Shown here: piece by piece, positions 1 through 64,000 of the stretch
How the letters are laid out: each line of letters starts with the position of its first letter
Position numbering within the stretch: the first letter of the stretch is position 1
Notes under the pieces: generated by a model
The model's database searches: none
Told to the model about the DNA's origin: nothing
Seen by the model: the letters and a program-made list of their open reading frames with translations, nothing else
Origin: Chloroflexota bacterium
GTDB taxonomy: Bacteria > Chloroflexota > Anaerolineae > Anaerolineales > Anaerolineaceae
DNA: 64,000 nt
NCBI GenBank assembly: GCA_012514645.1
Contig: JAAYZW010000107.1
Coordinates: 4,599 to 68,598, forward strand
Reading direction: 5' to 3'
Program-made: the position numbers and the translations under genes

Positions 1-106
1 TTTGTTCGCGTTGGATGGAGTGCAGCGTTTCGTCGTCTACGGAGCGTCTGTAGGCAAACATCTCCCTTCGTAAGGTCAAGTCCTGTTCTCAATAACAAAA
101 TTCGCT

Positions 107-820
107 ATGACAAAAAACACTGATTCACTCTCTATTATTGTTCTGATCTCTGCCAATTCCGAATGGCAAGCTGCACTTGATATCCTTCAACCGTTCGAAA
201 TTGTGTCTTCTCCGCTTGGAGACTGGATCATCTCCCAGGTTCAAGGCTTCGAACTGGTGTTTTTTCACTCTGGCTGGGGGAAAACCCGCAGTGCTGCTGC
301 CACACAATATGTGATCGACCACTGGAAGCCTGATCTGGTGGTCAATTTGGGTACTTGTGGTGGATTGGAAGGTTATTCTATACTGGGTGAAACGCTGCTG
401 GTAACTAACACTGTTATGTACGATGTGGTTGAGCGCATGGGCAACCGCCACCTGGCGGTCGATTATTACCGCGGGTCATTAAATACCGAGTGGGTCGGTG
501 ACGAACTACCCGCAAATACCCGCCGGTCTCCATTGGCTTCCGCTGATCAGGATATCGATTTCCAAAACTTTTCTGTTTTGTCTGAAGAGTTCACGGTGCC
601 AGCTGCAGATTGGGAATCAAGCCCAATTGCCTGGGTGTTGAATGCAAACAATGTTCCTGGTTTGATTTTACGGTCTGTCAGTGACATCATCACTCCCGCC
701 GGTTCGGAAACCGACAACAATCACCTTCTCTGGCGCTCGAGAGTGAAGGACATCATGCAAAAACTACTTGAGGATCTTCCGTTTTACCTGGAAAAGTTTA
801 CAATAGCAGTAAAAGGGTAA
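107..820 (+). CDS. Nucleoside phosphorylase-family protein (MTA/SAH nucleosidase- or futalosine hydrolase-like)
   Basis: 237-aa ORF. Blocks HSGWGKTRSAAAT, NLGTCGGL and RSVSDI resemble the GIGKVNAA / GTAGG / ISD signature blocks of the PNP_UDP_1 fold. Confidence 0.6.
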   Translation: MTKNTDSLSIIVLISANSEWQAALDILQPFEIVSSPLGDWIISQVQGFELVFFHSGWGKTRSAAATQYVIDHWKPDLVVNLGTCGGLEGYSILGETLLVTNTVMYDVVERMGNRHLAVDYYRGSLNTEWVGDELPANTRRSPLASADQDIDFQNFSVLSEEFTVPAADWESSPIAWVLNANNVPGLILRSVSDIITPAGSETDNNHLLWRSRVKDIMQKLLEDLPFYLEKFTIAVKG

Positions 821-873
821 TTTTCGAAGCAATTCTCAATGTGAAAATAAACCATCGTTTTTGCCCAAATAAA

Positions 874-1007
874 GTGCATAACCGGGATTTATACAAGCGT
901 AGGGGCAGGTCCCAATCGTGAGTGCTTATTAATCGGATTCATAGTCAGACCTGCCCAGCTCAAGAACTGTGGACAGGTAATAAAAACCGAAAATTGACCG
1001 TGATTCC
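874..1007. repeat. Intergenic structured repeat, copy 1 (hairpin 903-911/948-956 plus conserved 3' tail)
   Basis: Aligns by eye with 4901..5019 in the same orientation. The stem GGGCAGGTC/GACCTGCCC closes a 36-nt loop and is preceded by GTAG. Confidence 0.7.
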
Positions 1008-1175
1008 AAAGGGGTGGGTTTGGCTGATTAAAAAATTTTTACGCAGCTCACATTTTGACCCCCATATCGTTGTAATACTTTTATATCCAATGATATTGCA
1101 GGAGCCTCAGATGAGGTAAACATCGGGACAGCGTGAGAGCCGTCCCCGACAAAAAACTCTCAATCATCTGATCAA

Positions 1176-3023
1176 CTAATCGCTTGGTTTGCCCAATCTC
1201 GCGCGTTCTTCTTCAACGATGCTGTGGTCGAGCTTCTTGAACAATGGCGCCGGTTGATTGAAAGGCTTGCCCTCTTCCAGTTCAAGTGGCACCCAGGCAT
1301 CAGAGCCCGGTCTCACCAATGAGAAATCGCTGGTCAGCCCCAACACCAGGTGTGTTCCCAGTGAATCTTTCACTTCACGGGTGAAGGGCGTCTCAAACAA
1401 GGAATAATCGTTAGCCAGAATTTTGTTCAGCTGTTCGCTGGTTTCCGGCAGGAATGGTGAAAAAATTATCTTCAACCAATCAATCGCCTGGATAGCTGTG
1501 AAAAGCGATTTAGCCGCTTCATTGCGGTCTGTTTTTATTTCAAACCAGGGGGCTTGCACGTCAAGGTACTTATTCACTTCAGTCGCCAGCCGCATTGCTT
1601 CTGCCAGGGCTGCCTTCAGCTGCACCTTTTCAATATGGTCCCCAACCAAATCAAAGCCTGCCGTGATCTTATCCAACAATTCGTGATCGGGAGCGCGTAA
1701 TTGCCCTGGGTTCGGTATCTTTCCATCAAAGTTTTTCCAGGTAAATGACAAAACCCGGTTCACTAAATTACCCCAGGTTGCCACCAATTCGTTGTTATTA
1801 CGCTGATAGAAGTCTTCCCAATCCCAGTCAGTATCGCGATTTTCGGGCATGGCAACAGCCAGGTAATAGCGCAGCGCGTCACTGTCATAACGGTCCAGCG
1901 CGTCCAAACCCCAGACTGCCCAGTTGTTGCTGCCGCTGATCTTTTTGCCTTCCAGGTTCATGAATTCGTTTGCCGGCACATCGTAAGGCAAAACCAGAGC
2001 CTGCGGAGCATCACTGCCCATGTGGTGGTCAAAATCCGCACCCATTCCGAGCAGTTCTGCGGGCCAGGTTACCGCATGAAAGGTGATATTGTCTTTGCCA
2101 ATGAAGTAAAATGACCTCGCATTCTGATTCGTCCACCATTCGCGCCAAACATCGGGTTGGTCATACAGGTGACCCCACTCAACGGTTGATGACAAATAAC
2201 CGATCACTGCCTCAAACCATACGTACAGACACTTACCCTCCCAACCTTCCAGCGGCACCGGTATTCCCCACTCCAGGTCCCGCGTGATCGATGTTGGTTT
2301 CAAACCCACAGATTGGATTGTGCCCAAAGACTGGCGTAAGACATTCGGGCGCCAATAGTCTTCACGATCTTTTAGAAATTGCTGAATTTGCGGTTCAAGT
2401 GTTGACAGATCCAGGTAGAAGTGTTCAGTTTCCTTGAGCTCGGGGGTGGCGCCATCGACTTTCGAGCGAGGGTTGATCAGCTTTTCGGCTTCCAGCTCGC
2501 TGCCGCAGTGCTCGCATTGGTCAGAGCGCGCGCCTTCATAACCACAAATATAACAAGTACCCTCAACGTACCTGTCTGGCAAAAAGCGATCCTGTGCCGG
2601 ACTGTACCATTGTTTGGATACATTTTTCTTTAGATATCCGTTCTCCAGAAGAGAGAGGAAAACCTTCTGGGAAATGGAAAAATGGTTATCGGTATGAGTG
2701 GATGTAAACAGATCATAGCTTATCCCCAGTCGCTGGAACAATTCAATGAAACGCGGGTGATAATGCGAATAGATCTGGTAAGGAGTCTGCCCGGTTTGGT
2801 CAGCCTTGATCGTGATCGCCGTGCCATGAGAATCAGAACCAGAGACCATCAGCACTCTATTGCCTCTCAGGCGGTGGTATCGAGCGACGATATCGCCAGG
2901 CAGGTGTGAGCCGGTAATGTTACCTACGTGGATGTCAGAATTCGCGTAAGGCCAGGCAACAGCAATTAAAATGTTTTCGTTCATAGTTAACTCCGGTAAC
3001 AAAGCATCGGCGAATTTTACCAT
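1176..3023 (-). CDS. metG: Methionyl-tRNA synthetase
   Basis: 615 aa. Class I HIGH-type motif (AWPYANSDIHVGN), KMSKS-type motif (KISGS), a zinc knuckle (CYICG...CEHCG) and MetRS-typical blocks (GSDSHGT, FIGKDNITFH). Confidence 0.9.
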   Translation of the reverse strand: MVKFADALLPELTMNENILIAVAWPYANSDIHVGNITGSHLPGDIVARYHRLRGNRVLMVSGSDSHGTAITIKADQTGQTPYQIYSHYHPRFIELFQRLGISYDLFTSTHTDNHFSISQKVFLSLLENGYLKKNVSKQWYSPAQDRFLPDRYVEGTCYICGYEGARSDQCEHCGSELEAEKLINPRSKVDGATPELKETEHFYLDLSTLEPQIQQFLKDREDYWRPNVLRQSLGTIQSVGLKPTSITRDLEWGIPVPLEGWEGKCLYVWFEAVIGYLSSTVEWGHLYDQPDVWREWWTNQNARSFYFIGKDNITFHAVTWPAELLGMGADFDHHMGSDAPQALVLPYDVPANEFMNLEGKKISGSNNWAVWGLDALDRYDSDALRYYLAVAMPENRDTDWDWEDFYQRNNNELVATWGNLVNRVLSFTWKNFDGKIPNPGQLRAPDHELLDKITAGFDLVGDHIEKVQLKAALAEAMRLATEVNKYLDVQAPWFEIKTDRNEAAKSLFTAIQAIDWLKIIFSPFLPETSEQLNKILANDYSLFETPFTREVKDSLGTHLVLGLTSDFSLVRPGSDAWVPLELEEGKPFNQPAPLFKKLDHSIVEEERARLGKPSD

Positions 3024-3053
3024 CCTTACCGTGCTTTTTAAATAATGTCGTTC

Positions 3054-3536
3054 TTAAGAATAGTCTATACCGTGATTATGCTCACAGGTTCCGGTGTTCA
3101 GGTTTTGACCGCAATCCAGGCATATTCCTCTACAATCTGGGGAGCAAGTGTTGGCAAGAGGCAAACCCAACAGCAGGTAGTCGCGGAAGGGGACGCCCAG
3201 CTCGATGTAACCGTCATTTGGCACCTCTTCTTCGTCCAGCTCTTCTTTCATGCGGGTTTCAAATACGTAAAGTTCCTCAAAGTCTGCACAAACGTGAACC
3301 GTAATCGGTTCGAGACAGCGATTGCAGTTTGCATCAATATCTGCTTCGAGGTCTGCCTGTAAAAGCAAACCCTCGCGGGTGCGCGAGAAAGAAAAAGTGC
3401 CTTTAAGGTTAGTGGCGTTTAAATCGGGTTCAATGAATATTTGCGCGAAGTCCACTTGAAATTCACGGCTGAATCCGATCGGTTTATTCAGGAAATATCC
3501 GACGTTTGTGCGAAGGGGATGTCTTATTTTTTCCAT
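3054..3536 (-). CDS. DUF177 (YceD-like) protein
   Basis: The C-terminal cysteine cluster CSPDCRGICLDCGQNLNTGTCEH and an acidic central region are typical of DUF177. I prefer the ATG at 3536 (MEKIRHPL) over the TTG at 3596, because that TTG lies inside a candidate -35 box. Confidence 0.65.
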   Translation of the reverse strand: MEKIRHPLRTNVGYFLNKPIGFSREFQVDFAQIFIEPDLNATNLKGTFSFSRTREGLLLQADLEADIDANCNRCLEPITVHVCADFEELYVFETRMKEELDEEEVPNDGYIELGVPFRDYLLLGLPLANTCSPDCRGICLDCGQNLNTGTCEHNHGIDYS

Positions 3537-3567
3537 AGCATTTACAATTGTTAAAGAATTCTTCAAA

Positions 3568-3596
3568 ATTATATCATGTGGCTTGATTGTTCCCAA
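3568..3596 (-). promoter_or_regulatory. Candidate sigma70-type promoter for the DUF177-metG unit
   Basis: The minus strand reads TTGGGA, 17 nt, TATAAT (-35 at 3596..3591, -10 at 3573..3568), about 30 nt upstream of the ATG at 3536. Confidence 0.4.
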
Positions 3597-3613
3597 GTCT
3601 ACGAGGAAGGTCT

Positions 3614-4216
3614 ATGAAGACAGTTTTGATCGCCAGCAATAATGACCACAAGTACGAGGAGATATCGGCAATCCTGGCACATCTGCCGATTCGATTGGTT
3701 AAGCCCGCTGAGCTTGGCTTGAACGTTGACCCCACAGAAACAGGAGCAACATATTTTGAGAATTCACTCCTGAAAGCCAGGGCGTTCCACCAGGCAAGCG
3801 GAATGCCAGTTCTGGCGGATGATTCCGGTTTGGAAGTGGAACTATTGGGCGGAGAGCCTGGACTGCATTCTCATCGTTTTTCGCCAAAACCAGGTGCCAG
3901 CGACCATGACCGCTGTCTTTATTTGATCTCCAAGCTTGTAGGCAAACCCAAACCCTGGCACGCCACTTTTCACTGCCACGCTGTATTCCTTATCAGTCCA
4001 ACTTTGATCGGAGCCAGCCATGGTACCGTCAGGGGTGAGATCATTGAGGAATTCCGGGGCAGCAACGGTTTTGGATACGACCCGATATTTTTCGTCCCCT
4101 CTGAAGGAAAAACTATGGCTGAACTGGGTTCCCCCTATAAGAATAAAAACAGCCATCGTGCCAGAGCGCTTGCAGGACTGGATTTGCTTAAGAGCTGGAG
4201 TCTGGAAGCAGATTAG
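3614..4216 (+). CDS. rdgB: Non-canonical purine NTP pyrophosphatase (RdgB/HAM1 family)
   Basis: MKTVLIASNNDHKYEE start and the FGYDPIFF motif. A GAGGAAGG ribosome-binding site lies upstream of the ATG at 3614. Confidence 0.85.
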   Translation: MKTVLIASNNDHKYEEISAILAHLPIRLVKPAELGLNVDPTETGATYFENSLLKARAFHQASGMPVLADDSGLEVELLGGEPGLHSHRFSPKPGASDHDRCLYLISKLVGKPKPWHATFHCHAVFLISPTLIGASHGTVRGEIIEEFRGSNGFGYDPIFFVPSEGKTMAELGSPYKNKNSHRARALAGLDLLKSWSLEAD

Positions 4217-4704
4217 AATTTGTAGCCGATTTTCCTCAGGAAGCTCTTACGATTGGCAATGTCTTCTTCGGTTTCAATCCTCGTTGGTGAAGAGCCATCG
4301 ACAACACCCAACACCGCCCTCCCCAAATCCGATTCGAGTAAAACCACCTCGGTGGGGTTAGCGGTAGCACAGAAGATGTTGACCACTTCCGGAATTTGCT
4401 TGAGGTTGTTCAAAACATTGATCGGGAAGTAACCTTCGCCGAGGAACAAGATAAAGCTGTGCCCCGCGCCAATCCGCAGCGCGTTTTCGGTCGCCAATTC
4501 GATCAGGTCTTCGTCATTGCCGGTCCAGCGCACAAGACAGGGTCCCGAAGCTTCACAAAATGCCAGTCCAAATTTTATGTTTGGCACGGTCGTTACCAAC
4601 ATTTCGTGGATATCTTCCACAGTTTTAATGAAATGCGATTGACCAAGAATAAAGTTGAGATTTTCGGGTTTTTTGATCGGTTCAAGTAAAAGTTTCATAT
4701 TCAC
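4213..4704 (-). CDS. Adenosine-specific kinase family protein (Adenosine_kin / PAE2307-like)
   Basis: 163 aa. Blocks GQSHFIKTVEDIHE, IKFGLAFCEASG, GAGHSF and FPINVLN match my recollection of this small, mostly archaeal family. A GGAGGTG ribosome-binding site precedes the ATG. Confidence 0.7.
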   Translation of the reverse strand: MNMKLLLEPIKKPENLNFILGQSHFIKTVEDIHEMLVTTVPNIKFGLAFCEASGPCLVRWTGNDEDLIELATENALRIGAGHSFILFLGEGYFPINVLNNLKQIPEVVNIFCATANPTEVVLLESDLGRAVLGVVDGSSPTRIETEEDIANRKSFLRKIGYKF

Positions 4705-4900
4705 CTCCGCGAGTCTTTATGATTTTAGCATAATCGCTACAGCGAGATCGTTGCATTACTAAAGCAAGTGATGGAAGCCTATGCGTGAAACGGAAACAAA
4801 ATGTTTCCAAAGCAATCCTGGCGGTGTGACAGAAATTCTCAATCTAAAAAAACCATTGTTTTTTGTCTTAACAAATCTGTGAAATTTATCCACATCATAG

Positions 4901-5019
4901 GTGCATAATCGTGGGGGGAGGTCCCAAGCGTGAGCACTCAATAACCACTGACATAGTCAGACCTCCCCAATTCAAGAATTGCAGAAAGACACTGAAAACA
5001 GGAAATTAACCGTGATTCC
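4901..5019. repeat. Intergenic structured repeat, copy 2 (hairpin 4915-4923/4960-4968)
   Basis: Same element as 874..1007. The stem GGGGAGGTC/GACCTCCCC closes a 36-nt loop and is preceded by GTGG. It shares the tail ...TCAAGAA...ACCGTGATTCC. Confidence 0.7.
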
Positions 5020-5073
5020 TGGCAGCGTGTCGTTCGAACCGTACATGATTTTCAAATAAGGTAAAATTGACAC

Positions 5074-6123
5074 ATGGCAAAATTTGGCGCGCGGTTATTC
5101 CTGACACTGTCCATCTCGGTTTTTCTACTAAATGCTTGCGGAACCTTTTCCCCGAAGCCAACCCTCGATTTCAACCCAAGCACCCAAACCCCTGAATTTG
5201 CGCCACCAACCGCGATGCCGACTTTCACGCCCACACCAGCTTCCCTGGGCTCTGCTGAAAACCCGATCGTGATCGGTCTGATCGTCCCCGAGAGCATCCC
5301 CGGGCAGGCGGAAGCGATGCAAAGTGTATTGATGCATATGACCGAAGCGCTCGCGCTAAACTTCTCGGCGCAAACCTATGGAAATTACATCGACCTTGAG
5401 CTTGCCATGCAGCGTCAGGAGGTCGATATGACCTGGCTGACCGCGCCAGAATATTTGCTGGCTTCTCAGAAAGACCTGGCAAGCGCACTGTTAGTGACCA
5501 ATCACCTCGGTGTGACTGCTTATGGCGTTCAGTTTTTGGGGCACAAAGAGGGCGGTTTTGATTTTTTTTACGATCCCACAACCAACACCTCGCAAGCAAC
5601 CGCTCCCGAGGCGCTAACGCAATTGGCAGGTTTGCGCCCCTGCCTGACCGAGGAAGATTCATTGGCAGGATACTGGGTGCCGCTGGGTTACATGAACCAA
5701 AATAATATTGCCTATACCCGCCCGGTTTTGACCTATAGTTTCAGCTCCAGCATCCGTGCGCTTTATATTAAGGGCATCTGCTCCTATGCTGTCACTTACG
5801 CCATCTCAGCCGACCCACGCAGCTCTTCTGAAGTTGTCAATGACCTGACCGATATCATGGATAAGGTGCCTGTCATCTGGATTTCACCACCGATCATCCC
5901 GAACCTGAACCTGTCGGTTTCGAAACAAATGGAGCTGACCCTGCAGAACCGCATTTCCGAGTTTTTGCGGAATTTTTCACGGGAAGACCTGGGCAAAAGC
6001 CTGTTGAGCCAGATGCTCAATTATGAAGTTACACAACTGGAACCACTGCACGACACCAGCTACCAACCTCTGCGCGATCTGCTTACAACCACGAACGTCC
6101 GTCTCGCTGATCTGGTGCGATAA
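5074..6123 (+). CDS. PhnD-like (phosphonate/phosphite ABC-type) substrate-binding lipoprotein
   Basis: Signal peptide with lipobox LLNAC|G and a Pro/Thr-rich linker. The domain pattern (YGNYIDLELAMQRQEVDMTWLTAPEYLLA) resembles periplasmic binding proteins of the PhnD type. Confidence 0.5.
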   Translation: MAKFGARLFLTLSISVFLLNACGTFSPKPTLDFNPSTQTPEFAPPTAMPTFTPTPASLGSAENPIVIGLIVPESIPGQAEAMQSVLMHMTEALALNFSAQTYGNYIDLELAMQRQEVDMTWLTAPEYLLASQKDLASALLVTNHLGVTAYGVQFLGHKEGGFDFFYDPTTNTSQATAPEALTQLAGLRPCLTEEDSLAGYWVPLGYMNQNNIAYTRPVLTYSFSSSIRALYIKGICSYAVTYAISADPRSSSEVVNDLTDIMDKVPVIWISPPIIPNLNLSVSKQMELTLQNRISEFLRNFSREDLGKSLLSQMLNYEVTQLEPLHDTSYQPLRDLLTTTNVRLADLVR

Positions 6124-6132
6124 GACCTGGCT

Positions 6133-6768
6133 ATGAAAAAGTTTTTGCGTTTCCTCGTGATTATGGTATGTGCTGGATTTCTCCTGACAGGAGCACTGCG
6201 GGTGACGATGCTGGCGATCACGAAGAACGTGACCTTTTCACTCGATTCGGTCCCATCGAAGCCGGTTGTTCTCGTTCCGGGAGCCGGTTTGAATCATCAG
6301 GGTGGTCCATCGGTGCCGTTGCAGGACAGACTGGACGCAGCCATTGCGCTCTATCAGCGCGGCAAGGTTCAGAAGCTGCTCTTTTCAGGAGACAATACTG
6401 AGTTGACCTACAACGAACCGGGGGCAATGCACGCTTACGCGATTTCTAAGGGGATCCCTGAAGAAGATATTGTTCTCGATTTTGCTGGCAGACGTACGTA
6501 TGACAGCTGCTACCGAGCGAAACACATCTTTGGGCTGGACGAAGTGATCATCGTCACGCAGGAGTACCACCTGCCCCGCGCCTTGTTTTTATGTGAGAAC
6601 TCAGAGCTGGATTCCGTGGGCGTCCCTGTCGAACAATCGCGCTATATTCGCTCGCGCTACTTGTTTTGGAACGCGAGGGAAGTTCTTGCTACGGTGCAAG
6701 CCTGGCTCGATGTCTATTTTCTCAAACCCTTGCCAGTGCTGGGCGAGATGGAGCCAATTTTTCCATAA
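6133..6768 (+). CDS. SanA/YdcF-like DUF218 protein
   Basis: N-terminal TM helix followed by blocks LVPGAGL, LQDRLDAAIALYQRGKVQKLLFSGDN and IIVTQEYHLPRALF, which are typical of DUF218/SanA. Confidence 0.6.
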   Translation: MKKFLRFLVIMVCAGFLLTGALRVTMLAITKNVTFSLDSVPSKPVVLVPGAGLNHQGGPSVPLQDRLDAAIALYQRGKVQKLLFSGDNTELTYNEPGAMHAYAISKGIPEEDIVLDFAGRRTYDSCYRAKHIFGLDEVIIVTQEYHLPRALFLCENSELDSVGVPVEQSRYIRSRYLFWNAREVLATVQAWLDVYFLKPLPVLGEMEPIFP

Positions 6769-6820
6769 TAATTGAACTGGTTTGCCAGTGACCGTCACGA
6801 ACTTTTTCTAAAACCAATAA

Positions 6821-9274
6821 TTACGCTTGTTCTTCGCCCCAATATTCACTGTAGTCCATTATATTTGTAAAACCAATCACCTCGTCGCCAGGCTTTAACT
6901 GGTACATTTTTTGACCGTTGGCGGCACGTTTCCTGGCAATCGCATTGGTGATGGTAAAGACCTTGCTGGCAGTTTTTCTAAAATGGCTGATACCCCGGTC
7001 GGTCAGTTTTCCAACCAGCATCGCTGCGATCTGGTCATCCTTGCCCAGCTTCCAACCGATCACACCCTGACCATAACGCCCCTGCACCGGAAAATCGCTG
7101 CCAGCCACTCGTTTTGCCAGCCCGAGCTGGGTCAGCAGCCCAACCTCATCTTTGTCAGTGACAAAAGCGGCACCAACGACGTAATCGTCCGATTTCAACT
7201 TAATAGAATTGACGCCGGCTGCCACCAAACCCATTGGACGCACCTCGCTTTCATTGAAGCGAATGCACATGCCGCTGGCTGTAGCAATGAGCAGATCCTG
7301 TTTACCATCCGAGATCAGCACCTGGTAGAGTTCATCGCCCGGGTTGACCTTGCACAAGGTGAAATCATTCACGGCAGCGCCAGGAAGATCCCTCACCGAA
7401 GAGCGCTTAATCACCCCCTGCCGGCTGATGGTAATCACATAGCGCTCTGGCAAATCGTCTGTTTCTATCGGCACTGTGAAAACAGCTTGCAAAATATCGT
7501 TCGCATGGAGCGGGGCAAGCTTATGCGCCGGCAACGCGCTGTCTTCTCCGCGTTGAACCGGAATGGAAAGAGACGCAATCGCGGCAGCACGACCCTCGGT
7601 TGTGACCAGGAAAATAGTCTGATGCGAGTTTGTGCGAATCAAGCTCCAGGGCGAATTCTCACCGCCCAGACGCCTGCATTTATCGTTCTCAGTGCGAGAA
7701 AGCAGTCCTTCTTCGCTAATTTCGACCCAATAGTGCTCTAAGGGCATCACATCGGTGACGGTCAGGAAATCGGAGGCTTTTTCGCCTTCTCCAAGCATAA
7801 TGATTTGCGTTCGGCGGCTGTCGCCATATTTTTCTCTGACCTCACGCAGTTCGTCAACCACAACCCGGCGCATTTTTTTGGGGGATTTGAGCAGCGCTTT
7901 TAATTCTTCGATTAGCTTACTCACCTCTTTAAATTCGTCTTCGATCTTTTTGCGCTCCAACGATGCCAACCGACGCAGAGGCATTTCCAGGATGGCGTTC
8001 GCTTGAATTTCATCGAGACCATACTTGCTCATCAGACCCTGACGGGCATCGTCCACGGATTGCGATTTCTTGATTAATTTGATAATTTCGTCGATATGCT
8101 GAATGGCTATGCGCAGAGCTTTTAAGATATGCAGGCGTTCTTCGTTCTTTCGCAAAAGAAATTCACTCCGTCGGCGAACCACCTCAAGGCGGTGCTCTAC
8201 AAACACCCGTAATGCTTGTTTTAGTGACAACCGGTGCGGACTGCCATCCACCAATGCCAGAATATTAATGCCAAAGGTGCTCTGCATCTGGGTTCGTTTA
8301 TAGAGCGTGGTCAAAATTGCGTCAGTATCAGCGTTTTTGGTCAGGTCAAAGACAATCCGCATTCCCTGGCGATCAGACTCATCACGCAGGTCAGTGATCC
8401 CTTCCAGCCCACCCTCGCGAATGATTGAAGCAATGCGCTCAATCAGAGTTGATTTGTTAACCATGTAGGGCAATTCGGTCACAATGATACGCATTCTGCC
8501 GCGTGACATTTCTTCCAGGCGCGTTTGCGCGCGCATTTTAACTGTGCCATGACCCGAACCATAAATTTGCGAAAGTTGTTCAGAGCTGTCATCCTGCAAG
8601 ATCAGCCCACCGGTTGGAAAGTCGGGTCCTTTGATGAAGGTCATCAAGTCATCTACGGTAATATCTTCGATGCGGTCCCAATTTTCCAGCATCATCACCA
8701 GGGCGTCCACCACCTCAGCGAGGTTGTGCGGGGGAATGTTGGTTGCCATGCCAACGGCGATGCCAGTTGCTCCATTCACCAGCATATTTGGAATAGCGGA
8801 AGGCAAGACACTCGGTTCCTTAAGCGTGCCGTCAAAATTGTCAATGAAATCGACGGTCTCAAGATCAAGCTGCCGCAGCATTTCGATCGAAATCGGAGAA
8901 AGTCGCGCTTCGGTGTAACGCATCGCTGCCGGAGGGTCGCCATCGATGCTGCCAAAGTTTCCCTGTCCGTCCACAAGCATGTATCTTACCGAAAAGTCCT
9001 GTGCCATACGAGCCATGGCATCATAAACAGCAGTGTCTCCATGGGGGTGATACTTCCCTAAAACCTCACCGACGATACGGGCAGATTTTTTATGTGGGGT
9101 GGTGTCACGGATACCCATGTCATACATTGCGTACAAGATTCTGCGCTGCACCGGCTTCATGCCATCACGGGCGTCTGGTAAGGCTCGAGAGACGATCACG
9201 CTCATTGCATAGTCCAGGTAAGACTGCTGCATTTCGGCGTTGATGTTTACTTTGCTAATGTGAGAGGTGATCAT
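6821..9274 (-). CDS. gyrA: Type IIA topoisomerase subunit A (DNA gyrase A-like)
   Basis: [33 protein letters not shown] and [18 protein letters not shown] with the catalytic Tyr, and a full-length C-terminal beta-pinwheel region. The ATG at 9274 is preferred over the TTG at 9286. Confidence 0.8.
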
Positions 9275-9329
9275 AAATAGGCTCAATTACAAAAATAAAA
9301 ATTCGATTGTCAATTCTTAACTATAGCAC

Positions 9330-9361
9330 AAACACCCGGGGATTTGGGTCTCCGGGTGTTT
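9330..9361. terminator. Strong hairpin between the rpoC 3' end and the gyrA 5' end
   Basis: AAACACCCGGGGA / TCTCCGGGTGTTT forms a ~13-bp stem with a 6-nt loop. The T-tract (GATTTTTG) follows it only on the plus strand, so its role as the rpoC (minus-strand) terminator is plausible but not classical. Confidence 0.5.
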
Positions 9362-9383
9362 GATTTTTGAAAATTAGCCAGGT

Positions 9384-12300
9384 CTATTCATCGTCGTCAT
9401 CTTCGAACAAATCTTCGTCATCGTCTAAATCGATTTCGAAATCATCTTCATCCTCATCTGAAAATTCTTCGTCGTCGAGCGGGAGGTCATCGAGCAAATC
9501 TTCTTCTTCCTCTTCCTCGTCGAGCTCTTCGTCATCTTCAGAGCTCAAAGAAGCTTCCAGCTCGTCCAGCCCTTCAAGATCGACATCATCGTAGAGATGT
9601 TCATCTTCTTCCTCAATAAAATCATCCTCTTCAGTTTCAGGGAAGATGTTCAGTTGTTGCACTTCGATGTCAGGCTTACCTGGTGTAACCTCGTCCATTG
9701 CCTGGTCAAAGCGCCCTTCCACAAAGCCGGTGCCGGCAGGGATCAGCTTGCCGATGATGACGTTTTCTTTCAAACCATAGAGTGGGTCAACCTTCGAGCT
9801 GACAGCAGCCTCTGCCAGCACCTTGATGGTGTGTTGGAAGGACGATGCCGACAGGAAGGAGTCTGTATTCAATGACGCTTTCGAAACACCCAACAGAATT
9901 TCGGTGAAGCGTGCCGGGCGTTGCCCCTTCAGACGCAGCTCTTCATTCTCCTTGCGAATCTCCAGCCGATCAACCAGATCACCCGGCAAGTAGGCGGTAT
10001 CGCCAGGAGCGGTGATTTGTACTTTGGCGAGCATCTTGCGGATAATCACTTCAAAATGCTTGTCATTGATGTTTTGACCCTGCGTGCGATAAACCTGCTG
10101 AATTTCCTTGAGCAAGTACAATTCAGTCGCATCGCGACCTTTGATCTTCAGGATCGTGTGCGGGTTCATTGAACCTTCAGTCAGAGGCTGACCAGCTTCA
10201 ACCGTCTGCCCATCTTTGGCAATCACGCGGGCGGTAGAGGGGATTTCATAATCTTGCGATTGCTTGTCTTCATACGAAACAATCACTCGGCGTCCCTCAA
10301 TCCGAACACGTCCGGCGTTGCTGACAGAGATGTTGGTCTCGTCATGGCTGGCGATCACCGCATTTGCTTTCAGCTCGTCTTCATCACTAACCTTGATCTC
10401 GTAATCGTCAGGGATCTCGTAAGTGTCAGAGACCATGACAGAGTTTTCCACGTGGGCAGTTCGCTGATCTGGGTTTTTCTCCGATTGCAGAATCGAAACC
10501 ACACCTTCAATTTCACTAACAACTGCTTCGTCCTTCGGTGCCCTGCGGGCTTCAAAAAGTTCTTCAACCCTGGGCAGACCGGTCGTGATGTCACTGCCAG
10601 CGGCAACACCACCGGTATGGAAGGTGCGCAGGGTCAGTTGGGTACCTGGCTCACCGATCGATTGCGCGGCAACGATTCCAACAGCAGAACCAAGCATGAC
10701 CATCTCGCCGCGACCCAGGTCGGTGCCGTAACAGCGGGCACAAATACCATGAACGAGCTCACAAGTTAGCGGGCTGCGCACGTAAACATCCTGGATACCA
10801 GCTTGCATCAGTGCCTGAATTATATCTTTGGTAATCAGTTCATTGCGTTCTGCAATGATCTCACCGGTTTCAGGATGAACCAGTCTCTTTGCCAACAGGC
10901 GTCCAATTAAACGATCGCCATATGGCTGACCGGCAATATCATCCGCCTGGTGAACCCAAATGCCTTCTTCTGTGCCACATTCCTCATTATTAATGATGAT
11001 ATCCTGAGCAACGTCAACGAGACGGCGGGTAAGATAACCGGCTTCAGCAGTACGCAAAGCGGTATCAGCCAGACCTTTACGGGTACCGTGAGTCGAGATG
11101 AAATACTCGAGCGCTGACAAGCCTTCGCGGAAGTTGGAGCGGATCGGCATCGGAATAATACGCCCTGAAGGGTCCGCCACCAGACCGCGCATTCCAGCCA
11201 TCTGTGAAATCGGACTAAAGCCACCCTTGGTCGCGCCAGATTGAGCCATCGTCGAGAGGTTCCCAGCTTTGTCCAGGTGGTGTCTCACAGCCTGACCGAC
11301 CTTATTGGTGGTTGATTGCCAGACATCGATAATGCGTGTATTTTGTTCGGCATCGGTCAATTTGCCGCGTTTGTATGCTTTCTCAATATTGACAACTTCT
11401 TCAAGTGCTTCCTCGATATACTGTTTCTTCTCCGGAGGCACGGTGATGTCTGAAACCGACAGGGTCGAGCCGGACTGTGTGGCATAGCGGAAACCAATAT
11501 CTTTCACGCTGTCCGCGATCCGGGTGGTTTCTTCCAAACCTTCTGTGTCATAAATCTCACTGATCAGATCACGCACACCACCCTTTTCGAGGGGCATGTT
11601 GATGAATTGACTCTTCTCAGACAAAATATCATTAAAGATTGCCCGACCGACGGTAGTGTCAATAAGCCGGGTTTCAGCTTCTGGCAAGCGGTCATGATTA
11701 TCATCAAACCAGGTTTTGACCCGAAGCTTGATACGGGTATGCACTTTTACTTGTTCCAGCTGATAGGCTAAAAGAACTTCGTTAATCGTGCCAAAGATCC
11801 GAAGCACCCCATTTTGCGGAGTGGGGGGTTCCATGGTCAGGTAATAAACACCCAGAACCATATCCTTCGCAGGAGAGATGACAGGTTCACCACTTGCTGG
11901 CTTGAGCAGATTCTTGCTGGCAAGCATCAGTTCGCGAGCCTCATAAACCGCTTTTTCCGAGAGAGGCACATGCACAGCCATCTGGTCACCGTCAAAGTCA
12001 GCATTAAACGCTGTAGTCACCAAGGGGTGCAGTTGTATCGCGCTTCCCTCAACCAGCACGGGCTCGAATGCCTGGATACCGAGGCGGTGAAGTGTTGGGG
12101 CGCGATTGAGCAAGACCGGGCGGTCTTTAATCACTTCTTCGAGCACTTCCCAGACTTCGGGTCGGTTGCGTTCGATAAATTTCTTGGCACCCTTGATGTT
12201 GCTGGTGTACTTGCGCTGTTCCAGCCCGGCAATCACGAAGGGGCGGTAAAGCTCCAGTGCCATGGTCTTGGGCAGACCACACTGATACAGCTTAAGATGC

Positions 12301-13883
12301 GGACCAACCACGATCACCGAACGACCGGAATAGTCAACTCGTTTACCGAGCAGGTTACGGCGGAAGCGCCCTTTCTTGCCCTTGAGCATATCGGAGAGAG
12401 AGCGCAATTCACGGCGACCACGCCGTGAAAGCAGGCGACCACGCTGGGAGTTGTCGATCAGAGAATCGACTGCTTCCTGGAGCATACGTTTTTCGTTTCG
12501 CACGATCACATCCGGCGCGCCCAATTCGAGCAGTCTCTTTAGGCGGTTGTTGCGGTTGATCACACGGCGGTAAAGGTCATTCAGGTCAGATGTCGCAAAA
12601 CGACCACCGTCCAGCTGAACCATCGGTCGCAGGTCAGGAGGAATAACCGGCAAAACGGTCATAATCATCCATTCCGGGCGGTTCGTCGAACGGCGAAAAG
12701 CCTCAACCACCTTCAGGCGGCTGGTTGCTTTCTTACGTTTTTGCTTGCTCTTGGTAGTTCGGGCTTCAGTCCAAAGCTGCTCTGAAAGAGCATCCAGGTC
12801 CATACGGCGCAGGATGTCATAGAATGCCTCAGCGCCCATATCTGCCTTGAAGACGTTGCCCCATTTTTGTTTCAACTCGCGGTAGCGCGATTCACTCATA
12901 AAGGTGAAAGGTTCGAGCTCTTCCAATTCTTCTTTCTTAAGCGCGTTCTCTGAGCTGGTAATGCCTTTTTCATCGACCAACTGGTTGCGCAGTGCCTCCA
13001 TCTCCTCTTCGGCTTCAGCTTTTAAGGACGCCTTCTCTTCACCAAACTTTTCGATTCGTTCACTGCGTTCGTTCTTCAAACCTCTCTCGAGCGATTCCAT
13101 TCGCTCTCGCACGAGGTCTTGAACATCGGCAACGTGGTTTGCGGTCACAGTCTGACCGGGCTCCACGATGGTTTTTGTTATACCTTCAACTTCAAAGACA
13201 ATCGCTTTGCGGATTGTCTTGCCAAACTTTTCGTTCAATTCGCGTTCCCGATCCTGTCCTTCCGAGATAACCGGCTCAAACAGGCTGGCAACTTTTTCAT
13301 CATATTCGTTTTCAACCGCCGCAATCTGCGCGTCCAGTTCTTTCAATCGGGAGTCTCGTTGTTTCTTGACTTCAGCAATTTTATTGTTCAATTGTTCACC
13401 GAGCTCGGCAACAGTAACACTGCTTTCTTCTTCCAGACGTTTTAGCGCTTTCTGGCGGGCATCCATGTCAACGTAGGTGACAATGTATTGCGCGAAATAA
13501 AGCACGCGATCCAAATTCTTGCGGGAAATGTCCAGAAGCAAACCCAAGTACGAAGGAATGCGCCTAGTGTACCAAATATGCGCAACAGGCGCAGCCAGGT
13601 CGATATGACCCATCCGCTCACGACGTACAGATGATTTGGTTACTTCTACACCACATTTGTCGCAAATGATCCCCTTATAACGAGGGTTCTTGTATTTGCC
13701 ACAATAGCATTGCCAATCGCGGGTGGGACCAAAGATGGCTTCGCAGAATAAACCGTCTTTTTCCGGTCGTAATCTGCGGTAATTGATCGTTTCGGGTTTA
13801 AGGACTTCACCATAAGACCAACTTCGGATCACTTCAGGTGAAGCAAGATTAATGCGCAGTGCTTTCATTGATTTTGTTTCCAC
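9384..13883 (-). CDS. rpoC: DNA-directed RNA polymerase subunit beta-prime
   Basis: 1499 aa. Contains [12 protein letters not shown] (the catalytic Mg site), a zinc-binding [20 protein letters not shown] block and [24 protein letters not shown]. The GTG start at 13883 lies 5 nt after a GGAGG site; an alternative ATG lies at 13868. Confidence 0.95.
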
Positions 13884-13985
13884 TCATACCTCCATACGGT
13901 GAGGATATTTTAAGACACGAAAAACCTGCTGGAATCCCTAAATCCAGAGTTTTTTCGTTTGTATCGTATATTTTCGCAAACTAAA

Positions 13986-14014
13986 ATTATATAATTAATC
14001 TCTATCTTCGTCAA
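13986..14014 (-). promoter_or_regulatory. Consensus sigma70-type promoter upstream of rpoC
   Basis: The minus strand reads TTGACG (14014..14009), 17 nt, TATAAT (13991..13986). This predicts a ~95-nt leader before the rpoC start. Confidence 0.65.
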
Positions 14015-14130
14015 GTATAAATTGGGTTCGGTTTGTATATGGTCTGCGCTTTCCTCCAGGCACCCTCAGGGGCTGAAACTCCTCAGGTTGTATCCATTAA
14101 TTATCGCATCTATATCGCGCTACGTATAGT

Positions 14131-16524
14131 TTACGACGGTTTTTGAAGTCCATCAAGGCGGTGTAGAGGAATGTCGAGGTAAAACAAGCTGCCTGACCCC
14201 AGTTTGCTTTCCACGCTGATGCTGCCGCCGTGTTTTTCTGCGATTGATTTTACAATCGCTAATCCGAGCCCCTGCCCTCGATTTTCGAAATTTGGCTCAT
14301 CGTCGATATAGAAGAAACGGTCGAAAATTTGGGCCTGATCCAGCGGCGCGATCCCTTTCCCATGATCCTGCACGGTAATATGCATCCATGAGGCGTTTTT
14401 CTCAGCCTTGATCAGAACCGTCTCGCCCCTTGGGCTGAAATTGATCGCGTTTTCGAGGAGGTTATAAATAGCTTGCTGCAGCAGGATCCGGTCAGCGGAG
14501 ATGTAGGGCGATTTGATCGAGCTATAATCGGTATTGACCGCGATTTTCCTTTGCTGCGCATGGACAGCCAGCATTTTTACGGTTTCGTCAATCACTTCCT
14601 TGATGTCAAAAGTCGAATAGACCATTCCGGCATCGGCATCCAGGCGCTCCATATCGAGCATTTTATTCACCAGCCGGCGCATGTCTTCGATATTGGTATC
14701 CAACCGGTTCAACAAAACTTCCTGTTGATCACTCAAATTACCTGTGTATCTGATCAGGCTGGTAAACCCTTTCATCAACTTAAGCGGTGAGCGCAAGTCA
14801 TGGTTGATGTTGCTGAGAAACTCATTTTTGTCTTTATTGGCTTGGTTAACTTGCTGAAGATCTTTCAAATAAATGACTGTTCCGTTCTCGCTGCCTTCCA
14901 ACGCAACCGGGTAAGCCTCAACACCATACTCTTTTTGGTTGGAAAGCGTGATCTTGCTGGTTTTACTTTGACCAGGTTTACTTCCAGTCAATTCAACCAA
15001 GCGAGACTGGACAATTTGTTTGCCGTCCGCACCACTTTGGATCAACCCAACCGCGCCCTCAACGAGTTCTTTACTGGAAAGGTTCTGCAAAAGGATAGTG
15101 CCCTTTTTGTCGACCACTAACAATGGGTCCGGGATGGAGTTGAGCACTTCGTAATACCAATTCTTTTCAGTTCGAATTCTAATAATCTCTTCTTTGGTTT
15201 TCAGGGTCGCCGAAGCTCTGAATGCGAGTTCTTTATAAAAGGCGAGTTCCTCGCTGCTGATCCACTGATTTTCTTCAAAACCGACCCACAAGATGCCTTG
15301 CGATACTGAGCCTCCAATGAGCTGCAGGGCAACCAGCGCCTGTGGGTATGGCGTACCCGGCGTTAGCCCGAAATATTGATCGACCTTAATATTGCTGAGC
15401 ACCAATTGCTCCTGGTCGGCGATCTTTTCGAGGATTAAGGTGTCCAGGTAGGCATAATTGCGGGTTTGCTCACCTTGCCCGGTGCGCAAGCGCATCTCCG
15501 GTTTGCGATTGTGAGCCCTGCTTTCCAGCAGCACAATACGGGCAGAACTGGCATTTCGCGTCAGGGCTGCACGCAGAATTGATGACATCACCAAGTCGTA
15601 TCCTTCGCGCGAATAATGCGTTGGATCCAGCGAAAGCAGACGCGACTGCGTGTCAGATCGTATCTGCAGGCTCTTCCGCAGGCTTTCCAGTGAGTTAAAA
15701 ATGACTTTTTCTCCAGTGGTTCGGGGAGAAGCTGTGATTTCGTGGTCGTAGTTTCCCTGGCTAAGCTGATCAATTTGCTCGATTGCGGAGGTGAACACGC
15801 TGCCATTGCCTTGATCAACCAGTAAGCTCTTGGGCTTCCATTCATCACACAGATAACGAATGAAAAAGTAAAGCGCGCTAGCACTAATAATCAATTCAGG
15901 CAAATGTGAGACCCATTGCAAAATCGACTGGCTGAGAATGGCGATCACATCTCTTAAGCCGTGCACAAAAGCGAGATTAAAATGCCAGAGCATCCAAAAT
16001 GGCAGGCTAAGCATGCCGGTTTCAAACAATTTGCTTAAAACCGTGCGCCAGTTACTGACATCTTCAATCGCATTGTTGAGCATCACCGTGAAAAGCAGAC
16101 TCATGCCCGGATAAAAAAGCAGCGGTGAAATGTCCAGCCCGAATGCCAGCATCTGTCCTATTCCGGTCAGCATCCCGATCGCCATACCCGCGAGCGGTCC
16201 AACTGTTCCGACAGCGATCAATACCGGTGCCAGGCTGAGCAAGGGCACAACCGGGGCATAAAAACTGCCAGCGAAGCCTAACACCTCACCGTCAAAAGGA
16301 CGCACAACCGCGAACAAAAATGGCAAGACCAACAGGGTCAGGATGTATAGCCAGCGGTTTCGAAATATTCCTCTATGGTTGCTGAAATTGACATGCCTGG
16401 CTGTAACGAGAACCAAAGCTCCCACGTAGATAACCAGGAAAAACAAAGAAACAGGGTTGAATCTTTGTTGATTCAAGCTCGCGTTAAGCAGTGTTAATAG
16501 TTTCCCCGGGAATGCTCTTATCAT
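14131..16524 (-). CDS. Sensor histidine kinase with multi-pass membrane N-terminal domain plus GAF/PAS-like modules
   Basis: 797 aa. About 230 hydrophobic N-terminal residues, an H-box FLSNINHDLRSPL, an N-box LLENAINFSP and a G-box GQGLGLAIVKSIAEKHGG. Confidence 0.85.
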   Translation of the reverse strand: MIRAFPGKLLTLLNASLNQQRFNPVSLFFLVIYVGALVLVTARHVNFSNHRGIFRNRWLYILTLLVLPFLFAVVRPFDGEVLGFAGSFYAPVVPLLSLAPVLIAVGTVGPLAGMAIGMLTGIGQMLAFGLDISPLLFYPGMSLLFTVMLNNAIEDVSNWRTVLSKLFETGMLSLPFWMLWHFNLAFVHGLRDVIAILSQSILQWVSHLPELIISASALYFFIRYLCDEWKPKSLLVDQGNGSVFTSAIEQIDQLSQGNYDHEITASPRTTGEKVIFNSLESLRKSLQIRSDTQSRLLSLDPTHYSREGYDLVMSSILRAALTRNASSARIVLLESRAHNRKPEMRLRTGQGEQTRNYAYLDTLILEKIADQEQLVLSNIKVDQYFGLTPGTPYPQALVALQLIGGSVSQGILWVGFEENQWISSEELAFYKELAFRASATLKTKEEIIRIRTEKNWYYEVLNSIPDPLLVVDKKGTILLQNLSSKELVEGAVGLIQSGADGKQIVQSRLVELTGSKPGQSKTSKITLSNQKEYGVEAYPVALEGSENGTVIYLKDLQQVNQANKDKNEFLSNINHDLRSPLKLMKGFTSLIRYTGNLSDQQEVLLNRLDTNIEDMRRLVNKMLDMERLDADAGMVYSTFDIKEVIDETVKMLAVHAQQRKIAVNTDYSSIKSPYISADRILLQQAIYNLLENAINFSPRGETVLIKAEKNASWMHITVQDHGKGIAPLDQAQIFDRFFYIDDEPNFENRGQGLGLAIVKSIAEKHGGSISVESKLGSGSLFYLDIPLHRLDGLQKPS

Positions 16525-16571
16525 GATAGGAATTATAGCATGTCAGTGCAGCGAATTACCTATCAAAGCCT

Positions 16572-17270
16572 CTATCTTTGGGCGATTATCCTCATAACAT
16601 GTTCGACAACTTCATAAACGGTCATGTCATCAGAGTTTACGATAACGGCGTCATCAGCCGCACGCAGTGGCGCAATTGATCTGCCAGAATCGATCTCATC
16701 GCGATGCCGCAGGGATTCCTCAATATCCACCAGGCATACTTTCTTCCCTCTGCCAAGTTCCTCGACATAGCGGCGCTGGGCGCGCACCTCAACGCTCGCT
16801 TCCAGGTAAATTTTCAGGTCAGCATCAGGCAGCACAACCGTGCCAATATCCCTGCCGATCATGACAATGCGCCCGTTTTTGGCAATTTCGCGCTGCAGCT
16901 CGGTCATCGCGCCTCGCACTCTTGGATAAACCGACACCTCTGAAACGACCTGGTTAACCTCCGGAGAGCGAATATGCCAGGTATGGTCTGCCCCATCAAT
17001 GAGCACATCAAATTGGCGTCCGTCTTCTTCGCTGGCGTGTCGAATATCAATTTTTATTCGCTCTGACAGTGCACTGATTTTTTCTGCATCAAAGACATCA
17101 ATGCCCTCTCGCAATGCTTTACATGCGACTGCCCGATACATGATACCGGTATCCAGGCAAATGTAATCCAGCCGGTTGGCAATCAGATTACCAATGGTCG
17201 ACTTGCCAGAGGCAGCCGGACCGTCAATGGCGATGATATTGGGAGGGTTTGGAATTACCTGTTCACACAT
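16572..17270 (-). CDS. cmk: Cytidylate kinase
   Basis: IAIDGPAASGKSTIGNLIA P-loop followed by LDTGIMYRAV. Confidence 0.9.
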   Translation of the reverse strand: MCEQVIPNPPNIIAIDGPAASGKSTIGNLIANRLDYICLDTGIMYRAVACKALREGIDVFDAEKISALSERIKIDIRHASEEDGRQFDVLIDGADHTWHIRSPEVNQVVSEVSVYPRVRGAMTELQREIAKNGRIVMIGRDIGTVVLPDADLKIYLEASVEVRAQRRYVEELGRGKKVCLVDIEESLRHRDEIDSGRSIAPLRAADDAVIVNSDDMTVYEVVEHVMRIIAQR

Positions 17271-17273
17271 ATA

Positions 17274-18986
17274 TTATTGGGAAGCTCCTGTAAATAAATT
17301 CAAACGAACCCACAAGACACCTTTTTGGTCCAGTAATACTGGCTTCTTGCCGGCGAGAGCTTGCAGATAGATAACGCCTGGACCATTACGCCAGTCTACA
17401 GTCCTTTCCAAAACGACGTTAGTGCCCCTGAATTCTTCGTCTTCTTGTAATAAGCTCTCGCTGCGACTCATAACGATGCTGACATCATCATGGTTTCGTG
17501 CGATTCCGAAATCGCGGAAGTGCCACGCATAACCGTCGGGCAGATTTTGTAGAGCAAAATCACCTGCTTGTTGAAGGCTTCTTCCGCTCAATTCAAAATC
17601 GCGAATGAGCATTTCAATATCGTTATTCGGGAGGACCAGGTAATTATCAAGGTATTCGAGTGAGGCAATTTGTTGATCTGCCTTCAGGCTTCGGAAACTC
17701 TTTCCAAGGGTGATGATTGCCAGGAAAACAAGCAAAGTCACCAGAAAAACGCGGGAGGTGTCAGTCGTGGACCAGCTAAATCGCACAAGCCACCAGGCAG
17801 TAATCAGCAAAACAATTCCAGCAATAATCATCAGGAAAACATTCCAAAACTGGGGAGAGCCAACTGGTTGATCGATGAGCCGGCTGATATTCAACTTGAT
17901 AAAGATCAGAATTGTTATTACAAAAACCGCCAAAAGTGGTTTTAGCCCCCATGGTTTCAAATCTTCCAGTTCAAGTTGAGCCAACCAAAAGGCACCGCCA
18001 ATCCAGGAGATCAAGACCGGGATGAGCGTCAGCTCAAAACTTTCCCGGGATAACACCATGCACAAAATCATTGTGATTATGATAGAAGCCCCGCCAAAGT
18101 TATAAAAGCTGGCACCCCGCGATTTCCGTATCCTGATATAACCAAGAATGAAAAGCGTAAAAGGTAAGTAGCTATGCGCAATTTGTAGGTAAATCGTATG
18201 GTAAAGTGCTTTATCAAAAGAATGGGTGAAATTGTCGATAGACCCAATCACGCTGCTTGCCAACCCGCTCAACCCGGAAGGATTCAGGAAAAAACTGGTC
18301 AGCGTTAGCACGGCAAAGGCGATGAAACCAAGCAGCACTTCCAACCAATTGATCTTTTGGTCAGTGTGGGTAACCAATCGGAATTCGTCCAGCAAGTCCG
18401 GTCGCACGGTTTTAATCAGCAGCCACGTGACCACCAGCACAATCAGGATGCTCCAGAAAACCTGCCCTGAAAGGAAAGCGAGGGCGGCACAGATGCCAGC
18501 CAAAATCGGTTTGTTCTTTCTCAGGCAGGTGAAGGACCATAACACCCCGGCGATTGCAAAGATTCCCCCATTGACTGCCCTTGAGAAAAGCAGATATGTG
18601 GGGTCGAGTGCCAGGGCAATACTGAGAATCAAAGCCGTCCTGGTGCCTAATTTTTCTTTCCAGAGCGCCGGCAACAATATCAATGATGCACCAATCAAAG
18701 CTGGAAAAAGCCGAGCAAGGAAGTTATTGGCACCCAATAAGAAAAACATCACACCGGTTAAGCCGGTGTAAGCCGGTACAGCGCTGGTCGTAGTGCTCAT
18801 TCCGCGGCTTATCTGCAGCGCTTGGTTGATCAGTTCCAGTTCGTTTTGAGCGTAAACCATACCTTCCAGAAAACCCAGACGCAAAAACAACCCCACCAGG
18901 AAAGCAAGTGAAAACCATACTGAAGCGTTCTTAAACCAGGGTTTGGTGTTTGTTTCTACTAAGGGTTCTGTTTGTGCAGTCATCAT
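17274..18986 (-). CDS. Multi-pass membrane protein, GT-C-like (putative polyprenyl-phosphate-dependent glycosyltransferase)
   Basis: 570 aa with about 12 or more hydrophobic segments. The pattern LLGANNFLARLFPALIGASLILLPALWKEKLG...DPTYLLFSR resembles the ArnT/PMT_2 core. The start overlaps the upstream stop (ATGA). Confidence 0.45.
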   Translation of the reverse strand: MMTAQTEPLVETNTKPWFKNASVWFSLAFLVGLFLRLGFLEGMVYAQNELELINQALQISRGMSTTTSAVPAYTGLTGVMFFLLGANNFLARLFPALIGASLILLPALWKEKLGTRTALILSIALALDPTYLLFSRAVNGGIFAIAGVLWSFTCLRKNKPILAGICAALAFLSGQVFWSILIVLVVTWLLIKTVRPDLLDEFRLVTHTDQKINWLEVLLGFIAFAVLTLTSFFLNPSGLSGLASSVIGSIDNFTHSFDKALYHTIYLQIAHSYLPFTLFILGYIRIRKSRGASFYNFGGASIIITMILCMVLSRESFELTLIPVLISWIGGAFWLAQLELEDLKPWGLKPLLAVFVITILIFIKLNISRLIDQPVGSPQFWNVFLMIIAGIVLLITAWWLVRFSWSTTDTSRVFLVTLLVFLAIITLGKSFRSLKADQQIASLEYLDNYLVLPNNDIEMLIRDFELSGRSLQQAGDFALQNLPDGYAWHFRDFGIARNHDDVSIVMSRSESLLQEDEEFRGTNVVLERTVDWRNGPGVIYLQALAGKKPVLLDQKGVLWVRLNLFTGASQ

Positions 18987-21622
18987 CTTGGATCTTTCAC
19001 TTCGTAGATTTCCACATTGGTTGAATTTAACAATTTATACATGTGATCTTCGAACTTTGTCTCGTCAAGCTGATAAGTTTGCCGCTCGAGCTCGCTGACC
19101 ACAATATAACGAATATTATACAGGTCAATGATCGCCTGCGCCTGGTTCCAGTCCGAGGTGCTGTAGAGTATTCGCAGATCCGTCTGCCGGTTGCCAATTT
19201 CGTCATAACCTCCGCGCCATTGAGCTTCGTGCCCAACCCAGCCCAACACAGTGGGCATGCCTGAAAAGGTCGAAACAATATTGTAGGTCGTATAGCTGCC
19301 TCCGGTGTCGGCGACTGCCTCAGCCATCACGCCTGTTTCAGCCTCGGCAAGCCAGGCTGCGGCTCGCATTTCGTCTGCGTTATACGTGTAAAAATCTTGT
19401 TTACCATCCAAACTATAGCCATCACGCGGTTGAAAACTTTCAGTTTTATTCCATATTTCGATAATTGGGAAAACCAATCCGGCCGACAGCGAAGCCAGGC
19501 TGAGAATTGCCAGTGCGAGTTTGGCGTTTTTTCGTACGATCGCGGTTCCCAGCCAAGCTAAAAACAACACTGGTATCGCCAGGACCAGAAAATCAAGCCA
19601 ATTGCTGCCAAATTCAGGTTGGAGTGTTTCGGTTTGCTGAACAATCGAAAAGGAGAATACTATCAATCCGATCAGGATGATGATGGTCGCGAATGGGCGG
19701 ATTTTACCTGGGTCAGCGTCAATCAGGAATTTCGCGATGAAGTAAGCGCCGGCGAGCGACCACAAAATCCAGGCTTGAAAATAAAACTTGAAGATTGTAT
19801 TCATCCGCGTGCCAAATTGGTCACGTAAGTAAACAAATTCCGGTACGATCACGAGCAGTGCGCCCAACAACACCAGCATAAGCACAAAAGCCTTGGTCTC
19901 CAACTTAAATCCAGTGATTAGCTCAGGGCTCTCGTCGATCGGCTGAGCGTTTTCTATCCGTACTTTTCTGATAAAGTAGTCAGAAGCCAGCAAAACCATA
20001 ACGAACATGGTGATAAAGGTTCCCGGGGATTTTAAGCGCTCAAGCATGGAGCGGAGCAGCAGATCAGTGTTATCAAGCGCACCTTGAAGATTGTTCAGTA
20101 ATCCGCTCAGATTTCCGATCCTGCCGGCTATCCAGCCCAGCCCCCACCCTGCCAAAAACAACAGCGCGACCAACGCGGCAGTTAACAACCACGAATACAG
20201 CGACGGCAGCCGTCGGGATTTTATCTGTTGATAAATAAGCCATGCCATTATTGGCACAAGTAATGGTCCAAACATGATCCAAAAATAGCTTCCGCGCGTA
20301 AAGAACGCCAGGCTTGGCAGCAAACCACCAGCCTGCGATGAGAAACTGAGATAGAACGGCAGATAAGCGAGGATGCTCAATATCCCGCCAATTAGGCTAT
20401 ACGAAATAACCTGGAAAACTCGCTTCTTGTTCCAGCCTTCCATGCTGGACTGTCTCCAAACCAAAGCAGCCACGATCAAAAGCAAATAAAAAGGAAAGTC
20501 CCAGGTATTGAGAAATGCAATCCCACCCAGGGTGACCACCGCCAACAAGGCGCTTTTCCAGTCAATCGCGATGTTCCACCGAAAGAAGCGCATGCTCCCT
20601 TCCCAGCCTCCTCTTAAGGCGTTCAACGCCAGGGAGATTGCCAGCAAAACAAATGGCATCCCCAGCAGGTGTGGGTGTATATCTGCCAATAAATAAGTGA
20701 AAAAAGGAAATTCATCGATAATTTCAATCGCAGAGCCGTTCAAACGAAAATCCTGAACCACCCGGCTGGCTTGCCACCATGACCAGCCTCCCCGGTTTGG
20801 GAACCACGAAACCCGGATGGGTTCGCTTGTCAACGATGGAATCTGCAGGTTTTGCCAGGTCTCAGACGGCAGCAACCCCCGCGCATGCAAAACGTCCAGC
20901 AGACCAAACCAGTTCGACACAATCAGGATTAGCAGTGGTGCCAGCAATGCCAGGCTATATACCCGACCGCCGACTGGTTCTTGCGTGTCTTGATTTGTTT
21001 TTTCCTTTGCCAGCAAGTCCCAGGTCAACCCATAAGCGCCCAACGCCGTCAAGCCAAACCACGATGCAGATACCAGGTTATAGCCAACCGAGGATGCCAC
21101 ACCGCTCACCCTGATAAGCAAAGCCGAAATCAGATAGCCAAAGTAATAATAGGAAATCGAATAGCCAGAGAGCCAGGGGTCGTTTGGCGGCATGGTCGGC
21201 GATTTAAGGATCGCATTGATAAACGCCATTTCCATGAACTTTTCAGTATGAATAATATCGGGATTCGCAGCCCGGACTATTGCCCAGAAGGCGAAAGCGA
21301 TCACAAAGACCAATTCTGTCACGATGATCAGTTTGCGGTTGCTTTCAAACCACTGCCGCAACTGCGAGAAGCCGATCTTCCAGGCAACAAACAAGTTAAA
21401 AGCCAATAAGATTAGCAGAATCGACAGCGCGCCAGAAAGATCGTTGCTCAGCAGCCCCAGCGTGGTCAGCCACCAGTAAACAAATCCCCACAAGAGCAGC
21501 CCAACCACCTTGGTAAGGTAAACGCCCCTGGAACGCAATTTCCGGAAAAGCAGCCAGGTGATCGGCAGATGGATCAGTCCCAAGACCTCAAGCAATAAAA
21601 ACCATTTTAAAAAGTCGATCAT
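18983..21622 (-). CDS. DUF2298 / 'Chlor_Arch_YYY' domain membrane protein
   Basis: HTEKFMEMAFINAILKSPTMPPNDPWLSGYSISYYYFGY carries the YYYxG hallmark. The protein is highly hydrophobic throughout. I prefer the ATG at 21622 (MIDFLKW), 1 nt after the upstream TAA, which gives 879 aa. Confidence 0.7.
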   Translation of the reverse strand: MIDFLKWFLLLEVLGLIHLPITWLLFRKLRSRGVYLTKVVGLLLWGFVYWWLTTLGLLSNDLSGALSILLILLAFNLFVAWKIGFSQLRQWFESNRKLIIVTELVFVIAFAFWAIVRAANPDIIHTEKFMEMAFINAILKSPTMPPNDPWLSGYSISYYYFGYLISALLIRVSGVASSVGYNLVSASWFGLTALGAYGLTWDLLAKEKTNQDTQEPVGGRVYSLALLAPLLILIVSNWFGLLDVLHARGLLPSETWQNLQIPSLTSEPIRVSWFPNRGGWSWWQASRVVQDFRLNGSAIEIIDEFPFFTYLLADIHPHLLGMPFVLLAISLALNALRGGWEGSMRFFRWNIAIDWKSALLAVVTLGGIAFLNTWDFPFYLLLIVAALVWRQSSMEGWNKKRVFQVISYSLIGGILSILAYLPFYLSFSSQAGGLLPSLAFFTRGSYFWIMFGPLLVPIMAWLIYQQIKSRRLPSLYSWLLTAALVALLFLAGWGLGWIAGRIGNLSGLLNNLQGALDNTDLLLRSMLERLKSPGTFITMFVMVLLASDYFIRKVRIENAQPIDESPELITGFKLETKAFVLMLVLLGALLVIVPEFVYLRDQFGTRMNTIFKFYFQAWILWSLAGAYFIAKFLIDADPGKIRPFATIIILIGLIVFSFSIVQQTETLQPEFGSNWLDFLVLAIPVLFLAWLGTAIVRKNAKLALAILSLASLSAGLVFPIIEIWNKTESFQPRDGYSLDGKQDFYTYNADEMRAAAWLAEAETGVMAEAVADTGGSYTTYNIVSTFSGMPTVLGWVGHEAQWRGGYDEIGNRQTDLRILYSTSDWNQAQAIIDLYNIRYIVVSELERQTYQLDETKFEDHMYKLLNSTNVEIYEVKDPR

Positions 21623-21623
21623 A

Positions 21624-24600
21624 TTATCTGACCTTGTATATGTTGGTCTCATCCTGGCTGTAGACCAGGTCCCACAGCTGACCGTCATAAGTTTCAAACT
21701 TCGCCAACGCTTCAGGCGGATAAAAAGCCATTTCTTGCTGACCCACAATTACATAACCGACCCGGTATTTCTGCAGGTACTCCTCAATAAACTCAGGTTC
21801 CATGCTCATGTAAAACGCGTTGACTTCATCAACCCGTTCCTGGACGGCGTTGTTGCGTAAAATCGCCCGCTGTTGACGCTGGTGGTAATTCCACCCCACC
21901 ACCGCTGGCAGACCGGTGTAGACAGTGTATCGGTTGCCCCAATAATACTCGTATGCCTGCGCTTCGAGGATTACCGGCGAGCCTTCCACATTCTCCTGCA
22001 TCCACTGGATTGCACGATAATCCTGCCCCAGATCCATGGTCACGCCGTTGACGAAATACTCGGAGGTCTCCATGTATTTCATCCCATCCAACGTATGCGC
22101 TGCTGCCGGGTCCATGCGGTCGGTGATTTTGTCTTTGGTTGCCAAAGCCGGGAAAAGCAGCGCTGAAAAAAGTAACACAACAAAAAAGACCTGAAACACA
22201 ATTTGCCAGCGCGTACGCCACTTGGGAAGATCACGCCACAAAATAACCAGCACCAGTCCCAGCGGCAAGGTCAACAACATCCAGGCTTGGTGATAGAGCT
22301 TAAAAACCACATTCATGCGCCCAATATCACCGACCAGGTAGACCAATTCGACCACCAGCGTAAGCACCAGCCCGGTGCCGATCATAAAATAAGCCAGCCT
22401 TCGGGCATCGTCATCGCTAATCACCATCAGGAACAGAGCCAGAACCCCCAAGGGTAATGCCACCAGGGCTATGGTCACCTTGAGTAGCAGCAAGATCAAA
22501 AAGGCTACAACGATCAATCCTGCCAAGGCGATGAGCCATTTCCGGTGTTTTTCATAAACCTTCAGCTGAGACAAGCGGGTGGATGCCATCCAGCGGTAGG
22601 TCTCCCAAAGCAGCCAACTGGTAATCAGGAACAAAATCAGACCCCAATGCAGGAAGTAAGCTGCGAGCGGTGTTCTCGGTCCATTCCAGAATCCAACCGA
22701 GCCATAACCGGAGAAAAAATTGCTATTAAACTGGTGATAGAAAACACGACTAAGCAGCAGCACCGCCACCACCCCAGCAAGTGGATAAATCCACCGACGT
22801 GTCCATTCAGGCAAAAAGCGCCAGCGCGCTCCAGGTAAATAGCGCCAACCAATATAGATTATGACGACCATTGCCAATGCGGTGAAGGTCAGGTAATCCC
22901 AGGTGTTGGTCGGTTGCAAAGCACCCAAAACGACCGCCCCAATCACAAGGATTGGAAGAAAGCCATCCAAAATTCGGAGTGTCAGTTTTCCGTCTTTTTT
23001 CCTTAACATAACCAGTGAAAGACACCAGCTGACCGCCGCCATGACGATAGGCATGGCGATCAGGTGGGCATGAAAATCGGCATAGAGGAAGGTAAAGAAT
23101 GGGAATTCCGTGATTGGTTCTCCAGGGATCATCCGGCTGGGGTTCCAATACCAGTTTCCTGAAGCGATTGGCAGGCGTTCGCCCTGGGCAGTCATGGCAA
23201 TGCCCCTGACCCACCAAACCAGTTTTTGGCTCAGGGTGGCACCTTCTGTGCTGACTCCTGCAGCCCCGAGCGCTGCTAAACCGTCTGCAATAACCTTGAT
23301 TTCACCTAAATTGCCGACAAAAGCAAGCAGCAAAGCACTGCCAACACCTGCCCAAAAAGCCGTCCCAAACAATTTTTCGTCTTCGTTTTTACCAACCGCT
23401 TTTGCCAGGTTCCAGCCGATGCTGAAGGCACCAATCACCAACATGGCATACCAGAGCGAGATAAGGATGTTATACGAAACTGCCGGCACCACACCGAGCA
23501 GTTTTATCGGCAAAGCGACCAGAACCTGCCCGTAATAGTAATAATTAATATATCCGCCGGCATACCAAGGGTCATATGCTGGAAAAACGCTGCTCTTGAT
23601 CACAGCATTGAGAAAGCTGAAATCCATCGGCTTTTCGCCGCCACGCCAGGGGTGCCATAAGTCCGGGTTTTGGTAGCGAATCCATAGGAAAAAGGCAAAC
23701 GCTACCAAAAATACTGCTTCTTCGACAAGGAACTGTTTCCATAATCGTTTGACATCTTCGCTCAAGCCTTTTCTGGTAAGCCAGGTGATCAACACCGATA
23801 AAATCAAAATGCCTGCCAAAACGATCCAAAGCAGGGTTCTGGTTACTGGCACTTTAATTGAGCCAAGGTTGAAGGTAACCAGCGCAAACAGCAGTAGTCC
23901 GATGATGCGGGCAAAGGCATATCCCTTATCTTTCAAGCCGGGCAGTGCCAGCCGAACGATCGGGAATACAGCAAGCCCCAACAGCCAAAATAGCAGGTAA
24001 AAAGCCAGCACCGCCAGCCAGGTTTGCCGGTTCAATAACGAGTCGCGGTCAAACAGCTCTGACCACGTGCCGCCTTCCTGCTGTATCTGCAATTCTTCTT
24101 CAGTAAGCATCAGGTTGTTTTCCGCTGCCCCTGCCACATACGAGTCGGCTTGCCTGGGAGTCAGGAAAACCGCGCTGTCTATGTCGACTGAATTCAACAA
24201 AGCCCAAACTGCTTCACTATCGAACGACTCGTTCTTGCGGAAGATCAGCACTTTCGGGTGATCGTAGACCGAAAAAGCCTCTTCAGCATATTGATCGTTA
24301 AATTCGATGCTGCCAAGCGTTGGGTATGAGGTAAACGTTTTGACCAGATCAAAACCGAGCGTTCCAGATTGTCCGGATTCGGCTTCGTAGTAGCAAACCA
24401 GGGTGTCCTGTTCTTCCGGGCAACCCAGCAACTGGCGGTAGAAAAAGGTGCTCAGCGGATAGCGCTCTGGCACGCGGGGGATGGTGCCAAACTGTCTGTT
24501 CGAGCTCATGATAATAGTGTCAGCCTGGGTCAAGACTGAGTAAAACCGCTGCAGCTTGCTGGCATCATCGGGCCAATACATTTCGAAATTCAGGTCACCT

Positions 24601-26861
24601 CGGTAAATACCTGCATTATCCTGGTAGGCTGTGAAACCCGGGCGAGACAGCGGCAGTCCATCATCCCAACTGCTTTCCAGTGCGATTCCTGGCGTATTGA
24701 CCATTATCTGACCCTCGCCCTCTGCCAGTTCTATGATCAAATCGAGTTCAATCGGCTGGTCGATTGTCGGCGGTTCCTGCAGCTGGAAAACGACCTTTTC
24801 TCCCTTCGCTCCATCACCAAGAAAATCGCCTTCAGCCACCGCAGTTCGGGCTATCGTGCCTTCTGCCGTATCGGCAAGCAGAGTCAGTTTTAACTGTTTT
24901 GTTTCCTGTTGTTGATCCATATCCAGCACCGATGGCAGTTCCACCCGCTTGATCGTGCCGATAGAATGGACATGAACTGTCATCTCGTACGCATGCCTTG
25001 GGAAGATGGTTTCATTGATCTTCGGCAAAACATCCTGTCGGACCAAACCATCATCGTAATAAAAAGTGAAGACAGGCACGCCGCTGAGAAAGGCTTGCGA
25101 ATCGTCAGTTAACAGTGTCAGTTCAAATTGGTAAAAATCCCCATCGAGCAAATAAATGGCTGGGTTAAATTGGAAGTCCAAAACCGTTTGCACATTTCCT
25201 TCAGCGTTCTGGGGGTTTTGCCCAACCAACGATTCTTCGGTCAGATCCTGACCACTGCTGACATCAATAACCCTCAGTTGATATTGCACATTCGCGGGGT
25301 CATCGGAGACCGATTGAACCACAGGATAGCTAAGGTCAGTCAAAAAGCCATCCGCCTTGGCTTCGTAAAGCAGCGTCAGCTTCTCTCCGCTGCTCAAGGT
25401 GTTCACCGCCCGATATTGCACCGGGAAATTCAGCTCTTCTCCAACTGTCTCAATTACCAGATTGATTGGACCTTCCAGGTTTTCGTAGATCCAGTCAGTC
25501 GCCTGCACCCGAGTCACCGGACGCGTGTAAATTCGGCTAAACGCGAACGCCCAAACCGCCGTACACGTCAGCACCAAAACCGTAAGAACAACTCCAATTG
25601 TCCGGAACGTTTTGCTGGATATTGTAAATTTTCGAATTGTAGAACCAGTTTTAGCGCTAAGCAACCAATCCAGCCCCCAGGCAGCGAAAATCGCCATGAA
25701 CGGATAGAGCAATAACAGGTAACGCATGGAAGACACCCACGCCAGCCCCTGCCAGGCAAAGTAAACCAGGCTCCAGGTCCATAGCGGAAGATGCAGATAA
25801 GCTTTGCGTTTAAAAATTTTGATTGCCATTCCAAACCACGAAAGCACTGCCATGATCCCCCAGGGCAGCCCTACCCCCCAGAATAGCATGTTATAAAGCG
25901 AAAATGTTGCCGGCCGCCTGGTCCATTGCAGTGCCGGCGGGAAATCGACCTCACCGGTGGCTTGCGCTTGCAGAGACTTAAGCCCATTCCACCAATCCTG
26001 GTTGATCCCCATGTTCAAGAAACCAGGACCGGCAAAGGCATAAGGTTGAAGTAGACGAAAAGTGAGAATGCTGACAACAGCTGCAGCAATTACCAAAACA
26101 ATTACTTTTATGAAGTCATAGCGCTCTTCGTGATCCTTACGACCCAGATAACGCACCAATTCTACCAGCGGCAGCAACAGCGCCAGGGAGACAGCGTTGA
26201 TCTTGGATGCTGTCGCCATCCCCAACCCCAGCCCAAACAGGAGGTAGCGCCACCCGTATCTCCAACCCTGTTCGAGCCAGCCGCCTTCGTCTGTGTCGTT
26301 ATAAGGGCTTTTCAGAATCAGCACCGCAGCCAAAACTGTCAGCATCCCAAACGTGTTTGTAAAGGTATCCACGGTCAAAAAATGCGCCTGCTGAATTGGC
26401 AAAACCGCGAAAGCGTAAAGCGCTGCTGCGATCAGCCCTGCGCGCTCATTGTAAAGCTTGTAGGCGATCAGGAATACAAGAATGATCGTCAGAAAATCAG
26501 CAGAAGCCGAAAGCTGCCTGCCAACAATAGTAATTGGGTCATATCCAATCTGACCGACCCATTCTCCAACATAGCGAATGATAAAAAGCGGAAAAGTGCC
26601 GTAAACAAAAAAGGTAAAGCCATGGTTGTTTGGGTTTAGCGCAGAAGTTTGCGTGTCGAAGTATTCGCCCAGGCTGCCAACCGGCTGCATACTGTTGAGC
26701 ACCATCGAAAGGAAACGCTCATCAGGATGTAAATGAAAGCCTTCATCCCAAGCGAGGTTCAAATAACGCAGGTATCCTCCTGCGACCAAAACCACTGCCA
26801 GCAAAAAGACTGTGACCAAGGCACGGATTATGGAATGGTTTCGCTCGTTGACCGTTTGCAT
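21624..26861 (-). CDS. Giant fusion membrane protein: N-terminal GT-C-like module, ~500-aa extracytoplasmic region and C-terminal DUF2298/YYY module
   Basis: 1745 aa. The N-terminus has HLHPDERF and NNHGFTFFVYG within multiple TM helices. Residues ~455-950 are hydrophilic. The C-terminal half has EKPMDFSFLNAVIKSSVFPAYDPWYAGGYINYYYYG, which aligns with the neighbouring YYY protein. Confidence 0.7.
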   Translation of the reverse strand: MQTVNERNHSIIRALVTVFLLAVVLVAGGYLRYLNLAWDEGFHLHPDERFLSMVLNSMQPVGSLGEYFDTQTSALNPNNHGFTFFVYGTFPLFIIRYVGEWVGQIGYDPITIVGRQLSASADFLTIILVFLIAYKLYNERAGLIAAALYAFAVLPIQQAHFLTVDTFTNTFGMLTVLAAVLILKSPYNDTDEGGWLEQGWRYGWRYLLFGLGLGMATASKINAVSLALLLPLVELVRYLGRKDHEERYDFIKVIVLVIAAAVVSILTFRLLQPYAFAGPGFLNMGINQDWWNGLKSLQAQATGEVDFPPALQWTRRPATFSLYNMLFWGVGLPWGIMAVLSWFGMAIKIFKRKAYLHLPLWTWSLVYFAWQGLAWVSSMRYLLLLYPFMAIFAAWGLDWLLSAKTGSTIRKFTISSKTFRTIGVVLTVLVLTCTAVWAFAFSRIYTRPVTRVQATDWIYENLEGPINLVIETVGEELNFPVQYRAVNTLSSGEKLTLLYEAKADGFLTDLSYPVVQSVSDDPANVQYQLRVIDVSSGQDLTEESLVGQNPQNAEGNVQTVLDFQFNPAIYLLDGDFYQFELTLLTDDSQAFLSGVPVFTFYYDDGLVRQDVLPKINETIFPRHAYEMTVHVHSIGTIKRVELPSVLDMDQQQETKQLKLTLLADTAEGTIARTAVAEGDFLGDGAKGEKVVFQLQEPPTIDQPIELDLIIELAEGEGQIMVNTPGIALESSWDDGLPLSRPGFTAYQDNAGIYRGDLNFEMYWPDDASKLQRFYSVLTQADTIIMSSNRQFGTIPRVPERYPLSTFFYRQLLGCPEEQDTLVCYYEAESGQSGTLGFDLVKTFTSYPTLGSIEFNDQYAEEAFSVYDHPKVLIFRKNESFDSEAVWALLNSVDIDSAVFLTPRQADSYVAGAAENNLMLTEEELQIQQEGGTWSELFDRDSLLNRQTWLAVLAFYLLFWLLGLAVFPIVRLALPGLKDKGYAFARIIGLLLFALVTFNLGSIKVPVTRTLLWIVLAGILILSVLITWLTRKGLSEDVKRLWKQFLVEEAVFLVAFAFFLWIRYQNPDLWHPWRGGEKPMDFSFLNAVIKSSVFPAYDPWYAGGYINYYYYGQVLVALPIKLLGVVPAVSYNILISLWYAMLVIGAFSIGWNLAKAVGKNEDEKLFGTAFWAGVGSALLLAFVGNLGEIKVIADGLAALGAAGVSTEGATLSQKLVWWVRGIAMTAQGERLPIASGNWYWNPSRMIPGEPITEFPFFTFLYADFHAHLIAMPIVMAAVSWCLSLVMLRKKDGKLTLRILDGFLPILVIGAVVLGALQPTNTWDYLTFTALAMVVIIYIGWRYLPGARWRFLPEWTRRWIYPLAGVVAVLLLSRVFYHQFNSNFFSGYGSVGFWNGPRTPLAAYFLHWGLILFLITSWLLWETYRWMASTRLSQLKVYEKHRKWLIALAGLIVVAFLILLLLKVTIALVALPLGVLALFLMVISDDDARRLAYFMIGTGLVLTLVVELVYLVGDIGRMNVVFKLYHQAWMLLTLPLGLVLVILWRDLPKWRTRWQIVFQVFFVVLLFSALLFPALATKDKITDRMDPAAAHTLDGMKYMETSEYFVNGVTMDLGQDYRAIQWMQENVEGSPVILEAQAYEYYWGNRYTVYTGLPAVVGWNYHQRQQRAILRNNAVQERVDEVNAFYMSMEPEFIEEYLQKYRVGYVIVGQQEMAFYPPEALAKFETYDGQLWDLVYSQDETNIYKVR

Positions 26862-26864
26862 AAA

Positions 26865-28919
26865 CTATTGGCTCGCTAAAAAGATCAAAAAGTCTTTGCC
26901 GGGATGTACGCTTTGATAGAGCGAGGTTACTCCGGCTGGATAGAGAGATTGTAACTGACCAAGGCTCTCACTGTCGCTGATGTGCAAAAGAAAGATTTTC
27001 GCGGTCTGAAGTTCGGCTGTGCTCCCCAGATCCTGCGGAAGAATCGAAAAATTGACATGCGGTTCACCCATCGTGATTGCCACCGCCCGGGCATCAACCC
27101 AGTGTGGATATCCGACTATGTAAGCCTGGCTTGTGCCGCCCTGTCCGGTGTCGTAGTTTTGGATCACACTGGACATCTCGCTGCTGTTCCAGGCGGAAGC
27201 CTGGTATTCGCGCGGGTAAGTTGTGTTAATCAGGCTGAAATTTCGGAGGATAATCAGGATCGCAAAAATCCCAATGAATAGTGCCTGTTTGACCCATCGA
27301 TTTTCCGAAACTAAAAGTCGGTCTGCCGCAAAAGCTAAGCCCCTTCCAGCGATCAACATGACTGGAACCACAGAAATGATCGCACGGCTTAGGGAAGGGT
27401 TTTCCATGGGTTGGGCGAGCGATAATACCGAGGGCAGCAAACCAACGAAAAACAAAAGAACCAGTGAAATGCTTTGGTCCGGTTTTGTGCGCATATCGTG
27501 AAAAAGGATAACGCTCAGACCAAATAAAAAGAAGGCGCCAGTGACCCAATCGACCGCCGGTCGGTTTGCAATACCTTCCACCCAACTGCTGTGATTGTTC
27601 CAGTTAACCATTCCGACAGCCGCGATCAAATTACGAAAGAAGGTACTGGCAGCACTGTCAGCATTGGCAACCTGATTGACCAGCGGCGAAATCCAGCTCT
27701 CCGCGTTGGAGGCGATGATAAAAACCAATGGCAGCATTGCCACCAGCCCAACCAATAGACTTATGGCTACGCGCAACATCAAGGCTGTTCCGGGGTTATC
27801 GCGCTTGTTGCGGACCGAATAAGCAATCGTTATCAACAGGTTTGCCAACAACAGAACAAAGAAAATTTTATTGGTCAGCAAGCCCAAACCTGTCAATACC
27901 GAAGCAATCAACAAGGCATTAAGGTCGTTTTCCTGCAGTGATTTCACCAGGTAATAAAAAGCCGGCAGCAAAATCGGCAGCACCATTCCAAACCCCAATA
28001 TAGCCCGCTGCTGTATGATTGACCAGAAAGCAACGCCCAGCAATAAGGCAGTAATATAACCGGTCATTTCATCAAACAATCGCCTACCGAGTTTGAACAT
28101 ATACAAGACCGCCGTCAATCCACCCAGACCATATGCCAGTTTTAATCCAGCAAAGCTCATTGGGCTGCTGGTGAATTGGTTAATTAGAGCCGCCCAGTAA
28201 TAACCAAGTGGCTCACTGACCACATTTCGTGGGAACCAAAGCGCGCTCCCGCCCTGCAGGATCCCATCGACTGTGTAATATGTCTCCACCTGCGCGCTGA
28301 TCATCTCTGGCGGCACTTGCTCCAGCCGACCTAATTGGAAGAGGAGTACGACAATAATTAATGCCAGGTATGCCGCCGTTCTTCCACGGTTGGCAACCAA
28401 ATTTTGCAAGATCACCTTGAAGTCCGGCTTTGATGATTTTTTGGGCTGAAGAAAGGCAGCAACGATTGTGGCAATACTGGATATCCACAACAAACCGGCA
28501 ATGAAACCGACCTGCTCCTGCTGGTAGAGCTGGCTGGCGCCTAACGCCAAAACGAAAGATACGAGCATCCAGCCCAGGCGCACTTTAACTACTCCGACGG
28601 TCTCAGCGCCCAGGGACGATTCTGTCGTCTCGAGAGATGGTGCCCTCTCACGCCAGAAGGCAAAACCAGCCAGCAAGAGACCAACCGCAAGCAGCAAGAC
28701 CCCAACCCCACCAAGCGCTTCACGCACAAATTCGATCAAAAACTGACCGACAAGCAAACTGGCAAGCGCTGACAGCAGCAATTTGTTTGGCCTAGGCTTT
28801 TTTGACACTGCGACAGCCGGGCTAACCGGTTCGTTTTCCGGGGCAGGTTTGCTAAAATAGCCGCGGAGAGCTTCGAGTACTGTTGGGTCGTGCTCCGGAA
28901 CGGGGAAGTTTTTACTCAT
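26865..28919 (-). CDS. Multi-pass membrane protein, GT-C-like (ArnT/PMT_2-like)
   Basis: 684 aa. EPLGYYWAALINQF...FAGLKLAYGLGGLTAVLYMFKLGRRLF follows the pattern of family-39-like glycosyltransferase cores. It has many TM segments and a soluble C-terminal ~130 aa. Confidence 0.5.
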   Translation of the reverse strand: MSKNFPVPEHDPTVLEALRGYFSKPAPENEPVSPAVAVSKKPRPNKLLLSALASLLVGQFLIEFVREALGGVGVLLLAVGLLLAGFAFWRERAPSLETTESSLGAETVGVVKVRLGWMLVSFVLALGASQLYQQEQVGFIAGLLWISSIATIVAAFLQPKKSSKPDFKVILQNLVANRGRTAAYLALIIVVLLFQLGRLEQVPPEMISAQVETYYTVDGILQGGSALWFPRNVVSEPLGYYWAALINQFTSSPMSFAGLKLAYGLGGLTAVLYMFKLGRRLFDEMTGYITALLLGVAFWSIIQQRAILGFGMVLPILLPAFYYLVKSLQENDLNALLIASVLTGLGLLTNKIFFVLLLANLLITIAYSVRNKRDNPGTALMLRVAISLLVGLVAMLPLVFIIASNAESWISPLVNQVANADSAASTFFRNLIAAVGMVNWNNHSSWVEGIANRPAVDWVTGAFFLFGLSVILFHDMRTKPDQSISLVLLFFVGLLPSVLSLAQPMENPSLSRAIISVVPVMLIAGRGLAFAADRLLVSENRWVKQALFIGIFAILIILRNFSLINTTYPREYQASAWNSSEMSSVIQNYDTGQGGTSQAYIVGYPHWVDARAVAITMGEPHVNFSILPQDLGSTAELQTAKIFLLHISDSESLGQLQSLYPAGVTSLYQSVHPGKDFLIFLASQ

Positions 28920-28936
28920 GGAGTAATTTTAGCCGT

Positions 28937-29752
28937 TTATGCCGCCAAAGTCCTCTCGGCGTACAGGTAGCCGAGGTCGGCATGGACCAGGTTATGGTAA
29001 TGCTTGACCGTGTAACCGAGATCCTCAAACTGGCTGGTTAACCGTTCGTGATTACACACGTCATCACAATCATGGTACTCCATGATGATTCGTTGAATTT
29101 TTAAGAAAAGCTGTGGATCCTGGTCCATTAGAATCTGAAACTCGGCACCTTCACAATCGAGCTTCATCAGGTCGATATTGGTGCCAACTTTCTCCTCGAT
29201 CACTTGCTTTAGCGTGATCACCGGGATGGTAGTTTCTTTTGCCGCCTGTAATTCTGCTGAGTTAGCCTCTCCGCTGACTGCCTGCAAGGGTTCGTTGTTC
29301 AGGAAATGCAGCGGAATTTCGCCTGCCTCTTTCCAAACGCCGAGATTATAAGTCTGAACTTTGTCCAGGTTATTGGCACGCAAGTTTTGGCGCAAAATAT
29401 TGATCGACCCTGGATTTGGTTCAAATGCGTGTACGATACCATTTTCCAGGTGCAAAGCCGCTTCGATGGTGAATTCGCCAATCGCCGCGCCAATGTCGAC
29501 AACCACCCAATCGGGCTGCACCTGGGTGCCCAAGCGGGTGTAATATCGGTCGATCAGAGCTTCCTTGACCGACCACGCTTCCATTTTGCTGCCGATGCCG
29601 ATTTTGAGATCGTTTCGTCGTAAATGGAGCCATTTAACCCCCAGAAACGGTTTTCCTAAAAAGATTTCAAAAAGGTCCTTCCAGTTTTTTACGCCATAAA
29701 GCAATTCAAATATCGACCATAAATAATACGCATATTTTCGAATAAATCTCAC
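28937..29752 (-). CDS. FkbM-family methyltransferase
   Basis: VVDIGAAIGEFTIEAA, HAFEPNP and KLDCEGAEFQIL match the FkbM domain signature. Confidence 0.75.
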   Translation of the reverse strand: MRFIRKYAYYLWSIFELLYGVKNWKDLFEIFLGKPFLGVKWLHLRRNDLKIGIGSKMEAWSVKEALIDRYYTRLGTQVQPDWVVVDIGAAIGEFTIEAALHLENGIVHAFEPNPGSINILRQNLRANNLDKVQTYNLGVWKEAGEIPLHFLNNEPLQAVSGEANSAELQAAKETTIPVITLKQVIEEKVGTNIDLMKLDCEGAEFQILMDQDPQLFLKIQRIIMEYHDCDDVCNHERLTSQFEDLGYTVKHYHNLVHADLGYLYAERTLAA

Positions 29753-30555
29753 ACACGCCTCCTGGCGATATAAAAAGTACAGGTTCCCTCGTTATCGCGC
29801 GAATTCGCAACCAGCCGCGCGATTGAATCGAAATGAATAAATGGGTTCTTGCGGTTTTTGAAAAGCACCCATTTCCCGAACAATTTTTTCCAAAGCAGGT
29901 TGGGCAATCCAGCAGCGTGACCGCGCTCCAGTTTGTGCAGTGCTTCTACCGGGAAGTAATGCCAGTATTCCACCTGGTCGAATCCTGCCTGTTCAAGGCG
30001 CTTGAGCCATACCTCTGGGGGATCGAGATTCTTGTGCCGGGAGATCATATTAAAAAATCGCGAATAGAGCAGTGCCAGACGTTTCAAGCATATCCTCGCG
30101 AAAACCTCCATGCCCCACAAATCGGTTACGAAACGGCGATTAGGAACAGCAAAAAAGAATTTTCCGCCCGGTTTCAACACACGCGCGGCTTCGTTTAAAA
30201 CCGGTTGGACATCCTTAATGTGTTCGAGTACCGAGTTGCTGATCGCGCTGCCGCAGCTTGCTGTTTCAACCGGTACGCTTGCTCCCTCTGCCTGGACCAG
30301 CAGCGGGTAGACATTCCAGGTTTTCGCCTCCAAAAGTGGCTGCCACCAGGGGTCAACGCCAATCACTGCCTGACCCTCAAACAGTGCCCAGGCAAAATGC
30401 CCATCGCCGGCACCCAGATCATAAATCGGTTCTTCCAAAACCTGGGTCTCATAGAAACTCTGTTCCACCGCCCGCAGCATTCCACGGAAATAAGGCAAAT
30501 GGAAGAGCTGTTGTTCGCAAATGCGTTCAATGTCTTGTTTGGTTAGTTCAGTCAT
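29749..30555 (-). CDS. Class I SAM-dependent methyltransferase
   Basis: IYDLGAGDGHF (motif I), ISNSVLEHI and LKPGGKFFFAVPN. It overlaps the downstream gene by 4 nt. Confidence 0.75.
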   Translation of the reverse strand: MTELTKQDIERICEQQLFHLPYFRGMLRAVEQSFYETQVLEEPIYDLGAGDGHFAWALFEGQAVIGVDPWWQPLLEAKTWNVYPLLVQAEGASVPVETASCGSAISNSVLEHIKDVQPVLNEAARVLKPGGKFFFAVPNRRFVTDLWGMEVFARICLKRLALLYSRFFNMISRHKNLDPPEVWLKRLEQAGFDQVEYWHYFPVEALHKLERGHAAGLPNLLWKKLFGKWVLFKNRKNPFIHFDSIARLVANSRDNEGTCTFYIARRRV

Positions 30556-31702
30556 TATTCACCAGTAGAAAAAATGATTCTTCATAATGTCTGGCAACGG
30601 CGTTTTGAGAAAATTTTTCCAGAAACTCAGTCGGAACAAACCGAGCTTTCTCGCCCTGATTGAAGATCTCAAGAATCGCCTTCGAGATTGCTCCCGGATT
30701 TCTCAATGGCACAATTTTGCCAAGTCCGGTATTCTTAACCGGCTGCCTGACCCCCGGCAAATCAGAAGCAACCACCGGTGTGCCCTGGGTCATCGCTTCA
30801 ATTTGCACGATTCCATACGATTCGGTGGCATTCAAACTTGAAAACACCAGCACATCAATGGCAGCAAAAAAGGTCTCAAAATCTTCGTCGCTCAGGAAAC
30901 CAAGCGAGTGCCATTTCTCCCCAAAGGGTTGAATGAATTTCTCGACCTGATCCCGGTAAGCCCGTTCGCCAACAACACCATCCCAGGCACCGGCGTGCAC
31001 CACCCTGGCTTCGGGACACACCCCCAGAACAGTCGGCAGTGCTATTGCCAGGTATTCATAGCCTTTTTCAGAAGCCACTCTGCCTGCCAGCCCGATCACT
31101 TTATCGGTTTTTTGGATGCCATATTTTTTCCTGAAGGCTTCCACCCTGTCAGCAGACACGCTTTTGACTTTCACAGGAGTGGGCACCGCGATTACTTTCT
31201 CAAGATATTTACGCAAAATCGGTGAGTGTTCAGCGTAATCCAGCGAATTTTGCACAACAAGGTTGGCATCTTTGACCACTTGTTGACCAATAGTTGAGGT
31301 AACCATTCCTGCAAGGCGGTTTAGTAGTGAGCCGGTCATCACTAGGTCACAGTGGTAGGTCACCAACACGGGTTTGCCAAATCCCTGCGCGATTTTGCTC
31401 AGAAGCAAGCTCTCAAACTGTGGCAGGTGCAAATTGACCACGTCAGCCCAGGCGATCCACTGCCGGGCAATTTTATGCAACCGTGGCATCAGCACTCCCT
31501 TGGAGAGCCTGGTCGTCACAGGCACCCGCACGATCCTAAATCCGTCCTTAGTTTCCAGGCTTGGCAGCAATTTTTCGTATTGTGACGTCAGAACGACTAC
31601 TTCGTGCCCTCGCTCAGCCAACCCCTCTGCCAGCCGCAAGGCGTAGACCGAAAGACCGGAGCTATAGGGGTAAAAGTAGGTCGATGAGATTAGAACTCTC
31701 AT
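30548..31702 (-). CDS. Glycosyltransferase family 4 (GT-B, group 1)
   Basis: MRVLISSTYFYPYSSGLSVYALRLAEGLAERGHEVVVLTS N-terminus and ESYGIVQIEAMTQGTPVVASDLPG C-terminal motif. Confidence 0.8.
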   Translation of the reverse strand: MRVLISSTYFYPYSSGLSVYALRLAEGLAERGHEVVVLTSQYEKLLPSLETKDGFRIVRVPVTTRLSKGVLMPRLHKIARQWIAWADVVNLHLPQFESLLLSKIAQGFGKPVLVTYHCDLVMTGSLLNRLAGMVTSTIGQQVVKDANLVVQNSLDYAEHSPILRKYLEKVIAVPTPVKVKSVSADRVEAFRKKYGIQKTDKVIGLAGRVASEKGYEYLAIALPTVLGVCPEARVVHAGAWDGVVGERAYRDQVEKFIQPFGEKWHSLGFLSDEDFETFFAAIDVLVFSSLNATESYGIVQIEAMTQGTPVVASDLPGVRQPVKNTGLGKIVPLRNPGAISKAILEIFNQGEKARFVPTEFLEKFSQNAVARHYEESFFLLVNND

Positions 31703-32730
31703 GGGAGCTTCTCCTTCTTTTGACGGAATTGACTGGCTTTGCCAAGCAAGGCTTCCAGGCTCTGCCCAGATATGACCAACGCGATCACTCCCAGGATGGC
31801 TGGGATGATGATTTGAACGCTGTGAACCACCAGCGCCATGGCAAGTGCGGGAGCTTTGTCAATACCCACCAACGCGTAGGATCCGACCGCGCCGGCTTCG
31901 TAAACACCCAGCCCACCAGGAGCGGCAGGCAGCGCGTTCACAAAAGCACTGGCAGGAATCACAAGCATTGGCCACCACCATTGCGATTGTGGCAGGATGG
32001 TTTGCTGTAAAACCAGGTATTCGAGCATCGAAAACGACCAACTCACAGCTAACAGTACAAAAACCAGCACGAAGCGCTTCGGTTTGACAAAAAACTGAAA
32101 CCCACTCAATAGTTGATCGAAAGCTGGAAGCGCTCTGTCATGCAAAAATCCCGATCGTTTGAAACGAACCTGCAGCCACTCGACAACTTTGGATCGATTT
32201 TGTGACGCGTAGAAAATGAAAGCGAGTGAAAGCAATAAAACCAGCATACCGACCCAGGCGATTCGCCTGAGTGCATCGCTTTGGATAAATAGTAGTAACG
32301 ACACAATTAAGAAAGAAAACCCAACCAACAGGTCCAGCAACCGCTCCGCTACGATTGAAGCCATTGCTTCCATGTAACCAACATTGCCTTCACTTCTTTC
32401 GGTCAGAAAAGCGCCGCGACCAAACTCACCTAACCTAAGAGGGATGATTGTGTTGAGCAAATAGCCCAGGTTCATCCCCCAGAAAGTGTCCAGGAAACTG
32501 ATTTTCCCGCCCAGAATCATCCAGCAAACTAAGCTTCTGAGAAACAGCCCCGCAGAAAAAAATATGATGATTAAGCCGATCGACGCTATTGACAGCTGTT
32601 TGAAAGCGTCAATGAGCGATTGGAAATCCAGCTGCCGTAAAACCAGCCAGATTGCCAGTACGCTGATTAGCAAGGGTAATCCTATTTTGAGGATCCGGTT
32701 TAGCCCGGGTTTCGCCTCTGGTTGGGACAT
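31699..32730 (-). CDS. Flippase-like membrane protein (LPG_synthase_TM / UPF0104 family)
   Basis: 343 aa with about 8 TM segments. LLNTIIPLRLGEFGRGAFL is typical of UPF0104. The start overlaps the lepA stop (TAATG). Confidence 0.6.
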   Translation of the reverse strand: MSQPEAKPGLNRILKIGLPLLISVLAIWLVLRQLDFQSLIDAFKQLSIASIGLIIIFFSAGLFLRSLVCWMILGGKISFLDTFWGMNLGYLLNTIIPLRLGEFGRGAFLTERSEGNVGYMEAMASIVAERLLDLLVGFSFLIVSLLLFIQSDALRRIAWVGMLVLLLSLAFIFYASQNRSKVVEWLQVRFKRSGFLHDRALPAFDQLLSGFQFFVKPKRFVLVFVLLAVSWSFSMLEYLVLQQTILPQSQWWWPMLVIPASAFVNALPAAPGGLGVYEAGAVGSYALVGIDKAPALAMALVVHSVQIIIPAILGVIALVISGQSLEALLGKASQFRQKKEKLP

Positions 32731-34523
32731 TAATCCTCCAGGCGCAAGATAGCCATAAAAGCTTCCTGGGGAATCTGAACGCTGCCAACCATCTTCATGC
32801 GTTTCTTTCCCTTTTTTTGCTTTTCAAGCAGCTTTTTCTTGCGAGTAATGTCACCACCATAACACTTTGCCAACACATCTTTTCGCAAAGCTTTTACATT
32901 GGCGCGCGAAATCACCCTACCCTGCGCATAAGCCTGGATCGGGATCACGAACAATTGGCTGGGAATAATTCCTTTAAGCTTGCTTACCAGGGCTTGTCCC
33001 TTGTGAAAGGCATCTTGTTTATGAACAATCGCGGTGAGGGCATCGACCGGTTCTTCATTGAGCAATATCTGCAATTTCACCAACTCACCAGCGCGGTATT
33101 CAATGAATTTGTAATCCATCGAGGCATATCCGCGTGTGCTTGACTTAAGCAAGTCAAAGAAATCGACAATAATCTCTGAAAGCGGAATTTCGAAATTTAG
33201 CTGAACCCGGTTGGCAGCCGGGTAATCCTGGTCGACATAGATTCCCCGCCGACGTTTGACCAGGTCCATCACTACCCCATAATAATCCGTGGGTGTGAAG
33301 ATCTCCAGTTGCATCCAGGGTTCATAGATATCTACAATCTCACCTTCATCCGGCAAATCTGCCGGTGAATCGATAATGATCGTTCTTCCATCTTTGAGAT
33401 CGACTTTGTATTCCACCGAAGGCGCGGTAAAAACGACATCAAGATCATATTCGCGCTCCAGGCGTTCCTGGATAATTTCCATATGGAACAGCCCTAAAAA
33501 GCCGCAGCGGAAACCAAAATTTAGCGCTTCGGAAGACTCAGGCTCGTAAGTGAGTGAGGCATCGTTAAGTTGCAGTTTCTCGAGCGCTTCCTTGAGATCA
33601 CTGTAATCTTCACCGTCCACAGGGTAGACACCGGCAAAGACCATCGGTTTCGCTTTTTGGTAGCCAGGTAGTGGCTTCTCGGCTGGTTTGGTGGCGTGGG
33701 TAACGGTATCGCCAACCCGGCAATCGTGCACGGTTTTCAAACCAGTAGCGATGTAGCCTACATCTCCGGCTTCCAATGAAGCAACCCGCTTCATTCCCGG
33801 AGAAAAGACCCCGATTTCGATCGGTTCGAACTTTGAACCGGTTGCCATCATCAGCACTTTTTCGTTACCGCTCAGCTTGCCATCAAAAACACGCACATAA
33901 GCGATTACTCCCTTGTAGGAATCGTAGTGAGAATCAAACACCAGTGCGCGGAGCGGTCTTTCTTTATCTGTTTCCGGCGGGGGAACCCGTTCGGCAATCG
34001 CTTGCAATACTGATTCGACGTTTTGACCAGTCTTGGCGCTGATTGCGATAATTTCGCTTTTGTCAACCCCCAGCAGCTGCACCAGGTCGTTGGTTACTTC
34101 TTCAACCATCGCTGATTGCAGGTCAACCTTGTTAAGCACAGGGATAATCACCAGGTTGGCTTCCAGTGCCAGAAAAAGATTCGCGAGGGTTTGTGCCTCA
34201 ATGCCCTGGGTAGCATCAATCACCAGAACCGCCCCTTCACAAGCGTAGAGCGCGCGGCTGACTTCATAGCTGAAATCGACATGCCCAGGAGTGTCGATCA
34301 GATTAAATTCATATTCCTTACCCGAAGGGTCGTTGAAAACCATGCGCACAGCAGAGGCTTTGATCGTAACGCCTTTTTCTCTTTCGAGGTCCATCGAGTC
34401 GAGCACCTGCTCAGTCATCTCACGGTCAGAGATTGTGCCGGTTAGCTGCAACATGCGGTCAGCCAGGGTCGACTTTCCGTGATCCACGTGGGCGATAATG
34501 CAAAAATTTCGTATGTTTTCCAT
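32730..34523 (-). CDS. lepA: Translation elongation factor 4 (LepA)
   Basis: [32 protein letters not shown] and the LepA C-terminal block. I prefer the ATG at 34523 (MENIRNF), which gives 597 aa, over the 34625 extension. Confidence 0.92.
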
Positions 34524-34715
34524 AAGTTGTTCAGTATAGCTTATTATACCGTCAACCGGCGAACGAAATTCGGTTGTGTACTGACAAAGGGTGTCACTAA
34601 CGAACGAAGGATAGCACTCAATCAATCATCACGGGATTTCCAGCATGATGAATTGCACAACCATTCCCTCTGCACAACTACTATTTCCAACCAGCCTTTA
34701 TGATAAGATAACGAT

Positions 34716-35588
34716 ATGCTTAAAGTGTGGATCGAAACCCTGCGTCCACGACAGTGGACCAAAAACGCGGTTATTTTTGCCGCTTTGATCTTTGATGGTC
34801 AGTTTCTGCAACCTATGCCTTTTCTACGTGTCGCAGCCGCCGCGCTCTTGTTTTGCCTGGTATCAGGCGTTACCTATACCATAAACGATCTGCTCGACAT
34901 TGAAGCCGACAAACTGCACCCAACCAAGCGTAACCGTCCAATCGCCTCGGGCAGGCTTGGCAAAAATCAGGCGATCATCTGGGTGGTCTTACTATCAACC
35001 ATCTCCCTGGTTGGTGGTTACCTGCTTTCCCCCTACCTGGCGCTTATCTACCTCGCTTACAGCATTTTGATGCTGCTTTATTCCAAATGGCTGAAGAAAA
35101 TCATAATTCTCGATGTCATGATCATCGCCTCCGGTTTTTTACTTCGTGTCATGGCAGGGCTGACGGTGATCAACGTTGCTTATTTTTCGCCGTGGCTATT
35201 CGTGCTAACAACCTTACTGGCGATGTACCTGGCGTTCGGCAAACGCCTGGCAGAATTGAAGCTGTTGGAAGAAGACGCTGGCACCCACCGCAAATCGCTG
35301 GAAGAATACACAATCCCGCTCTTAAACCAATATATACTGATTGTGCTGGGTGCCATCCTGATCACCTACACACTCTACACCTTTTCAGCCCGCCCAGAAC
35401 AACCCAGTTATGCGATGATGTTGACCATCCCTTTTGTGGTTTATGGCATTTTCCGCTACCTTTACCTGATTCAAAGTGGTTTGATGACTTCCTCACCGGA
35501 AGAAGTACTGATAAAAGACCGCCCTTTGCAGGTGGCAATTTTGCTGTGGGGGTTGGCAGTCGGAATTATCATCTATATCATGTTTTGA
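34716..35588 (+). CDS. UbiA-family prenyltransferase, decaprenyl-phosphate phosphoribosyltransferase (DPPR synthase)-like
   Basis: 290 aa with about 8-9 TM segments. NDLLDIEADKLHPTKRNRPIASG matches my recollection of the Rv3806c-type motif (NDxxDxxxD...HPTKRxRPxAxG) rather than the UbiA/MenA-type RTxxRP motif. Confidence 0.65.
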   Translation: MLKVWIETLRPRQWTKNAVIFAALIFDGQFLQPMPFLRVAAAALLFCLVSGVTYTINDLLDIEADKLHPTKRNRPIASGRLGKNQAIIWVVLLSTISLVGGYLLSPYLALIYLAYSILMLLYSKWLKKIIILDVMIIASGFLLRVMAGLTVINVAYFSPWLFVLTTLLAMYLAFGKRLAELKLLEEDAGTHRKSLEEYTIPLLNQYILIVLGAILITYTLYTFSARPEQPSYAMMLTIPFVVYGIFRYLYLIQSGLMTSSPEEVLIKDRPLQVAILLWGLAVGIIIYIMF

Positions 35589-35595
35589 GGTCGAT

Positions 35596-36546
35596 ATGCC
35601 TGCAATGAACCAATCAGCCTGTGGAAAAGCGATCCTCCTGGGTGAGCATGCCGTCGTACACGGTGAAGGGGCAATTGCCATTCCGCTCTCAAACAAACGC
35701 GTTAAGGTGCACGTTGAGCCAAAAATCCTCGCGCCAGATAGCAAAATTCACGTCATCGCCCCAGATCTGGACATCAACCAGGAGCTGTCTGACCTGCCAA
35801 AGCAAAACCCTATTTTTCAGGCGGTGCGGTTGACGCTTAGCGAGCTGAACATCACCCAAACACCCAGCTGTAAGCTCCTGGTCACATCGACATTGGCGTT
35901 CAGCTCCGGGTTGGGCTCCAGTGCCGCACTGGCAGTCGCCACTACAAAAGCACTCTCAGAATTTCTTGGACATCCTCTACCGGTTGAAACTGTGAACCGT
36001 ATCGCCTATGAATGCGAAACTTACATCCACGGCAACCCGTCCGGGATCGACAACACCGTGGTTTCATATGAAAAACCGCTTTATTTCCAGAAAAGCCAGG
36101 GATTCGAGTTCCTCCATCCAGGAGGGACGTTCAATTTCGTTCTGGCTGACAGCGGCACCAGCAAATCGACACAGGAATCCGTGGCGAGTGTGGCGCAGCA
36201 ACTGGTTGAGCGTCCAATGGAAGGTCAGGCAATACTAACTCAAATTGGACAGGTTGTTGAACAGGGCAAACAAGCCTTCCTGGATGGAGACACAAAAACG
36301 CTCGCGATTGCCATGAACCACAATCAGCAGCTCCTGGCAGCACTTGAACTTTCCAGCCCGGGGCTTGACCAATTAATCAAGACTGCTCGCGAAGCTGGCG
36401 CACTGGCTGCCAAGCTGACCGGAGGAGGCAGAGGCGGACACATGCTCGCGCTGGTTGAAGACAGTAAATTGCCGCTGGTTTACGAATCTTTACAACAAGC
36501 TTCTTCAGACAGGGCTTTTATCGCAATAGTAAGGAATCAGGGCTAA
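35596..36546 (+). CDS. mvk: Mevalonate kinase
   Basis: GHMP kinase motifs: CGKAILLGEHAVVHG, SGLGSSAALAVA and KLTGGGRGGH. Length is 316 aa. Confidence 0.8.
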   Translation: MPAMNQSACGKAILLGEHAVVHGEGAIAIPLSNKRVKVHVEPKILAPDSKIHVIAPDLDINQELSDLPKQNPIFQAVRLTLSELNITQTPSCKLLVTSTLAFSSGLGSSAALAVATTKALSEFLGHPLPVETVNRIAYECETYIHGNPSGIDNTVVSYEKPLYFQKSQGFEFLHPGGTFNFVLADSGTSKSTQESVASVAQQLVERPMEGQAILTQIGQVVEQGKQAFLDGDTKTLAIAMNHNQQLLAALELSSPGLDQLIKTAREAGALAAKLTGGGRGGHMLALVEDSKLPLVYESLQQASSDRAFIAIVRNQG

Positions 36547-36549
36547 TCT

Positions 36550-37341
36550 ATGAGAAAAAATTTAATCTTTCTCAAACTTGGCGGCTCGTTGATCACCGAC
36601 AAAGCCAACACCGAAACCGCACTACCAGAAGTCATCCTCGCTTTGCTGAGCGACCTTGCGCGTTTTCTTGAGCAAAACCCTGATACAAAGATTTTACTCG
36701 GCCACGGTTCCGGCTCTTTTGGTCACCACGCAGCCGCAAAATTTAATACGCGTCTCGGCGTCAACACAACCGAAGACTGGCTCGGTTTTCGCCAGGTCTG
36801 GGAAAGCGCGAGGAGACTCAACCAAATTGTGCTTGATATTGGCAGGTTAGCTGGATTGGCGCTTATGGCTTTCCCGCCTTCAGCCAGCTTGCTTTCCAGT
36901 CACGGGCAAGTCGTGGAATGGAACACCAAGCCTTTGGCGAGCGCCCTCGATAACAGACTGATTCCGGTAATCTATGGTGATGTGGTTTTCGACCAGGCGC
37001 TTGGCGGCACAATTTTTTCCACGGAGGAGCTATTTTCTTACCTGGCTAATGAACTAAGACCCTCCCGCATCTTACTTGTCGGCAAAGAGCCGGCGGTTTT
37101 TTCGGACTTCCCCACCAACCTGGAGCCAATCGCTCACATTTCCCGCAGCGCTGACCTGGAACGATACCTTCAACCCTCGCAAGATCAAGATGTAACCGGT
37201 GGTATGCGCTCCAAGGTTGCCCACATGCAAAGTATTTGTCAGTCCACGCCAGGCTTGTCTGTCGAAATCTTCCGTGCCAGTCAGCCCGGAGAGCTTTTTG
37301 AAGCACTGTCTGGTCATCATTCAGGTACAATCATTTCGTAA
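36550..37341 (+). CDS. Isopentenyl phosphate kinase (amino-acid-kinase fold)
   Basis: IFLKLGGSLITDK and LGHGSGSFGHH motifs. It is 263 aa and starts 3 nt after mvk. Confidence 0.75.
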   Translation: MRKNLIFLKLGGSLITDKANTETALPEVILALLSDLARFLEQNPDTKILLGHGSGSFGHHAAAKFNTRLGVNTTEDWLGFRQVWESARRLNQIVLDIGRLAGLALMAFPPSASLLSSHGQVVEWNTKPLASALDNRLIPVIYGDVVFDQALGGTIFSTEELFSYLANELRPSRILLVGKEPAVFSDFPTNLEPIAHISRSADLERYLQPSQDQDVTGGMRSKVAHMQSICQSTPGLSVEIFRASQPGELFEALSGHHSGTIIS

Positions 37342-37422
37342 CAGGTCACTTCATCGATTGCCAAAAACCAGAGTTTTTGGTTTTCAATGCTATTTGGACT
37401 ATACTTTATATTTAGAGATAAC

Positions 37423-38577
37423 ATGATTTATACAAGACAACAATTAGAGGAATTCGAAGCGCAGCAGCTGGCATCCTATGCCATCCACAGCAAAAACTCC
37501 AAAGGGCGCAAATATCCGGAGGAAGAAGCCGACCTGCGCACACGGTTTCAGCGTGACCGCGAGCGGGTGATCCACACCACCGCCTTTCGCCGGCTGGAAT
37601 ACAAAACCCAGGTTTTTATCAACCACGAAGGCGATTATTATCGCACCCGCCTGACACACACGCTCGAAGTCGCGCAAATTGGGCGTTCGGTTGCCCGCTC
37701 GCTCGGTGTTAATGAAGACCTGACCGAAACAATTTGCCTGGCGCATGATCTTGGTCATCCTCCTTTTGGGCATTCGGGCGAGACCGCGCTTGCCAAACTG
37801 ATGAGCGAGCACGGCGGCTTTAATCATAACCATCATACCCTCCGCATTGTTACTTTCCTCGAAAGTCGTTACCCTGATTTTCCGGGGTTGAATTTAAGCT
37901 GGGAGGTGCTGGAAGGTATCGTTAAACACGAGACTGAATACGATCGCTCTGATGTCCAGGATTATGACCCCGAATTGCGCGGGCACCTCGAGGCGCAGAT
38001 CGCAAATGTTGCTGATGAACTCGCCTATACAGCCCACGATCTGGATGATGGCTTACGTTCCGGCATGATCACGCCCTCACAGCTTGATGGCATTGCCCTC
38101 TGGGAGATTATCAACGAAAGTATTGGTCGCCGCCGCACAGATGCGCTTGACGACCTCTCGCGCCATCAGATCATCCGCAGGCTGATCAACTTTGAGATCA
38201 CCGACCTGGTACAATCGATTGACCGTTATCTGCGCAAAAGCAATGTCAAAACTGCCCTCGAACTGCAAAAACTGCCTTATAACGTGGTTGGTTTCAGTGA
38301 AGATATGTATCGCCGAAACCGTGAATTGAAAGATTTTTTGTTTAACAATTTATATCGCCACCACCGTGTCGTCCGTATGGCGAGTAAGTCAGAACAGATC
38401 ATGTCGCGCATCTTTGCTGCATACCAAAAGACACCAGGCACCCTGCCTCTGCAGGTCCAAAGCCTGATCCCCGAACGCGGAGTTGAACGTGCCGTCTGCG
38501 ATTACATCGCCGGCATGACCGATCGTTTCGCCATCGATGAGTATCAACGTTTGTTTGATGTAACAGTATTACCTTAG
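37423..38577 (+). CDS. dGTP triphosphohydrolase-like HD-domain protein
   Basis: RTRLTHTLEVAQIGRS and AHDLGHPPFGHSGE (HD motif) plus the C-terminal DYIAGMTDRFA. The ATG at 37423 is preferred. Confidence 0.85.
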   Translation: MIYTRQQLEEFEAQQLASYAIHSKNSKGRKYPEEEADLRTRFQRDRERVIHTTAFRRLEYKTQVFINHEGDYYRTRLTHTLEVAQIGRSVARSLGVNEDLTETICLAHDLGHPPFGHSGETALAKLMSEHGGFNHNHHTLRIVTFLESRYPDFPGLNLSWEVLEGIVKHETEYDRSDVQDYDPELRGHLEAQIANVADELAYTAHDLDDGLRSGMITPSQLDGIALWEIINESIGRRRTDALDDLSRHQIIRRLINFEITDLVQSIDRYLRKSNVKTALELQKLPYNVVGFSEDMYRRNRELKDFLFNNLYRHHRVVRMASKSEQIMSRIFAAYQKTPGTLPLQVQSLIPERGVERAVCDYIAGMTDRFAIDEYQRLFDVTVLP

Positions 38578-38586
38578 AGAAAGAAT

Positions 38587-39057
38587 ATGAACCAACCATT
38601 AATTATCACGCCGGCTGGCAAAGCCCAGTTGCAAAAAGAACTCGAAGAACTCACCGGACCCCGCAGAGAAGAAATCTCCAAACGCCTGAAACACGCTATC
38701 GAGATGGGAGACCTCTCTGAAAACGCCGACTATAAAGCCGCAAAAGAAGATCAGGGTTTCCTGGAAGGGCGCATTCAAGAAATCGAAGCGCTTCTCTCAA
38801 AAGCGGAGGTGATTGAAGAGAACATTTTGACCAGCGAAATAGTTCAAATAGGTAGCAGTGTCACCATTCAGGAGGAAGGCGAACCGGAAGAAACCTGGAC
38901 AGTGGTTGGCGCCAGTGAAGCCGACCTAAGAGAGCAAAAATTATCTTACCTCTCACCGATTGGTGCCGCGTTAATCGATAAAAAAGTCGGAGATATCGCC
39001 GAAGTAACCCTTCCGAGTGGCTTGAACATTTATTATAAAGTGCTCAAAATCGAATAG
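38587..39057 (+). CDS. greA: Transcription elongation factor GreA
   Basis: 156 aa. GDLSENADYKAAKEDQGFLEGRI coiled-coil tip motif and a C-terminal FKBP-like domain. Confidence 0.9.
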   Translation: MNQPLIITPAGKAQLQKELEELTGPRREEISKRLKHAIEMGDLSENADYKAAKEDQGFLEGRIQEIEALLSKAEVIEENILTSEIVQIGSSVTIQEEGEPEETWTVVGASEADLREQKLSYLSPIGAALIDKKVGDIAEVTLPSGLNIYYKVLKIE

Positions 39058-39086
39058 GCGCTGGTTAACAACTGATAGCCCTTAGC

Positions 39087-39119
39087 AAAAAAAGAGCCGG
39101 TGATCGTTTCAACCGGCTC
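39087..39119 (-). terminator. Intrinsic terminator between convergent greA and the 39140 gene
   Basis: GAGCCGGT/ACCGGCTC forms an 8-bp stem with a 10-nt loop (39094..39119). A run of 7 A on the plus strand gives a U-tract on the minus-strand transcript. Confidence 0.65.
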
Positions 39120-39139
39120 AATAAGTTGAAATCTGATCT

Positions 39140-40318
39140 TTACTTCCGATACACTGCCAACTCAATCGTGTTCCTGTGGAAATAACTGTCAACAGGCAAT
39201 GGCAAGTCGCCGTACATGACGTCCACAATGCGCCCTTCTAACCTCAGGGTGGCGGTTTCAAGCTGGAATAGCTTGCCGGGTTCAGCTAAAATTGGCTCAC
39301 CCCTGATCTCCAGCCGCTGCCTGATAGCCGGGTCGTTATAGGCATGTTTGCTCATAATCACCTTGGTAATGGTCTGGATATCGTTCTTGTCAAAAAGCCA
39401 GATGTCAAAGGCTGAGATTTTTTTGGGCTCTCCAACACCAATCAAGTCAGAAATACTGATCCCACACTCGCCCAAAAACGCTCCGTTGGGGGCATCAAAA
39501 ACAAAAGATTCGTCGTATCGGTCATCCCCGAACATGTAGGTCGACATAAACTGCGCAACCGGTTTTGAACCGTTATTCTCTGCCGGGCTGTCGCCGCCGT
39601 TGCCGTTCTTGTTTCCATTCGCAAAAATTGAAGCTCTCTGTGCAGCTGGTTTTGGTTCATTAATGTAACGCTCCGCCGGTCGCTGAACTGCTGCGGGCGA
39701 ATCTTGCCGTCTGACTGCCGGAGGGGTCACTTTGAAGTTTGATATCGCTTCCTGGGCTGTTGCCGTGGCTGTTCTGAAATTGAAACCGTGCTCCCGGAAG
39801 TAAAACCAATAAGCGGCACCACCCCCAATAATCAACACTCCCAACAGACCCAACCCGATCCAAATCAGGGAATTGGTACCTTCCTCCTGCTGAACGCCAT
39901 CCACAAGGATTTCAGTGCCATCCTGTAAGGTCGTGCCCGGCGTAGTGGTGACAGAATCAGCCGTGGGGACTGTAGCATTGATGGCTGTGCTGAAACGTTG
40001 AATTTGTTCAGTATTCAAAAAACCTGGGTCGCTGTTCAGGTCGACCAGAGTTTTTTCTGCCATATCACCCAACTCGGCATACGCCTGCATCGCCTTGACT
40101 TTGTCTCCGGTCAGTGTGTAGGTCGTAATGGCATTGCGAAGGTAATCAACCCGCAAATCCGGGCGCAGATTGGCAGCCGATGCGTCCGTCCACTGTAGTG
40201 GAAAGAGAACGTAGCCAAACAACAACCATCCAATCAGTAAGCCAGCTATGCCGGCAGCAATCGCGAGATTACGCCGATTTTGTAATTTGTCTTTTATGAT
40301 TTCGAGTAAGTTTTCCAT
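39140..40318 (-). CDS. Hypothetical two-TM membrane protein with uncharacterised C-terminal domain
   Basis: An ORF with two clear hydrophobic helices (residues ~20-45 and ~165-185), a Pro/Ala/Gln-rich linker and a ~140-aa C-terminal domain. I recognise no family. The ATG at 40318 is preceded by GAGAGG. Confidence 0.5.
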   Translation of the reverse strand: MENLLEIIKDKLQNRRNLAIAAGIAGLLIGWLLFGYVLFPLQWTDASAANLRPDLRVDYLRNAITTYTLTGDKVKAMQAYAELGDMAEKTLVDLNSDPGFLNTEQIQRFSTAINATVPTADSVTTTPGTTLQDGTEILVDGVQQEEGTNSLIWIGLGLLGVLIIGGGAAYWFYFREHGFNFRTATATAQEAISNFKVTPPAVRRQDSPAAVQRPAERYINEPKPAAQRASIFANGNKNGNGGDSPAENNGSKPVAQFMSTYMFGDDRYDESFVFDAPNGAFLGECGISISDLIGVGEPKKISAFDIWLFDKNDIQTITKVIMSKHAYNDPAIRQRLEIRGEPILAEPGKLFQLETATLRLEGRIVDVMYGDLPLPVDSYFHRNTIELAVYRK

Positions 40319-40377
40319 GACGTGCACCTCTCAGCAAAAACATCTTGCCTTGAGAGGTGCACGTTTTGTACCAACGA

Positions 40378-42765
40378 TTATCCTTCGCGGTCTTCCACTG
40401 GGAAGCGCGACCGGCACTTTGTGCACACCAGCGCTTTGCCCTTTTCAACCAACAGACCACCACAATTGGGGCATGGTTTCGCCGCAGGCTTATCCCATGA
40501 GGTAAAGTCACACTCGGGATAGCGTGAGCAGCCATAGAATTTACGCCCCTTCTTCGAACGCTTTTCAATCACATCACCGATGCCACAAGTTGGGCAAGTG
40601 ACGCCAATTTTCTCGAGCCAGGGTTCCGTATAGCGGCACTTGGGGAAATTGGCGCAGCTGATAAATTTGCCAAATCTTCCTGTGCGGAACACCAGTTCAC
40701 CGCCGTCTTCCGGGCAAAGCCGCCCAACCTTCTCAGGTTCCAACTGGGTTTTGGGCATATGCTTTTTGGCATGCTCCAGCTCATGGCTGAACGGTCCGTA
40801 AAATTCCCGGATTACATCCACCCATTGCTCTTCGCCTTCGGCGATTTTGTCGAGCTCGCCTTCCATCTTTGAAGTGAACCCCAAATCGACCACCCCCGGA
40901 AAGTATTCGACAACCAGGTCGTTTACCAGGAAACCAATTTCTGTCGGGTAGAGCCGCTTGTTTTCACGGCTAACATAACCGCGGGTCTGGATGGTTGAAA
41001 TAATCGGCGAATACGTGGAAGGACGTCCAATCTGGTTCTCCTCCATTGCCTGGATCAAGGTCGCTTCTGTGTAGCGCGGTGGCGGCTGGGTGAAGTGTTG
41101 AGCCGGGTCAAGCTCCAGCAGATGCTGTTTTTGCCCAACTTGCATTACGTCCAGTGGAATATCGACCAGTTCTTCTTCGCCATTCTCATCATCTGCCTTG
41201 TCATAACGGTAAACCGCCCTGAAGCCGGCAAAGACTTCACGGTTGCCAGTTGCCTTGAACATGAAAACGCGTTTCCCCAACGTGCCTTCAACTTCCACAG
41301 TCGTTATCTCGATCACTGCAGGGTTCATCTGGCTAGCCACGAAGCGCTGCCAGATCAGTTTATAAAGCGCGTATTGATCGCGGGTAAGGTGTTTTTTGAT
41401 CGAATCAGGCGTGCGGTTGACCGAAGTCGGTCGGATAGCCTCATGGGCTTCCTGGGCAGAAGCACCAGCCCGACTGCGGTATTGCGGTTGTTTAGCCGGC
41501 AAATAACTTTCGCCAAAATGGTTGCGTATATATGCCCGCGCTTCTTTCACCGAATCAGCCGAGACATGCACCGAGTCAGTACGCATGTAGGTGATCAGAC
41601 CGGTTTCTTCACCATTACCCAAATCGAGCCCCTCATAGAGCTGCTGGGCAACCGACATGGTCTTGCGGGTAAGGAACCCGATCCTGCGGGAAGCTTCCTG
41701 CTGAAGTGTGCTGGTGATGAAAGGCGCGCCCGGGCGCATTTGTCTGGTCGACACGTTGATATCACCAATTTTGTAGTTGGATTTCCTCATCTCTTCAACC
41801 AGCGCATGTGCCTGAGCCTCATTCTCGAGAGTCATTTCAAGGCTTTCACCATCAATTTTTGCGAGCTTGGCACGGTATTGCTTGTCACTGCCATCGGGGT
41901 TGAAAAGTCCATGGATAGTCCAGTATTCGACCGGAATAAAGGCTTCAATTTCACGTTCTCGTTCGACAACCAATCTTAAAGCCACAGATTGCACACGCCC
42001 TGCTGATAAGCGGCCTTTCACCTTCGCCCAGAGGATCGGCGAAACACTGTATCCAACCAATCGGTCTAAAATCCGGCGGGCTTGCTGCGCATCCACCAGG
42101 TCCATATCCAGGTCACGGGTTTTGGCAAACGCCTCTGTAACCGCGTTTTTGGTGATCTCGTGAAAGACCACACGCTCGGTCTTGCCCGGGTCAATTTCTG
42201 CGGACTCCACAAGGTGCCAGGCAATTGCCTCGCCCTCACGGTCGGGGTCGGTTGCCAGGAAGACTTTTGTGGTGCCATCTGCCAGACTTTTAATTTTCCT
42301 GACCACTTCCCGTTTCTCGTTGGGAACGCGGTATTTTGGTTCAAAATCATTTTCGACATCTACGCTCAATTGAGATTTTAACAAGTCACGGACATGACCA
42401 ACCGAGGCAACCACTTCGTAATCTTTGCCCAAAAACCGTCCGATCGTGCGGGCTTTTGCTGGTGACTCAACAATCACCAGCGGTTTTCCGTTTGCCTTGA
42501 CAGATTTGCCGTTCATTTTGGTGGACTTGGTTTTCCTGGCTGCCGGTTTGGCAATTTTAGTCTTGCTGCTCTTGGTTTTCTTTTCAGTTGTCTCGATAAC
42601 CGGTTTTTCCAACCCTTCGTGGGCTGGAGTCGCGCCGATGCGATACATTTTGGTGCCACAATCCAAACATATGCCCGTTGTCACAGCGGCACCGCGCGCG
42701 TTAAAACCCGCGACGGGGTCATTGATTTCCCTTTTTTCTTTGCACTTTAAGCAATAAGCTTCCAT
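40378..42765 (-). CDS. topA: DNA topoisomerase I with N-terminal zinc-ribbon/Lys-rich extension
   Basis: TOPRIM LVIVESPAKARTIG, a catalytic region (ITYMRTDS) and three C-terminal CxxC...CxxC zinc fingers. There are 94 extra N-terminal residues. Confidence 0.9.
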   Translation of the reverse strand: MEAYCLKCKEKREINDPVAGFNARGAAVTTGICLDCGTKMYRIGATPAHEGLEKPVIETTEKKTKSSKTKIAKPAARKTKSTKMNGKSVKANGKPLVIVESPAKARTIGRFLGKDYEVVASVGHVRDLLKSQLSVDVENDFEPKYRVPNEKREVVRKIKSLADGTTKVFLATDPDREGEAIAWHLVESAEIDPGKTERVVFHEITKNAVTEAFAKTRDLDMDLVDAQQARRILDRLVGYSVSPILWAKVKGRLSAGRVQSVALRLVVEREREIEAFIPVEYWTIHGLFNPDGSDKQYRAKLAKIDGESLEMTLENEAQAHALVEEMRKSNYKIGDINVSTRQMRPGAPFITSTLQQEASRRIGFLTRKTMSVAQQLYEGLDLGNGEETGLITYMRTDSVHVSADSVKEARAYIRNHFGESYLPAKQPQYRSRAGASAQEAHEAIRPTSVNRTPDSIKKHLTRDQYALYKLIWQRFVASQMNPAVIEITTVEVEGTLGKRVFMFKATGNREVFAGFRAVYRYDKADDENGEEELVDIPLDVMQVGQKQHLLELDPAQHFTQPPPRYTEATLIQAMEENQIGRPSTYSPIISTIQTRGYVSRENKRLYPTEIGFLVNDLVVEYFPGVVDLGFTSKMEGELDKIAEGEEQWVDVIREFYGPFSHELEHAKKHMPKTQLEPEKVGRLCPEDGGELVFRTGRFGKFISCANFPKCRYTEPWLEKIGVTCPTCGIGDVIEKRSKKGRKFYGCSRYPECDFTSWDKPAAKPCPNCGGLLVEKGKALVCTKCRSRFPVEDREG

Positions 42766-42858
42766 AATAATTTCTCCTGGCTGGGTGTTTCCCTCAATAG
42801 CCGGGCACTATAATACCATATTCATTTTTTTGTCAATAGCAGATTGCGAAAGGTTGCT

Positions 42859-43953
42859 TTAAAAGTCCCACTTCTTTACGCGCTGGTATTCCATGCCATT
42901 ATCGCGCTGGACAATACCTTTCAATTCCATCATGGTCAGTTCGGCAGTCAATTTTTCGATGGTCATCGAAGTGCGTGCGCAAATTTCGTCAATATGCAGG
43001 CTTTCGTCGCCTAACACCCGCAGGATGTTCTTTTCAGTCGAGCTGATATCCAGTTTTTCACGCTTTCGCTCGATACCAGTACGCGCCAGGTTAAGCGTGT
43101 CGGTGATGATGATCGGATTGGTCATCGGGGTTGCTCCATCGCCAATCAGCTGGTTGGTGCCCTTGCTCATTTGCGATAAAACTGAACCAGGTACCGCAAA
43201 AACTTCCCGATTCTGTTCGATAGCGAATTTCGAAGTGATCAACGCGCCGCTGCGCTCGCCGGCTTCAATTACGACGGTGCCCCTGGATAGCCCGGATATG
43301 ATCCGGTTGCGAGGTGGAAAGTTGATGCCGTCGGGTTTGGTGCCGGGCGCGTAGTCGCTGATCAAGGCACCCTGCTTCACGATCTCCCGCGCCAGCTTGC
43401 GATGTTCCGGCGGATAGATCACATCCACACCCGAACCCAAAACCGCAAAAGTACGACCACCGGCTTCGATCGCTGCCTGGTGCGCGATGCCATCCACCCC
43501 CCTGGCGAGACCGCTCACCACGGTGATGCGATTGGCTGCCAGATAGGCGGCTGTGTCCTGCGTGATCTGCCGCCCATATTTAGTAACATTTCGAGTGCCA
43601 ACGATCGCGATCGCCAGCTCATCTTCGGGCAAAATATCACCAACGTAATAAAGAACGGGCGGAGGCTGCGCGATTTCCAATAAGTAGCGCGGGTAACTTG
43701 ATGAATCCCAGGTTAGAAATTTGATCCCTTTACGCTCAAGCTCATCTTCGAGTTTTTCAGGGGAGAGCGTCTTACGGGTTGAGAGCACCAGGTCTGCGGC
43801 TTTTACGGTTAAACCGGCACTGAGCAGTTCCTTTTTGTCTGCCTGCCAGGCAATCGAGAGGTCACCAAAGAAATCGAGCAATTTGCGGTAACGTACCGCC
43901 CCGATTCCGCGGATATGGCTAAACGCCAGCCAGAAAGAAGTTTCGCTGGTCAA
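42859..43953 (-). CDS. dprA: DNA processing protein DprA (Smf)
   Basis: IAIVGTRNVTKYG, SGLARGVDGIAHQAA and a Rossmann-like core, plus a C-terminal winged-helix region. Confidence 0.88.
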   Translation of the reverse strand: MTSETSFWLAFSHIRGIGAVRYRKLLDFFGDLSIAWQADKKELLSAGLTVKAADLVLSTRKTLSPEKLEDELERKGIKFLTWDSSSYPRYLLEIAQPPPVLYYVGDILPEDELAIAIVGTRNVTKYGRQITQDTAAYLAANRITVVSGLARGVDGIAHQAAIEAGGRTFAVLGSGVDVIYPPEHRKLAREIVKQGALISDYAPGTKPDGINFPPRNRIISGLSRGTVVIEAGERSGALITSKFAIEQNREVFAVPGSVLSQMSKGTNQLIGDGATPMTNPIIITDTLNLARTGIERKREKLDISSTEKNILRVLGDESLHIDEICARTSMTIEKLTAELTMMELKGIVQRDNGMEYQRVKKWDF

Positions 43954-44495
43954 TCACGCAGTCCTTCGAGCAGCTCGACCTGGATGGTGCCGGCTTCGAG
44001 ATCTATCTTTTTGATCACATCAGGAATCGCTGGAATCAACAATTCCTGCGATTCTTCGCTTGCAATGATATAGACATCGTTGGCGCCTGTCTCCATGATA
44101 TCAACCAGCTCACCCAAATATTCATCCGCTTGCCAGACTTTCAAACCAATTAACTGGTGGTGATAATACTGCCCTTCCGGCAGTTTTGGTAAACCACGCG
44201 TTCGGGTAAAGACTTCCAGGTTGGTTAACCTGGCGGCTTCTTCAGGGTTGTTAAATCCAGCGAAACGAAGCACCATCAGGGTGTTTTTCCAGCGGACTGA
44301 CACGACCTGATATTCCTCGTGGTCTTCGCCCAGGAAAACACTCTTGCCTGTACGAATACGCTCGGGGAATTGTGTGACCACTCGCATGGCGATTTCACCT
44401 TTGATTCCGTGTGTTTTCTGAAGGACGCCGATTAATAGATAAGCAGGCTCGTTTTGAATTGACGAGCCTGCTGTATTGGGTGTGTTCTCAGTCAT
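43950..44495 (-). CDS. rimM: 16S rRNA processing protein RimM
   Basis: LLIGVLQKTHGIKGEI, a PRC-barrel C-terminus, and a position after rpsP and the KH gene. Confidence 0.85.
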   Translation of the reverse strand: MTENTPNTAGSSIQNEPAYLLIGVLQKTHGIKGEIAMRVVTQFPERIRTGKSVFLGEDHEEYQVVSVRWKNTLMVLRFAGFNNPEEAARLTNLEVFTRTRGLPKLPEGQYYHHQLIGLKVWQADEYLGELVDIMETGANDVYIIASEESQELLIPAIPDVIKKIDLEAGTIQVELLEGLRD

Positions 44496-44503
44496 GTTGA
44501 AGA

Positions 44504-44755
44504 TCAGTCGAGATCAACAACATCCATTTCCACCTTTTTGCCATTCCGGGCTGCCACGACTCTTAAGATCGTGCGCATCGAATTGGCAACTCTGCCGTGT
44601 TTACCGATCACTCTTCCAATGTCTTCGGGGTTCACGTGCAGCTCAAGGTGGACCGTCTTGCCGCTTTCATATTCTTCGACAGTCACATCGTCAGGATTAT
44701 TGACAATGGACTTCGCCAGGTATTCCAGGAGGCTGCGGAGGTTGTCTTCTGCCAT
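44504..44755 (-). CDS. KH-domain RNA-binding protein (YlqC/UPF0109)
   Basis: VIGKHGRVANSMRTIL (GxxG KH motif). It sits in the canonical position between rpsP and rimM. The ATG at 44755 is preceded by GAGGA. Confidence 0.8.
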   Translation of the reverse strand: MAEDNLRSLLEYLAKSIVNNPDDVTVEEYESGKTVHLELHVNPEDIGRVIGKHGRVANSMRTILRVVAARNGKKVEMDVVDLD

Positions 44756-44777
44756 GATCCTATCCTCACTGACCTGG

Positions 44778-45116
44778 TTACTTTGCACTGATCTTCTTGG
44801 CGCGGGCTTCGTAGACCTGGTTGGCTTCCTCGATCAATACTGCCTGGTCTTCGCCGGCTTTAAGACGTGCAAAGCGTTCGTCTAACTTGACGATTTTGAA
44901 TAGTTTTTCAACCGATTCTGACGGCTGGGCGCCAACACTCAACCAATGGTAAACTCTTTCCTCGTTCATTTCGATTGTTCCAGGTTCTGTCCTGGGATTA
45001 TACGAACCAACGATTTCAATAAAGCGACCATCGCGGGGGCTCTCTTTATCAGCTACCACGACACGATAATGAGGTTGATGGGTTGAACCCACACGGCGTA
45101 AGCGAATACGTACCAT
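44778..45116 (-). CDS. rpsP: 30S ribosomal protein S16
   Basis: MVRIRLRRVGSTHQPHYRVVVADKESPRDGRFIEIVGSYNP. Confidence 0.92.
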   Translation of the reverse strand: MVRIRLRRVGSTHQPHYRVVVADKESPRDGRFIEIVGSYNPRTEPGTIEMNEERVYHWLSVGAQPSESVEKLFKIVKLDERFARLKAGEDQAVLIEEANQVYEARAKKISAK

Positions 45117-45218
45117 CTTAGAATTGCTCCTTAGTTTCTTTTCCAGTAATAATATTAATACGGCTTCAGTTTAAGGCTGAGAGATGCTGAAGGGGCATTT
45201 CCTTATCCTAATCCGTAA

Positions 45219-46544
45219 TTATCTAAATAACCTATCAATATTACCACGTCCTCCCGTTTTTTGGAAAGACTTCATTAACTTTTGAATGTCACGAAATTGT
45301 TTCATCAATCGGTTGACATCCTGCACATTTTTACCGCTGCCGGCAGCGATCCGCCGCCGGCGGCTTGCGTTCAGCAATCTGGGGTCGCGCCTTTCTGCAG
45401 GGGTCATGGAGTCGATGATCGCTTCAACCGTTTTGAGCTGACCTTCGGCTTCCTGTGGGTCGACAGCTTTAGCCACCGCGCTCATTTGCCCGGGAAGCAT
45501 GCCAAACAATTGCGAGATTGGACCCATCTTTTTCATTTGCCGGAGCTGCTTGGCAAAATCATCGAGTGTAAACTGACCGGTGAGCATGCGCTCCGCTTGC
45601 TTGACATCAACCCCGTCTGCGTAAGCCGCTTCGGCTTTTTCGATCAGACCAAGCATGTCACCCATGCCCAAAATGCGCCCGGCGATGCGGTTTGGATCGA
45701 ACACTTCAAGCGCGTCCATACCTTCGCCGGTGCCCAGAAATTTAATCGGCATGCCGGTCACTTCCCGGATCGATATGGCAGCACCGCCACGGGCATCACC
45801 ATCGATCTTGGTAAAAACCAATCCGGTAATGGGAATTTCTGCTTGAAACCCTTTTGCAATGTTAAGCGCTTCCTGCCCGATCATCGAGTCGACAACCAGC
45901 AAAATTTCGTTTGCCGGTACTGCTTTGTCGATTCCTACCAATTCGTCCATCAACTCGTTATCCAGCTGCGAGCGACCAGCCGTGTCGACGATCAGCACGC
46001 TATAACCGCCGTTTCGCGCCTGTTGCCTGGCTTCTTTGGCAATCTGAACTGGATTGGCACCGGGAAGCGTAAAAACTGGAACATCGATTTGATTGCCCAG
46101 CGTCTGCAGCTGCTTGATGGCAGCCGGTCGATAAATATCTGCCGCTACCAGCAGCACGCGTTCACCGGAAGCACGTAATTTCTTGGCAATCTTCGCCGCG
46201 GCTGTGGTTTTACCGGAACCCTGCAGACCGACCAGCATCAAAACATGTGGTCGCTCACCTTTGAGGTTTAGTTCTGCAGGCTGACCGAGAGTTGCAATCA
46301 ACTCCTCGTTGACAATTTTGATCACCTGCTGCGCTGGATTGAGCGCTTTGGATACTTCGACGCCAATCGATCTCTCTTTGACGCGGTTGGTAAAAGAACG
46401 CACCACGGCATAGTTGACGTCTGCCTCGAGCAGCGCCAGTTTAACCTCACGCATGGCGAGGTCAACATCGCTTTTGGTTAATTTTCCTCGCCGTTTCAGG
46501 TTGTCAAATACAGCGGTAAGTTTGTCAGAAAGGCTCTCAAACAT
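45219..46544 (-). CDS. ffh: Signal recognition particle protein Ffh
   Basis: MFESLSDKL start, an NG domain (GLQGSGKTTAAAKIA, DTAGR, TKIDGDARGGAA) and a Met-rich M domain. Confidence 0.95.
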   Translation of the reverse strand: MFESLSDKLTAVFDNLKRRGKLTKSDVDLAMREVKLALLEADVNYAVVRSFTNRVKERSIGVEVSKALNPAQQVIKIVNEELIATLGQPAELNLKGERPHVLMLVGLQGSGKTTAAAKIAKKLRASGERVLLVAADIYRPAAIKQLQTLGNQIDVPVFTLPGANPVQIAKEARQQARNGGYSVLIVDTAGRSQLDNELMDELVGIDKAVPANEILLVVDSMIGQEALNIAKGFQAEIPITGLVFTKIDGDARGGAAISIREVTGMPIKFLGTGEGMDALEVFDPNRIAGRILGMGDMLGLIEKAEAAYADGVDVKQAERMLTGQFTLDDFAKQLRQMKKMGPISQLFGMLPGQMSAVAKAVDPQEAEGQLKTVEAIIDSMTPAERRDPRLLNASRRRRIAAGSGKNVQDVNRLMKQFRDIQKLMKSFQKTGGRGNIDRLFR

Positions 46545-46755
46545 ATATACTTCTCACAGTTTTTTTCTTATCATACCTTAAGTACGACAAGATTCGAAAT
46601 GTTTTTCGCAGGAAACTATCATGCTGGGATGCTTGTTCTGTATACTTTCTGTCGCTCCTGCCCGGGTAAAGCCTTAGAGAAATTTGACTACATTATCAAC
46701 CTGTCTGAAACTCTGAATACTTTTTCGTGTTTTATTAGCTTAGGAGTACCTAAAT

Positions 46756-47610
46756 ATGAACAAAGTAGCCATTGTTACCGACAGCACTGTTGCCATTCCC
46801 CCTGAAATCGCAGCGCAGCAAAACCTGACCATCGTCCCCCTCCATCTCAACTGGGACGGCGAAACCTATCTCGACGGCATCGATATTTCTCCAACCGAAT
46901 TCTATGAGCGACTGAGTAAATCGAAAACCATTCCGACCACTTCTCAACCCTCTGCCGGTGCCTTCCAACAGACTTACACCAAATTATTGAATGAAGGATA
47001 CGACATCCTGACCATGGTAATTTCATCCAAAATTTCCGGCACCTGGGATTCCGCTATTCAGGGTGCGGAGGGTTTGCCGGAAGACCGCCTGATCGTCCTG
47101 AACACATTGCAGGCTTCCATGCCGCTCACCATTATGGCATTGATGACCTCCAATGCCGCTCTCAGAGGTGCCTCATTGCTGGAATGTAAAAACCTGGCAG
47201 TCGACATTTCCGAACGAATTCAGACCCTGTTCGTGGTCGAAACGCTCGAATTTCTGCATCGCGGTGGTCGCATCGGTGGGGCAGCGCGCTTTTTGGGCAC
47301 CGCCTTGAAACTGAAACCGATCCTCAAACTCCAGGATGGTGCGGTTGCCCCGCTCGAAAAAGTGCGCACCTTTTCGAAAGCGGTCAAGCGTGTTTTTGAG
47401 ATCGTCGAAGATGACCTGGGCAAACAGGGTCGCATAGAATACCTGGGCGTCCTCTCTGCCAACTCACACAAATTAAGTGAAGAAATGTTGGCAACCGCCC
47501 GCCAGCATTTTAAGGTGAAAAACGAAATCATCGGCGAAATCAGCCCGGTTATCGGAACCCACGTGGGTCCTGGTGCTGTTGGTCTGGTTTACCTGCCCGA
47601 GAAGAAATGA
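46756..47610 (+). CDS. DegV-family fatty-acid-binding protein
   Basis: VAIVTDSTVAIPPE, TTSQPSAG and ISSKISGT blocks. Confidence 0.85.
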   Translation: MNKVAIVTDSTVAIPPEIAAQQNLTIVPLHLNWDGETYLDGIDISPTEFYERLSKSKTIPTTSQPSAGAFQQTYTKLLNEGYDILTMVISSKISGTWDSAIQGAEGLPEDRLIVLNTLQASMPLTIMALMTSNAALRGASLLECKNLAVDISERIQTLFVVETLEFLHRGGRIGGAARFLGTALKLKPILKLQDGAVAPLEKVRTFSKAVKRVFEIVEDDLGKQGRIEYLGVLSANSHKLSEEMLATARQHFKVKNEIIGEISPVIGTHVGPGAVGLVYLPEKK

Positions 47611-47670
47611 GCCTTTAAAGCATTTGCTCTGATACAATAGGGAAAACTCACCTCAGAAAGGGACCTTCCC

Positions 47671-48987
47671 ATGACAAATGCTGAAAAATTTGGAATCCAT
47701 ATCCCGGAATTACTTCTTCCAGGAAAAAAAGTCGACCTGCACAAGTGGGCAGTAATTGCCCTTGATCAGTTCACATCCGAACCAGAGTATTGGGAGCGTG
47801 TAGCTGCCACTGTTGGCGACGCTCCCTCGACTTATCACATGATTCTGCCTGAAGCTTTTTTGAATGAACCAGATAAACCTGAGCGCATTGAACGGTCTCA
47901 GGCAAAAATGTGTGAATACCTCGAAAGCGGGCTGCTTGAACCGCACAATGGTTTCATGTTGGTAGAACGAACTGTAGGCGACTCAATACAGACCGGGCTG
48001 GTGGTAGCGCTCGACCTGGAGACATACGACTTCAACCAGGGCTCTCAATCCCTGATTCGCGCGACTGAAGGCACCATCCTGGACCGCCTGCCCCCACGAA
48101 TGCAGGTTCGCCGCGGCGCGCCGCTGGAGCTGCCCCACATTTTGGTGCTCTATGATGACCCGGAATTCTCGGTACTCAATCCCATTTTGAACCAAAAAGC
48201 CGCCCTGCCGCTTGCATATGACTTTGACCTGATGGAAGGCAGCGGTCACATCACCGGGCACCTTATCGAAGATCCCGACACCCTGAACGGTGTTATCGAC
48301 CGCCTCGCCGGGCTGCTCGATGCAGACAAATACAAGGCACGCTATGGCGATGTCGATCAAACCCACCCACTGCTTTTTGCTGTTGGTGACGGTAATCACT
48401 CGCTCGCTACTGCCAAGAGCATCTGGGAAGAACTGAAACCGACGGTTGGCATGGAGCACCCAGCCCGCTACGCATTGGTCGAGCTGGTCAATTTGCATGA
48501 CCCGTCACTCAAGTTCGAACCGATTCACCGCGTTATGTTCAACGTTGGCGACGGTTTTGGCTACCTGGTGACCAAACAATTTGAACCCAACTACGAAATT
48601 CATACCTGCAAGGGTTTTGACGCTATGAAAGAAACCGTTCTGGGAGCCGCCCCCGGCAAACAACGCTTTGGCATGATCACTGCTGCTGGTTACCGGATTA
48701 TCGAATTGGTTGAACCAAAACATAACCTCGCGGTTGGCAGCCTTCAGGAATTCCTGGACGCCTTTTTGAAACGCGACGCCGATGCCGAGATCGATTACGT
48801 CCATGGTGACGATGTGCTCGATAAGTTAAGCAAGGAACCCGGCAATCTCGGGTTTTACCTGCCCCCGATCACCAAGGACAACTTCTTTAAATCGGTCATT
48901 CTGGATGGCTCTTTGCCCCGCAAAACTTTCTCGATGGGTCACGCGCACGACAAGCGCTTCTACCTGGAAGCCCGCAGGATCATGTAG
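47671..48987 (+). CDS. DUF1015 domain protein
   Basis: 438 aa. The overall pattern (ALDQFTSEPEYWE, FAVGDGNHSLATAK, YVHGDD) fits my recollection of DUF1015. Confidence 0.6.
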   Translation: MTNAEKFGIHIPELLLPGKKVDLHKWAVIALDQFTSEPEYWERVAATVGDAPSTYHMILPEAFLNEPDKPERIERSQAKMCEYLESGLLEPHNGFMLVERTVGDSIQTGLVVALDLETYDFNQGSQSLIRATEGTILDRLPPRMQVRRGAPLELPHILVLYDDPEFSVLNPILNQKAALPLAYDFDLMEGSGHITGHLIEDPDTLNGVIDRLAGLLDADKYKARYGDVDQTHPLLFAVGDGNHSLATAKSIWEELKPTVGMEHPARYALVELVNLHDPSLKFEPIHRVMFNVGDGFGYLVTKQFEPNYEIHTCKGFDAMKETVLGAAPGKQRFGMITAAGYRIIELVEPKHNLAVGSLQEFLDAFLKRDADAEIDYVHGDDVLDKLSKEPGNLGFYLPPITKDNFFKSVILDGSLPRKTFSMGHAHDKRFYLEARRIM

Positions 48988-48995
48988 TTTGGTTC

Positions 48996-49023
48996 TTGAC
49001 GTATCGAACAATTGTGCTATATT
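48996..49023 (+). promoter_or_regulatory. recA promoter with overlapping Cheo-box-like (LexA) site
   Basis: TTGACG (48996..49001), 16 nt, TATATT (49018..49023), with TG at the extended -10 position. The spacer contains CGAACAATTGTGC (49005..49017), which differs from GAAC-N4-GTTC at one position. Confidence 0.55.
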
Positions 49024-49054
49024 TGATTAATAGAAACCAGTTCTCGGAGTAACC

Positions 49055-50149
49055 ATGGCAACTAAGAAAAAGACAACTACCCAGCTCAAAGCCTCAGATC
49101 CAAACCTGGAGGAGGCAAAGAAAGCTGTTCTCGACCGCGCATTACACGACATCGTTAAAAAATACGGAGAAGGTTCCATCATGCGATTGGGAGAAGCGAC
49201 CCATATGGAGGTGGCTTCGATTCCCACCGGCTCGCTCTCTCTGGACATGGCACTCGGTGTTGGCGGCATCCCCAAAGCCCGTATCACCGAAATTTATGGT
49301 CCCGAATCTTCAGGTAAGACCACAATCTGTCAGCACATCGTGGCAGAATGCCAGGCACAAGGCGGCACTGCCGCGTACATCGACATGGAACACGCGCTCG
49401 ATCCGACCTATGCCGCGCGCTGTGGTGTCAACGTTCAGGAGTTGCTCATTTCTCAACCGGATACAGGCGAACAAGCACTCGAAATCGCTGAAACGCTGGT
49501 ACGTTCGGGCGCGGTGGATTTGGTTGTGGTTGATTCGGTTGCCGCCCTGGTTCCCCGCTCTGAAATCGAAGGCGATATGGGTGATGCCACCATGGGCGTG
49601 CAGGCTCGTCTGATGTCACAGGCAATGCGCAAGCTTTCTGGCGCGATCAGCCAGACGAAAACAGCGGTGATTTTCACGAACCAACTGCGCCAGAAAATCG
49701 GGGTCATGTTTGGCAACCCCGAGACGACAACAGGCGGCAACGCGCTTAAGTTTTATGCTTCGGTGCGGCTGGACGTTCGCCGGGTGCAATCGATCAAGGT
49801 TGGTGCCGAGATCGTTGGTAATCGTGTGCGCGTGCGCGTGGTCAAGAACAAAGTCTCCGCGCCTTTCCGTACTGCCGAATTCGACATCATGTACAACGAG
49901 GGCATCTCTAAGTCGGGTGATGTTCTCGACCTGGCAACGAATCTGGAAGTCATCGAAAAACGTGGGTCTTTCTATTCTTACAAAGACCAGCGGTTGGGTC
50001 AGGGTCGCGAAGCTTCCAAGAATTTCCTCTCCCAAAACCTGGAGATCCGCAATGAGATCGAAGAAACAGTGCGCGGGTTGGCAGATGCTGAGCAGCTACA
50101 GCAGAGTTTTGACCCCAGTGAAGACGACGAGAGCCTGGCAGACGATTAA
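49055..50149 (+). CDS. recA: Recombinase RecA
   Basis: [12 protein letters not shown] Walker [43 protein letters not shown], and an acidic C-terminus. Confidence 0.97.
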
Positions 50150-50162
50150 TAGCCGCTAATTC

Positions 50163-50189
50163 AAAAAGCCGGCGCAGGTCGGCTTTTTT
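50163..50189 (+). terminator. Intrinsic terminator after recA
   Basis: AAAAAGCCG-GCGCAGGT-CGGCTTTTTT: a GC core stem followed by a T-run, 14 nt after the recA stop. Confidence 0.8.
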
Positions 50190-50205
50190 AAAAATTTGAA
50201 ATCTG

Positions 50206-51180
50206 ATGAAACAAATAAAAACAACAGACGCAGTCGGGATGATGCTGGCACACGATCACACCCAAATCATCATAGACAAATTTAAAGGTGTGCGCTTTCC
50301 CAAGGGACATATCATCCGCGAAGAAGATATACCGCTTTTGCTCGAAATGGGAAAAGAGACCATTTACATACTCGAGATCGAAGCCGGCATGCTCCACGAA
50401 AACGATGCCGCTGCGATCTTGAGCGGGATCACCATGGGTCAAAACCTACGGGCAGGCGCAACCCAGGAAGGCAAGATTGAGCTGTTTGCTGAATGTGACG
50501 GACTGTTTACTATTGATGCGCAAAAATTGTTTCAGCTAAATCTGGCTGAGCATGTCGTTATTTCTGCCCGTGAGAATCATACCCCAGTTAAGACAGGCGA
50601 GAAGGTGGCGGCTATGCGGGTGGTTCCGTTGGTAATTGAGGAGTCACGCCTGGCTGCCCTGCAAAGCAGCGTTTTGAATCCGGTTTTCGAGGTACTGCCC
50701 TACCGCGAGCTGACTGCTGCTATTTTCGTGACCGGCAATGAAATTTCTTCCGGACGTATCAAAGATACCTTTTCACCGGTTGTCCTCAAAATGCTGTCGG
50801 CTTATCCTGTTGAGGTAAGAATCGTTAAAGAAGTTGGCGATGAGCTGGCGACAATCAAAGCTGAAATCGAACAAGCCCATGCTGCCGGCATTGACCTGAT
50901 CTTTTGCACAGGAGGCATGAGCGTTGACCCCGACGACAGCACGCCTGGCGCGATCCGCGCCGCCGGAGCCAATATTGTCACCTATGGAACACCGGTCTTT
51001 CCCGGCGCGATGTTCATGTTGGCATATTTTAAGAATGGCACCACAGTGATGGGGTTGCCCGGAGGCGTAATGTATGCCCGAAAATCTATTCTGGACCTGG
51101 TCTTACCCCGCGTCATCGCCGGTCAGAGCCTGGCGAAAGACGACTTCGCCAACATGGCAATTGGTGGGTTGTTTTCTTAA
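50206..51180 (+). CDS. Molybdopterin-binding (MoCF_biosynth/MoeA-like) domain protein
   Basis: The C-terminal block DLIFCTGGMSVDPDDSTPGAI...GTPVFPGAMFMLAY resembles MoCF-binding domains. The N-terminal half is uncharacterised. Confidence 0.45.
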   Translation: MKQIKTTDAVGMMLAHDHTQIIIDKFKGVRFPKGHIIREEDIPLLLEMGKETIYILEIEAGMLHENDAAAILSGITMGQNLRAGATQEGKIELFAECDGLFTIDAQKLFQLNLAEHVVISARENHTPVKTGEKVAAMRVVPLVIEESRLAALQSSVLNPVFEVLPYRELTAAIFVTGNEISSGRIKDTFSPVVLKMLSAYPVEVRIVKEVGDELATIKAEIEQAHAAGIDLIFCTGGMSVDPDDSTPGAIRAAGANIVTYGTPVFPGAMFMLAYFKNGTTVMGLPGGVMYARKSILDLVLPRVIAGQSLAKDDFANMAIGGLFS

Positions 51181-51401
51181 TTTTTTAATGGTCATAGGGG
51201 GAGACCCCCGCGTTCGGGACCGCGTGGTCATGATGCTGCGAGCGCAGCGAGCAGTACAACCGCCTCCTACACTTACATCTGTCACCCCCAAAAAAGCATA
51301 GCCTTCCGATACAAAACCTTGTATAATGCTTGTGGAACTACAATTCTACGATAAGCATATAATGACTATCTTATCCAAGTCAAGAAGAGAGGAATAATCC
51401 C

Positions 51402-52865
51402 ATGAACACCAAGCGCTTTACCATCCTCCATTCCAATGATATGCACGGAGATTTTTTGGCAGAGGTAGCTGAAGGTGGGGGTCATATGATTGGCGGCATC
51501 TCGCTGCTCAGTGGCTACATCAATCAGGTCCGCAGTGAAGAAAAAAATGTCATTTACACCATCTCAGGCGATATGGTTCAGGGTTCGATTATCGACTCGG
51601 AATACAAAGGCATAAGCACCATCGAAATCATGAATTATCTCGCGCCGGATGTGGCATCGCTCGGGAACCATGAGCTAGATTACGGCTTGCCTCATCTGCT
51701 TTTCTTAGAAAAAATGGCGAACTTCCCAATCATTAATGCCAACCTCTATATCAAAAAGTACAACAAACGCTTGCTGATGCCTTATATCATCCTACCAATT
51801 GATGGTTTTGATGTCCTTTTTATCGGCATCGTAACCGAAACAGTGTTGGATTCCCTCAAACTTGACAACCACATTGGTACATTCATCACACTCGAGGAAG
51901 CTTCTGCTGAAATCGGCAAAATATGCGATGCTTACAAAAACGATGATATTGACCTGACCGTGCTGCTAACCCATATTGGTCTGGATTCTGACAAAGAGCT
52001 TGCAGCCATGTTAAAACCCGAATGGGGGGTCGATCTGATCCTGGGAGGTCATTCCCACAGCTATATGGATCAGCCCGAAGTTGTCAATGACATTCTGATC
52101 GCCCAAGCTGCTGTAGGTTCAGACCAGATCGGTCGTTTTGACATAGTGGTGGACGATGACACCAACTCCATCGTAAACTGGAAATGGCAGCTGGTTCCAA
52201 TTACCAGCGATACCATCGAACCGGATATGGAATTGCACGATTTTATCGAGTCGTACCAAAACATCCTTGATGCAAAATACAACACCTTACTTTGCCGAAT
52301 GGCGAGAACTCTTACCCATCCTGATCGCGAAGTAGAGACCGAGATTGGAAACCTTTTTTCAGACATTTTTGCAGAAAACACGGGGCTGGATGTAGCCTTC
52401 ATTGGCAGTGGATCAATTCGACAGAAGGAGTTGGGTCCCATCGTAACCCTGCGTGATATCAAGCAAATTTTTCCTTTTGAGGACACCTTCTCCCGATTCT
52501 CCGTCACTGGTGAACAACTGCTTAAAATTTTCAGCCATATCATGCGTAAAAGCAATCGCAACAGTGAGGGCGAGTGTTACCAGGTGAATCAGGGAGTAAG
52601 TGCTGTTTATGATGACGCTTCAGCCAAACTGGTTAGTCTGACTATCGGTGAAAAGCCTGTGGAAAACGATCAAATCTACAAAATTGGTCTGCAGGAATAT
52701 CACGTCATCAATTGTGAAAAGAATCTCGGAATATCGATTGATGAGCTCACACAAATCGCACCATCCCGGGTTGTCGTCGCCTCGATGCAAGCTGTACTCG
52801 ATGAATACTTCCGCCATCACCAGGCTATCAACCGCACGGTTGAGGGCCGCCTGGTTTATAGATAG
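51402..52865 (+). CDS. Bifunctional metallophosphatase/5'-nucleotidase
   Basis: ILHSNDMHGDF, GNHELDYG and GGHSH metallophosphoesterase motifs plus a C-terminal 5'-nucleotidase domain. Confidence 0.85.
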   Translation: MNTKRFTILHSNDMHGDFLAEVAEGGGHMIGGISLLSGYINQVRSEEKNVIYTISGDMVQGSIIDSEYKGISTIEIMNYLAPDVASLGNHELDYGLPHLLFLEKMANFPIINANLYIKKYNKRLLMPYIILPIDGFDVLFIGIVTETVLDSLKLDNHIGTFITLEEASAEIGKICDAYKNDDIDLTVLLTHIGLDSDKELAAMLKPEWGVDLILGGHSHSYMDQPEVVNDILIAQAAVGSDQIGRFDIVVDDDTNSIVNWKWQLVPITSDTIEPDMELHDFIESYQNILDAKYNTLLCRMARTLTHPDREVETEIGNLFSDIFAENTGLDVAFIGSGSIRQKELGPIVTLRDIKQIFPFEDTFSRFSVTGEQLLKIFSHIMRKSNRNSEGECYQVNQGVSAVYDDASAKLVSLTIGEKPVENDQIYKIGLQEYHVINCEKNLGISIDELTQIAPSRVVVASMQAVLDEYFRHHQAINRTVEGRLVYR

Positions 52866-52928
52866 AGGTTACCGTCATTCACAAGCACTCTCATTCTGAC
52901 CAGGCTTTTTGTAAGGACTGATTATCCC

Positions 52929-52993
52929 ATAGGGCGAGATTGGAGGTGCCGGATAATTCCAGTGTAAATAGCGCATTGCACCTCCAATCCGCC
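52929..52993. repeat. Long hairpin repeat A1
   Basis: ATAG followed by GGCGAGATTGGAGGTGC / GCACCTCCAATCCGCC (16 bp with one bulged A) around a 28-nt loop. Confidence 0.7.
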
Positions 52994-53084
52994 GAAGCGT
53001 GTGTGATGATTGATATCGGCTCAGGATGACAAACAGGGAGGGGGGAAAGATCCTTCGCTGCGCTCAGGATGACAAGATCAGGCT

Positions 53085-53149
53085 GTAGGGCGAGATTGAG
53101 GGCACCGTGAGTTTTGTGCAATTCGTATGTATTGTGCCCTCAATCCGCC
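53085..53149. repeat. Long hairpin repeat A2
   Basis: GTAG followed by GGCGAGATTGAGGGCAC / GTGCCCTCAATCCGCC around a 28-nt loop. Four stem positions differ from A1 and all four are compensated. Confidence 0.7.
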
Positions 53150-53236
53150 ATTTTATAGCAACCGGGGGAAAAGATGGCTTCGCACTTGAACGCAATCGGA
53201 ACAGGCATGTCCAGTTCCCGAAGACCCGTCCATGCG

Positions 53237-53953
53237 TCATTTCCTGATTTCAAACCGCCATGGGCCTACAACAACGCCGCTGCTGGCTTCTGCTATCAAC
53301 GCATCAACGGCTGACTGCGCTTCCGCAATCGAAACCCGGTAGCCGCTCGCATCACATTCCACGGTCAAACCCGGGAAATCTGCCCCAACGGTCTCTTCAA
53401 TATAAGGCAGGCGCAGATCCTCGCAATACTTCACTGAACCAGAGGCTGTTTGGGTGGAAAGTTCCAAAATCTCGAGGACAATCACCCTGCCTTCCAAGTC
53501 TTCTGGTAAATCGCTAAAAATTAATTCGTCAATCTGGTAGGTTTCCATGCTTTCCGATTCCAGACAGCGTTCAATCTCATTATAAGAAGGCTGATACAGG
53601 CAGTAAATATTGGCTCCTTTTTGGTAAATCCGCTCAAAAAATACTGTTTGGGCGTTGAGATAACTTTCGCCGCCCTCAACTTTGAGCACGACTCTACTGA
53701 TGTACCAGTTTCGCCAATCGACCAATGGGAACTTAACCCTCAATACGAGGTCATTTCCCTTCTGCGTCACGTGCAGCACTTCCATGGTCAGATCAGATGC
53801 GCTTGCCTGGATCGGTTCTGTGATCCAGGATGTCGTCGCCAGGTTGGAAATCGGCACGCTTACAACTTCGGTTGGCTTGTTATTTCCACAACCTGCAATC
53901 ATGGTCGCGGCTAACAATATCAAAAACAGTAACAGTATTGGTTTTCTTTTCAT
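53237..53953 (-). CDS. Hypothetical lipoprotein
   Basis: Signal peptide with lipobox MIAGC|G. I recognise no family. Confidence 0.55.
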   Translation of the reverse strand: MKRKPILLLFLILLAATMIAGCGNNKPTEVVSVPISNLATTSWITEPIQASASDLTMEVLHVTQKGNDLVLRVKFPLVDWRNWYISRVVLKVEGGESYLNAQTVFFERIYQKGANIYCLYQPSYNEIERCLESESMETYQIDELIFSDLPEDLEGRVIVLEILELSTQTASGSVKYCEDLRLPYIEETVGADFPGLTVECDASGYRVSIAEAQSAVDALIAEASSGVVVGPWRFEIRK

Positions 53954-54090
53954 GTTAACTCCTTCCGCTCCATCTTGTACTAACGATGGATAGAAACACA
54001 GTTAATTTTATTTATACCTTATTTTCTCAATTACTCAATTGGCGCGGAATAAAACTTCTTCGTTGCTCGATATTGAATTGGTTATCAATC

Positions 54091-54122
54091 TTAAAATAAT
54101 GGATGTCTGATTCACATCCATT
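54091..54122 (-). terminator. Candidate intrinsic terminator after queA
   Basis: AATGGATGT/ACATCCATT forms a 9-bp stem with a 7-nt loop (54098..54122). On the minus strand it is followed by TTATTTTAA. Confidence 0.5.
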
Positions 54123-54210
54123 CCGATACGCTTTTCTTGCCAGGAATGTTCGTATGTGTCGAAGCCAATTTCGCTTTGCAAAAGGGACTCAGACCATTGT
54201 TTAGCATCAC

Positions 54211-55221
54211 TTACATCATCAACATCGCATCGCCGAACGAGAAAAAACGATACCCTTCTGCCTTGGCGATTTCATAGGCATTCAAAATCTGCTCCCTGCC
54301 AGCGAAAGCACTCACCAACATCAGCAGGGTCGATCTCGGCAAATGGAAGTTCGTGATCATCGCATCCACGCACTTAAACTGATAGCCCGGGAGAATAAAC
54401 AAACCGGTTTCGCCCGAAAATGCCCTGATCACGCCATCCTGGCAGGCACTTTCGAGCGTGCGCACGCTGGTGGTCCCAACCGCGATCACCCTGCCGCCCG
54501 TCTCTTTCGTTTGCCTGATAATCCCCGCCACTGCTTCGCTCAGAAAACACCATTCCTTATGGATAATGTGCTCTTCGGCAGTTTCTTCTGTGACCGGAGC
54601 GAAAGTATCCAGCCCAACCCGCAGCTCAATTTTTGCAAGGTTTATACCTTTTTCCGATATTTTTTTCAACAGCTCGGGAGTGAAGTGCAGCCCGGCAGTC
54701 GGAGCCGCAGCAGAACCAGGAGCTTCGTTATAAACCGTCTGGTAGCGTTCAGGGTCACCGAGGTAATCGTGAATATAAGGCGGCAGCGGGGTGTGACCAG
54801 CCCGGTCAAAAAATTGTTCGATCGGCGCAGCGAAACGCAACACTCGTTTGGAGCCCTCCAAAACGCGCTCAACCTCTCCCTGGGGTCCGTTTTCAATCTG
54901 AAAAACCCGTCCCTCAACCATTCCACTGCCACCGACCAAAACTTCCCAACGCAAAGTGTCCAGCTTGTTTAGCAGCAAGACTTCAATCCTGCCGCCTCCA
55001 GGCAGTTTGTTCCCAAACAACCGCGCGGGAATGACGCGGGTTTCGTTGACCACCAGCAAATCCCCCGGACACAGGTAATCGATAAGGTCATAAAAATGCC
55101 GGTGTTCGACAGTGCCCGTCTTGCGATCGAGAACAAGCAGGCGCGAATGGTCGCGGCGCTTGGTGGGAGTCTGGGCGATGAAGCGCTCAGGCAGATCGTA
55201 GTTAAATTCTTCAGTTTTCAT
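54211..55221 (-). CDS. queA: S-adenosylmethionine:tRNA ribosyltransferase-isomerase
   Basis: FNYDLPERFIAQTP, SRLLVLDR, TAGLHFT and FFSFGDAMLM. Confidence 0.92.
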   Translation of the reverse strand: MKTEEFNYDLPERFIAQTPTKRRDHSRLLVLDRKTGTVEHRHFYDLIDYLCPGDLLVVNETRVIPARLFGNKLPGGGRIEVLLLNKLDTLRWEVLVGGSGMVEGRVFQIENGPQGEVERVLEGSKRVLRFAAPIEQFFDRAGHTPLPPYIHDYLGDPERYQTVYNEAPGSAAAPTAGLHFTPELLKKISEKGINLAKIELRVGLDTFAPVTEETAEEHIIHKEWCFLSEAVAGIIRQTKETGGRVIAVGTTSVRTLESACQDGVIRAFSGETGLFILPGYQFKCVDAMITNFHLPRSTLLMLVSAFAGREQILNAYEIAKAEGYRFFSFGDAMLMM

Positions 55222-55366
55222 TAAACCAATAGTTCACTAATCTAAGTCGGGTCAACAGATATTTTACAAGACTGTTGATATTATGGGATTCATTTTCGTC
55301 ACGAACTTGAGCTGGTTATTGACAACCATTCATTCATGACAACCTATTTTCGAAAAGAGCTGAGGA

Positions 55367-56413
55367 TTATGATAAATATTCTCCATCAAACAGATCTGGC
55401 TGATTTCTTGGAGCAGAATACTTCCTTTCCATGTGTTCATACGCGCGTTGGGTAGCCACCCGCCCCTGTGCCGTTCGGTCAATAAAACCACACTGCAACA
55501 GGTACGGTTCGACCACGTCCATGATCGTGTCGGCTTCCTCACTGACCGAAGCTGAGATTGTGTTCAAGCCAACCGGTCCGCCATTATATTTATCAATAAT
55601 CGCCAGCAGCACCCTCCGGTCCATCTCATCAAGCCCAAGCGGGTCAATGCTGAGCATGCCCAAGCCATCTTCTGCAACCTCTTTTGTGATCGTACCGTTT
55701 GCGCGCACATCGGCAAAGTCGCGCACGCGACGCAGCAAACGGAGTGCGATTCGGGGAGTTCCACGCGCCCGTCGGGCGATTTCCTGTACACCGTCTTCCA
55801 TGTAAGGCACCTTCAGAAGCCCTGCTCCGCGGCGGATGATCGCTGCCAGTGCTTCCTGGTCATAATAATCCATTCGATAAACCGCCCCAAAACGTGCTCG
55901 CAATGGTGAGGATAGCAGCGCCAGCCGCGTGGTCGCGCCGACCACGGTAAAGCGCGGCAACTTAAGGCGCACCGATTTGGCTGCTGGTCCCTTGCCAATA
56001 ATAATATCCAGAGCATAATCTTCCATCGCCGGATAAAGGATTTCTTCGACCAGTTTTCCCAAGCGGTGAACTTCGTCGATGAAGAGGATATCTCCTGCCC
56101 GCAGGTTGGTCAGAATCGCAGCCAGGTCACCTGCCCGTTCAATCGCAGGACCGGATGTCACTTTGATATTGACGCCCATCTCAGAAGCCAAAATGTGCGC
56201 CAAGGTGGTTTTGCCAAGCCCGGGAGGACCGTGAAAGAGCACGTGTTCCAACGCCTCGCCGCGTTGTTTGGCTGCCTGGATCTGGATATGCAGGTTATCC
56301 TTGACACCCTGCTGACCGATTAATTCATCCAGGGTGGTCGGGCGCAAAGCCATGTCCACGCTATCTTCTGCGCGTTTCGCTGCCAGGATGCTGTCGTCGT
56401 TTTTGGTAACCAT
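55367..56413 (-). CDS. ruvB: Holliday junction branch migration helicase RuvB
   Basis: [32 protein letters not shown] and [16 protein letters not shown]. Confidence 0.95.
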
Positions 56414-56462
56414 CTCAAAAATTATACCCGCAATTAATCACTGATTGAGTATAATAACCCGC

Positions 56463-57440
56463 ATGAAACTTTCCATCGTCGTCCCGGTATATAACGAACA
56501 AGAAAACCTTCCCGAATTATTCGACCAGGTGCTGGATGTGATGAAGGATGTTGATTATGACTGGGATATCACCTTTGTCGATGATGGCAGCAAAGATGCC
56601 AGCGTGAAGGTAATGAAACTGCTGCAGGAAAAACACCCGAACCACGTGCGCAGCGTCGTTTTCAGCCGAAACTATGGGCAAACCGCAGCGATTTCAGCCG
56701 GAATCGACAACAGCGATGGCGATATCGTGGTGCTGATGGATGCAGATCTGCAAAACGACCCTGCTGATATCCCGCTGCTGCTGGCAGAACTGGAAAAAGG
56801 TTACGATGTGGTCAGCGGCTGGCGCAAAGACCGCCAGGATAACCCCATGACCCGCACGATTCCTTCCCGCTTCGCCAACCACCTGATTTCGAGCACAACC
56901 GGCGTGCATCTTCATGATTATGGCTGCACGCTCAAGGCTTACCGACGTAATGTTTTGGATAAGATTAATCTTTACGGCGAGATGCACCGCTTTATCCCGG
57001 TTTACGCCGATGATGCCGGCGCGAAGATCAGCGAAGTGGTTGTTCAGCACCACCCTCGCAAGCATGGAAAAGCTAACTACGGTCTTGAACGTACGCTCAA
57101 GGTGGTTTTAGACCTGATCACGGTCAAATTTTTAATGAAGTTCTCCAAAAAACCGATCTATCTGTTTGGTGGAGTCGGATTTGGCATGATGGTGATCGGC
57201 TTTGGTTTGTTTGTCTGGTTGGCAATTCGCCGAATCATGAGCGAGATCGGGGTTTTGACCTCGCCCTGGTTTCAGATCGCTGTGATGATGTTTTTGCTCG
57301 GCTTCATTGCCATCCTGATGGGTTTGATCGCCGAATTGTTAATGCGCACTTATTTTGAGTCTCAGAAAAAGAAGACCTATACCGTCCGGGAAGTAGTCGA
57401 GCCAACCCCTCAGGATTTGCGGGATTTGGTCGAAGCCTGA
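56463..57440 (+). CDS. GT2 polyprenyl-phosphate glycosyltransferase (DPM1/GtrB/ArnC-like)
   Basis: KLSIVVPVYNEQENL, FVDDGSKD, LMDADLQNDP and two C-terminal TM helices. The ATG at 56463 is preferred. Confidence 0.85.
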   Translation: MKLSIVVPVYNEQENLPELFDQVLDVMKDVDYDWDITFVDDGSKDASVKVMKLLQEKHPNHVRSVVFSRNYGQTAAISAGIDNSDGDIVVLMDADLQNDPADIPLLLAELEKGYDVVSGWRKDRQDNPMTRTIPSRFANHLISSTTGVHLHDYGCTLKAYRRNVLDKINLYGEMHRFIPVYADDAGAKISEVVVQHHPRKHGKANYGLERTLKVVLDLITVKFLMKFSKKPIYLFGGVGFGMMVIGFGLFVWLAIRRIMSEIGVLTSPWFQIAVMMFLLGFIAILMGLIAELLMRTYFESQKKKTYTVREVVEPTPQDLRDLVEA

Positions 57441-57446
57441 GTTTCC

Positions 57447-57468
57447 GGGACGGTATGGTAGCCGTCCC
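57447..57468. terminator. Hairpin between the convergent GT2 gene and the 57488 gene
   Basis: GGGACGG/CCGTCCC forms a 7-bp stem with an 8-nt loop. There is no clear U-tract on either strand. Confidence 0.35.
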
Positions 57469-57487
57469 TTGCGGATATCCCCTGTTT

Positions 57488-59446
57488 TTACTGATTGGTT
57501 ATTTGGCGCAGGCGCTCCATTAATTCTGGTTGATTATTGGATATGAGCAAGTTAATTTCTCCCTGGTCCCAGCTGAGCGCAAGTTGATAGTCCATTAGTA
57601 CCGGCAGAGTCACTTTGCGTACATAGCTATTGTTCTCATCAGCAAAACTACTCCAGCTTGCCTGGATATCGGTTTTGATCTGGTCAAAGATGATCGCACT
57701 ATAATAATGATCATCGAGGAGGTCGTAAAACTCTTGGAGATACTCCATGTTATTTCCTATCGCCATTTCCATCAGGAAGACTTTCTCGTATTCCGGGACG
57801 ATATCAACGCCTGTTATCTCGCCCATCGTCAGCAGCTGACGCTCGGTTACGAAAAGAATTGGTCCGGGTTTTACTTCATTGATAACCTCAACCGCCTGCT
57901 GAATCTGTTGCAGCCTGACCTGTTCGTCCGAATCGTGCCCTCCTGACCAGGACCCCGAACGCATAAATGCAAACATAACCGGAACGAGGCACACAAACAT
58001 CAGCAACAGACCAGGTATTCTCGGCAAATCGGGCAAATGACTACGCGCAGCAGGATCGTCCGCGATAAGACGCCCTGACAGCAGGCTCAGGCTGATCAGC
58101 AGGAAGAAGACTAAAAAAGCATCCAGGTTGTGAAGGTCGCCTCCCCCACCGATTTTCAGGCTCACCAGCATGCCGCCGACAAAGAAGACAATTAAAATGC
58201 CAGACAATCCCAGCCAGCGCAGCCAATGTATCTTAGCGCCCTTGCTTTGACGGAGCAACCAACCCGTAAGCATAAGCAGCGGCAAACAGACCAGAATTAT
58301 CGCCGGTAAAACTCCCAACATAAATGTCGAATTCGGAAGCAACCGCGACCAAAGCAGATCGGAGCTAAAGGCAGAGTCGAAAAAAGCCGGGTTCTCCCCT
58401 GAGATCGTCTGATAAAACTGCTTGCTTCCAAAAGCAATCGCCACACCCAAAACAGACCACATAACAGGCCACTTCAGATAACCCAGCCAGTCCTTCCCAT
58501 CAAACGGTCTGTCGATCAGGTATAGTGATACTGCCAGCAAAGCAGGCACCGGAATCCAATTGATACGGCTGATTCCTGCCCATAATGAGGCGACGATGAC
58601 AAACAAAAGCGTCCGAAATGGCTTATCTTTTTGGTAACCAATCAAGATCAAAATCACGCAGACCATCAGGTGGTAATAGACAGCTCCCTGGAAAAAGAAC
58701 AGGAAGCAAAAAGCACTCAACCAAAAGACCGGCAATTTGAGACCTTTACCGATTTTGCTGGCAAACAACCACGATGCCCAGCCGGTTAACCCAATCCACA
58801 ACAAGACTTGCCACAGTCGGTGAAGAAATATTGAATCAATGTTTAACAAAAACGGGAAGGCTTGCATCAAGTAGCGGCTGGGGTGCAACGCAGGCAAAGG
58901 CAAGCTTTGTCCGTATAGCTTTTCAGAGTAAAAGAGCGAAGCGTTATAGAACCGGCTGCCTTCAGACCAACCCAACGAGAAAGGTGAACTGCTGACTTCG
59001 TTTACAAACGCCCCTGTTCGATAAAGGACGCCCCCAAACAGCAATACGGAAGCGAAGACGTAATAAGGGTTTTTATTCGGGTAAAAGTGTGCGACAAGAG
59101 CTCCACAAAGCGCTGCCCAGATCAACAGGATTACAAACCTGGCACCACCCTTAGCGAGCAACTCCCCGGAAAATGTGAAGAAAAAAATGACCAACAAAGC
59201 GGCGGACCAGGCGGGTTGGGAAAAGATTTTTCGCTCAGCAAATGTTCTGTCTGACTTCCGACGAAAAGCTGGTTTTCTAATCATTAAGAAGGATAAGAAA
59301 ATGACCGCGACAGCGAAAATCACCAGGTTGATTGTGTACCAGGTGTTTTGATAGTTCCGGTTTTCAAAGGCGAACCAGACAGTGCTAAACAGGATGGCGA
59401 TCAGTCCATTACGGATGTAACCAGTCAGGTCAATTTTTGATTCCAT
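57488..59446 (-). CDS. Large multi-pass membrane protein, paralog A (putative GT-C-like)
   Basis: 652 aa and strongly hydrophobic, with a ~150-aa soluble C-terminus. It is collinear with 60513..62432 (FSLGWSEGS, HRLWQV, FFFQG, INWIP-PALLA, LHNLDAFLV). Confidence 0.55.
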   Translation of the reverse strand: MESKIDLTGYIRNGLIAILFSTVWFAFENRNYQNTWYTINLVIFAVAVIFLSFLMIRKPAFRRKSDRTFAERKIFSQPAWSAALLVIFFFTFSGELLAKGGARFVILLIWAALCGALVAHFYPNKNPYYVFASVLLFGGVLYRTGAFVNEVSSSPFSLGWSEGSRFYNASLFYSEKLYGQSLPLPALHPSRYLMQAFPFLLNIDSIFLHRLWQVLLWIGLTGWASWLFASKIGKGLKLPVFWLSAFCFLFFFQGAVYYHLMVCVILILIGYQKDKPFRTLLFVIVASLWAGISRINWIPVPALLAVSLYLIDRPFDGKDWLGYLKWPVMWSVLGVAIAFGSKQFYQTISGENPAFFDSAFSSDLLWSRLLPNSTFMLGVLPAIILVCLPLLMLTGWLLRQSKGAKIHWLRWLGLSGILIVFFVGGMLVSLKIGGGGDLHNLDAFLVFFLLISLSLLSGRLIADDPAARSHLPDLPRIPGLLLMFVCLVPVMFAFMRSGSWSGGHDSDEQVRLQQIQQAVEVINEVKPGPILFVTERQLLTMGEITGVDIVPEYEKVFLMEMAIGNNMEYLQEFYDLLDDHYYSAIIFDQIKTDIQASWSSFADENNSYVRKVTLPVLMDYQLALSWDQGEINLLISNNQPELMERLRQITNQ

Positions 59447-59447
59447 G

Positions 59448-60419
59448 CTAATTATTTAGTTCCTTATGAGAAGTTGCGTCTGGGTCACTATGTTTTATTG
59501 GGCGTTTACCTGCCAGAACATCACCGATAAAGAAAGCCCCCGGCAGACTCACAAGCATCCAAAGAATCCGCAAAAAGATTGCCAGCGCGATGCTGGTCTC
59601 GACACTAACCCCACCCCAGACTGAAAACAGGTTGGTCACGGTGACTTCCTGCAAGCCCAGACCGTTGATCGAGATAGGCAGCAAGGTGATGAAATAGGTG
59701 ACGCTCCAGATGCCAGCGATCGACATGAAGGAAAGATCTTCTCCCATTGCGTTGATAAAAATTTTGATGATCAGATAAATACAAGCCTGGTGAATGAGCG
59801 TGAATCCCAGCGCTTGAAGCAGGCTTTTGGGCTGTTTCAACCAATTCTTCAGGCTTTGCAATACCTTGTCGAGATACCGACGCAGCCATCCCCACACTTT
59901 GGCAAGCGTTCCTGTGCCAACCGCCATCCCCAAAGATGTCGTTGAAGAGGAGTCCCTCAGGAAGGGTAAAAATTTTATTGCAAAAGGCAGCGCCAATAAC
60001 ATGCCCGTCATCCCCACCAGGCGGTCCACCACCAGCGATGCAGTCGCCAGGGATGTTGACATCCCAAGGCGGATCGCTCCTGCCAGCCGAAAAACATCGC
60101 CGCCAATCGTGGTAGGCAGCACGTTGGAGGCAAACAAGCCGGCAAAGGTCAGCTTGAGACTTTCTTCAGGTTTGATAGGCTCTTCGCTTGCGCGCAGAAG
60201 GCTGTGCCAGCGTGCAAAGGTCATAAAACGCGAAACCAAACCAAGCAGGATGAAGATGGCAAAATACCACCAGGGTATCTGCCCAAAACTTTCCAGCGCC
60301 TGCCGCCAGCCTACACGGGAAACAAGATAAATCATAACGCCAATAGAAATGATTGTCCCCAACCATCGGACGATGGTCAGAAGCGGCTTTTCATTTGTTT
60401 TCAGTGAGCGATTATCCAC
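59448..60419 (-). CDS. Flippase-like membrane protein (LPG_synthase_TM / UPF0104 family), second copy
   Basis: 323 aa and multi-TM. FASNVLPTTIGGDVFRL is typical of UPF0104. Its stop lies 1 nt before the next start. Confidence 0.55.
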   Translation of the reverse strand: MDNRSLKTNEKPLLTIVRWLGTIISIGVMIYLVSRVGWRQALESFGQIPWWYFAIFILLGLVSRFMTFARWHSLLRASEEPIKPEESLKLTFAGLFASNVLPTTIGGDVFRLAGAIRLGMSTSLATASLVVDRLVGMTGMLLALPFAIKFLPFLRDSSSTTSLGMAVGTGTLAKVWGWLRRYLDKVLQSLKNWLKQPKSLLQALGFTLIHQACIYLIIKIFINAMGEDLSFMSIAGIWSVTYFITLLPISINGLGLQEVTVTNLFSVWGGVSVETSIALAIFLRILWMLVSLPGAFFIGDVLAGKRPIKHSDPDATSHKELNN

Positions 60420-60512
60420 AAACTTGAATTTACACCCGTTCCTCTCAATTGTGATCCTTCATGCCTATATCATAGCTGAAAACCAGGGATTCGCACGAAG
60501 GAGTTGGAGAGC

Positions 60513-62432
60513 TTAATCAATCCCGATCGGGACCATCAGATTCACTGTACCGCTGCGCCAGCTTTGGGCAAGTTGATAATTTGACAAAATCGGAATGACC
60601 ACACGGCTGACATAACTGTTGTTTTCATCTGAGAAACCTGTGGTTTCATCATAAATTGAGGTGTTAAGCGTATCCAATATAATCGCTTTGAATTGATTTT
60701 CTTCCAATTCCTGGTAGAAGGCTTCCAGGTAACCCTGGTTGTTTGCCATTGCCATCTCCATGATTATTACTTTTTCATAGTCAGGCACAACTAAAACTCC
60801 CTCGATCGCGCCGGTGGTAAGCAGCTGTCTCTCTGTGATAAAAAGCACGTCACCTGGAATATATTTCATTTCATTCAACGCGCTTTGAATTTCTGCGACC
60901 TCGGTTTCTGCGATTTGAGTGTTCTCAGATTGGGTGATCGATGCCTGGAAAAAGGTATACGAAACCAGCACAAAAACAGCGAACAGCAAGAGCAATTTCA
61001 TCTCTTTTTGGAAATTGACAGCCGGTACAACTTCAGCTTTACTCTCAGGAGAGATATGTCCTGAGAGGATCGCCAGTGATACCATAACAAAGAGCACCAG
61101 GAAGGCGTCCAGATTATGCAAGTTTGAGCCTCCGCCAATTTTCGCGCTAACCACGATGCCGCCAACCAGGAAAGCCGCCAATATCGCTCCAAGTCCAAGC
61201 CAACGCAGCCAATGAACCGAGTTCTTATAGCGTTTCCTGATGAAGAGAATTGTTAAAATTAATAACGGGAGACATACCAGGGCGATACCCAACAGGATCC
61301 CTGGTGCATAGGTGACATTCGGGAACATCCTGTACCAAAGCAAAGGGGATGAAAATGCAGTGTCGAAGATTTCAGGGTCCTCACCCGAAATGAATCGATA
61401 GGCATACTTTGATAACCACGCAGCTGCAACGCCAACAACGGTCCAAACAATCGGTTTCTTGAGATAAGCAGCCCAATTTTCAATGTCAACAGGCTCATCA
61501 AAAAGATAAAGGCATGCTGCCAACAAAGCGGGGAGCGGGATCCAGTTGACCCGGCTCAGCCCTGTCCAGATTGAAGCGAGAATTACAGCGATTAATGTCC
61601 TGGTCGGATTGTCCCTTTTGTATCCGAGCAGTACGATTATCACCGCAACGAACAAACTGTAATAAACCGGTCCCTGGAAAAAGAAAAGGAACATGAAAAC
61701 GCTCAACCAAAATGTAGGTATCGCAATCTTGCTGCCAACTTTTTTAGCTATTAACCATGCTCCTGCAGCGTTCAATCCAACCCATAGGAACACCTGCCAA
61801 AGTCGGTGGATAAAAATAGACCTGATCCCAAACACAAAAGGGATTGATTGAATCAGGTAGCGACTGGGGTCCAGCACAGGCAATGGCAAATTTTGTCCAT
61901 AGAGTTTCTGCGAGTGGAACAAAGAGGCAAAGTAAACCTGGCTTCCCTCAGACCAGCCTAACGAAAAAGGGGTCGCTTGAATCGTGGTTAAATATGGGAC
62001 CAACATATAAAGCAAACCACCGCCCAAAAAGGACGCGGTCATCACAGCCAACGGGTTATACCCGCAATCGCTAATGGCGCAGATTAGCCCCAGCCCCGCG
62101 GCAAGCACAGCTAAAACCAACAACCTTGTCCCGGTGAGGCGAATAAGGTCATGGGGAAAGGTATAAAAAAGCAGCACGATCAAGGCAACAGCTAAGATAG
62201 AAAAAATAGAAATCAGTGTTTTGGGCAAGCTAATTCTGAACGAAACCTTTGGAATCAGTTTTCCATAATAAATAAGGACAAAAAGCATGCCACTCACGAC
62301 TGTAAAAACAAAAACAAAGGTGAAGAGTCTGCCTCGCTTATCAGGGTGGGCAAGCAAAAACAAAATCCCCGCCATAACAAACAAAGCAAACATATCTCTC
62401 AAGTACACAGATAACTTCCTGCTCTTTTCCAA
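60513..62432 (-). CDS. Large multi-pass membrane protein, paralog B (putative GT-C-like)
   Basis: 639 aa. It aligns with 57488..59446 over most of its length. Confidence 0.55.
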   Translation of the reverse strand: MEKSRKLSVYLRDMFALFVMAGILFLLAHPDKRGRLFTFVFVFTVVSGMLFVLIYYGKLIPKVSFRISLPKTLISIFSILAVALIVLLFYTFPHDLIRLTGTRLLVLAVLAAGLGLICAISDCGYNPLAVMTASFLGGGLLYMLVPYLTTIQATPFSLGWSEGSQVYFASLFHSQKLYGQNLPLPVLDPSRYLIQSIPFVFGIRSIFIHRLWQVFLWVGLNAAGAWLIAKKVGSKIAIPTFWLSVFMFLFFFQGPVYYSLFVAVIIVLLGYKRDNPTRTLIAVILASIWTGLSRVNWIPLPALLAACLYLFDEPVDIENWAAYLKKPIVWTVVGVAAAWLSKYAYRFISGEDPEIFDTAFSSPLLWYRMFPNVTYAPGILLGIALVCLPLLILTILFIRKRYKNSVHWLRWLGLGAILAAFLVGGIVVSAKIGGGSNLHNLDAFLVLFVMVSLAILSGHISPESKAEVVPAVNFQKEMKLLLLFAVFVLVSYTFFQASITQSENTQIAETEVAEIQSALNEMKYIPGDVLFITERQLLTTGAIEGVLVVPDYEKVIIMEMAMANNQGYLEAFYQELEENQFKAIILDTLNTSIYDETTGFSDENNSYVSRVVIPILSNYQLAQSWRSGTVNLMVPIGID

Positions 62433-62579
62433 TACTCATTCCTCATTATTCATTTTATCTGCTGCCTGCCAGTCGAAAGGCAATTCTTAGGAACCAATCA
62501 GCCTCTGACACAGACAAAATTATATAAGATATTCAGTTATTATTGTAACAATCATTAAAACAACCTGGAGGTGACACCA

Positions 62580-63113
62580 ATGCAGAATATCCAAATCAAT
62601 CCATATGAGCTGAACGTCCAGCCCCATCACCTGTTCGACCGCCAAACTTTGCTCCTGGCGGCGGGCGATTTCGCCAGCGGAGATTTTAATGAGATGACCA
62701 TCGGCTGGGGCAGCATCGGCACGATGTGGAACAGACCCTTTGTTGAGGTGGTGGTACGCCCAACCCGTTTCACCTATGATTACATGGAAGATTATGATGA
62801 TTTCACGGTCAGCGCTTTCCCAAGCAAATACCGTCGAGCGCTCACACACCTTGGCAGCCGGTCGGGGCGTGATGGCAATAAATTGGCCGGCACTGATCTG
62901 ACCGCAATTGCCTCTCGCGTGGTTAGTTCTCCCAGTTTCGAGCAGGCTGAGCTGACCATTGAATGCCGCAAGATCTACAGCGCAGATATCGACCCTGCCA
63001 AATTTATCGATCCATCCATCGACACCAATTACCCAAACAAAGACTATCACCGTGTCTATTTCGGTGAGATCGTGGCAATTTTAGGCACGGAGAAGTTTGC
63101 AGCTCTTGGCTGA
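62580..63113 (+). CDS. Flavin reductase-like (FMN-binding split-barrel) protein
   Basis: NEMTIGWGSIG, VVVRPTRFTY, FTVSAF and GSRSGRDGNKL blocks fit the flavin-reductase-like domain. The ATG at 62580 lies 10 nt after a GGAGG site. The overlapping antisense ORF was rejected. Confidence 0.55.
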   Translation: MQNIQINPYELNVQPHHLFDRQTLLLAAGDFASGDFNEMTIGWGSIGTMWNRPFVEVVVRPTRFTYDYMEDYDDFTVSAFPSKYRRALTHLGSRSGRDGNKLAGTDLTAIASRVVSSPSFEQAELTIECRKIYSADIDPAKFIDPSIDTNYPNKDYHRVYFGEIVAILGTEKFAALG

Positions 63114-63344
63114 AAGCAGGCCGCTGATGGCAAGCTATATGCACACAGGGAAAGCTTATCTCCCTCAACTGCTTTTATCTGGCACAGACCTTGCGGGGAG
63201 CAGTCAAGCCCCTCTCACTTTTCACGAGACTCCAGCTGACTATAACCGGTCTCTCTTGCACGGTCACGCTAATGAAACCTCCTGCAAATACCCTGCTCAG
63301 AAACCATTTGTCACGTTATAATCCAAACCAGAACTGGAGAGAAA

Positions 63345-63758
63345 ATGACCGAAAAGAAAATACGTGTACTGATTGCCAAACCCGGTCTCGACGGGCATGA
63401 CCGTGGAGCGAAAGTTGTTGCCCGAGCTCTGCGTGACGATGGAATGGAGGTAATTTATACCGGTCTGCGCCAAACCCCCGAAATGATCAGCGAAGCTGCG
63501 CTGCAGGAAGATGTGGATGTCATTGGGCTTTCAATCCTTTCTGGTGCGCATAATGCCCTGGTCCCCCAAGTAATCCGCAAGGTAAGGGAAAACGGGCAAA
63601 CTGATGTAATCATTTTCGTCGGAGGCATTATCCCCGAGGCTGACATCCAGGGTTTACTGGATAAGGGCGTTTTCAGAATATACGGACCGGGAACAGACAC
63701 ACATCTGGTCTCTAAGGAAATTCGTGAGGCAGTTAAGGCTGTTTCGCAGGTGGATTAA
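63345..63758 (+). CDS. Methylmalonyl-CoA mutase-type cobalamin-binding small subunit
   Basis: [41 protein letters not shown] carries the DxHxxG B12-binding motif. Length is 137 aa. Confidence 0.88.
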
Positions 63759-64000
63759 TGGCGTTGATTAATGATTTGAGAAAGGGCAGCCGATTTGCCC
63801 TTTCTCGTGTTCTAAGTCAGGTTGAAAATAACACCCCAGCCGGACTGCAAGCACTGGACGAGCTTTTTCCTTTCACTGGCAAAGCCCACAAAATCGGCAT
63901 CACCGGACCACCCGGCTCGGGCAAAAGCACCCTGGTCAACGCGCTTACAAAACAACTGCGCCTGCACGATCGCGAGCCACGCGTTGCCGTGATTGCGGTT
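63758..64000 (+). CDS. meaB: MeaB/ArgK-type G3E GTPase (partial, runs off the window)
   Basis: The translation [24 protein letters not shown]...IGITGPPGSGKSTLVNAL has a P-loop. The start overlaps the upstream stop (TAATG). Confidence 0.8.
   Translation, partial: MALINDLRKGSRFALSRVLSQVENNTPAGLQALDELFPFTGKAHKIGITGPPGSGKSTLVNALTKQLRLHDREPRVAVIAV

Follow-up and report, generated by a model that had tools for sequence, protein, structure and literature searches.

The window (the whole stretch of 64,000 nucleotides that was analysed), from a bacterium of the Anaerolineaceae (class Anaerolineae), contains a tightly packed run of minus-strand genes from lepA to cmk, including genes for very large membrane proteins, two of which fall in the YYY/DUF2298 family, for which a literature search found no characterising paper. 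What do these genes do, and how many of them act together? A preliminary description of the locus proposed an envelope glycosylation system following the logic of a lipid-carrier-linked glycan pathway. In the reading we favour, eight of the genes probably encode one extracytoplasmic glycosylation line that uses polyprenyl-phosphate-sugar donors, with a lipid-anchored envelope glycan as its probable product.

Structure and conservation of the array

Ten minus-strand ORFs run from lepA to cmk, all at the coordinates assigned to them beforehand. Measured directly, successive junctions are −1 (TAATG) between lepA and a flippase-like gene, −4 (ATGA) between the flippase-like and GT4 genes, −8 between the GT4 and class I methyltransferase genes, −4 (GTGA, with a GTG start) between the latter and an FkbM methyltransferase gene, +17 from there to the gene for a 684-aa protein, +3 to that for a 1745-aa protein (the giant), +1 to that for an 879-aa protein, −4 to that for a 570-aa protein, and +3 to cmk. 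These values span −8 to +17 nt, exactly as claimed previously, and the TAATG, ATGA, and 8-nt overlap junctions are all present. The ten genes stand as described, but a histidine kinase gene 47 nt after cmk had been missed, and the co-directional run extends to rpoC. The first and last genes of the array are housekeeping genes: lepA (32730..34523, −) encodes elongation factor 4 (TIGR01393, 944.8 bits), and cmk (16572..17270, −) encodes cytidylate kinase (TIGR00017, 220.8 bits). The functional unit is the eight genes between them (31699–32730 down to 17274–18986), so that the proposed glycosylation system keeps these eight while lepA and cmk fall outside the pathway. Its products are a flippase-like protein of the MprF type, a PimA-like GT4, two methyltransferases, and four polytopic proteins that together comprise five GT-C-type modules (three of them PMT_2-like, two YYY/DUF2298).

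Chance alone does not explain the array: the neighbourhood comparison suggested in the preliminary description found the same order in 80 Anaerolineales genomes, from species with a YYY protein 35–75% identical. The order conserved across Anaerolineales is GT4, methyltransferase, 684-aa protein, giant, YYY, and 570-aa protein; of the loci covered in full from GT4 to cmk, all 44 have the genes for the giant and the 570-aa protein, 40 have the 684-aa gene, and 37 have the class I methyltransferase gene. The pairing of flippase-like and GT4 genes is also kept in relatives, as is the position of lepA upstream of the flippase-like gene, and the FkbM gene is found in four of them (L081–L084). The array of some relatives includes a GalE-like SDR epimerase gene.

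Beyond Anaerolineales, only a core of PMT_2-like, YYY, and Agl23-like components is kept. Diverse metagenomic lineages, a haloarchaeon-like contig among them, have YYY genes flanked on one side by a PMT_2-like module and on the other by a true member of the Agl23 family (TIGR03663). Across non-Anaerolineales metagenomic loci the PMT_2-like module is fused to or directly upstream of YYY in 30 of 39, and in 25 of 34 the gene immediately downstream of the last YYY is Agl23-like; nine of ten sampled downstream genes score above the TIGR03663 cut-off. The 570-aa gene occupies the equivalent position here. PMT_2 and YYY modules are fused within the giant itself, a Rosetta-stone arrangement, and in the class Chloroflexia (Roseiflexus, Chloroflexus, and Oscillochloris) a single protein combines PMT_2, YYY, YYY, and TPR. 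The remaining part (GT4, methyltransferases, and flippase) is lineage-specific: GT4, flippase-like, methyltransferase, and DPPRS genes are not beside the YYY genes of Roseiflexus and Chloroflexus, and GT4, flippase-like, and DPPRS genes do not adjoin YYY in most other lineages. Yet this part recurs independently in one low-GC lineage, where bacterial contigs carry YYY, PMT_2, class I methyltransferase, and GT4 genes in a different order. Class I methyltransferases are found repeatedly beside YYY genes in unrelated lineages, and the Pseudobutyrivibrio plasmid pNP95 has a DUF2298 gene within a polysaccharide gene cluster.

Protein families and predicted folds

HMM searches reproduced every family call of the preliminary description. 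The flippase-like protein (31699..32730, −; 343 aa) is a stand-alone MprF-type membrane protein that matches PF03706 LPG_synthase_TM with 133.5 bits against a cut-off of 33.4 and TIGR00374 with 69 bits. Its neighbour (30548..31702, −; 384 aa) is a cytoplasmic GT4 glycosyltransferase of the GT-B type (PF00534, PF13439, PF13579), whose closest solved relatives are mycobacterial PimA (4n9w/2gej, E 4e-18, residues 2–351) and also PimB' (3oka), and whose NCBIfam matches include several lipid-glycosylating GT4 families. GT4 enzymes often have PimA as their top PDB match, and the label 'PimA-like' is therefore weak evidence for a lipid acceptor; taken together with its MprF-type neighbour, this enzyme suggests that what is flipped is a membrane lipid carrying sugar. 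The two SAM methyltransferases that follow are a class I enzyme (29749..30555, −; 268 aa; Methyltransf_11, PF08241, 5e-15) and an FkbM-family enzyme (28937..29752, −; 271 aa; TIGR01444, 105 bits; PF05050).

Three modules are related to PMT_2, and the ArnT/PMT_2-like patterns noted earlier in the non-YYY proteins were borne out. The 684-aa polytopic protein (26865..28919, −) is a PMT_2-type GT-C protein that passes PF13231 (30.7 against 26.1), and in hhalign its family matches that of the giant's N-terminal part with 96% probability and that of the 570-aa protein with 93%. Residues 1–446 of the giant (25524..26861, −) form a PMT_2-like GT-C membrane module that matches PF13231 or PF02366 in orthologues and carries an invariant first-loop motif, D39...H43-x-H45-P-D47-E48-R49 (HPDER), encoded at 26712–26747. 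The AF2 model of this N-terminal part (pLDDT 84.6, pTM 0.81) matches AglB (3wak, E 2.4e-8), STT3, EmbB, ArnT, Pmt4 (TM 0.57), and ALG12 in Foldseek, all with probability 1.0. Residues 447–947 (24021..25523, −) are a large soluble region, judged from the secondary structure of the model and presumed to be extracytoplasmic, with a beta-rich part at ~466–730 and a conserved alpha/beta domain at ~767–945; residues 729–944 include many invariant positions, and the region may bind the acceptor. The 570-aa polytopic protein (17274..18986, −) is a divergent relative of the Agl23 family and PMT_2, and its match to TIGR03663 (3.8e-11, 42.7 bits), the companion family of TIGR03662 that is now called Agl23, lies under the 126-bit cut-off. 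All 32 orthologues compared have an acidic residue at position 49, and R36 does not vary among them; the protein of the window itself has lost the Asp of the family 'D-x-E' position (Q47-N48-E49). All three PMT_2-like modules have kept acidic motifs in the first loop, and, where the preliminary description had looked to a conserved acidic first-loop motif as a mark of the fold, each GT-C module retains acidic residues in the loop after its first core helix.

Both proteins previously assigned to YYY/DUF2298 are placed there by the HMMs. Residues 948–1745 of the giant (21624..24020, −) comprise the first YYY module with a C-terminal globular domain and score 508.7 bits against TIGR03662 Chlor_Arch_YYY (cut-off 300) and 374 bits against PF10060; in hhalign this module matches the family of the 879-aa protein with 100% probability. 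The 879-aa protein (18983..21622, −), a stand-alone second YYY module and a candidate new GT-C family, scores 447 bits against the same TIGR03662 cut-off, and its ATG start is preferred over a 921-aa TTG ORF because orthologues are ~880 aa long. YYYxG motifs are encoded at 21143–21151 and 23535–23543, the latter reading YYYY and lying in the giant. The residues invariant among Chloroflexota, Halarchaeum, and Pseudobutyrivibrio are E127, D/E131, D148, W150, YYY158–160, R287, E304, D314-x-H316-x-H318, R606, N608, K612, D739, E768, W795, H798, and R803.

No sequence or profile link was found between YYY and any solved protein or Pfam GT-C family, and hhalign probabilities to PMT_2-type families are below 3%. 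Structure prediction, proposed in the preliminary description as a check, gave GT-C folds by AF2 and Foldseek for both the giant's N-terminal half and the 879-aa protein (pLDDT 86.3, pTM 0.92). The top GT-C matches of the latter, at probability 1.0, are DPY19 (7zlg, E 1.5e-4), ArnT (5f15), and AftA (8if8), with low global TM-scores of 0.32–0.45, and its C-terminal domain matches the fold of the AglB C-terminal domain (3vu0, TM 0.51). Eight of the first 14 matches have probability 1.0, all of them to GT-C enzymes or to the C-terminal domain of AglB, and the remainder are at ≤0.30. The fold match to solved GT-C enzymes is therefore strong for the giant's N-terminal half and modest but specific for YYY. 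On these models, YYY/DUF2298 appears to represent a new kind of glycosyltransferase that uses lipid-linked sugars, and its modules may themselves be catalytic.

A candidate envelope glycan pathway and its alternatives

Divergent from lepA, and outside the array, lies a gene for a UbiA-family polyprenyl-phosphate phosphoribosyltransferase (34716..35588, +) that resembles DPPRS, with an NF008977 score of 257.9 against a cut-off of 234, a full-length match to M. tuberculosis DPPRS (8j8j, E 3.3e-43), and a conserved NDxxDxEADxxHPTKRxRPIAxG motif. Of six genomes open to this comparison, five have an adjacent DPPRS homologue; L081, L083, and L084 retain the divergent arrangement, L082 has lost it, and in L028 the UbiA gene is directly beside GT4, with lepA and the flippase-like gene missing. 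The enzyme is a candidate source of a polyprenyl-P-pentofuranose donor. Co-directional genes for mevalonate kinase and isopentenyl-phosphate kinase (35596..37341, +; TIGR00549, 249.8 bits; NF040647, 144.3 bits), which complete a trio also found in L084, are predicted to serve isoprenoid precursor supply.

In the pathway that we propose, a membrane lipid would be glycosylated at the cytoplasmic face by the PimA-like GT4, the two methyltransferases would modify the sugar or donor, and the adjacent MprF-type protein would move the product to the outer leaflet. There, the five GT-C-type modules of the 684-aa PMT_2-like protein, the giant (PMT_2-like, soluble domain, and YYY), the 879-aa YYY protein, and the 570-aa Agl23-like protein could extend or transfer the glycan from polyprenyl-phosphate-linked sugars, one candidate donor being polyprenyl-P-ribofuranose, or an epimer, from the DPPRS-like enzyme. 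The 570-aa protein may flip the donor, as Haloarcula Agl23 does, or act as an extra transferase. The product would be a conserved housekeeping envelope glycan, most likely a lipid-anchored lipoglycan. The identities of acceptor and donor, the sugars, step order, topology, and co-transcription are those that we infer. Of the lipid-carrier-linked pathway suggested earlier, the GT-C folds and conserved order hold up, whereas the classical undecaprenyl-PP scheme of assembly, flipping, and transfer is not specifically supported, because the array lacks a priming phosphoglycosyltransferase and a GT2: neither a priming enzyme nor a GT2 polyprenyl-P-sugar synthase, phosphoribose phosphatase, or DprE1/E2 was found in or next to it.

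The same modules could instead glycosylate proteins, an alternative that we regard as distinctly less probable, though a serious one. Here the PMT_2-like and YYY modules would move polyprenyl-P sugars directly onto secreted or surface proteins of an S-layer, sheath, or pilus, as PMT and TMTC do, and the GT4, methyltransferases, and flippase-like protein would just prepare the donor. Three modules have PMT_2/PMT homology, and the top fold matches include Pmt4 and OST catalytic subunits; the PMT_2 family, however, also includes lipid- and glycan-directed enzymes such as ArnT. The resemblance of the YYY C-terminal domain to the globular domain of AglB fits a protein acceptor but is a match at the level of fold. 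TMTC O-mannosyltransferases end in TPR repeats, as the Chloroflexia fusions do. The family also spans Archaea, Chloroflexota, and Clostridia, which have surface glycoproteins, but not wall polymers, in common, and Agl23 is linked to donors of archaeal N- and O-glycans. Against these points, no conserved candidate acceptor protein gene occurs in the neighbourhoods examined, and a lipid acceptor is the better fit for a PimA-like GT4 paired with a flippase domain of the phospholipid type.

It is also conceivable, but improbable, that YYY, the Agl23-like protein, or both are translocases, scramblases, or scaffolds for lipid-linked sugars, with catalysis by the PMT_2-like modules only. Experiments tie Agl23, which is GT-C-related, to the use of hexose-P-dolichol, and in vitro the protein shows flippase-type activity in proteoliposomes, where it translocates lipid-linked oligosaccharide (PMC11182771). 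The lack of a sequence link from YYY to any proven transferase and the missing Asp of the 570-aa protein fit such a role, but YYY is densely set with invariant residues (acidic, His, Arg, and Lys) and has a soluble C-terminal domain, both conserved across domains of life, a combination usual in enzymes that bind substrate through a separate domain, and a scramblase would have no need of the two or three YYY modules present per locus. Least credible is the absence of any single system, with inherited Anaerolineales synteny of unrelated housekeeping and envelope genes spaced tightly by genome compaction only: lepA, cmk, the histidine kinase gene, and rpoC are equally syntenic, so that adjacency alone is no proof of common function, and Roseiflexus and Chloroflexus YYY genes do without the cytoplasmic-side neighbours, but the domain fusions, the triad kept in many lineages despite otherwise unrelated flanks, the independent re-assembly in another order, and the retention of UbiA by GT4 in L028 all argue otherwise.

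Comparison with known systems

The proposed lipoglycan pathway resembles the mycobacterial PIM/LM/LAM and arabinan pathway (PimA/PimB', DPPRS Rv3806c, PimE, MptA/B, EmbA–C, AftA–D) in its PimA-like GT4, its DPPRS homologue with catalytic motif and a score above the NCBIfam cut-off, its set of large GT-C proteins, which have extensive soluble domains (fold matches include AftA and EmbB/C), and the conserved, housekeeping character of the locus. It differs in that no DprE1/E2 epimerase, Rv3807c-type phosphatase, or Ppm1-type GT2 was found in the window, in its MprF-type flippase candidate, and in its phylum, and the lipoglycan and pentofuranose are here predicted from the genes. To our knowledge, no YYY/DUF2298 module has been described in the mycobacterial pathway.

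In three-component systems (GtrA/B/C; ArnC/E/F/T), a polyprenyl-P-sugar is likewise made inside, flipped, and transferred outside by a GT-C enzyme, and the system of Kelly et al, 2024 combines a PPPRS, a MATE flippase, and GT136 (PMC11127046). A PPPRS-type synthase is encoded near our array, and the GalE-like epimerase of some relatives parallels ORF13 of that system. Unlike these systems, which decorate a pre-made polymer, the present locus is conserved and housekeeping, with five GT-C modules rather than one, no GT2, no phosphoribose phosphatase domain, and a flippase-like protein of another family. PMT/TMTC O-mannosyltransferases and ArnT (PMT_2/PMT; GT39/GT83/GT105) share with it three modules that are PMT_2-type by HMM or profile, the first-loop D-E type motif (HPDER), and, for TMTC, the TPR repeats of the Chloroflexia fusions, whereas YYY has no detectable sequence relation to them and MIR domains are lacking.

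Compared with archaeal and eukaryotic lipid-linked pathways, the locus lacks a dolichol-PP priming enzyme, a WWDYG motif, and any sequence match to STT3/AglB, and its 570-aa protein scores below the Agl23 family cut-off. It is nevertheless linked to Agl22/Agl23 by the true TIGR03663 genes directly after YYY in many lineages, in the position of the 570-aa gene, and to AglB/STT3 and the ALG GT-C enzymes by its predicted GT-C folds and the AglB-like domain of YYY. Its layout, with a cytoplasmic GT4, a flippase, and GT-C enzymes outside, would mirror that of ALG2/11, Rft1, and ALG3/9/12.

Architecture of the lepA-to-cmk array

Re-measurement of the array at 16572-34523 gave ten consecutive minus-strand ORFs with junctions between -8 and +17 nt, exactly as stated in the preliminary description. 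From lepA to cmk the junctions are -1 (TAATG), -4, -8, -4 (with a GTG start), +17, +3, +1, -4, and +3 nt. Pfam and NCBIfam searches reproduced each of the earlier family calls, comprising lepA, the flippase-like gene, the GT4 gene, the class I and FkbM methyltransferases, PMT_2, two TIGR03662 proteins, and cmk. The start of the gene for the 879-aa YYY protein is best placed at the ATG at position 21622, and the 921-aa ORF with a TTG start that a mechanical ORF list gives for this gene was rejected because the orthologue clusters (>100) are ~880 aa long. Beyond cmk, at a distance of 47 nt, lies a histidine-kinase gene and then rpoC, so the co-directional run is longer than the array first reported. 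GC content is flat over the region and thus gives no sign of a recently acquired island. The names borne by homologues assign the organism to Anaerolineaceae (Chloroflexota). Promoter and terminator scans returned counts close to the shuffle expectation, with every site inside an ORF, and neither support nor refute an operon.

Several features of the surrounding sequence were also recorded. The kinase has a polytopic N-terminal region, and the order cmk, kinase, rpoC is repeated across Anaerolineales loci. No rpoB lies before rpoC in the window (region 9384-16524), where the genes run cmk, histidine kinase, rpoC, gyrA. Topoisomerase I (40378-42765, minus strand) carries an N-terminal DUF5679 domain; ORFs of 395 aa (39140-40327, minus strand) and 238 aa (53237-53953, minus strand) belong to no Pfam family. 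Neither tRNA genes nor Rfam matches at gathering thresholds were detected in the whole 64-kb window (1-64000).

YYY modules and their PMT_2-like partners

The YYY family (DUF2298, TIGR03662 Chlor_Arch_YYY) is represented twice in the array, by the stand-alone 879-aa protein and by residues 948-1745 of the 1745-aa giant. Both score well above the TIGR03662 cut-off of 300.25 bits, the 879-aa protein with 447.2 bits (PF10060, 364 bits) and the giant module with 508.7 bits (PF10060, 374 bits). The YYYxG hallmark that had been noticed in two of the large proteins was located in both, as SYYYFG at 21137-21163 and NYYYYG at 23529-23555, in each case starting a membrane helix. At 50% identity, the family falls into ~8,500 clusters in a library of 1.8 billion proteins. 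In the literature searched, two papers mention it, in each case only in passing, and no function is described, in agreement with the preliminary description.

The AlphaFold model of the 879-aa protein (pLDDT 86.3, pTM 0.92) retrieved only GT-C entries with a Foldseek probability of 1.0, namely DPY19 (E 1.5e-4), ArnT, AftA, and the C-terminal domain of AglB, the last of which matches the C-terminal globular part of the model. Unrelated membrane proteins come next in the list, with probabilities of 0.3 or less. A GT-C-like fold is therefore predicted, though the match is modest, with global TM-scores against GT-C structures of only 0.32-0.45. At the sequence level, single-sequence phmmer and profile searches of YYY against all PDB sequences found no match, comparison with the three PMT_2-like families of the array by hhalign gave probabilities below 3%, and 49 YYY members scanned permissively against Pfam showed no recurrent weak match to a GT-C family. 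Consequently, the assignment of YYY to the GT-C enzymes derives from the predicted fold; we regard it as well supported but not proven.

Conservation in the YYY modules was assessed by comparing both Chloroflexota paralogue groups with genes from a Halarchaeum plasmid and a Pseudobutyrivibrio plasmid. YYYxG is invariant in all of them. Residues identical across phyla are E127, D/E131, D148, W150, the YYY triplet, R287, E304, D314-x-H316-x-H318, R606, N608, and K612, together with D739, E768, W795, H798, and R803 in the C-terminal domain. E127, D/E131, and D148, which are candidates for the acidic catalytic residues of a first large extracytoplasmic loop, come after a helix that is preceded by a K/R-rich loop. 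The overall pattern is that expected of an enzyme with a substrate-binding domain.

The remaining GT-C-type modules of the array form a separate group. In profile-profile comparisons of orthologue alignments from 80 related genomes (hhalign), the N-terminal half of the giant, the 684-aa protein, and the 570-aa protein are mutually related, with probabilities of 96% for the giant N-terminal half versus the 684-aa protein and 93% and 73% for the other pairs; the two YYY modules match each other at 100%. The PMT_2-like core proposed for the polytopic proteins was borne out by the 684-aa protein, which scores 30.7 bits against PF13231 (PMT_2; gathering threshold 26.1). The N-terminal half of the giant in the window has no Pfam match at E<=0.01, and many of its orthologues match PF13231 or PF02366 (PMT) in this half. 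Structural similarity is strong here: a model of giant residues 1-950 (pLDDT 84.6) retrieved AglB, STT3, EmbB, ArnT, Pmt4, ALG12, and PglB at a Foldseek probability of 1.0, with E-values down to 2e-8. In the loop after the first helix of this module, D39 and the motif H-x-H-P-D-E-R do not vary, and a P-x-E motif is maintained at this place in the 684-aa family. In the 570-aa family an Arg is invariant and position 49 is acidic throughout. The 570-aa protein has no Pfam match. Searching it with TIGR03663, the YYY companion family that NCBI currently names 'flippase activity-associated protein Agl23', yielded a match, albeit a weak one covering only residues 76-244 and falling below the cut-off (42.7 bits, E 3.8e-11; cut-off 126.25). 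By its sequence the 570-aa protein is thus a relative of the Agl23 family and not a member of it.

Conservation of the core and of the cytoplasmic genes

Searches with the YYY protein yielded 80 genomes at species level, all of them Anaerolineales (35-75% identity), which share the order GT4, methyltransferase, 684-aa gene, giant, YYY, 570-aa gene, cmk, kinase, rpoC. Across 44 Anaerolineales loci covering GT4 to cmk, the giant and the 570-aa gene are present in every one, the 684-aa gene in 40, and the class I methyltransferase in 37. Where the flanks are longer, lepA and the flippase-like gene lie upstream. The locus occurs in every Anaerolineales genome sampled and adjoins lepA, cmk, and rpoC, and in Chloroflexota it is a core, housekeeping locus; its product is therefore probably a major component of the envelope.

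In Chloroflexia (Roseiflexus castenholzii CP000804, Chloroflexus, and Oscillochloris), a PMT_2-like module, two YYY modules, and C-terminal TPR repeats are fused into proteins of 2,500-2,800 aa, with a further stand-alone DUF2298 gene downstream. No GT4, flippase-like, methyltransferase, lepA, or cmk gene lies near the YYY genes in these loci. Used by itself as the query for metagenomes, the Halarchaeum protein found no relatives, whereas a scan with an alignment seeded by an archaeal YYY sequence recovered 80 diverse loci, 58 of them without the Anaerolineales-type context. Among the non-Anaerolineales-type metagenomic loci, a PMT_2-like module is fused to or directly upstream of YYY in 30 of 39, and among the 34 with enough downstream sequence, 25 have an Agl23-like gene immediately after the last YYY gene. 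When genes downstream of YYY, in the position that the 570-aa gene holds in the array, were sampled, nine of ten exceeded the TIGR03663 cut-off, at 163-277 bits. One haloarchaeon-like contig among these loci (L164, 8965-16710; 66.5% GC) encodes a YYY protein 41% identical to that of Halarchaeum, with two TIGR03663-like genes downstream; the second of these encodes 1124 aa, and its C-terminal region matches ScyF/NHL-repeat models. The Halarchaeum plasmid gene itself lies in an uninformative context of a histidine kinase and purine genes. The combination recurs independently in low-GC bacterial contigs, where a pair of YYY genes and a pair of PMT_2-type genes lie with a class I methyltransferase and a GT4, although order and orientation differ. 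On plasmid pNP95 of the rumen clostridial species Pseudobutyrivibrio xylanivorans, the DUF2298 gene (70272-72527) lies inside a surface-polysaccharide cluster with wecB, two GT2 genes, and DegT, GtrC-like, O-antigen ligase-like, and CapD-like genes. Flanks outside Anaerolineales are otherwise heterogeneous: among 95 ORFs only class I methyltransferases recur (6/95), and GT2, flippase, and UbiA genes are not enriched. GT4, flippase, and DPPRS were for this reason dropped from the universal core, which consists of a PMT_2-like module, one to three copies of YYY, and an Agl23-family protein, and to which Anaerolineales add the cytoplasmic genes.

Among those added genes, the flippase-like protein is of MprF type: it matches PF03706 (133.5 bits; cut-off 33.4) and TIGR00374 (69 bits; cut-off 43.2) and stands alone, lacking an aminoacyl-PG synthase domain. 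The best solved relatives of the GT4 are PimA (E 4e-18) and PimB'; against NCBIfam it reaches no equivalog, with MshA, the MSMEG_0565 family, and glycolipid synthases scoring similarly. In some relatives a GalE/GMD-type SDR, an epimerase or dehydratase, replaces the methyltransferases (L066:905-1945, L014:2429-3454, L078:3441-4286) and sits between the flippase-like gene and GT4, so that the array has a variable sugar-tailoring slot. At the last of these loci, lepA and the flippase-like gene form one 939-aa ORF (L078:426-3245; LepA domains plus LPG_synthase_TM), which reflects either a genuine fusion or an artefact, from assembly or a frameshift, where the two genes overlap in a TAATG-type junction.

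Divergent from lepA lies a UbiA-family gene (34716-35588, plus strand) that passes the equivalog cut-off of NF008977 (257.9 bits versus 234) and aligns over its full length with M. tuberculosis DPPRS (8j8j, E 3.3e-43), including the motif NDxxDxEADxxHPTKRxRPIAxG. We predict it to be a decaprenyl-phosphate phosphoribosyltransferase (DPPRS/PPPRS). It is followed by genes for mevalonate kinase and isopentenyl-phosphate kinase, its position is kept in three of four distant relatives, and in one genome that has no lepA or flippase-like gene at that place it directly adjoins GT4.

A possible second glycosylation module occupies 56445-62432 of the window. Here a plus-strand GT2 gene (56445-57440), whose product has membrane helices at its C-terminus, diverges from three minus-strand genes; these encode a 652-aa polytopic protein, a second flippase-like protein of MprF type (59448-60419), and a 639-aa protein. 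The 652-aa and 639-aa proteins are paralogues (49% identical), neither with a Pfam or NCBIfam match. The membrane proteins at 57488-62432 were considered as extra GT-C paralogues and rejected, having no profile similarity to the five GT-C-type modules of the array. The GT2 could be a source of polyprenyl-P-hexose.

A proposed pathway and its relation to known systems

MprF combines a head-group synthase domain with a flippase domain, and the GT4 and flippase-like pair would mirror both. The analysis shows how the genes are arranged, to which families they belong, their predicted folds and conservation, and their fusions and linkages; what we infer is a pathway in which GT4 would glycosylate a membrane lipid at the cytoplasmic face, the methyltransferases would act on a cytoplasmic intermediate or a donor, and the flippase-like protein would expose the product on the outside. 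There, the PMT_2-like and YYY modules could elongate it with sugars from polyprenyl-P-linked donors, among them perhaps the DPPRS product, with the Agl23-like protein delivering donors or serving as a further transferase. That the array encodes a multi-GT-C unit for extracytoplasmic glycosylation, relying on polyprenyl-P-sugars, is, on balance, the reading we favour. The identity of the acceptor is a more tentative matter: a lipid, giving a lipoglycan, is possible but falls short of being probable, and protein acceptors appear unlikely. We likewise consider the use of pentofuranose donors doubtful.

Our boldest proposal, which we offer as speculation and judge improbable as a whole, is that YYY founds a new GT-C family and, with the PMT_2-like and Agl23 proteins, makes up an ancient extracytoplasmic triad of Archaea, Chloroflexota, and some Clostridia. 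A lipoglycan or arabinan-like polymer, a counterpart of the mycobacterial one, would in Chloroflexota be built by this triad acting alongside a PimA-like GT4 and an MprF-type flippase, with polyprenyl-P-pentofuranose made by DPPRS. The Chloroflexota envelope is layered and looks monoderm- or diderm-like, without LPS and BAM pathways (PMC13319060); were the proposal true, the polymer would explain its outer layers. Agl23, the sole YYY partner with experimental data, has been linked to hexose-P-dolichol use, and lipid-linked oligosaccharide was translocated in proteoliposomes (PMC11182771). On the same proposal, haloarchaeal YYY proteins could be glycosyltransferases using hexose-P-dolichol handled by Agl23.

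The evidence assembled here gives YYY a testable role as a GT-C-type enzyme in fixed partnership with PMT_2-like and Agl23-family proteins. It could be studied, with the conserved residues listed here as targets for mutagenesis, in cultured carriers that include the Anaerolineales species Ornatilinea apprima, Bellilinea caldifistulae, and Brevefilum fermentans as well as Roseiflexus castenholzii, Chloroflexus, and Oscillochloris. Should activity be confirmed, a GT family of its own in CAZy would probably be warranted. The locus would not shock a glycobiologist, but it makes a large orphan family and the question of the Chloroflexota envelope accessible to concrete experiments.

A polyprenyl-phosphoribose synthase, a flippase, and a GT-C enzyme constitute an established route for pentofuranose outside the membrane, and a GalE-like SDR can determine the identity of the sugar in such systems (Kelly et al. 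2024, PMC11127046). The SDR in the tailoring slot recalls the undP-ribofuranose epimerase ORF13 of that study. The three-component system described there comprises a PPPRS, a phosphoribose phosphatase, a MATE/SMR flippase, and a GT136-type GT-C in one locus. In contrast, of the PPPRS, phosphatase, and flippase, only a PPPRS-like gene is found here: the flippase-like protein belongs to PF03706, and scans of the window ORFs of at least 150 aa turned up neither a phosphatase of the HAD or PAP2 type nor a MATE gene. No report tying Chloroflexota to decaprenyl phosphoribosyltransferase and arabinan was found in the literature searched. The closest systems are mycobacterial PIM/LM/LAM-arabinan synthesis, three-component periplasmic glycosylation, and the archaeal Agl pathway, and the array fully belongs to none of these. 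The fold class and general logic are already known; the literature searched describes neither a function of the YYY family, nor the fixed triad of YYY, PMT_2-like, and Agl23 proteins, nor the multi-module fusions.

Follow-up and report, generated by a model that had tools for sequence, protein, structure and literature searches.

We report the architecture, folds, conservation, synteny and fusion variants of a 1745-residue protein encoded in a 64,000-nucleotide stretch of Chloroflexota DNA (hereafter, the window). With moderate confidence, we propose that this protein is a tandem GT-C glycosyltransferase, a polytopic protein with two heads that would use lipid-phosphate-linked sugar donors and is encoded within a conserved ten-gene operon for an envelope glycan. 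GT-C enzymes act at the outer face of the cytoplasmic membrane, where they take sugars from polyprenyl-phosphate-linked donors. Head 1 would consist of residues 1-446 (hereafter, the N-module), PMT/PMT_2-like with 11 helices and a DE pair in the first outer loop, together with its own outer domain (residues 447-945). Head 2 would be the YYY/DUF2298 module (residues 946-1745), with invariant acidic and His residues in its outer loops and an oligosaccharyltransferase-like C-terminal domain. By the predicted topology, each head exposes its conserved loops and its soluble domain on the outside of the cell. The features on which this proposal rests are listed in Table 1.

Table 1. Features of the fusion protein and of its neighbourhood, with positions in the window
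Feature	Position	Strand	Basis
Whole fusion protein: N-module, extracytoplasmic region and YYY module	21624..26861	-	Intact ORF; related loci; family size
N-module, residues 1-446, ~11 TM helices, PMT/PMT_2-like GT-C fold	25524..26861	-	AlphaFold2; Foldseek; PMT_2 matches in relatives; hhalign
D47-E48 in HLHPDERF, first extracytoplasmic loop, putative catalytic/acceptor-binding pair	26718..26723	-	Conservation; just past TM1
Variable β-sandwich region (CBM-like), extracytoplasmic, residues 462-728	24678..25478	-	AlphaFold2, all-β; weak Foldseek matches
Conserved α/β extracytoplasmic domain and linker, residues 729-945	24027..24677	-	Invariant residues; kept in longer fusions
YYY/DUF2298 membrane module, residues 946-1580	22122..24026	-	PF10060, E 1.5e-111; TIGR03662
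C-terminal extracytoplasmic globular domain of YYY, residues 1581-1745	21627..22121	-	Foldseek; profile search
YYY2, separate YYY/DUF2298 paralogue (879 aa, start codon ATG at 21622)	18983..21622	-	HMMs; BLASTP
570-aa polytopic protein, distant Agl23/TIGR03663-like member of the PMT_2 superfamily	17274..18986	-	TIGR03663, sub-threshold; hhalign
PMT_2 GT-C protein, 684 aa, immediately upstream (3-nt gap)	26865..28919	-	PF13231, 30.7 bits, over cut-off; synteny
Upstream operon genes: FkbM methyltransferase, Methyltransf_11, GT4 glycosyltransferase, flippase-like LPG_synthase_TM/TIGR00374 protein	28937..32730	-	HMM matches
UbiA-family homologue of decaprenyl-phosphate phosphoribosyltransferase, in divergent orientation to the operon; candidate synthase of a lipid-linked pentose donor	34716..35588	+	NF008977

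Results

The fusion is a genuine and common gene

A preliminary description of this DNA, made from the letters alone, had named a frameshift or stop splitting the gene in two as one danger to its reading. The open reading frame (ORF) is single and intact from ATG to stop, and the fusion is likewise one ORF in ~18 of 26 independent Anaerolineaceae/Anaerolineales genome loci, with 38-72% identity. Since the linker between the modules is also conserved among these loci, the fusion is not a frameshift artefact. In sequence databases, the fused family amounts to 1159 clusters at E≤1e-30 (50%-identity clusters), and the same architecture occurs in hundreds of Chloroflexota proteins labelled "DUF2298 domain-containing protein" or "YYY domain-containing protein." The fusion is thus real and common in Anaerolineaceae, neither an artefact nor rare, and the protein is indistinguishable from a PMT_2+DUF2298 architecture that is already catalogued and deposited in the databases, yet unstudied.

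The opposite view, that the long ORF results from an assembly or annotation error merging two adjacent genes, could draw on a few database relatives that are present as two genes. These were rejected as split forms, because P0087 has multiple frameshifts, P0089 a frameshift at an A-run and P0092 an in-frame stop; the homology continues over each break, and these homopolymer frameshifts and stops lie in error-prone assemblies. The three breaks are assembly errors or pseudogenes. Where a copy in the related loci is broken, the cause is similarly a frameshift or an in-frame stop, and the assembly is a draft or built from long reads. Together with the conserved linker, the uninterrupted ORFs and the hundreds of database proteins, this refutes a merging artefact, to which we attach a negligible probability. 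The only separate gene for the N-module plus middle region that we saw, in P0020, is genuine. Its single downstream YYY gene occupies the YYY2 position of L030, which suggests that the fused module was lost here and that the gene is not a clean split form.

Larger fusions also exist. P0200 and P0256 have the order N-module, YYY, YYY, and in P0246 a PMT_2 module stands ahead of the N-module and YYY. In view of these independent larger fusions, the fused modules probably work together. The preliminary description had reached the same view, arguing that a covalent fusion of two neighbouring families makes one machine; the cooperation stands as probable, but the families joined are not the two it had in mind (see below). 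The Rosetta-stone comparison it had suggested returned common fused forms and the larger fusions, but no clean split form of the N-module family among the database relatives and loci.

Two polytopic modules enclose an extracytoplasmic region

Hydropathy divides the protein into a hydrophobic part (residues 7-446), a hydrophilic and acidic part (447-945, with 80 D/E vs. 31 K/R), a second hydrophobic part (946-1580) and a hydrophilic tail of 166 residues. An AlphaFold2 model of residues 1-950 (pLDDT 88.7, pTM 0.88) consists of ~11 membrane helices followed by β-strands (466-728) and an α/β domain (767-945). The layout agrees with the preliminary description, which had proposed a polytopic GT-C-like module of ~450 residues, a hydrophilic and β-rich region (~455-950), for which an extracytoplasmic location is predicted, and a C-terminal YYY part aligning with the neighbouring protein. 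Every motif that it quoted (HLHPDERF, NNHGF, DPW and YYYYG) was found at its place. No match was obtained when PDB sequences were searched with the protein alone or with the family profile.

The N-module is of the PMT/PMT_2 type

By predicted structure, family-wide Pfam matches and hhalign, the N-module is a GT-C module of the PMT/PMT_2 type. Foldseek returned 35 matches to the model at E≤1e-3, nearly all of them GT-C, headed by AglB (2e-8) and including Pmt4 (4e-7) and ArnT (1e-5), while STT3, EmbB, PglB, Pmt1/2 and ALG9/12 were also matched. When 29 members of the family were compared with Pfam, 21 matched the PMT_2 HMM, with a best E of 1.3e-12, and seven matched the PMT HMM (PF02366). The N-module of this protein itself scores 21.2 bits with PMT_2, under the gathering score of 26.1, which counts against the tandem glycosyltransferase reading. 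At the level of families, hhalign relates the N-module to the neighbouring PMT_2 protein with Prob 93%.

The HLHPDERF motif (residues 43-50) lies directly after TM1 in the predicted topology, and NNHGF spans residues 78-82. Across 77 sequences, conservation reaches at least 90% at H45, P46, D47, E48, R49 and F50, and also at K220, R269 and R316; within a subset of 29 sequences, none of these positions varies. The near-invariance of the DE dipeptide bears out the earlier comparison of this loop with that of PMT/ArnT-type enzymes, and a catalytic role for D47/E48 is suggested by analogy with the DE pair in loop 1 of PMTs.

Compared with the protein O-mannosyltransferases (GT39) and ArnT (GT83), the N-module is alike in its 11-helix GT-C fold, in the DE of its first outer loop, in its weak but consistent HMM matches across the family and in its structural matches to Pmt4, Pmt1/2 and ArnT. 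The fusion differs from these enzymes in its outer domain, a β-sandwich plus an α/β domain that matches no family, and in the second polytopic module attached to it.

An earlier assignment had placed the N-module in a small family, marked by DE and HGP, whose members are found together with YYY proteins. According to the TIGRFAM descriptions, the YYY family co-occurs with TIGR03663 and includes a class with an extra N-terminal region, and TIGR03663 has an invariant DE dipeptide and an HGP tripeptide near its N-terminus. This assignment did not hold. The TIGR03663 HMM has no match to residues 1-460 even at E≤10, hhalign against the Agl23-like family of the locus gives Prob 0.9-1%, BLASTP finds no similarity to the 570-aa Agl23-like neighbour, and in place of HGP the sequence reads HGF, with GHGF as the consensus of the family. 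By these sequence comparisons, the fusion joins a distinct PMT-like GT-C family to YYY, and not the two co-occurring families YYY and Agl23.

The middle region combines a variable and a conserved domain

The two parts of the middle region differ in conservation. Residues 462-728 are poorly conserved among relatives, have weak Foldseek matches to jelly-roll/β-sandwich proteins and are missing from the triple fusions P0200, P0256 and P0246; in single relatives, DUF4082 and Big_3_2 were matched over this region. This variable β-sandwich part is likely to be glycan-binding. The α/β domain, by contrast, is kept in all longer fusions. Its motifs are ESSWDDG (E729, W732, D733 and D734), a C814/C823 pair and YDHPK (866-870). 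The first four residues and both cysteines are invariant in 77 sequences, while Y866, D867, H868, P869 and K870 are at least 90% conserved in the 77 and invariant in 29. The invariant Cys pair, which probably stabilizes the domain through a disulfide, fits the extracytoplasmic location. In HMM and PDB searches, residues 729-945 had neither a family match nor a PDB sequence match.

The YYY module is probably a second GT-C head

By profile, the last 800 residues make up a complete Chlor_Arch_YYY/DUF2298 protein. TIGR03662 scores 508.7 bits against a curated cut-off of 300.25, with residues 948-1745 covering positions 2-727 of 727, and PF10060 scores 374.2 bits against 27.8. Over its whole length, the 798-residue C-terminal part can be aligned with YYY2 (BLASTP E 2e-45, 25% identity), which itself matches TIGR03662 (447 bits) and PF10060 (2e-108). 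The module carries the motifs EKPMD (1076-1080), DPW (1097-1099) and YYYYG (1107-1111), within which Y1107-Y1109 and G1111 (YYYxG) do not vary among 47 sequences, the paralogue being one of these. Invariant residues in the outer loops comprise N1065, D1067, H1070, E1076, D1097-W1099, Y1107-1109 and G1111, followed by E1252, F1253, P1254, D1262, H1264 and H1266; the invariant D/E/H residues occur in both YYY paralogues. Three additional N-terminal helices precede the conserved loop.

The AlphaFold2 model of the YYY module (pLDDT 88.2) has only GT-C enzymes and the C-terminal domain of AglB as high-probability structural neighbours. Foldseek ranks AftA first (1.8e-3), followed by ALG12 (2.6e-2), ArnT (7.9e-2) and Pmt2 (0.34), with probabilities of 0.92-1.0 but query TM-scores of only 0.23-0.30, that is, poor global superposition. 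At the sequence level, profile-profile comparison finds no similarity between the YYY and PMT_2 modules, and hhalign finds no homology linking the membrane part of YYY to the N-module (Prob 12-22%) or the outer domain of one to that of the other (Prob 0.2%). A short motif common to both modules, A..W[IM]..N[IV].G, reaches a Prob of only 21%. The weakness of the structural match and the lack of profile or PDB-sequence support count against the tandem glycosyltransferase reading.

In Foldseek, the C-terminal domain of the YYY module matches that of AfAglB-S2 (3vu0) with probability 1.0 and a target-normalized TM-score of 0.52-0.55, and 3vu0 also ranks among the first ten entries when the PDB is searched with a sequence profile (E 0.14). 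The modelled domain resembles the C-terminal domain of the archaeal oligosaccharyltransferase AglB. The YYY module is probably also a sugar-transferring GT-C module. We found no paper on DUF2298/YYY function and no characterized member of the family, which likewise counts against the tandem glycosyltransferase reading.

The fusion gene lies in a conserved operon

The fusion gene is part of a tightly packed ten-gene operon running from lepA to cmk, with overlapping or near-abutting frames. Genomes of Anaerolineaceae, Brevefilum and Anaerolineales have kept the gene order, including that of the upstream FkbM, Methyltransf_11, GT4 and LPG_synthase_TM genes; YYY2 is missing from the Brevefilum loci. 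Given its place between housekeeping genes (lepA and cmk) and its conservation throughout the family, the locus probably makes a core component of the envelope. No polyprenyl-phosphate hexose synthase (GT2) is encoded in the operon itself, which counts against the tandem glycosyltransferase reading. Two ~640-aa membrane proteins at 57-62 kb have no similarity to GT-C, YYY or Agl23-like profiles.

Two genes downstream of the fusion gene, the gene for the 570-aa protein is syntenic in all complete loci. This protein matches TIGR03663 at E 3.8e-11 over residues 76-244, with 42.7 bits, under the cut-off of 126.25, and its family is related to the PMT_2 neighbour with hhalign Prob 89%. It lacks HGP and retains only the E of the DE pair, E49, R92 and R136 being the only expected motif residues conserved. 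A homologue search returned 20 close relatives only, with no bridge to bona fide Agl23. By sequence, the protein is therefore only a distant relative of TIGR03663/Agl23. Its presence in the operon fits the co-occurrence of YYY and TIGR03663 given in the TIGRFAM description.

The phosphoribosyltransferase homologue matches NF008977 (DPPRS equivalog) with 257.9 bits against a cut-off of 234. The adjacency is seen in eight of ~13 related loci with enough flank and is lacking in several, and it may reflect shared ancestry only, the compared genomes all belonging to one order. No DprE1/E2-type epimerase or dedicated 5-phosphatase was found among the window ORFs scanned (most of those of at least 180 aa), nor was a phosphatase of the HAD or PAP2 type or a flippase of the MATE or SMR type found among them.

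Discussion

We infer that each head is catalytic, and likewise which donor and acceptor are used and in what sequence the steps follow. The cytoplasmic GT4 enzyme and the two methyltransferases would make and modify a lipid-linked primer, and the flippase-like protein and/or the Agl23-like protein would carry lipid-linked sugars outward. Four GT-C-type modules (the PMT_2 protein, head 1, head 2 and YYY2) would then successively extend or branch an envelope glycoconjugate, and the covalent linkage within the fusion would couple one step to the next.

The adjacent phosphoribosyltransferase homologue, whose link to the fusion protein we infer, may supply the donor in the form of a polyprenyl-phospho-pentofuranose. 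As in the mycobacterial arabinan machinery (DPPRS Rv3806c with EmbA/B/C and AftA-D), a phosphoribosyltransferase equivalog here adjoins a row of GT-C-type genes. The fusion, like Emb, AftD and ORF12, has an outer carbohydrate-binding-like β-sandwich on a GT-C module, and AftA heads the structural matches to the YYY module. The locus differs from arabinan and pentofuranose systems in the fusion of two GT-C-like modules and in that no DprE1/E2 was found among the scanned window ORFs; the missing epimerase and 5-phosphatase, like the loci where the adjacency is absent, count against our proposal. Agl23 (TIGR03663), a flippase-associated protein of Haloarcula hispanica, has its distant relative in the 570-aa gene of the same operon. 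A precedent that combines PPPRS, a flippase and a GT-C enzyme is a three-component pentofuranose system with a MATE-family flippase and GT136 (PMC11127046). A phosphoribosyl synthase is encoded nearby here too, whereas the flippase candidates belong to other families (LPG_synthase_TM/TIGR00374), with no MATE protein found in the scanned ORFs. A bolder version of our proposal is that DUF2298/YYY is an unrecognized GT-C family, and that the three to four modules of the operon, some of them covalently linked, build a mycobacterial-arabinan-like, pentofuranose-containing envelope polymer together with an Agl23-type lipid-sugar flippase and the DPPRS homologue. We hold this version to be possible but somewhat improbable.

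Two other functions have to be weighed against a tandem glycosyltransferase acting on a glycolipid or polysaccharide. The protein might instead glycosylate proteins, the PMT-like head O-glycosylating secreted or sheath/S-layer proteins and the YYY head acting on the same targets like an oligosaccharyltransferase. The best structural neighbours of the N-module, AglB/STT3 and Pmt4, would suit this function, as would the PF02366 matches among the relatives and the resemblance of the YYY C-terminal domain to AfAglB-S2; ESSWDDG (SWDDG, 731-735) in the outer domain of the N-module and GW..H (1656-1660) in the YYY domain may also be reminiscent of the position of WWDYG in STT3. However, AglB, STT3 and PglB are matched in structure only, since their sequence similarity to the fusion is not significant: no STT3 Pfam match occurs in 29 relatives, archaeo_STT3 is matched at only E 1.2e-3 (17 bits against a cut-off of 450), and the fusion sequence has neither the WWDYG motif nor the MIR domains found in PMTs. 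The GT4, methyltransferase and lipid-flippase-like genes of the operon are, moreover, more typical of glycolipid or polysaccharide assembly, and we consider protein glycosylation unlikely.

It is also conceivable that only the PMT-like head is catalytic, and that the YYY module fused to it is a non-enzymatic partner, which would translocate or scaffold either the lipid-linked donor or the polymer as it grows. The weak structural similarity of YYY to GT-C enzymes, the missing sequence-profile link to GT-C modules and the three additional helices before its conserved loop would all be accommodated, as would the co-occurrence of YYY with Agl23 given in the TIGRFAM description. A lipid-linked sugar flippase is the function reported for the Agl23 family (PMC11182771), which also suits the tandem glycosyltransferase reading. 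Yet the invariant D/E/H residues of YYY lie in outer loops and not inside the bilayer, its outer C-terminal domain is oligosaccharyltransferase-like, and the occurrence of two paralogous YYY modules per locus, sometimes fused in tandem, fits successive enzymes better than a channel. A purely non-enzymatic YYY is thus distinctly unlikely, and the tandem glycosyltransferase remains our preferred reading.

The Anaerolineae are filamentous bacteria, abundant in digesters, sediments and wastewater sludge, whose envelope chemistry is poorly known. Our analysis corrects the idea that the fusion joins the co-occurring YYY and Agl23 families, points to candidate functional residues and suggests a donor pathway. 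It also gives DUF2298/YYY, a large family (the fused form by itself accounts for more than 1000 clusters at 50% identity) for which we found no literature, a concrete proposed role as a second GT-C-type transferase head. If the arabinan-like polymer reading is true, the operon would make a major, as yet undescribed component of the Chloroflexota cell wall, and a function would be assigned to the archaeal YYY/Agl23 gene pair.

A single uninterrupted gene encodes the fusion

The fusion is encoded by a single uninterrupted ORF of 1745 codons. Hydropathy bears out the three-part layout of the preliminary description, with a hydrophobic stretch (residues 7-446), a hydrophilic and acidic region (447-945; 80 D/E versus 31 K/R), a second hydrophobic stretch (946-1580) and a hydrophilic tail of 166 residues. 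The motifs singled out there were all located (HLHPDERF 43-50, NNHGF 78-82, EKPMD 1076-1080, DPW 1097-1099, and YYYYG 1107-1111), and the C-terminal 798 residues indeed align over their full length with the neighboring stand-alone paralogue YYY2 (E 2e-45, 25% identity).

We checked whether a frameshift or stop might reveal two genes. Scanning one genome per species yielded 26 related loci, all of them in Anaerolineaceae, Brevefilum or Anaerolineales genomes or in other Chloroflexota MAGs; the top match has 72% identity, which assigns the window to an Anaerolineaceae bacterium. The fusion orthologue is one ORF of 1650-1880 aa in approximately 18 of the 26 loci, and in the others it is truncated at contig ends or broken by frameshifts. 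Three apparent split genes, all from one long-read project, trace to an in-frame stop (locus L027), multiple frameshifts (L028), and a frameshift at an A-run across which homology continues (L029). Moreover, residues 1-950, used as query in an exhaustive search, matched 1159 clusters (50% identity) at E ≤ 1e-30, whose full-length members are mostly 1570-1900 aa, and the linker joining the two halves is conserved. Together, these findings essentially exclude that the long ORF is an artefactual merger of two genes. The L027 orthologue (10001-15322) lies on a 5.4-Mb contig in another gene neighborhood, without lepA synteny; homology continues in the same frame beyond its one stop, so that the interruption would mark either a pseudogene or a read-through site, or be an error of sequencing.

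The N-terminal module is PMT-like and distinct from Agl23

As for the N-terminal module, its own matches to Pfam PMT_2 (21.2 bits, threshold 26.1) and NCBIfam archaeo_STT3 (E 1.2e-3) are sub-threshold. Among 29 relatives, however, 21 match PMT_2 (best 1.3e-12) and seven match PMT (best 6.7e-13), while none matches Pfam STT3. Its profile also aligns with the family of the neighboring PMT_2 protein (hhalign Prob 93%, E 4e-7). For residues 1-950, AlphaFold2 gives a confident model (pLDDT 88.7, pTM 0.88) that shows approximately 11 membrane helices in this module and has Foldseek neighbors that are nearly all solved GT-C enzymes (AglB 2e-8, Pmt4 4e-7, ArnT 1e-5; also yeast/human STT3, EmbB, ALG9/12, and PglB). 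Immediately past helix 1 lies H45-P46-D47-E48-R49-F50, a stretch conserved to at least 90% among 77 relatives and without variation in a subset of 29; its D47-E48 occupies the site of the catalytic loop-1 DE of PMTs. The GT-C-like module and its PMT/ArnT-like DE loop, both proposed earlier, are supported.

Its assignment to the DE/HGP family, TIGR03663 (presently named "flippase activity-associated protein Agl23"), did not hold. This model has no match to residues 1-460, even at E ≤ 10, and neither BLASTP nor profile comparison detects similarity between the module and the Agl23-like protein of the locus or its family. In place of HGP, the module carries HGF (family consensus GHGF). The TIGR03663-like gene of the locus is a separate ORF. 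The fusion therefore does not unite the two families known to co-occur; it joins YYY with a distinct PMT-like GT-C family. The Agl23-like protein is itself a distant relative of TIGR03663 (E 3.8e-11; 42.7 bits, far under the 126.25 cut-off) and resembles the PMT_2 neighbor (hhalign Prob 89%). Across 15 orthologues, only E49 of the DE pair is kept, plus R92 and R136, and HGP is absent. The protein is possibly a GT-C relative without catalytic activity. An identical copy occurs on a JGI metagenome contig (P0266).

The YYY module weakly resembles GT-C enzymes in its predicted structure

Residues 948-1745 pass the curated TIGR03662 and PF10060 cut-offs. In 47 sequences, including the stand-alone paralogue, invariant residues cluster in the loop past the fourth helix (N1065, D1067, H1070, E1076, D1097-P-W, and Y1107-Y-Y.G) and in a second outer segment (E1252-F-P, D1262, H1264, and H1266). 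The YYY model, also confident (pLDDT 88.2, pTM 0.92), has as its only high-probability Foldseek neighbors GT-C enzymes (AftA 1.8e-3, ALG12, ArnT, and Pmt2) and the AglB C-terminal domain. The last 165 residues resemble the C-terminal globular domain of the archaeal oligosaccharyltransferase AfAglB-S2 (3vu0; prob 1.0, target-normalised TM-score 0.52-0.55), and a sequence profile of this part independently ranks 3vu0 among its top ten PDB sequences, at a non-significant E of 0.14. Profile comparison of the membrane part with PMT_2-type modules shows no similarity, and we found no publication on DUF2298/YYY function. On the predicted structure, we regard YYY as probably a strongly diverged member of the GT-C enzymes whose outer domain is OST-like, which is the weakest link of our argument; that YYY would instead be a non-catalytic translocase or scaffold appears improbable to us.

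The outer region combines a variable and a conserved part

Both the helix count and an invariant pair of Cys residues place the outer region outside the cytoplasm. In the model, residues 466-728 consist of β-strands throughout and 767-945 form an α/β domain. The β part is weakly conserved, is missing from longer fusion proteins, and has weak Foldseek matches to jelly-roll/β-sandwich proteins; individual relatives match DUF4082 or an Ig-like family. It is likely a variable insertion of carbohydrate-binding type, reminiscent of the CBMs carried by EmbC, AftD, and the GT136 enzyme (PMC11127046). Residues 729-945, for which no Pfam/NCBIfam family and no PDB sequence match was found, are strongly conserved, with E729, W732, D733, D734, C814, and C823 invariant and YDHPK (866-870) at least 90% conserved in 77 sequences. 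ESSWDDG in this domain and G1656-W1657-x-x-H1660 in the YYY C-terminal domain are each preceded by an "A..W[IM]..N..G + β-strand" element, a setting that may resemble that of the WWDYG motif of STT3/AglB.

A conserved operon and its variants

The fusion gene lies in a tightly packed row whose members overlap or are separated by 0-17 nt and whose order is kept in all complete related loci, except that Brevefilum lacks YYY2. The mechanically listed YYY2 ORF (921 aa, 18983-21748) has a TTG start within the fusion gene. Its true start is likely the ATG at 21622, one base past the stop codon of the fusion, an arrangement that implies coupled translation. In more distant genomes, the operon also contains a sugar epimerase and a DUF952 gene. 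The latter (112-113 aa; L030 14937-15275, P0020 contigs) sits between the fusion, or a separate N-module and outer-domain gene, and YYY2. The NAD-dependent sugar epimerase/dehydratase (L030 4896-5921, L031 4855-5883) precedes GT4, after lepA or the flippase-like gene, and a PlsC-type acyltransferase lies beyond cmk in both loci; both are absent from the operon of the window. The divergent UbiA-family protein passes the NCBIfam decaprenyl-phosphate phosphoribosyltransferase equivalog cut-off (257.9 versus 234), and its gene set adjoins the operon in 8 of approximately 13 related loci with sufficient flank. A second glycosylation-type cluster spans 56445-62432; its two ~640-aa proteins have no Pfam match and no similarity to GT-C, YYY or Agl23-like profiles.

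Features of the locus, in operon order where applicable
Feature	Position in window	Strand	Remark
lepA	first in row	-	housekeeping
Flippase-like LPG_synthase_TM/TIGR00374 protein	after lepA	-	family match
GT4 glycosyltransferase	after flippase-like gene	-	family match
Methyltransf_11	after GT4	-	family match
FkbM methyltransferase	after Methyltransf_11	-	family match
PMT_2 protein, 684 aa	after FkbM, before fusion	-	family match
Fusion	21624..26861, after PMT_2 protein	-	TIGR03662, PF10060
ESSWDDG (729-735)	24657-24671	-	N-module outer domain; W732 D733 D734 invariant
G1656-W1657-x-x-H1660	21882-21896	-	YYY C-terminal domain; invariant
YYY2	after fusion	-	stand-alone paralogue
Agl23-like protein, 570 aa	17274-18986, after YYY2	-	TIGR03663 below cut-off
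cmk	last in row	-	housekeeping
UbiA-family gene, mevalonate kinase, archaeal-type isopentenyl-phosphate kinase (in that order)	34716-37341	+	divergent from lepA operon
GT2 glycosyltransferase	56445-57440	+	second glycosylation-type cluster
Two paralogous ~640-aa polytopic proteins	57488-59446, 60513-62432	-	49% identity to each other
Second LPG_synthase_TM/flippase-like gene	59448-60419	-	between the ~640-aa proteins

Searching for split and fused architectures revealed larger fusions in other lineages: two proteins of ~2440 aa (P0200, P0256) combine the N-module, a short outer domain, YYY, and a second YYY, and another (P0246, 2315 aa) places an additional PMT_2 module before the N-module, short outer domain, and YYY. 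Such varied covalent combinations of exactly these neighboring modules support the earlier view that they act together. A clean split form was not found. In one lineage (P0020, two contigs), the N-module and outer domain form a separate 928-aa gene, followed by DUF952 and one YYY gene, which is probably YYY2 since DUF952 lies between the fusion and YYY2 in L030; this form suggests that the fused module was lost rather than cleanly split off.

Discussion

Both modules of this polytopic protein, a PMT-like GT-C module and a probable second one, expose their conserved loops and soluble domains to the outside of the cell, and the gene belongs to a conserved operon of glycan type. We propose that the two heads would act in succession, using polyprenyl-phosphate donors to add sugars to an acceptor outside the cytoplasm, while the β-sandwich would grip the growing glycan. 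GT4 and the methyltransferases would build or alter a lipid-linked primer on the cytoplasmic side, and either or both of the TIGR00374-type and Agl23-like proteins would flip lipid-linked sugars; in vitro flipping of lipid-linked glycans has been reported for Haloarcula hispanica Agl23 (PMC11182771). The acceptor might also be a protein, as in PMT/OST-like protein glycosylation, which we regard as unlikely.

As donor, the adjacent phosphoribosyltransferase homologue may supply a polyprenyl-phospho-pentofuranose, for which the mycobacterial DPA/Emb/Aft pathway and three-component pentofuranose systems offer precedents (PMC11127046). This is weakened because UbiA adjacency is not universal and because neither a DprE1/E2 epimerase nor a 5-phosphatase nor a MATE/SMR flippase was found among the scanned window ORFs, which comprised all but a few of those of at least 180 aa.

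Since the fused architecture is already abundant in public data, annotated as "DUF2298/YYY domain-containing protein," the fusion itself is not a new observation. We know of no characterized system in which a single polypeptide carries two GT-C-type modules, with one drawn from an uncharacterized family. Our findings offer solid, testable hypotheses for the large orphan family DUF2298/YYY and for envelope biogenesis in Chloroflexota.
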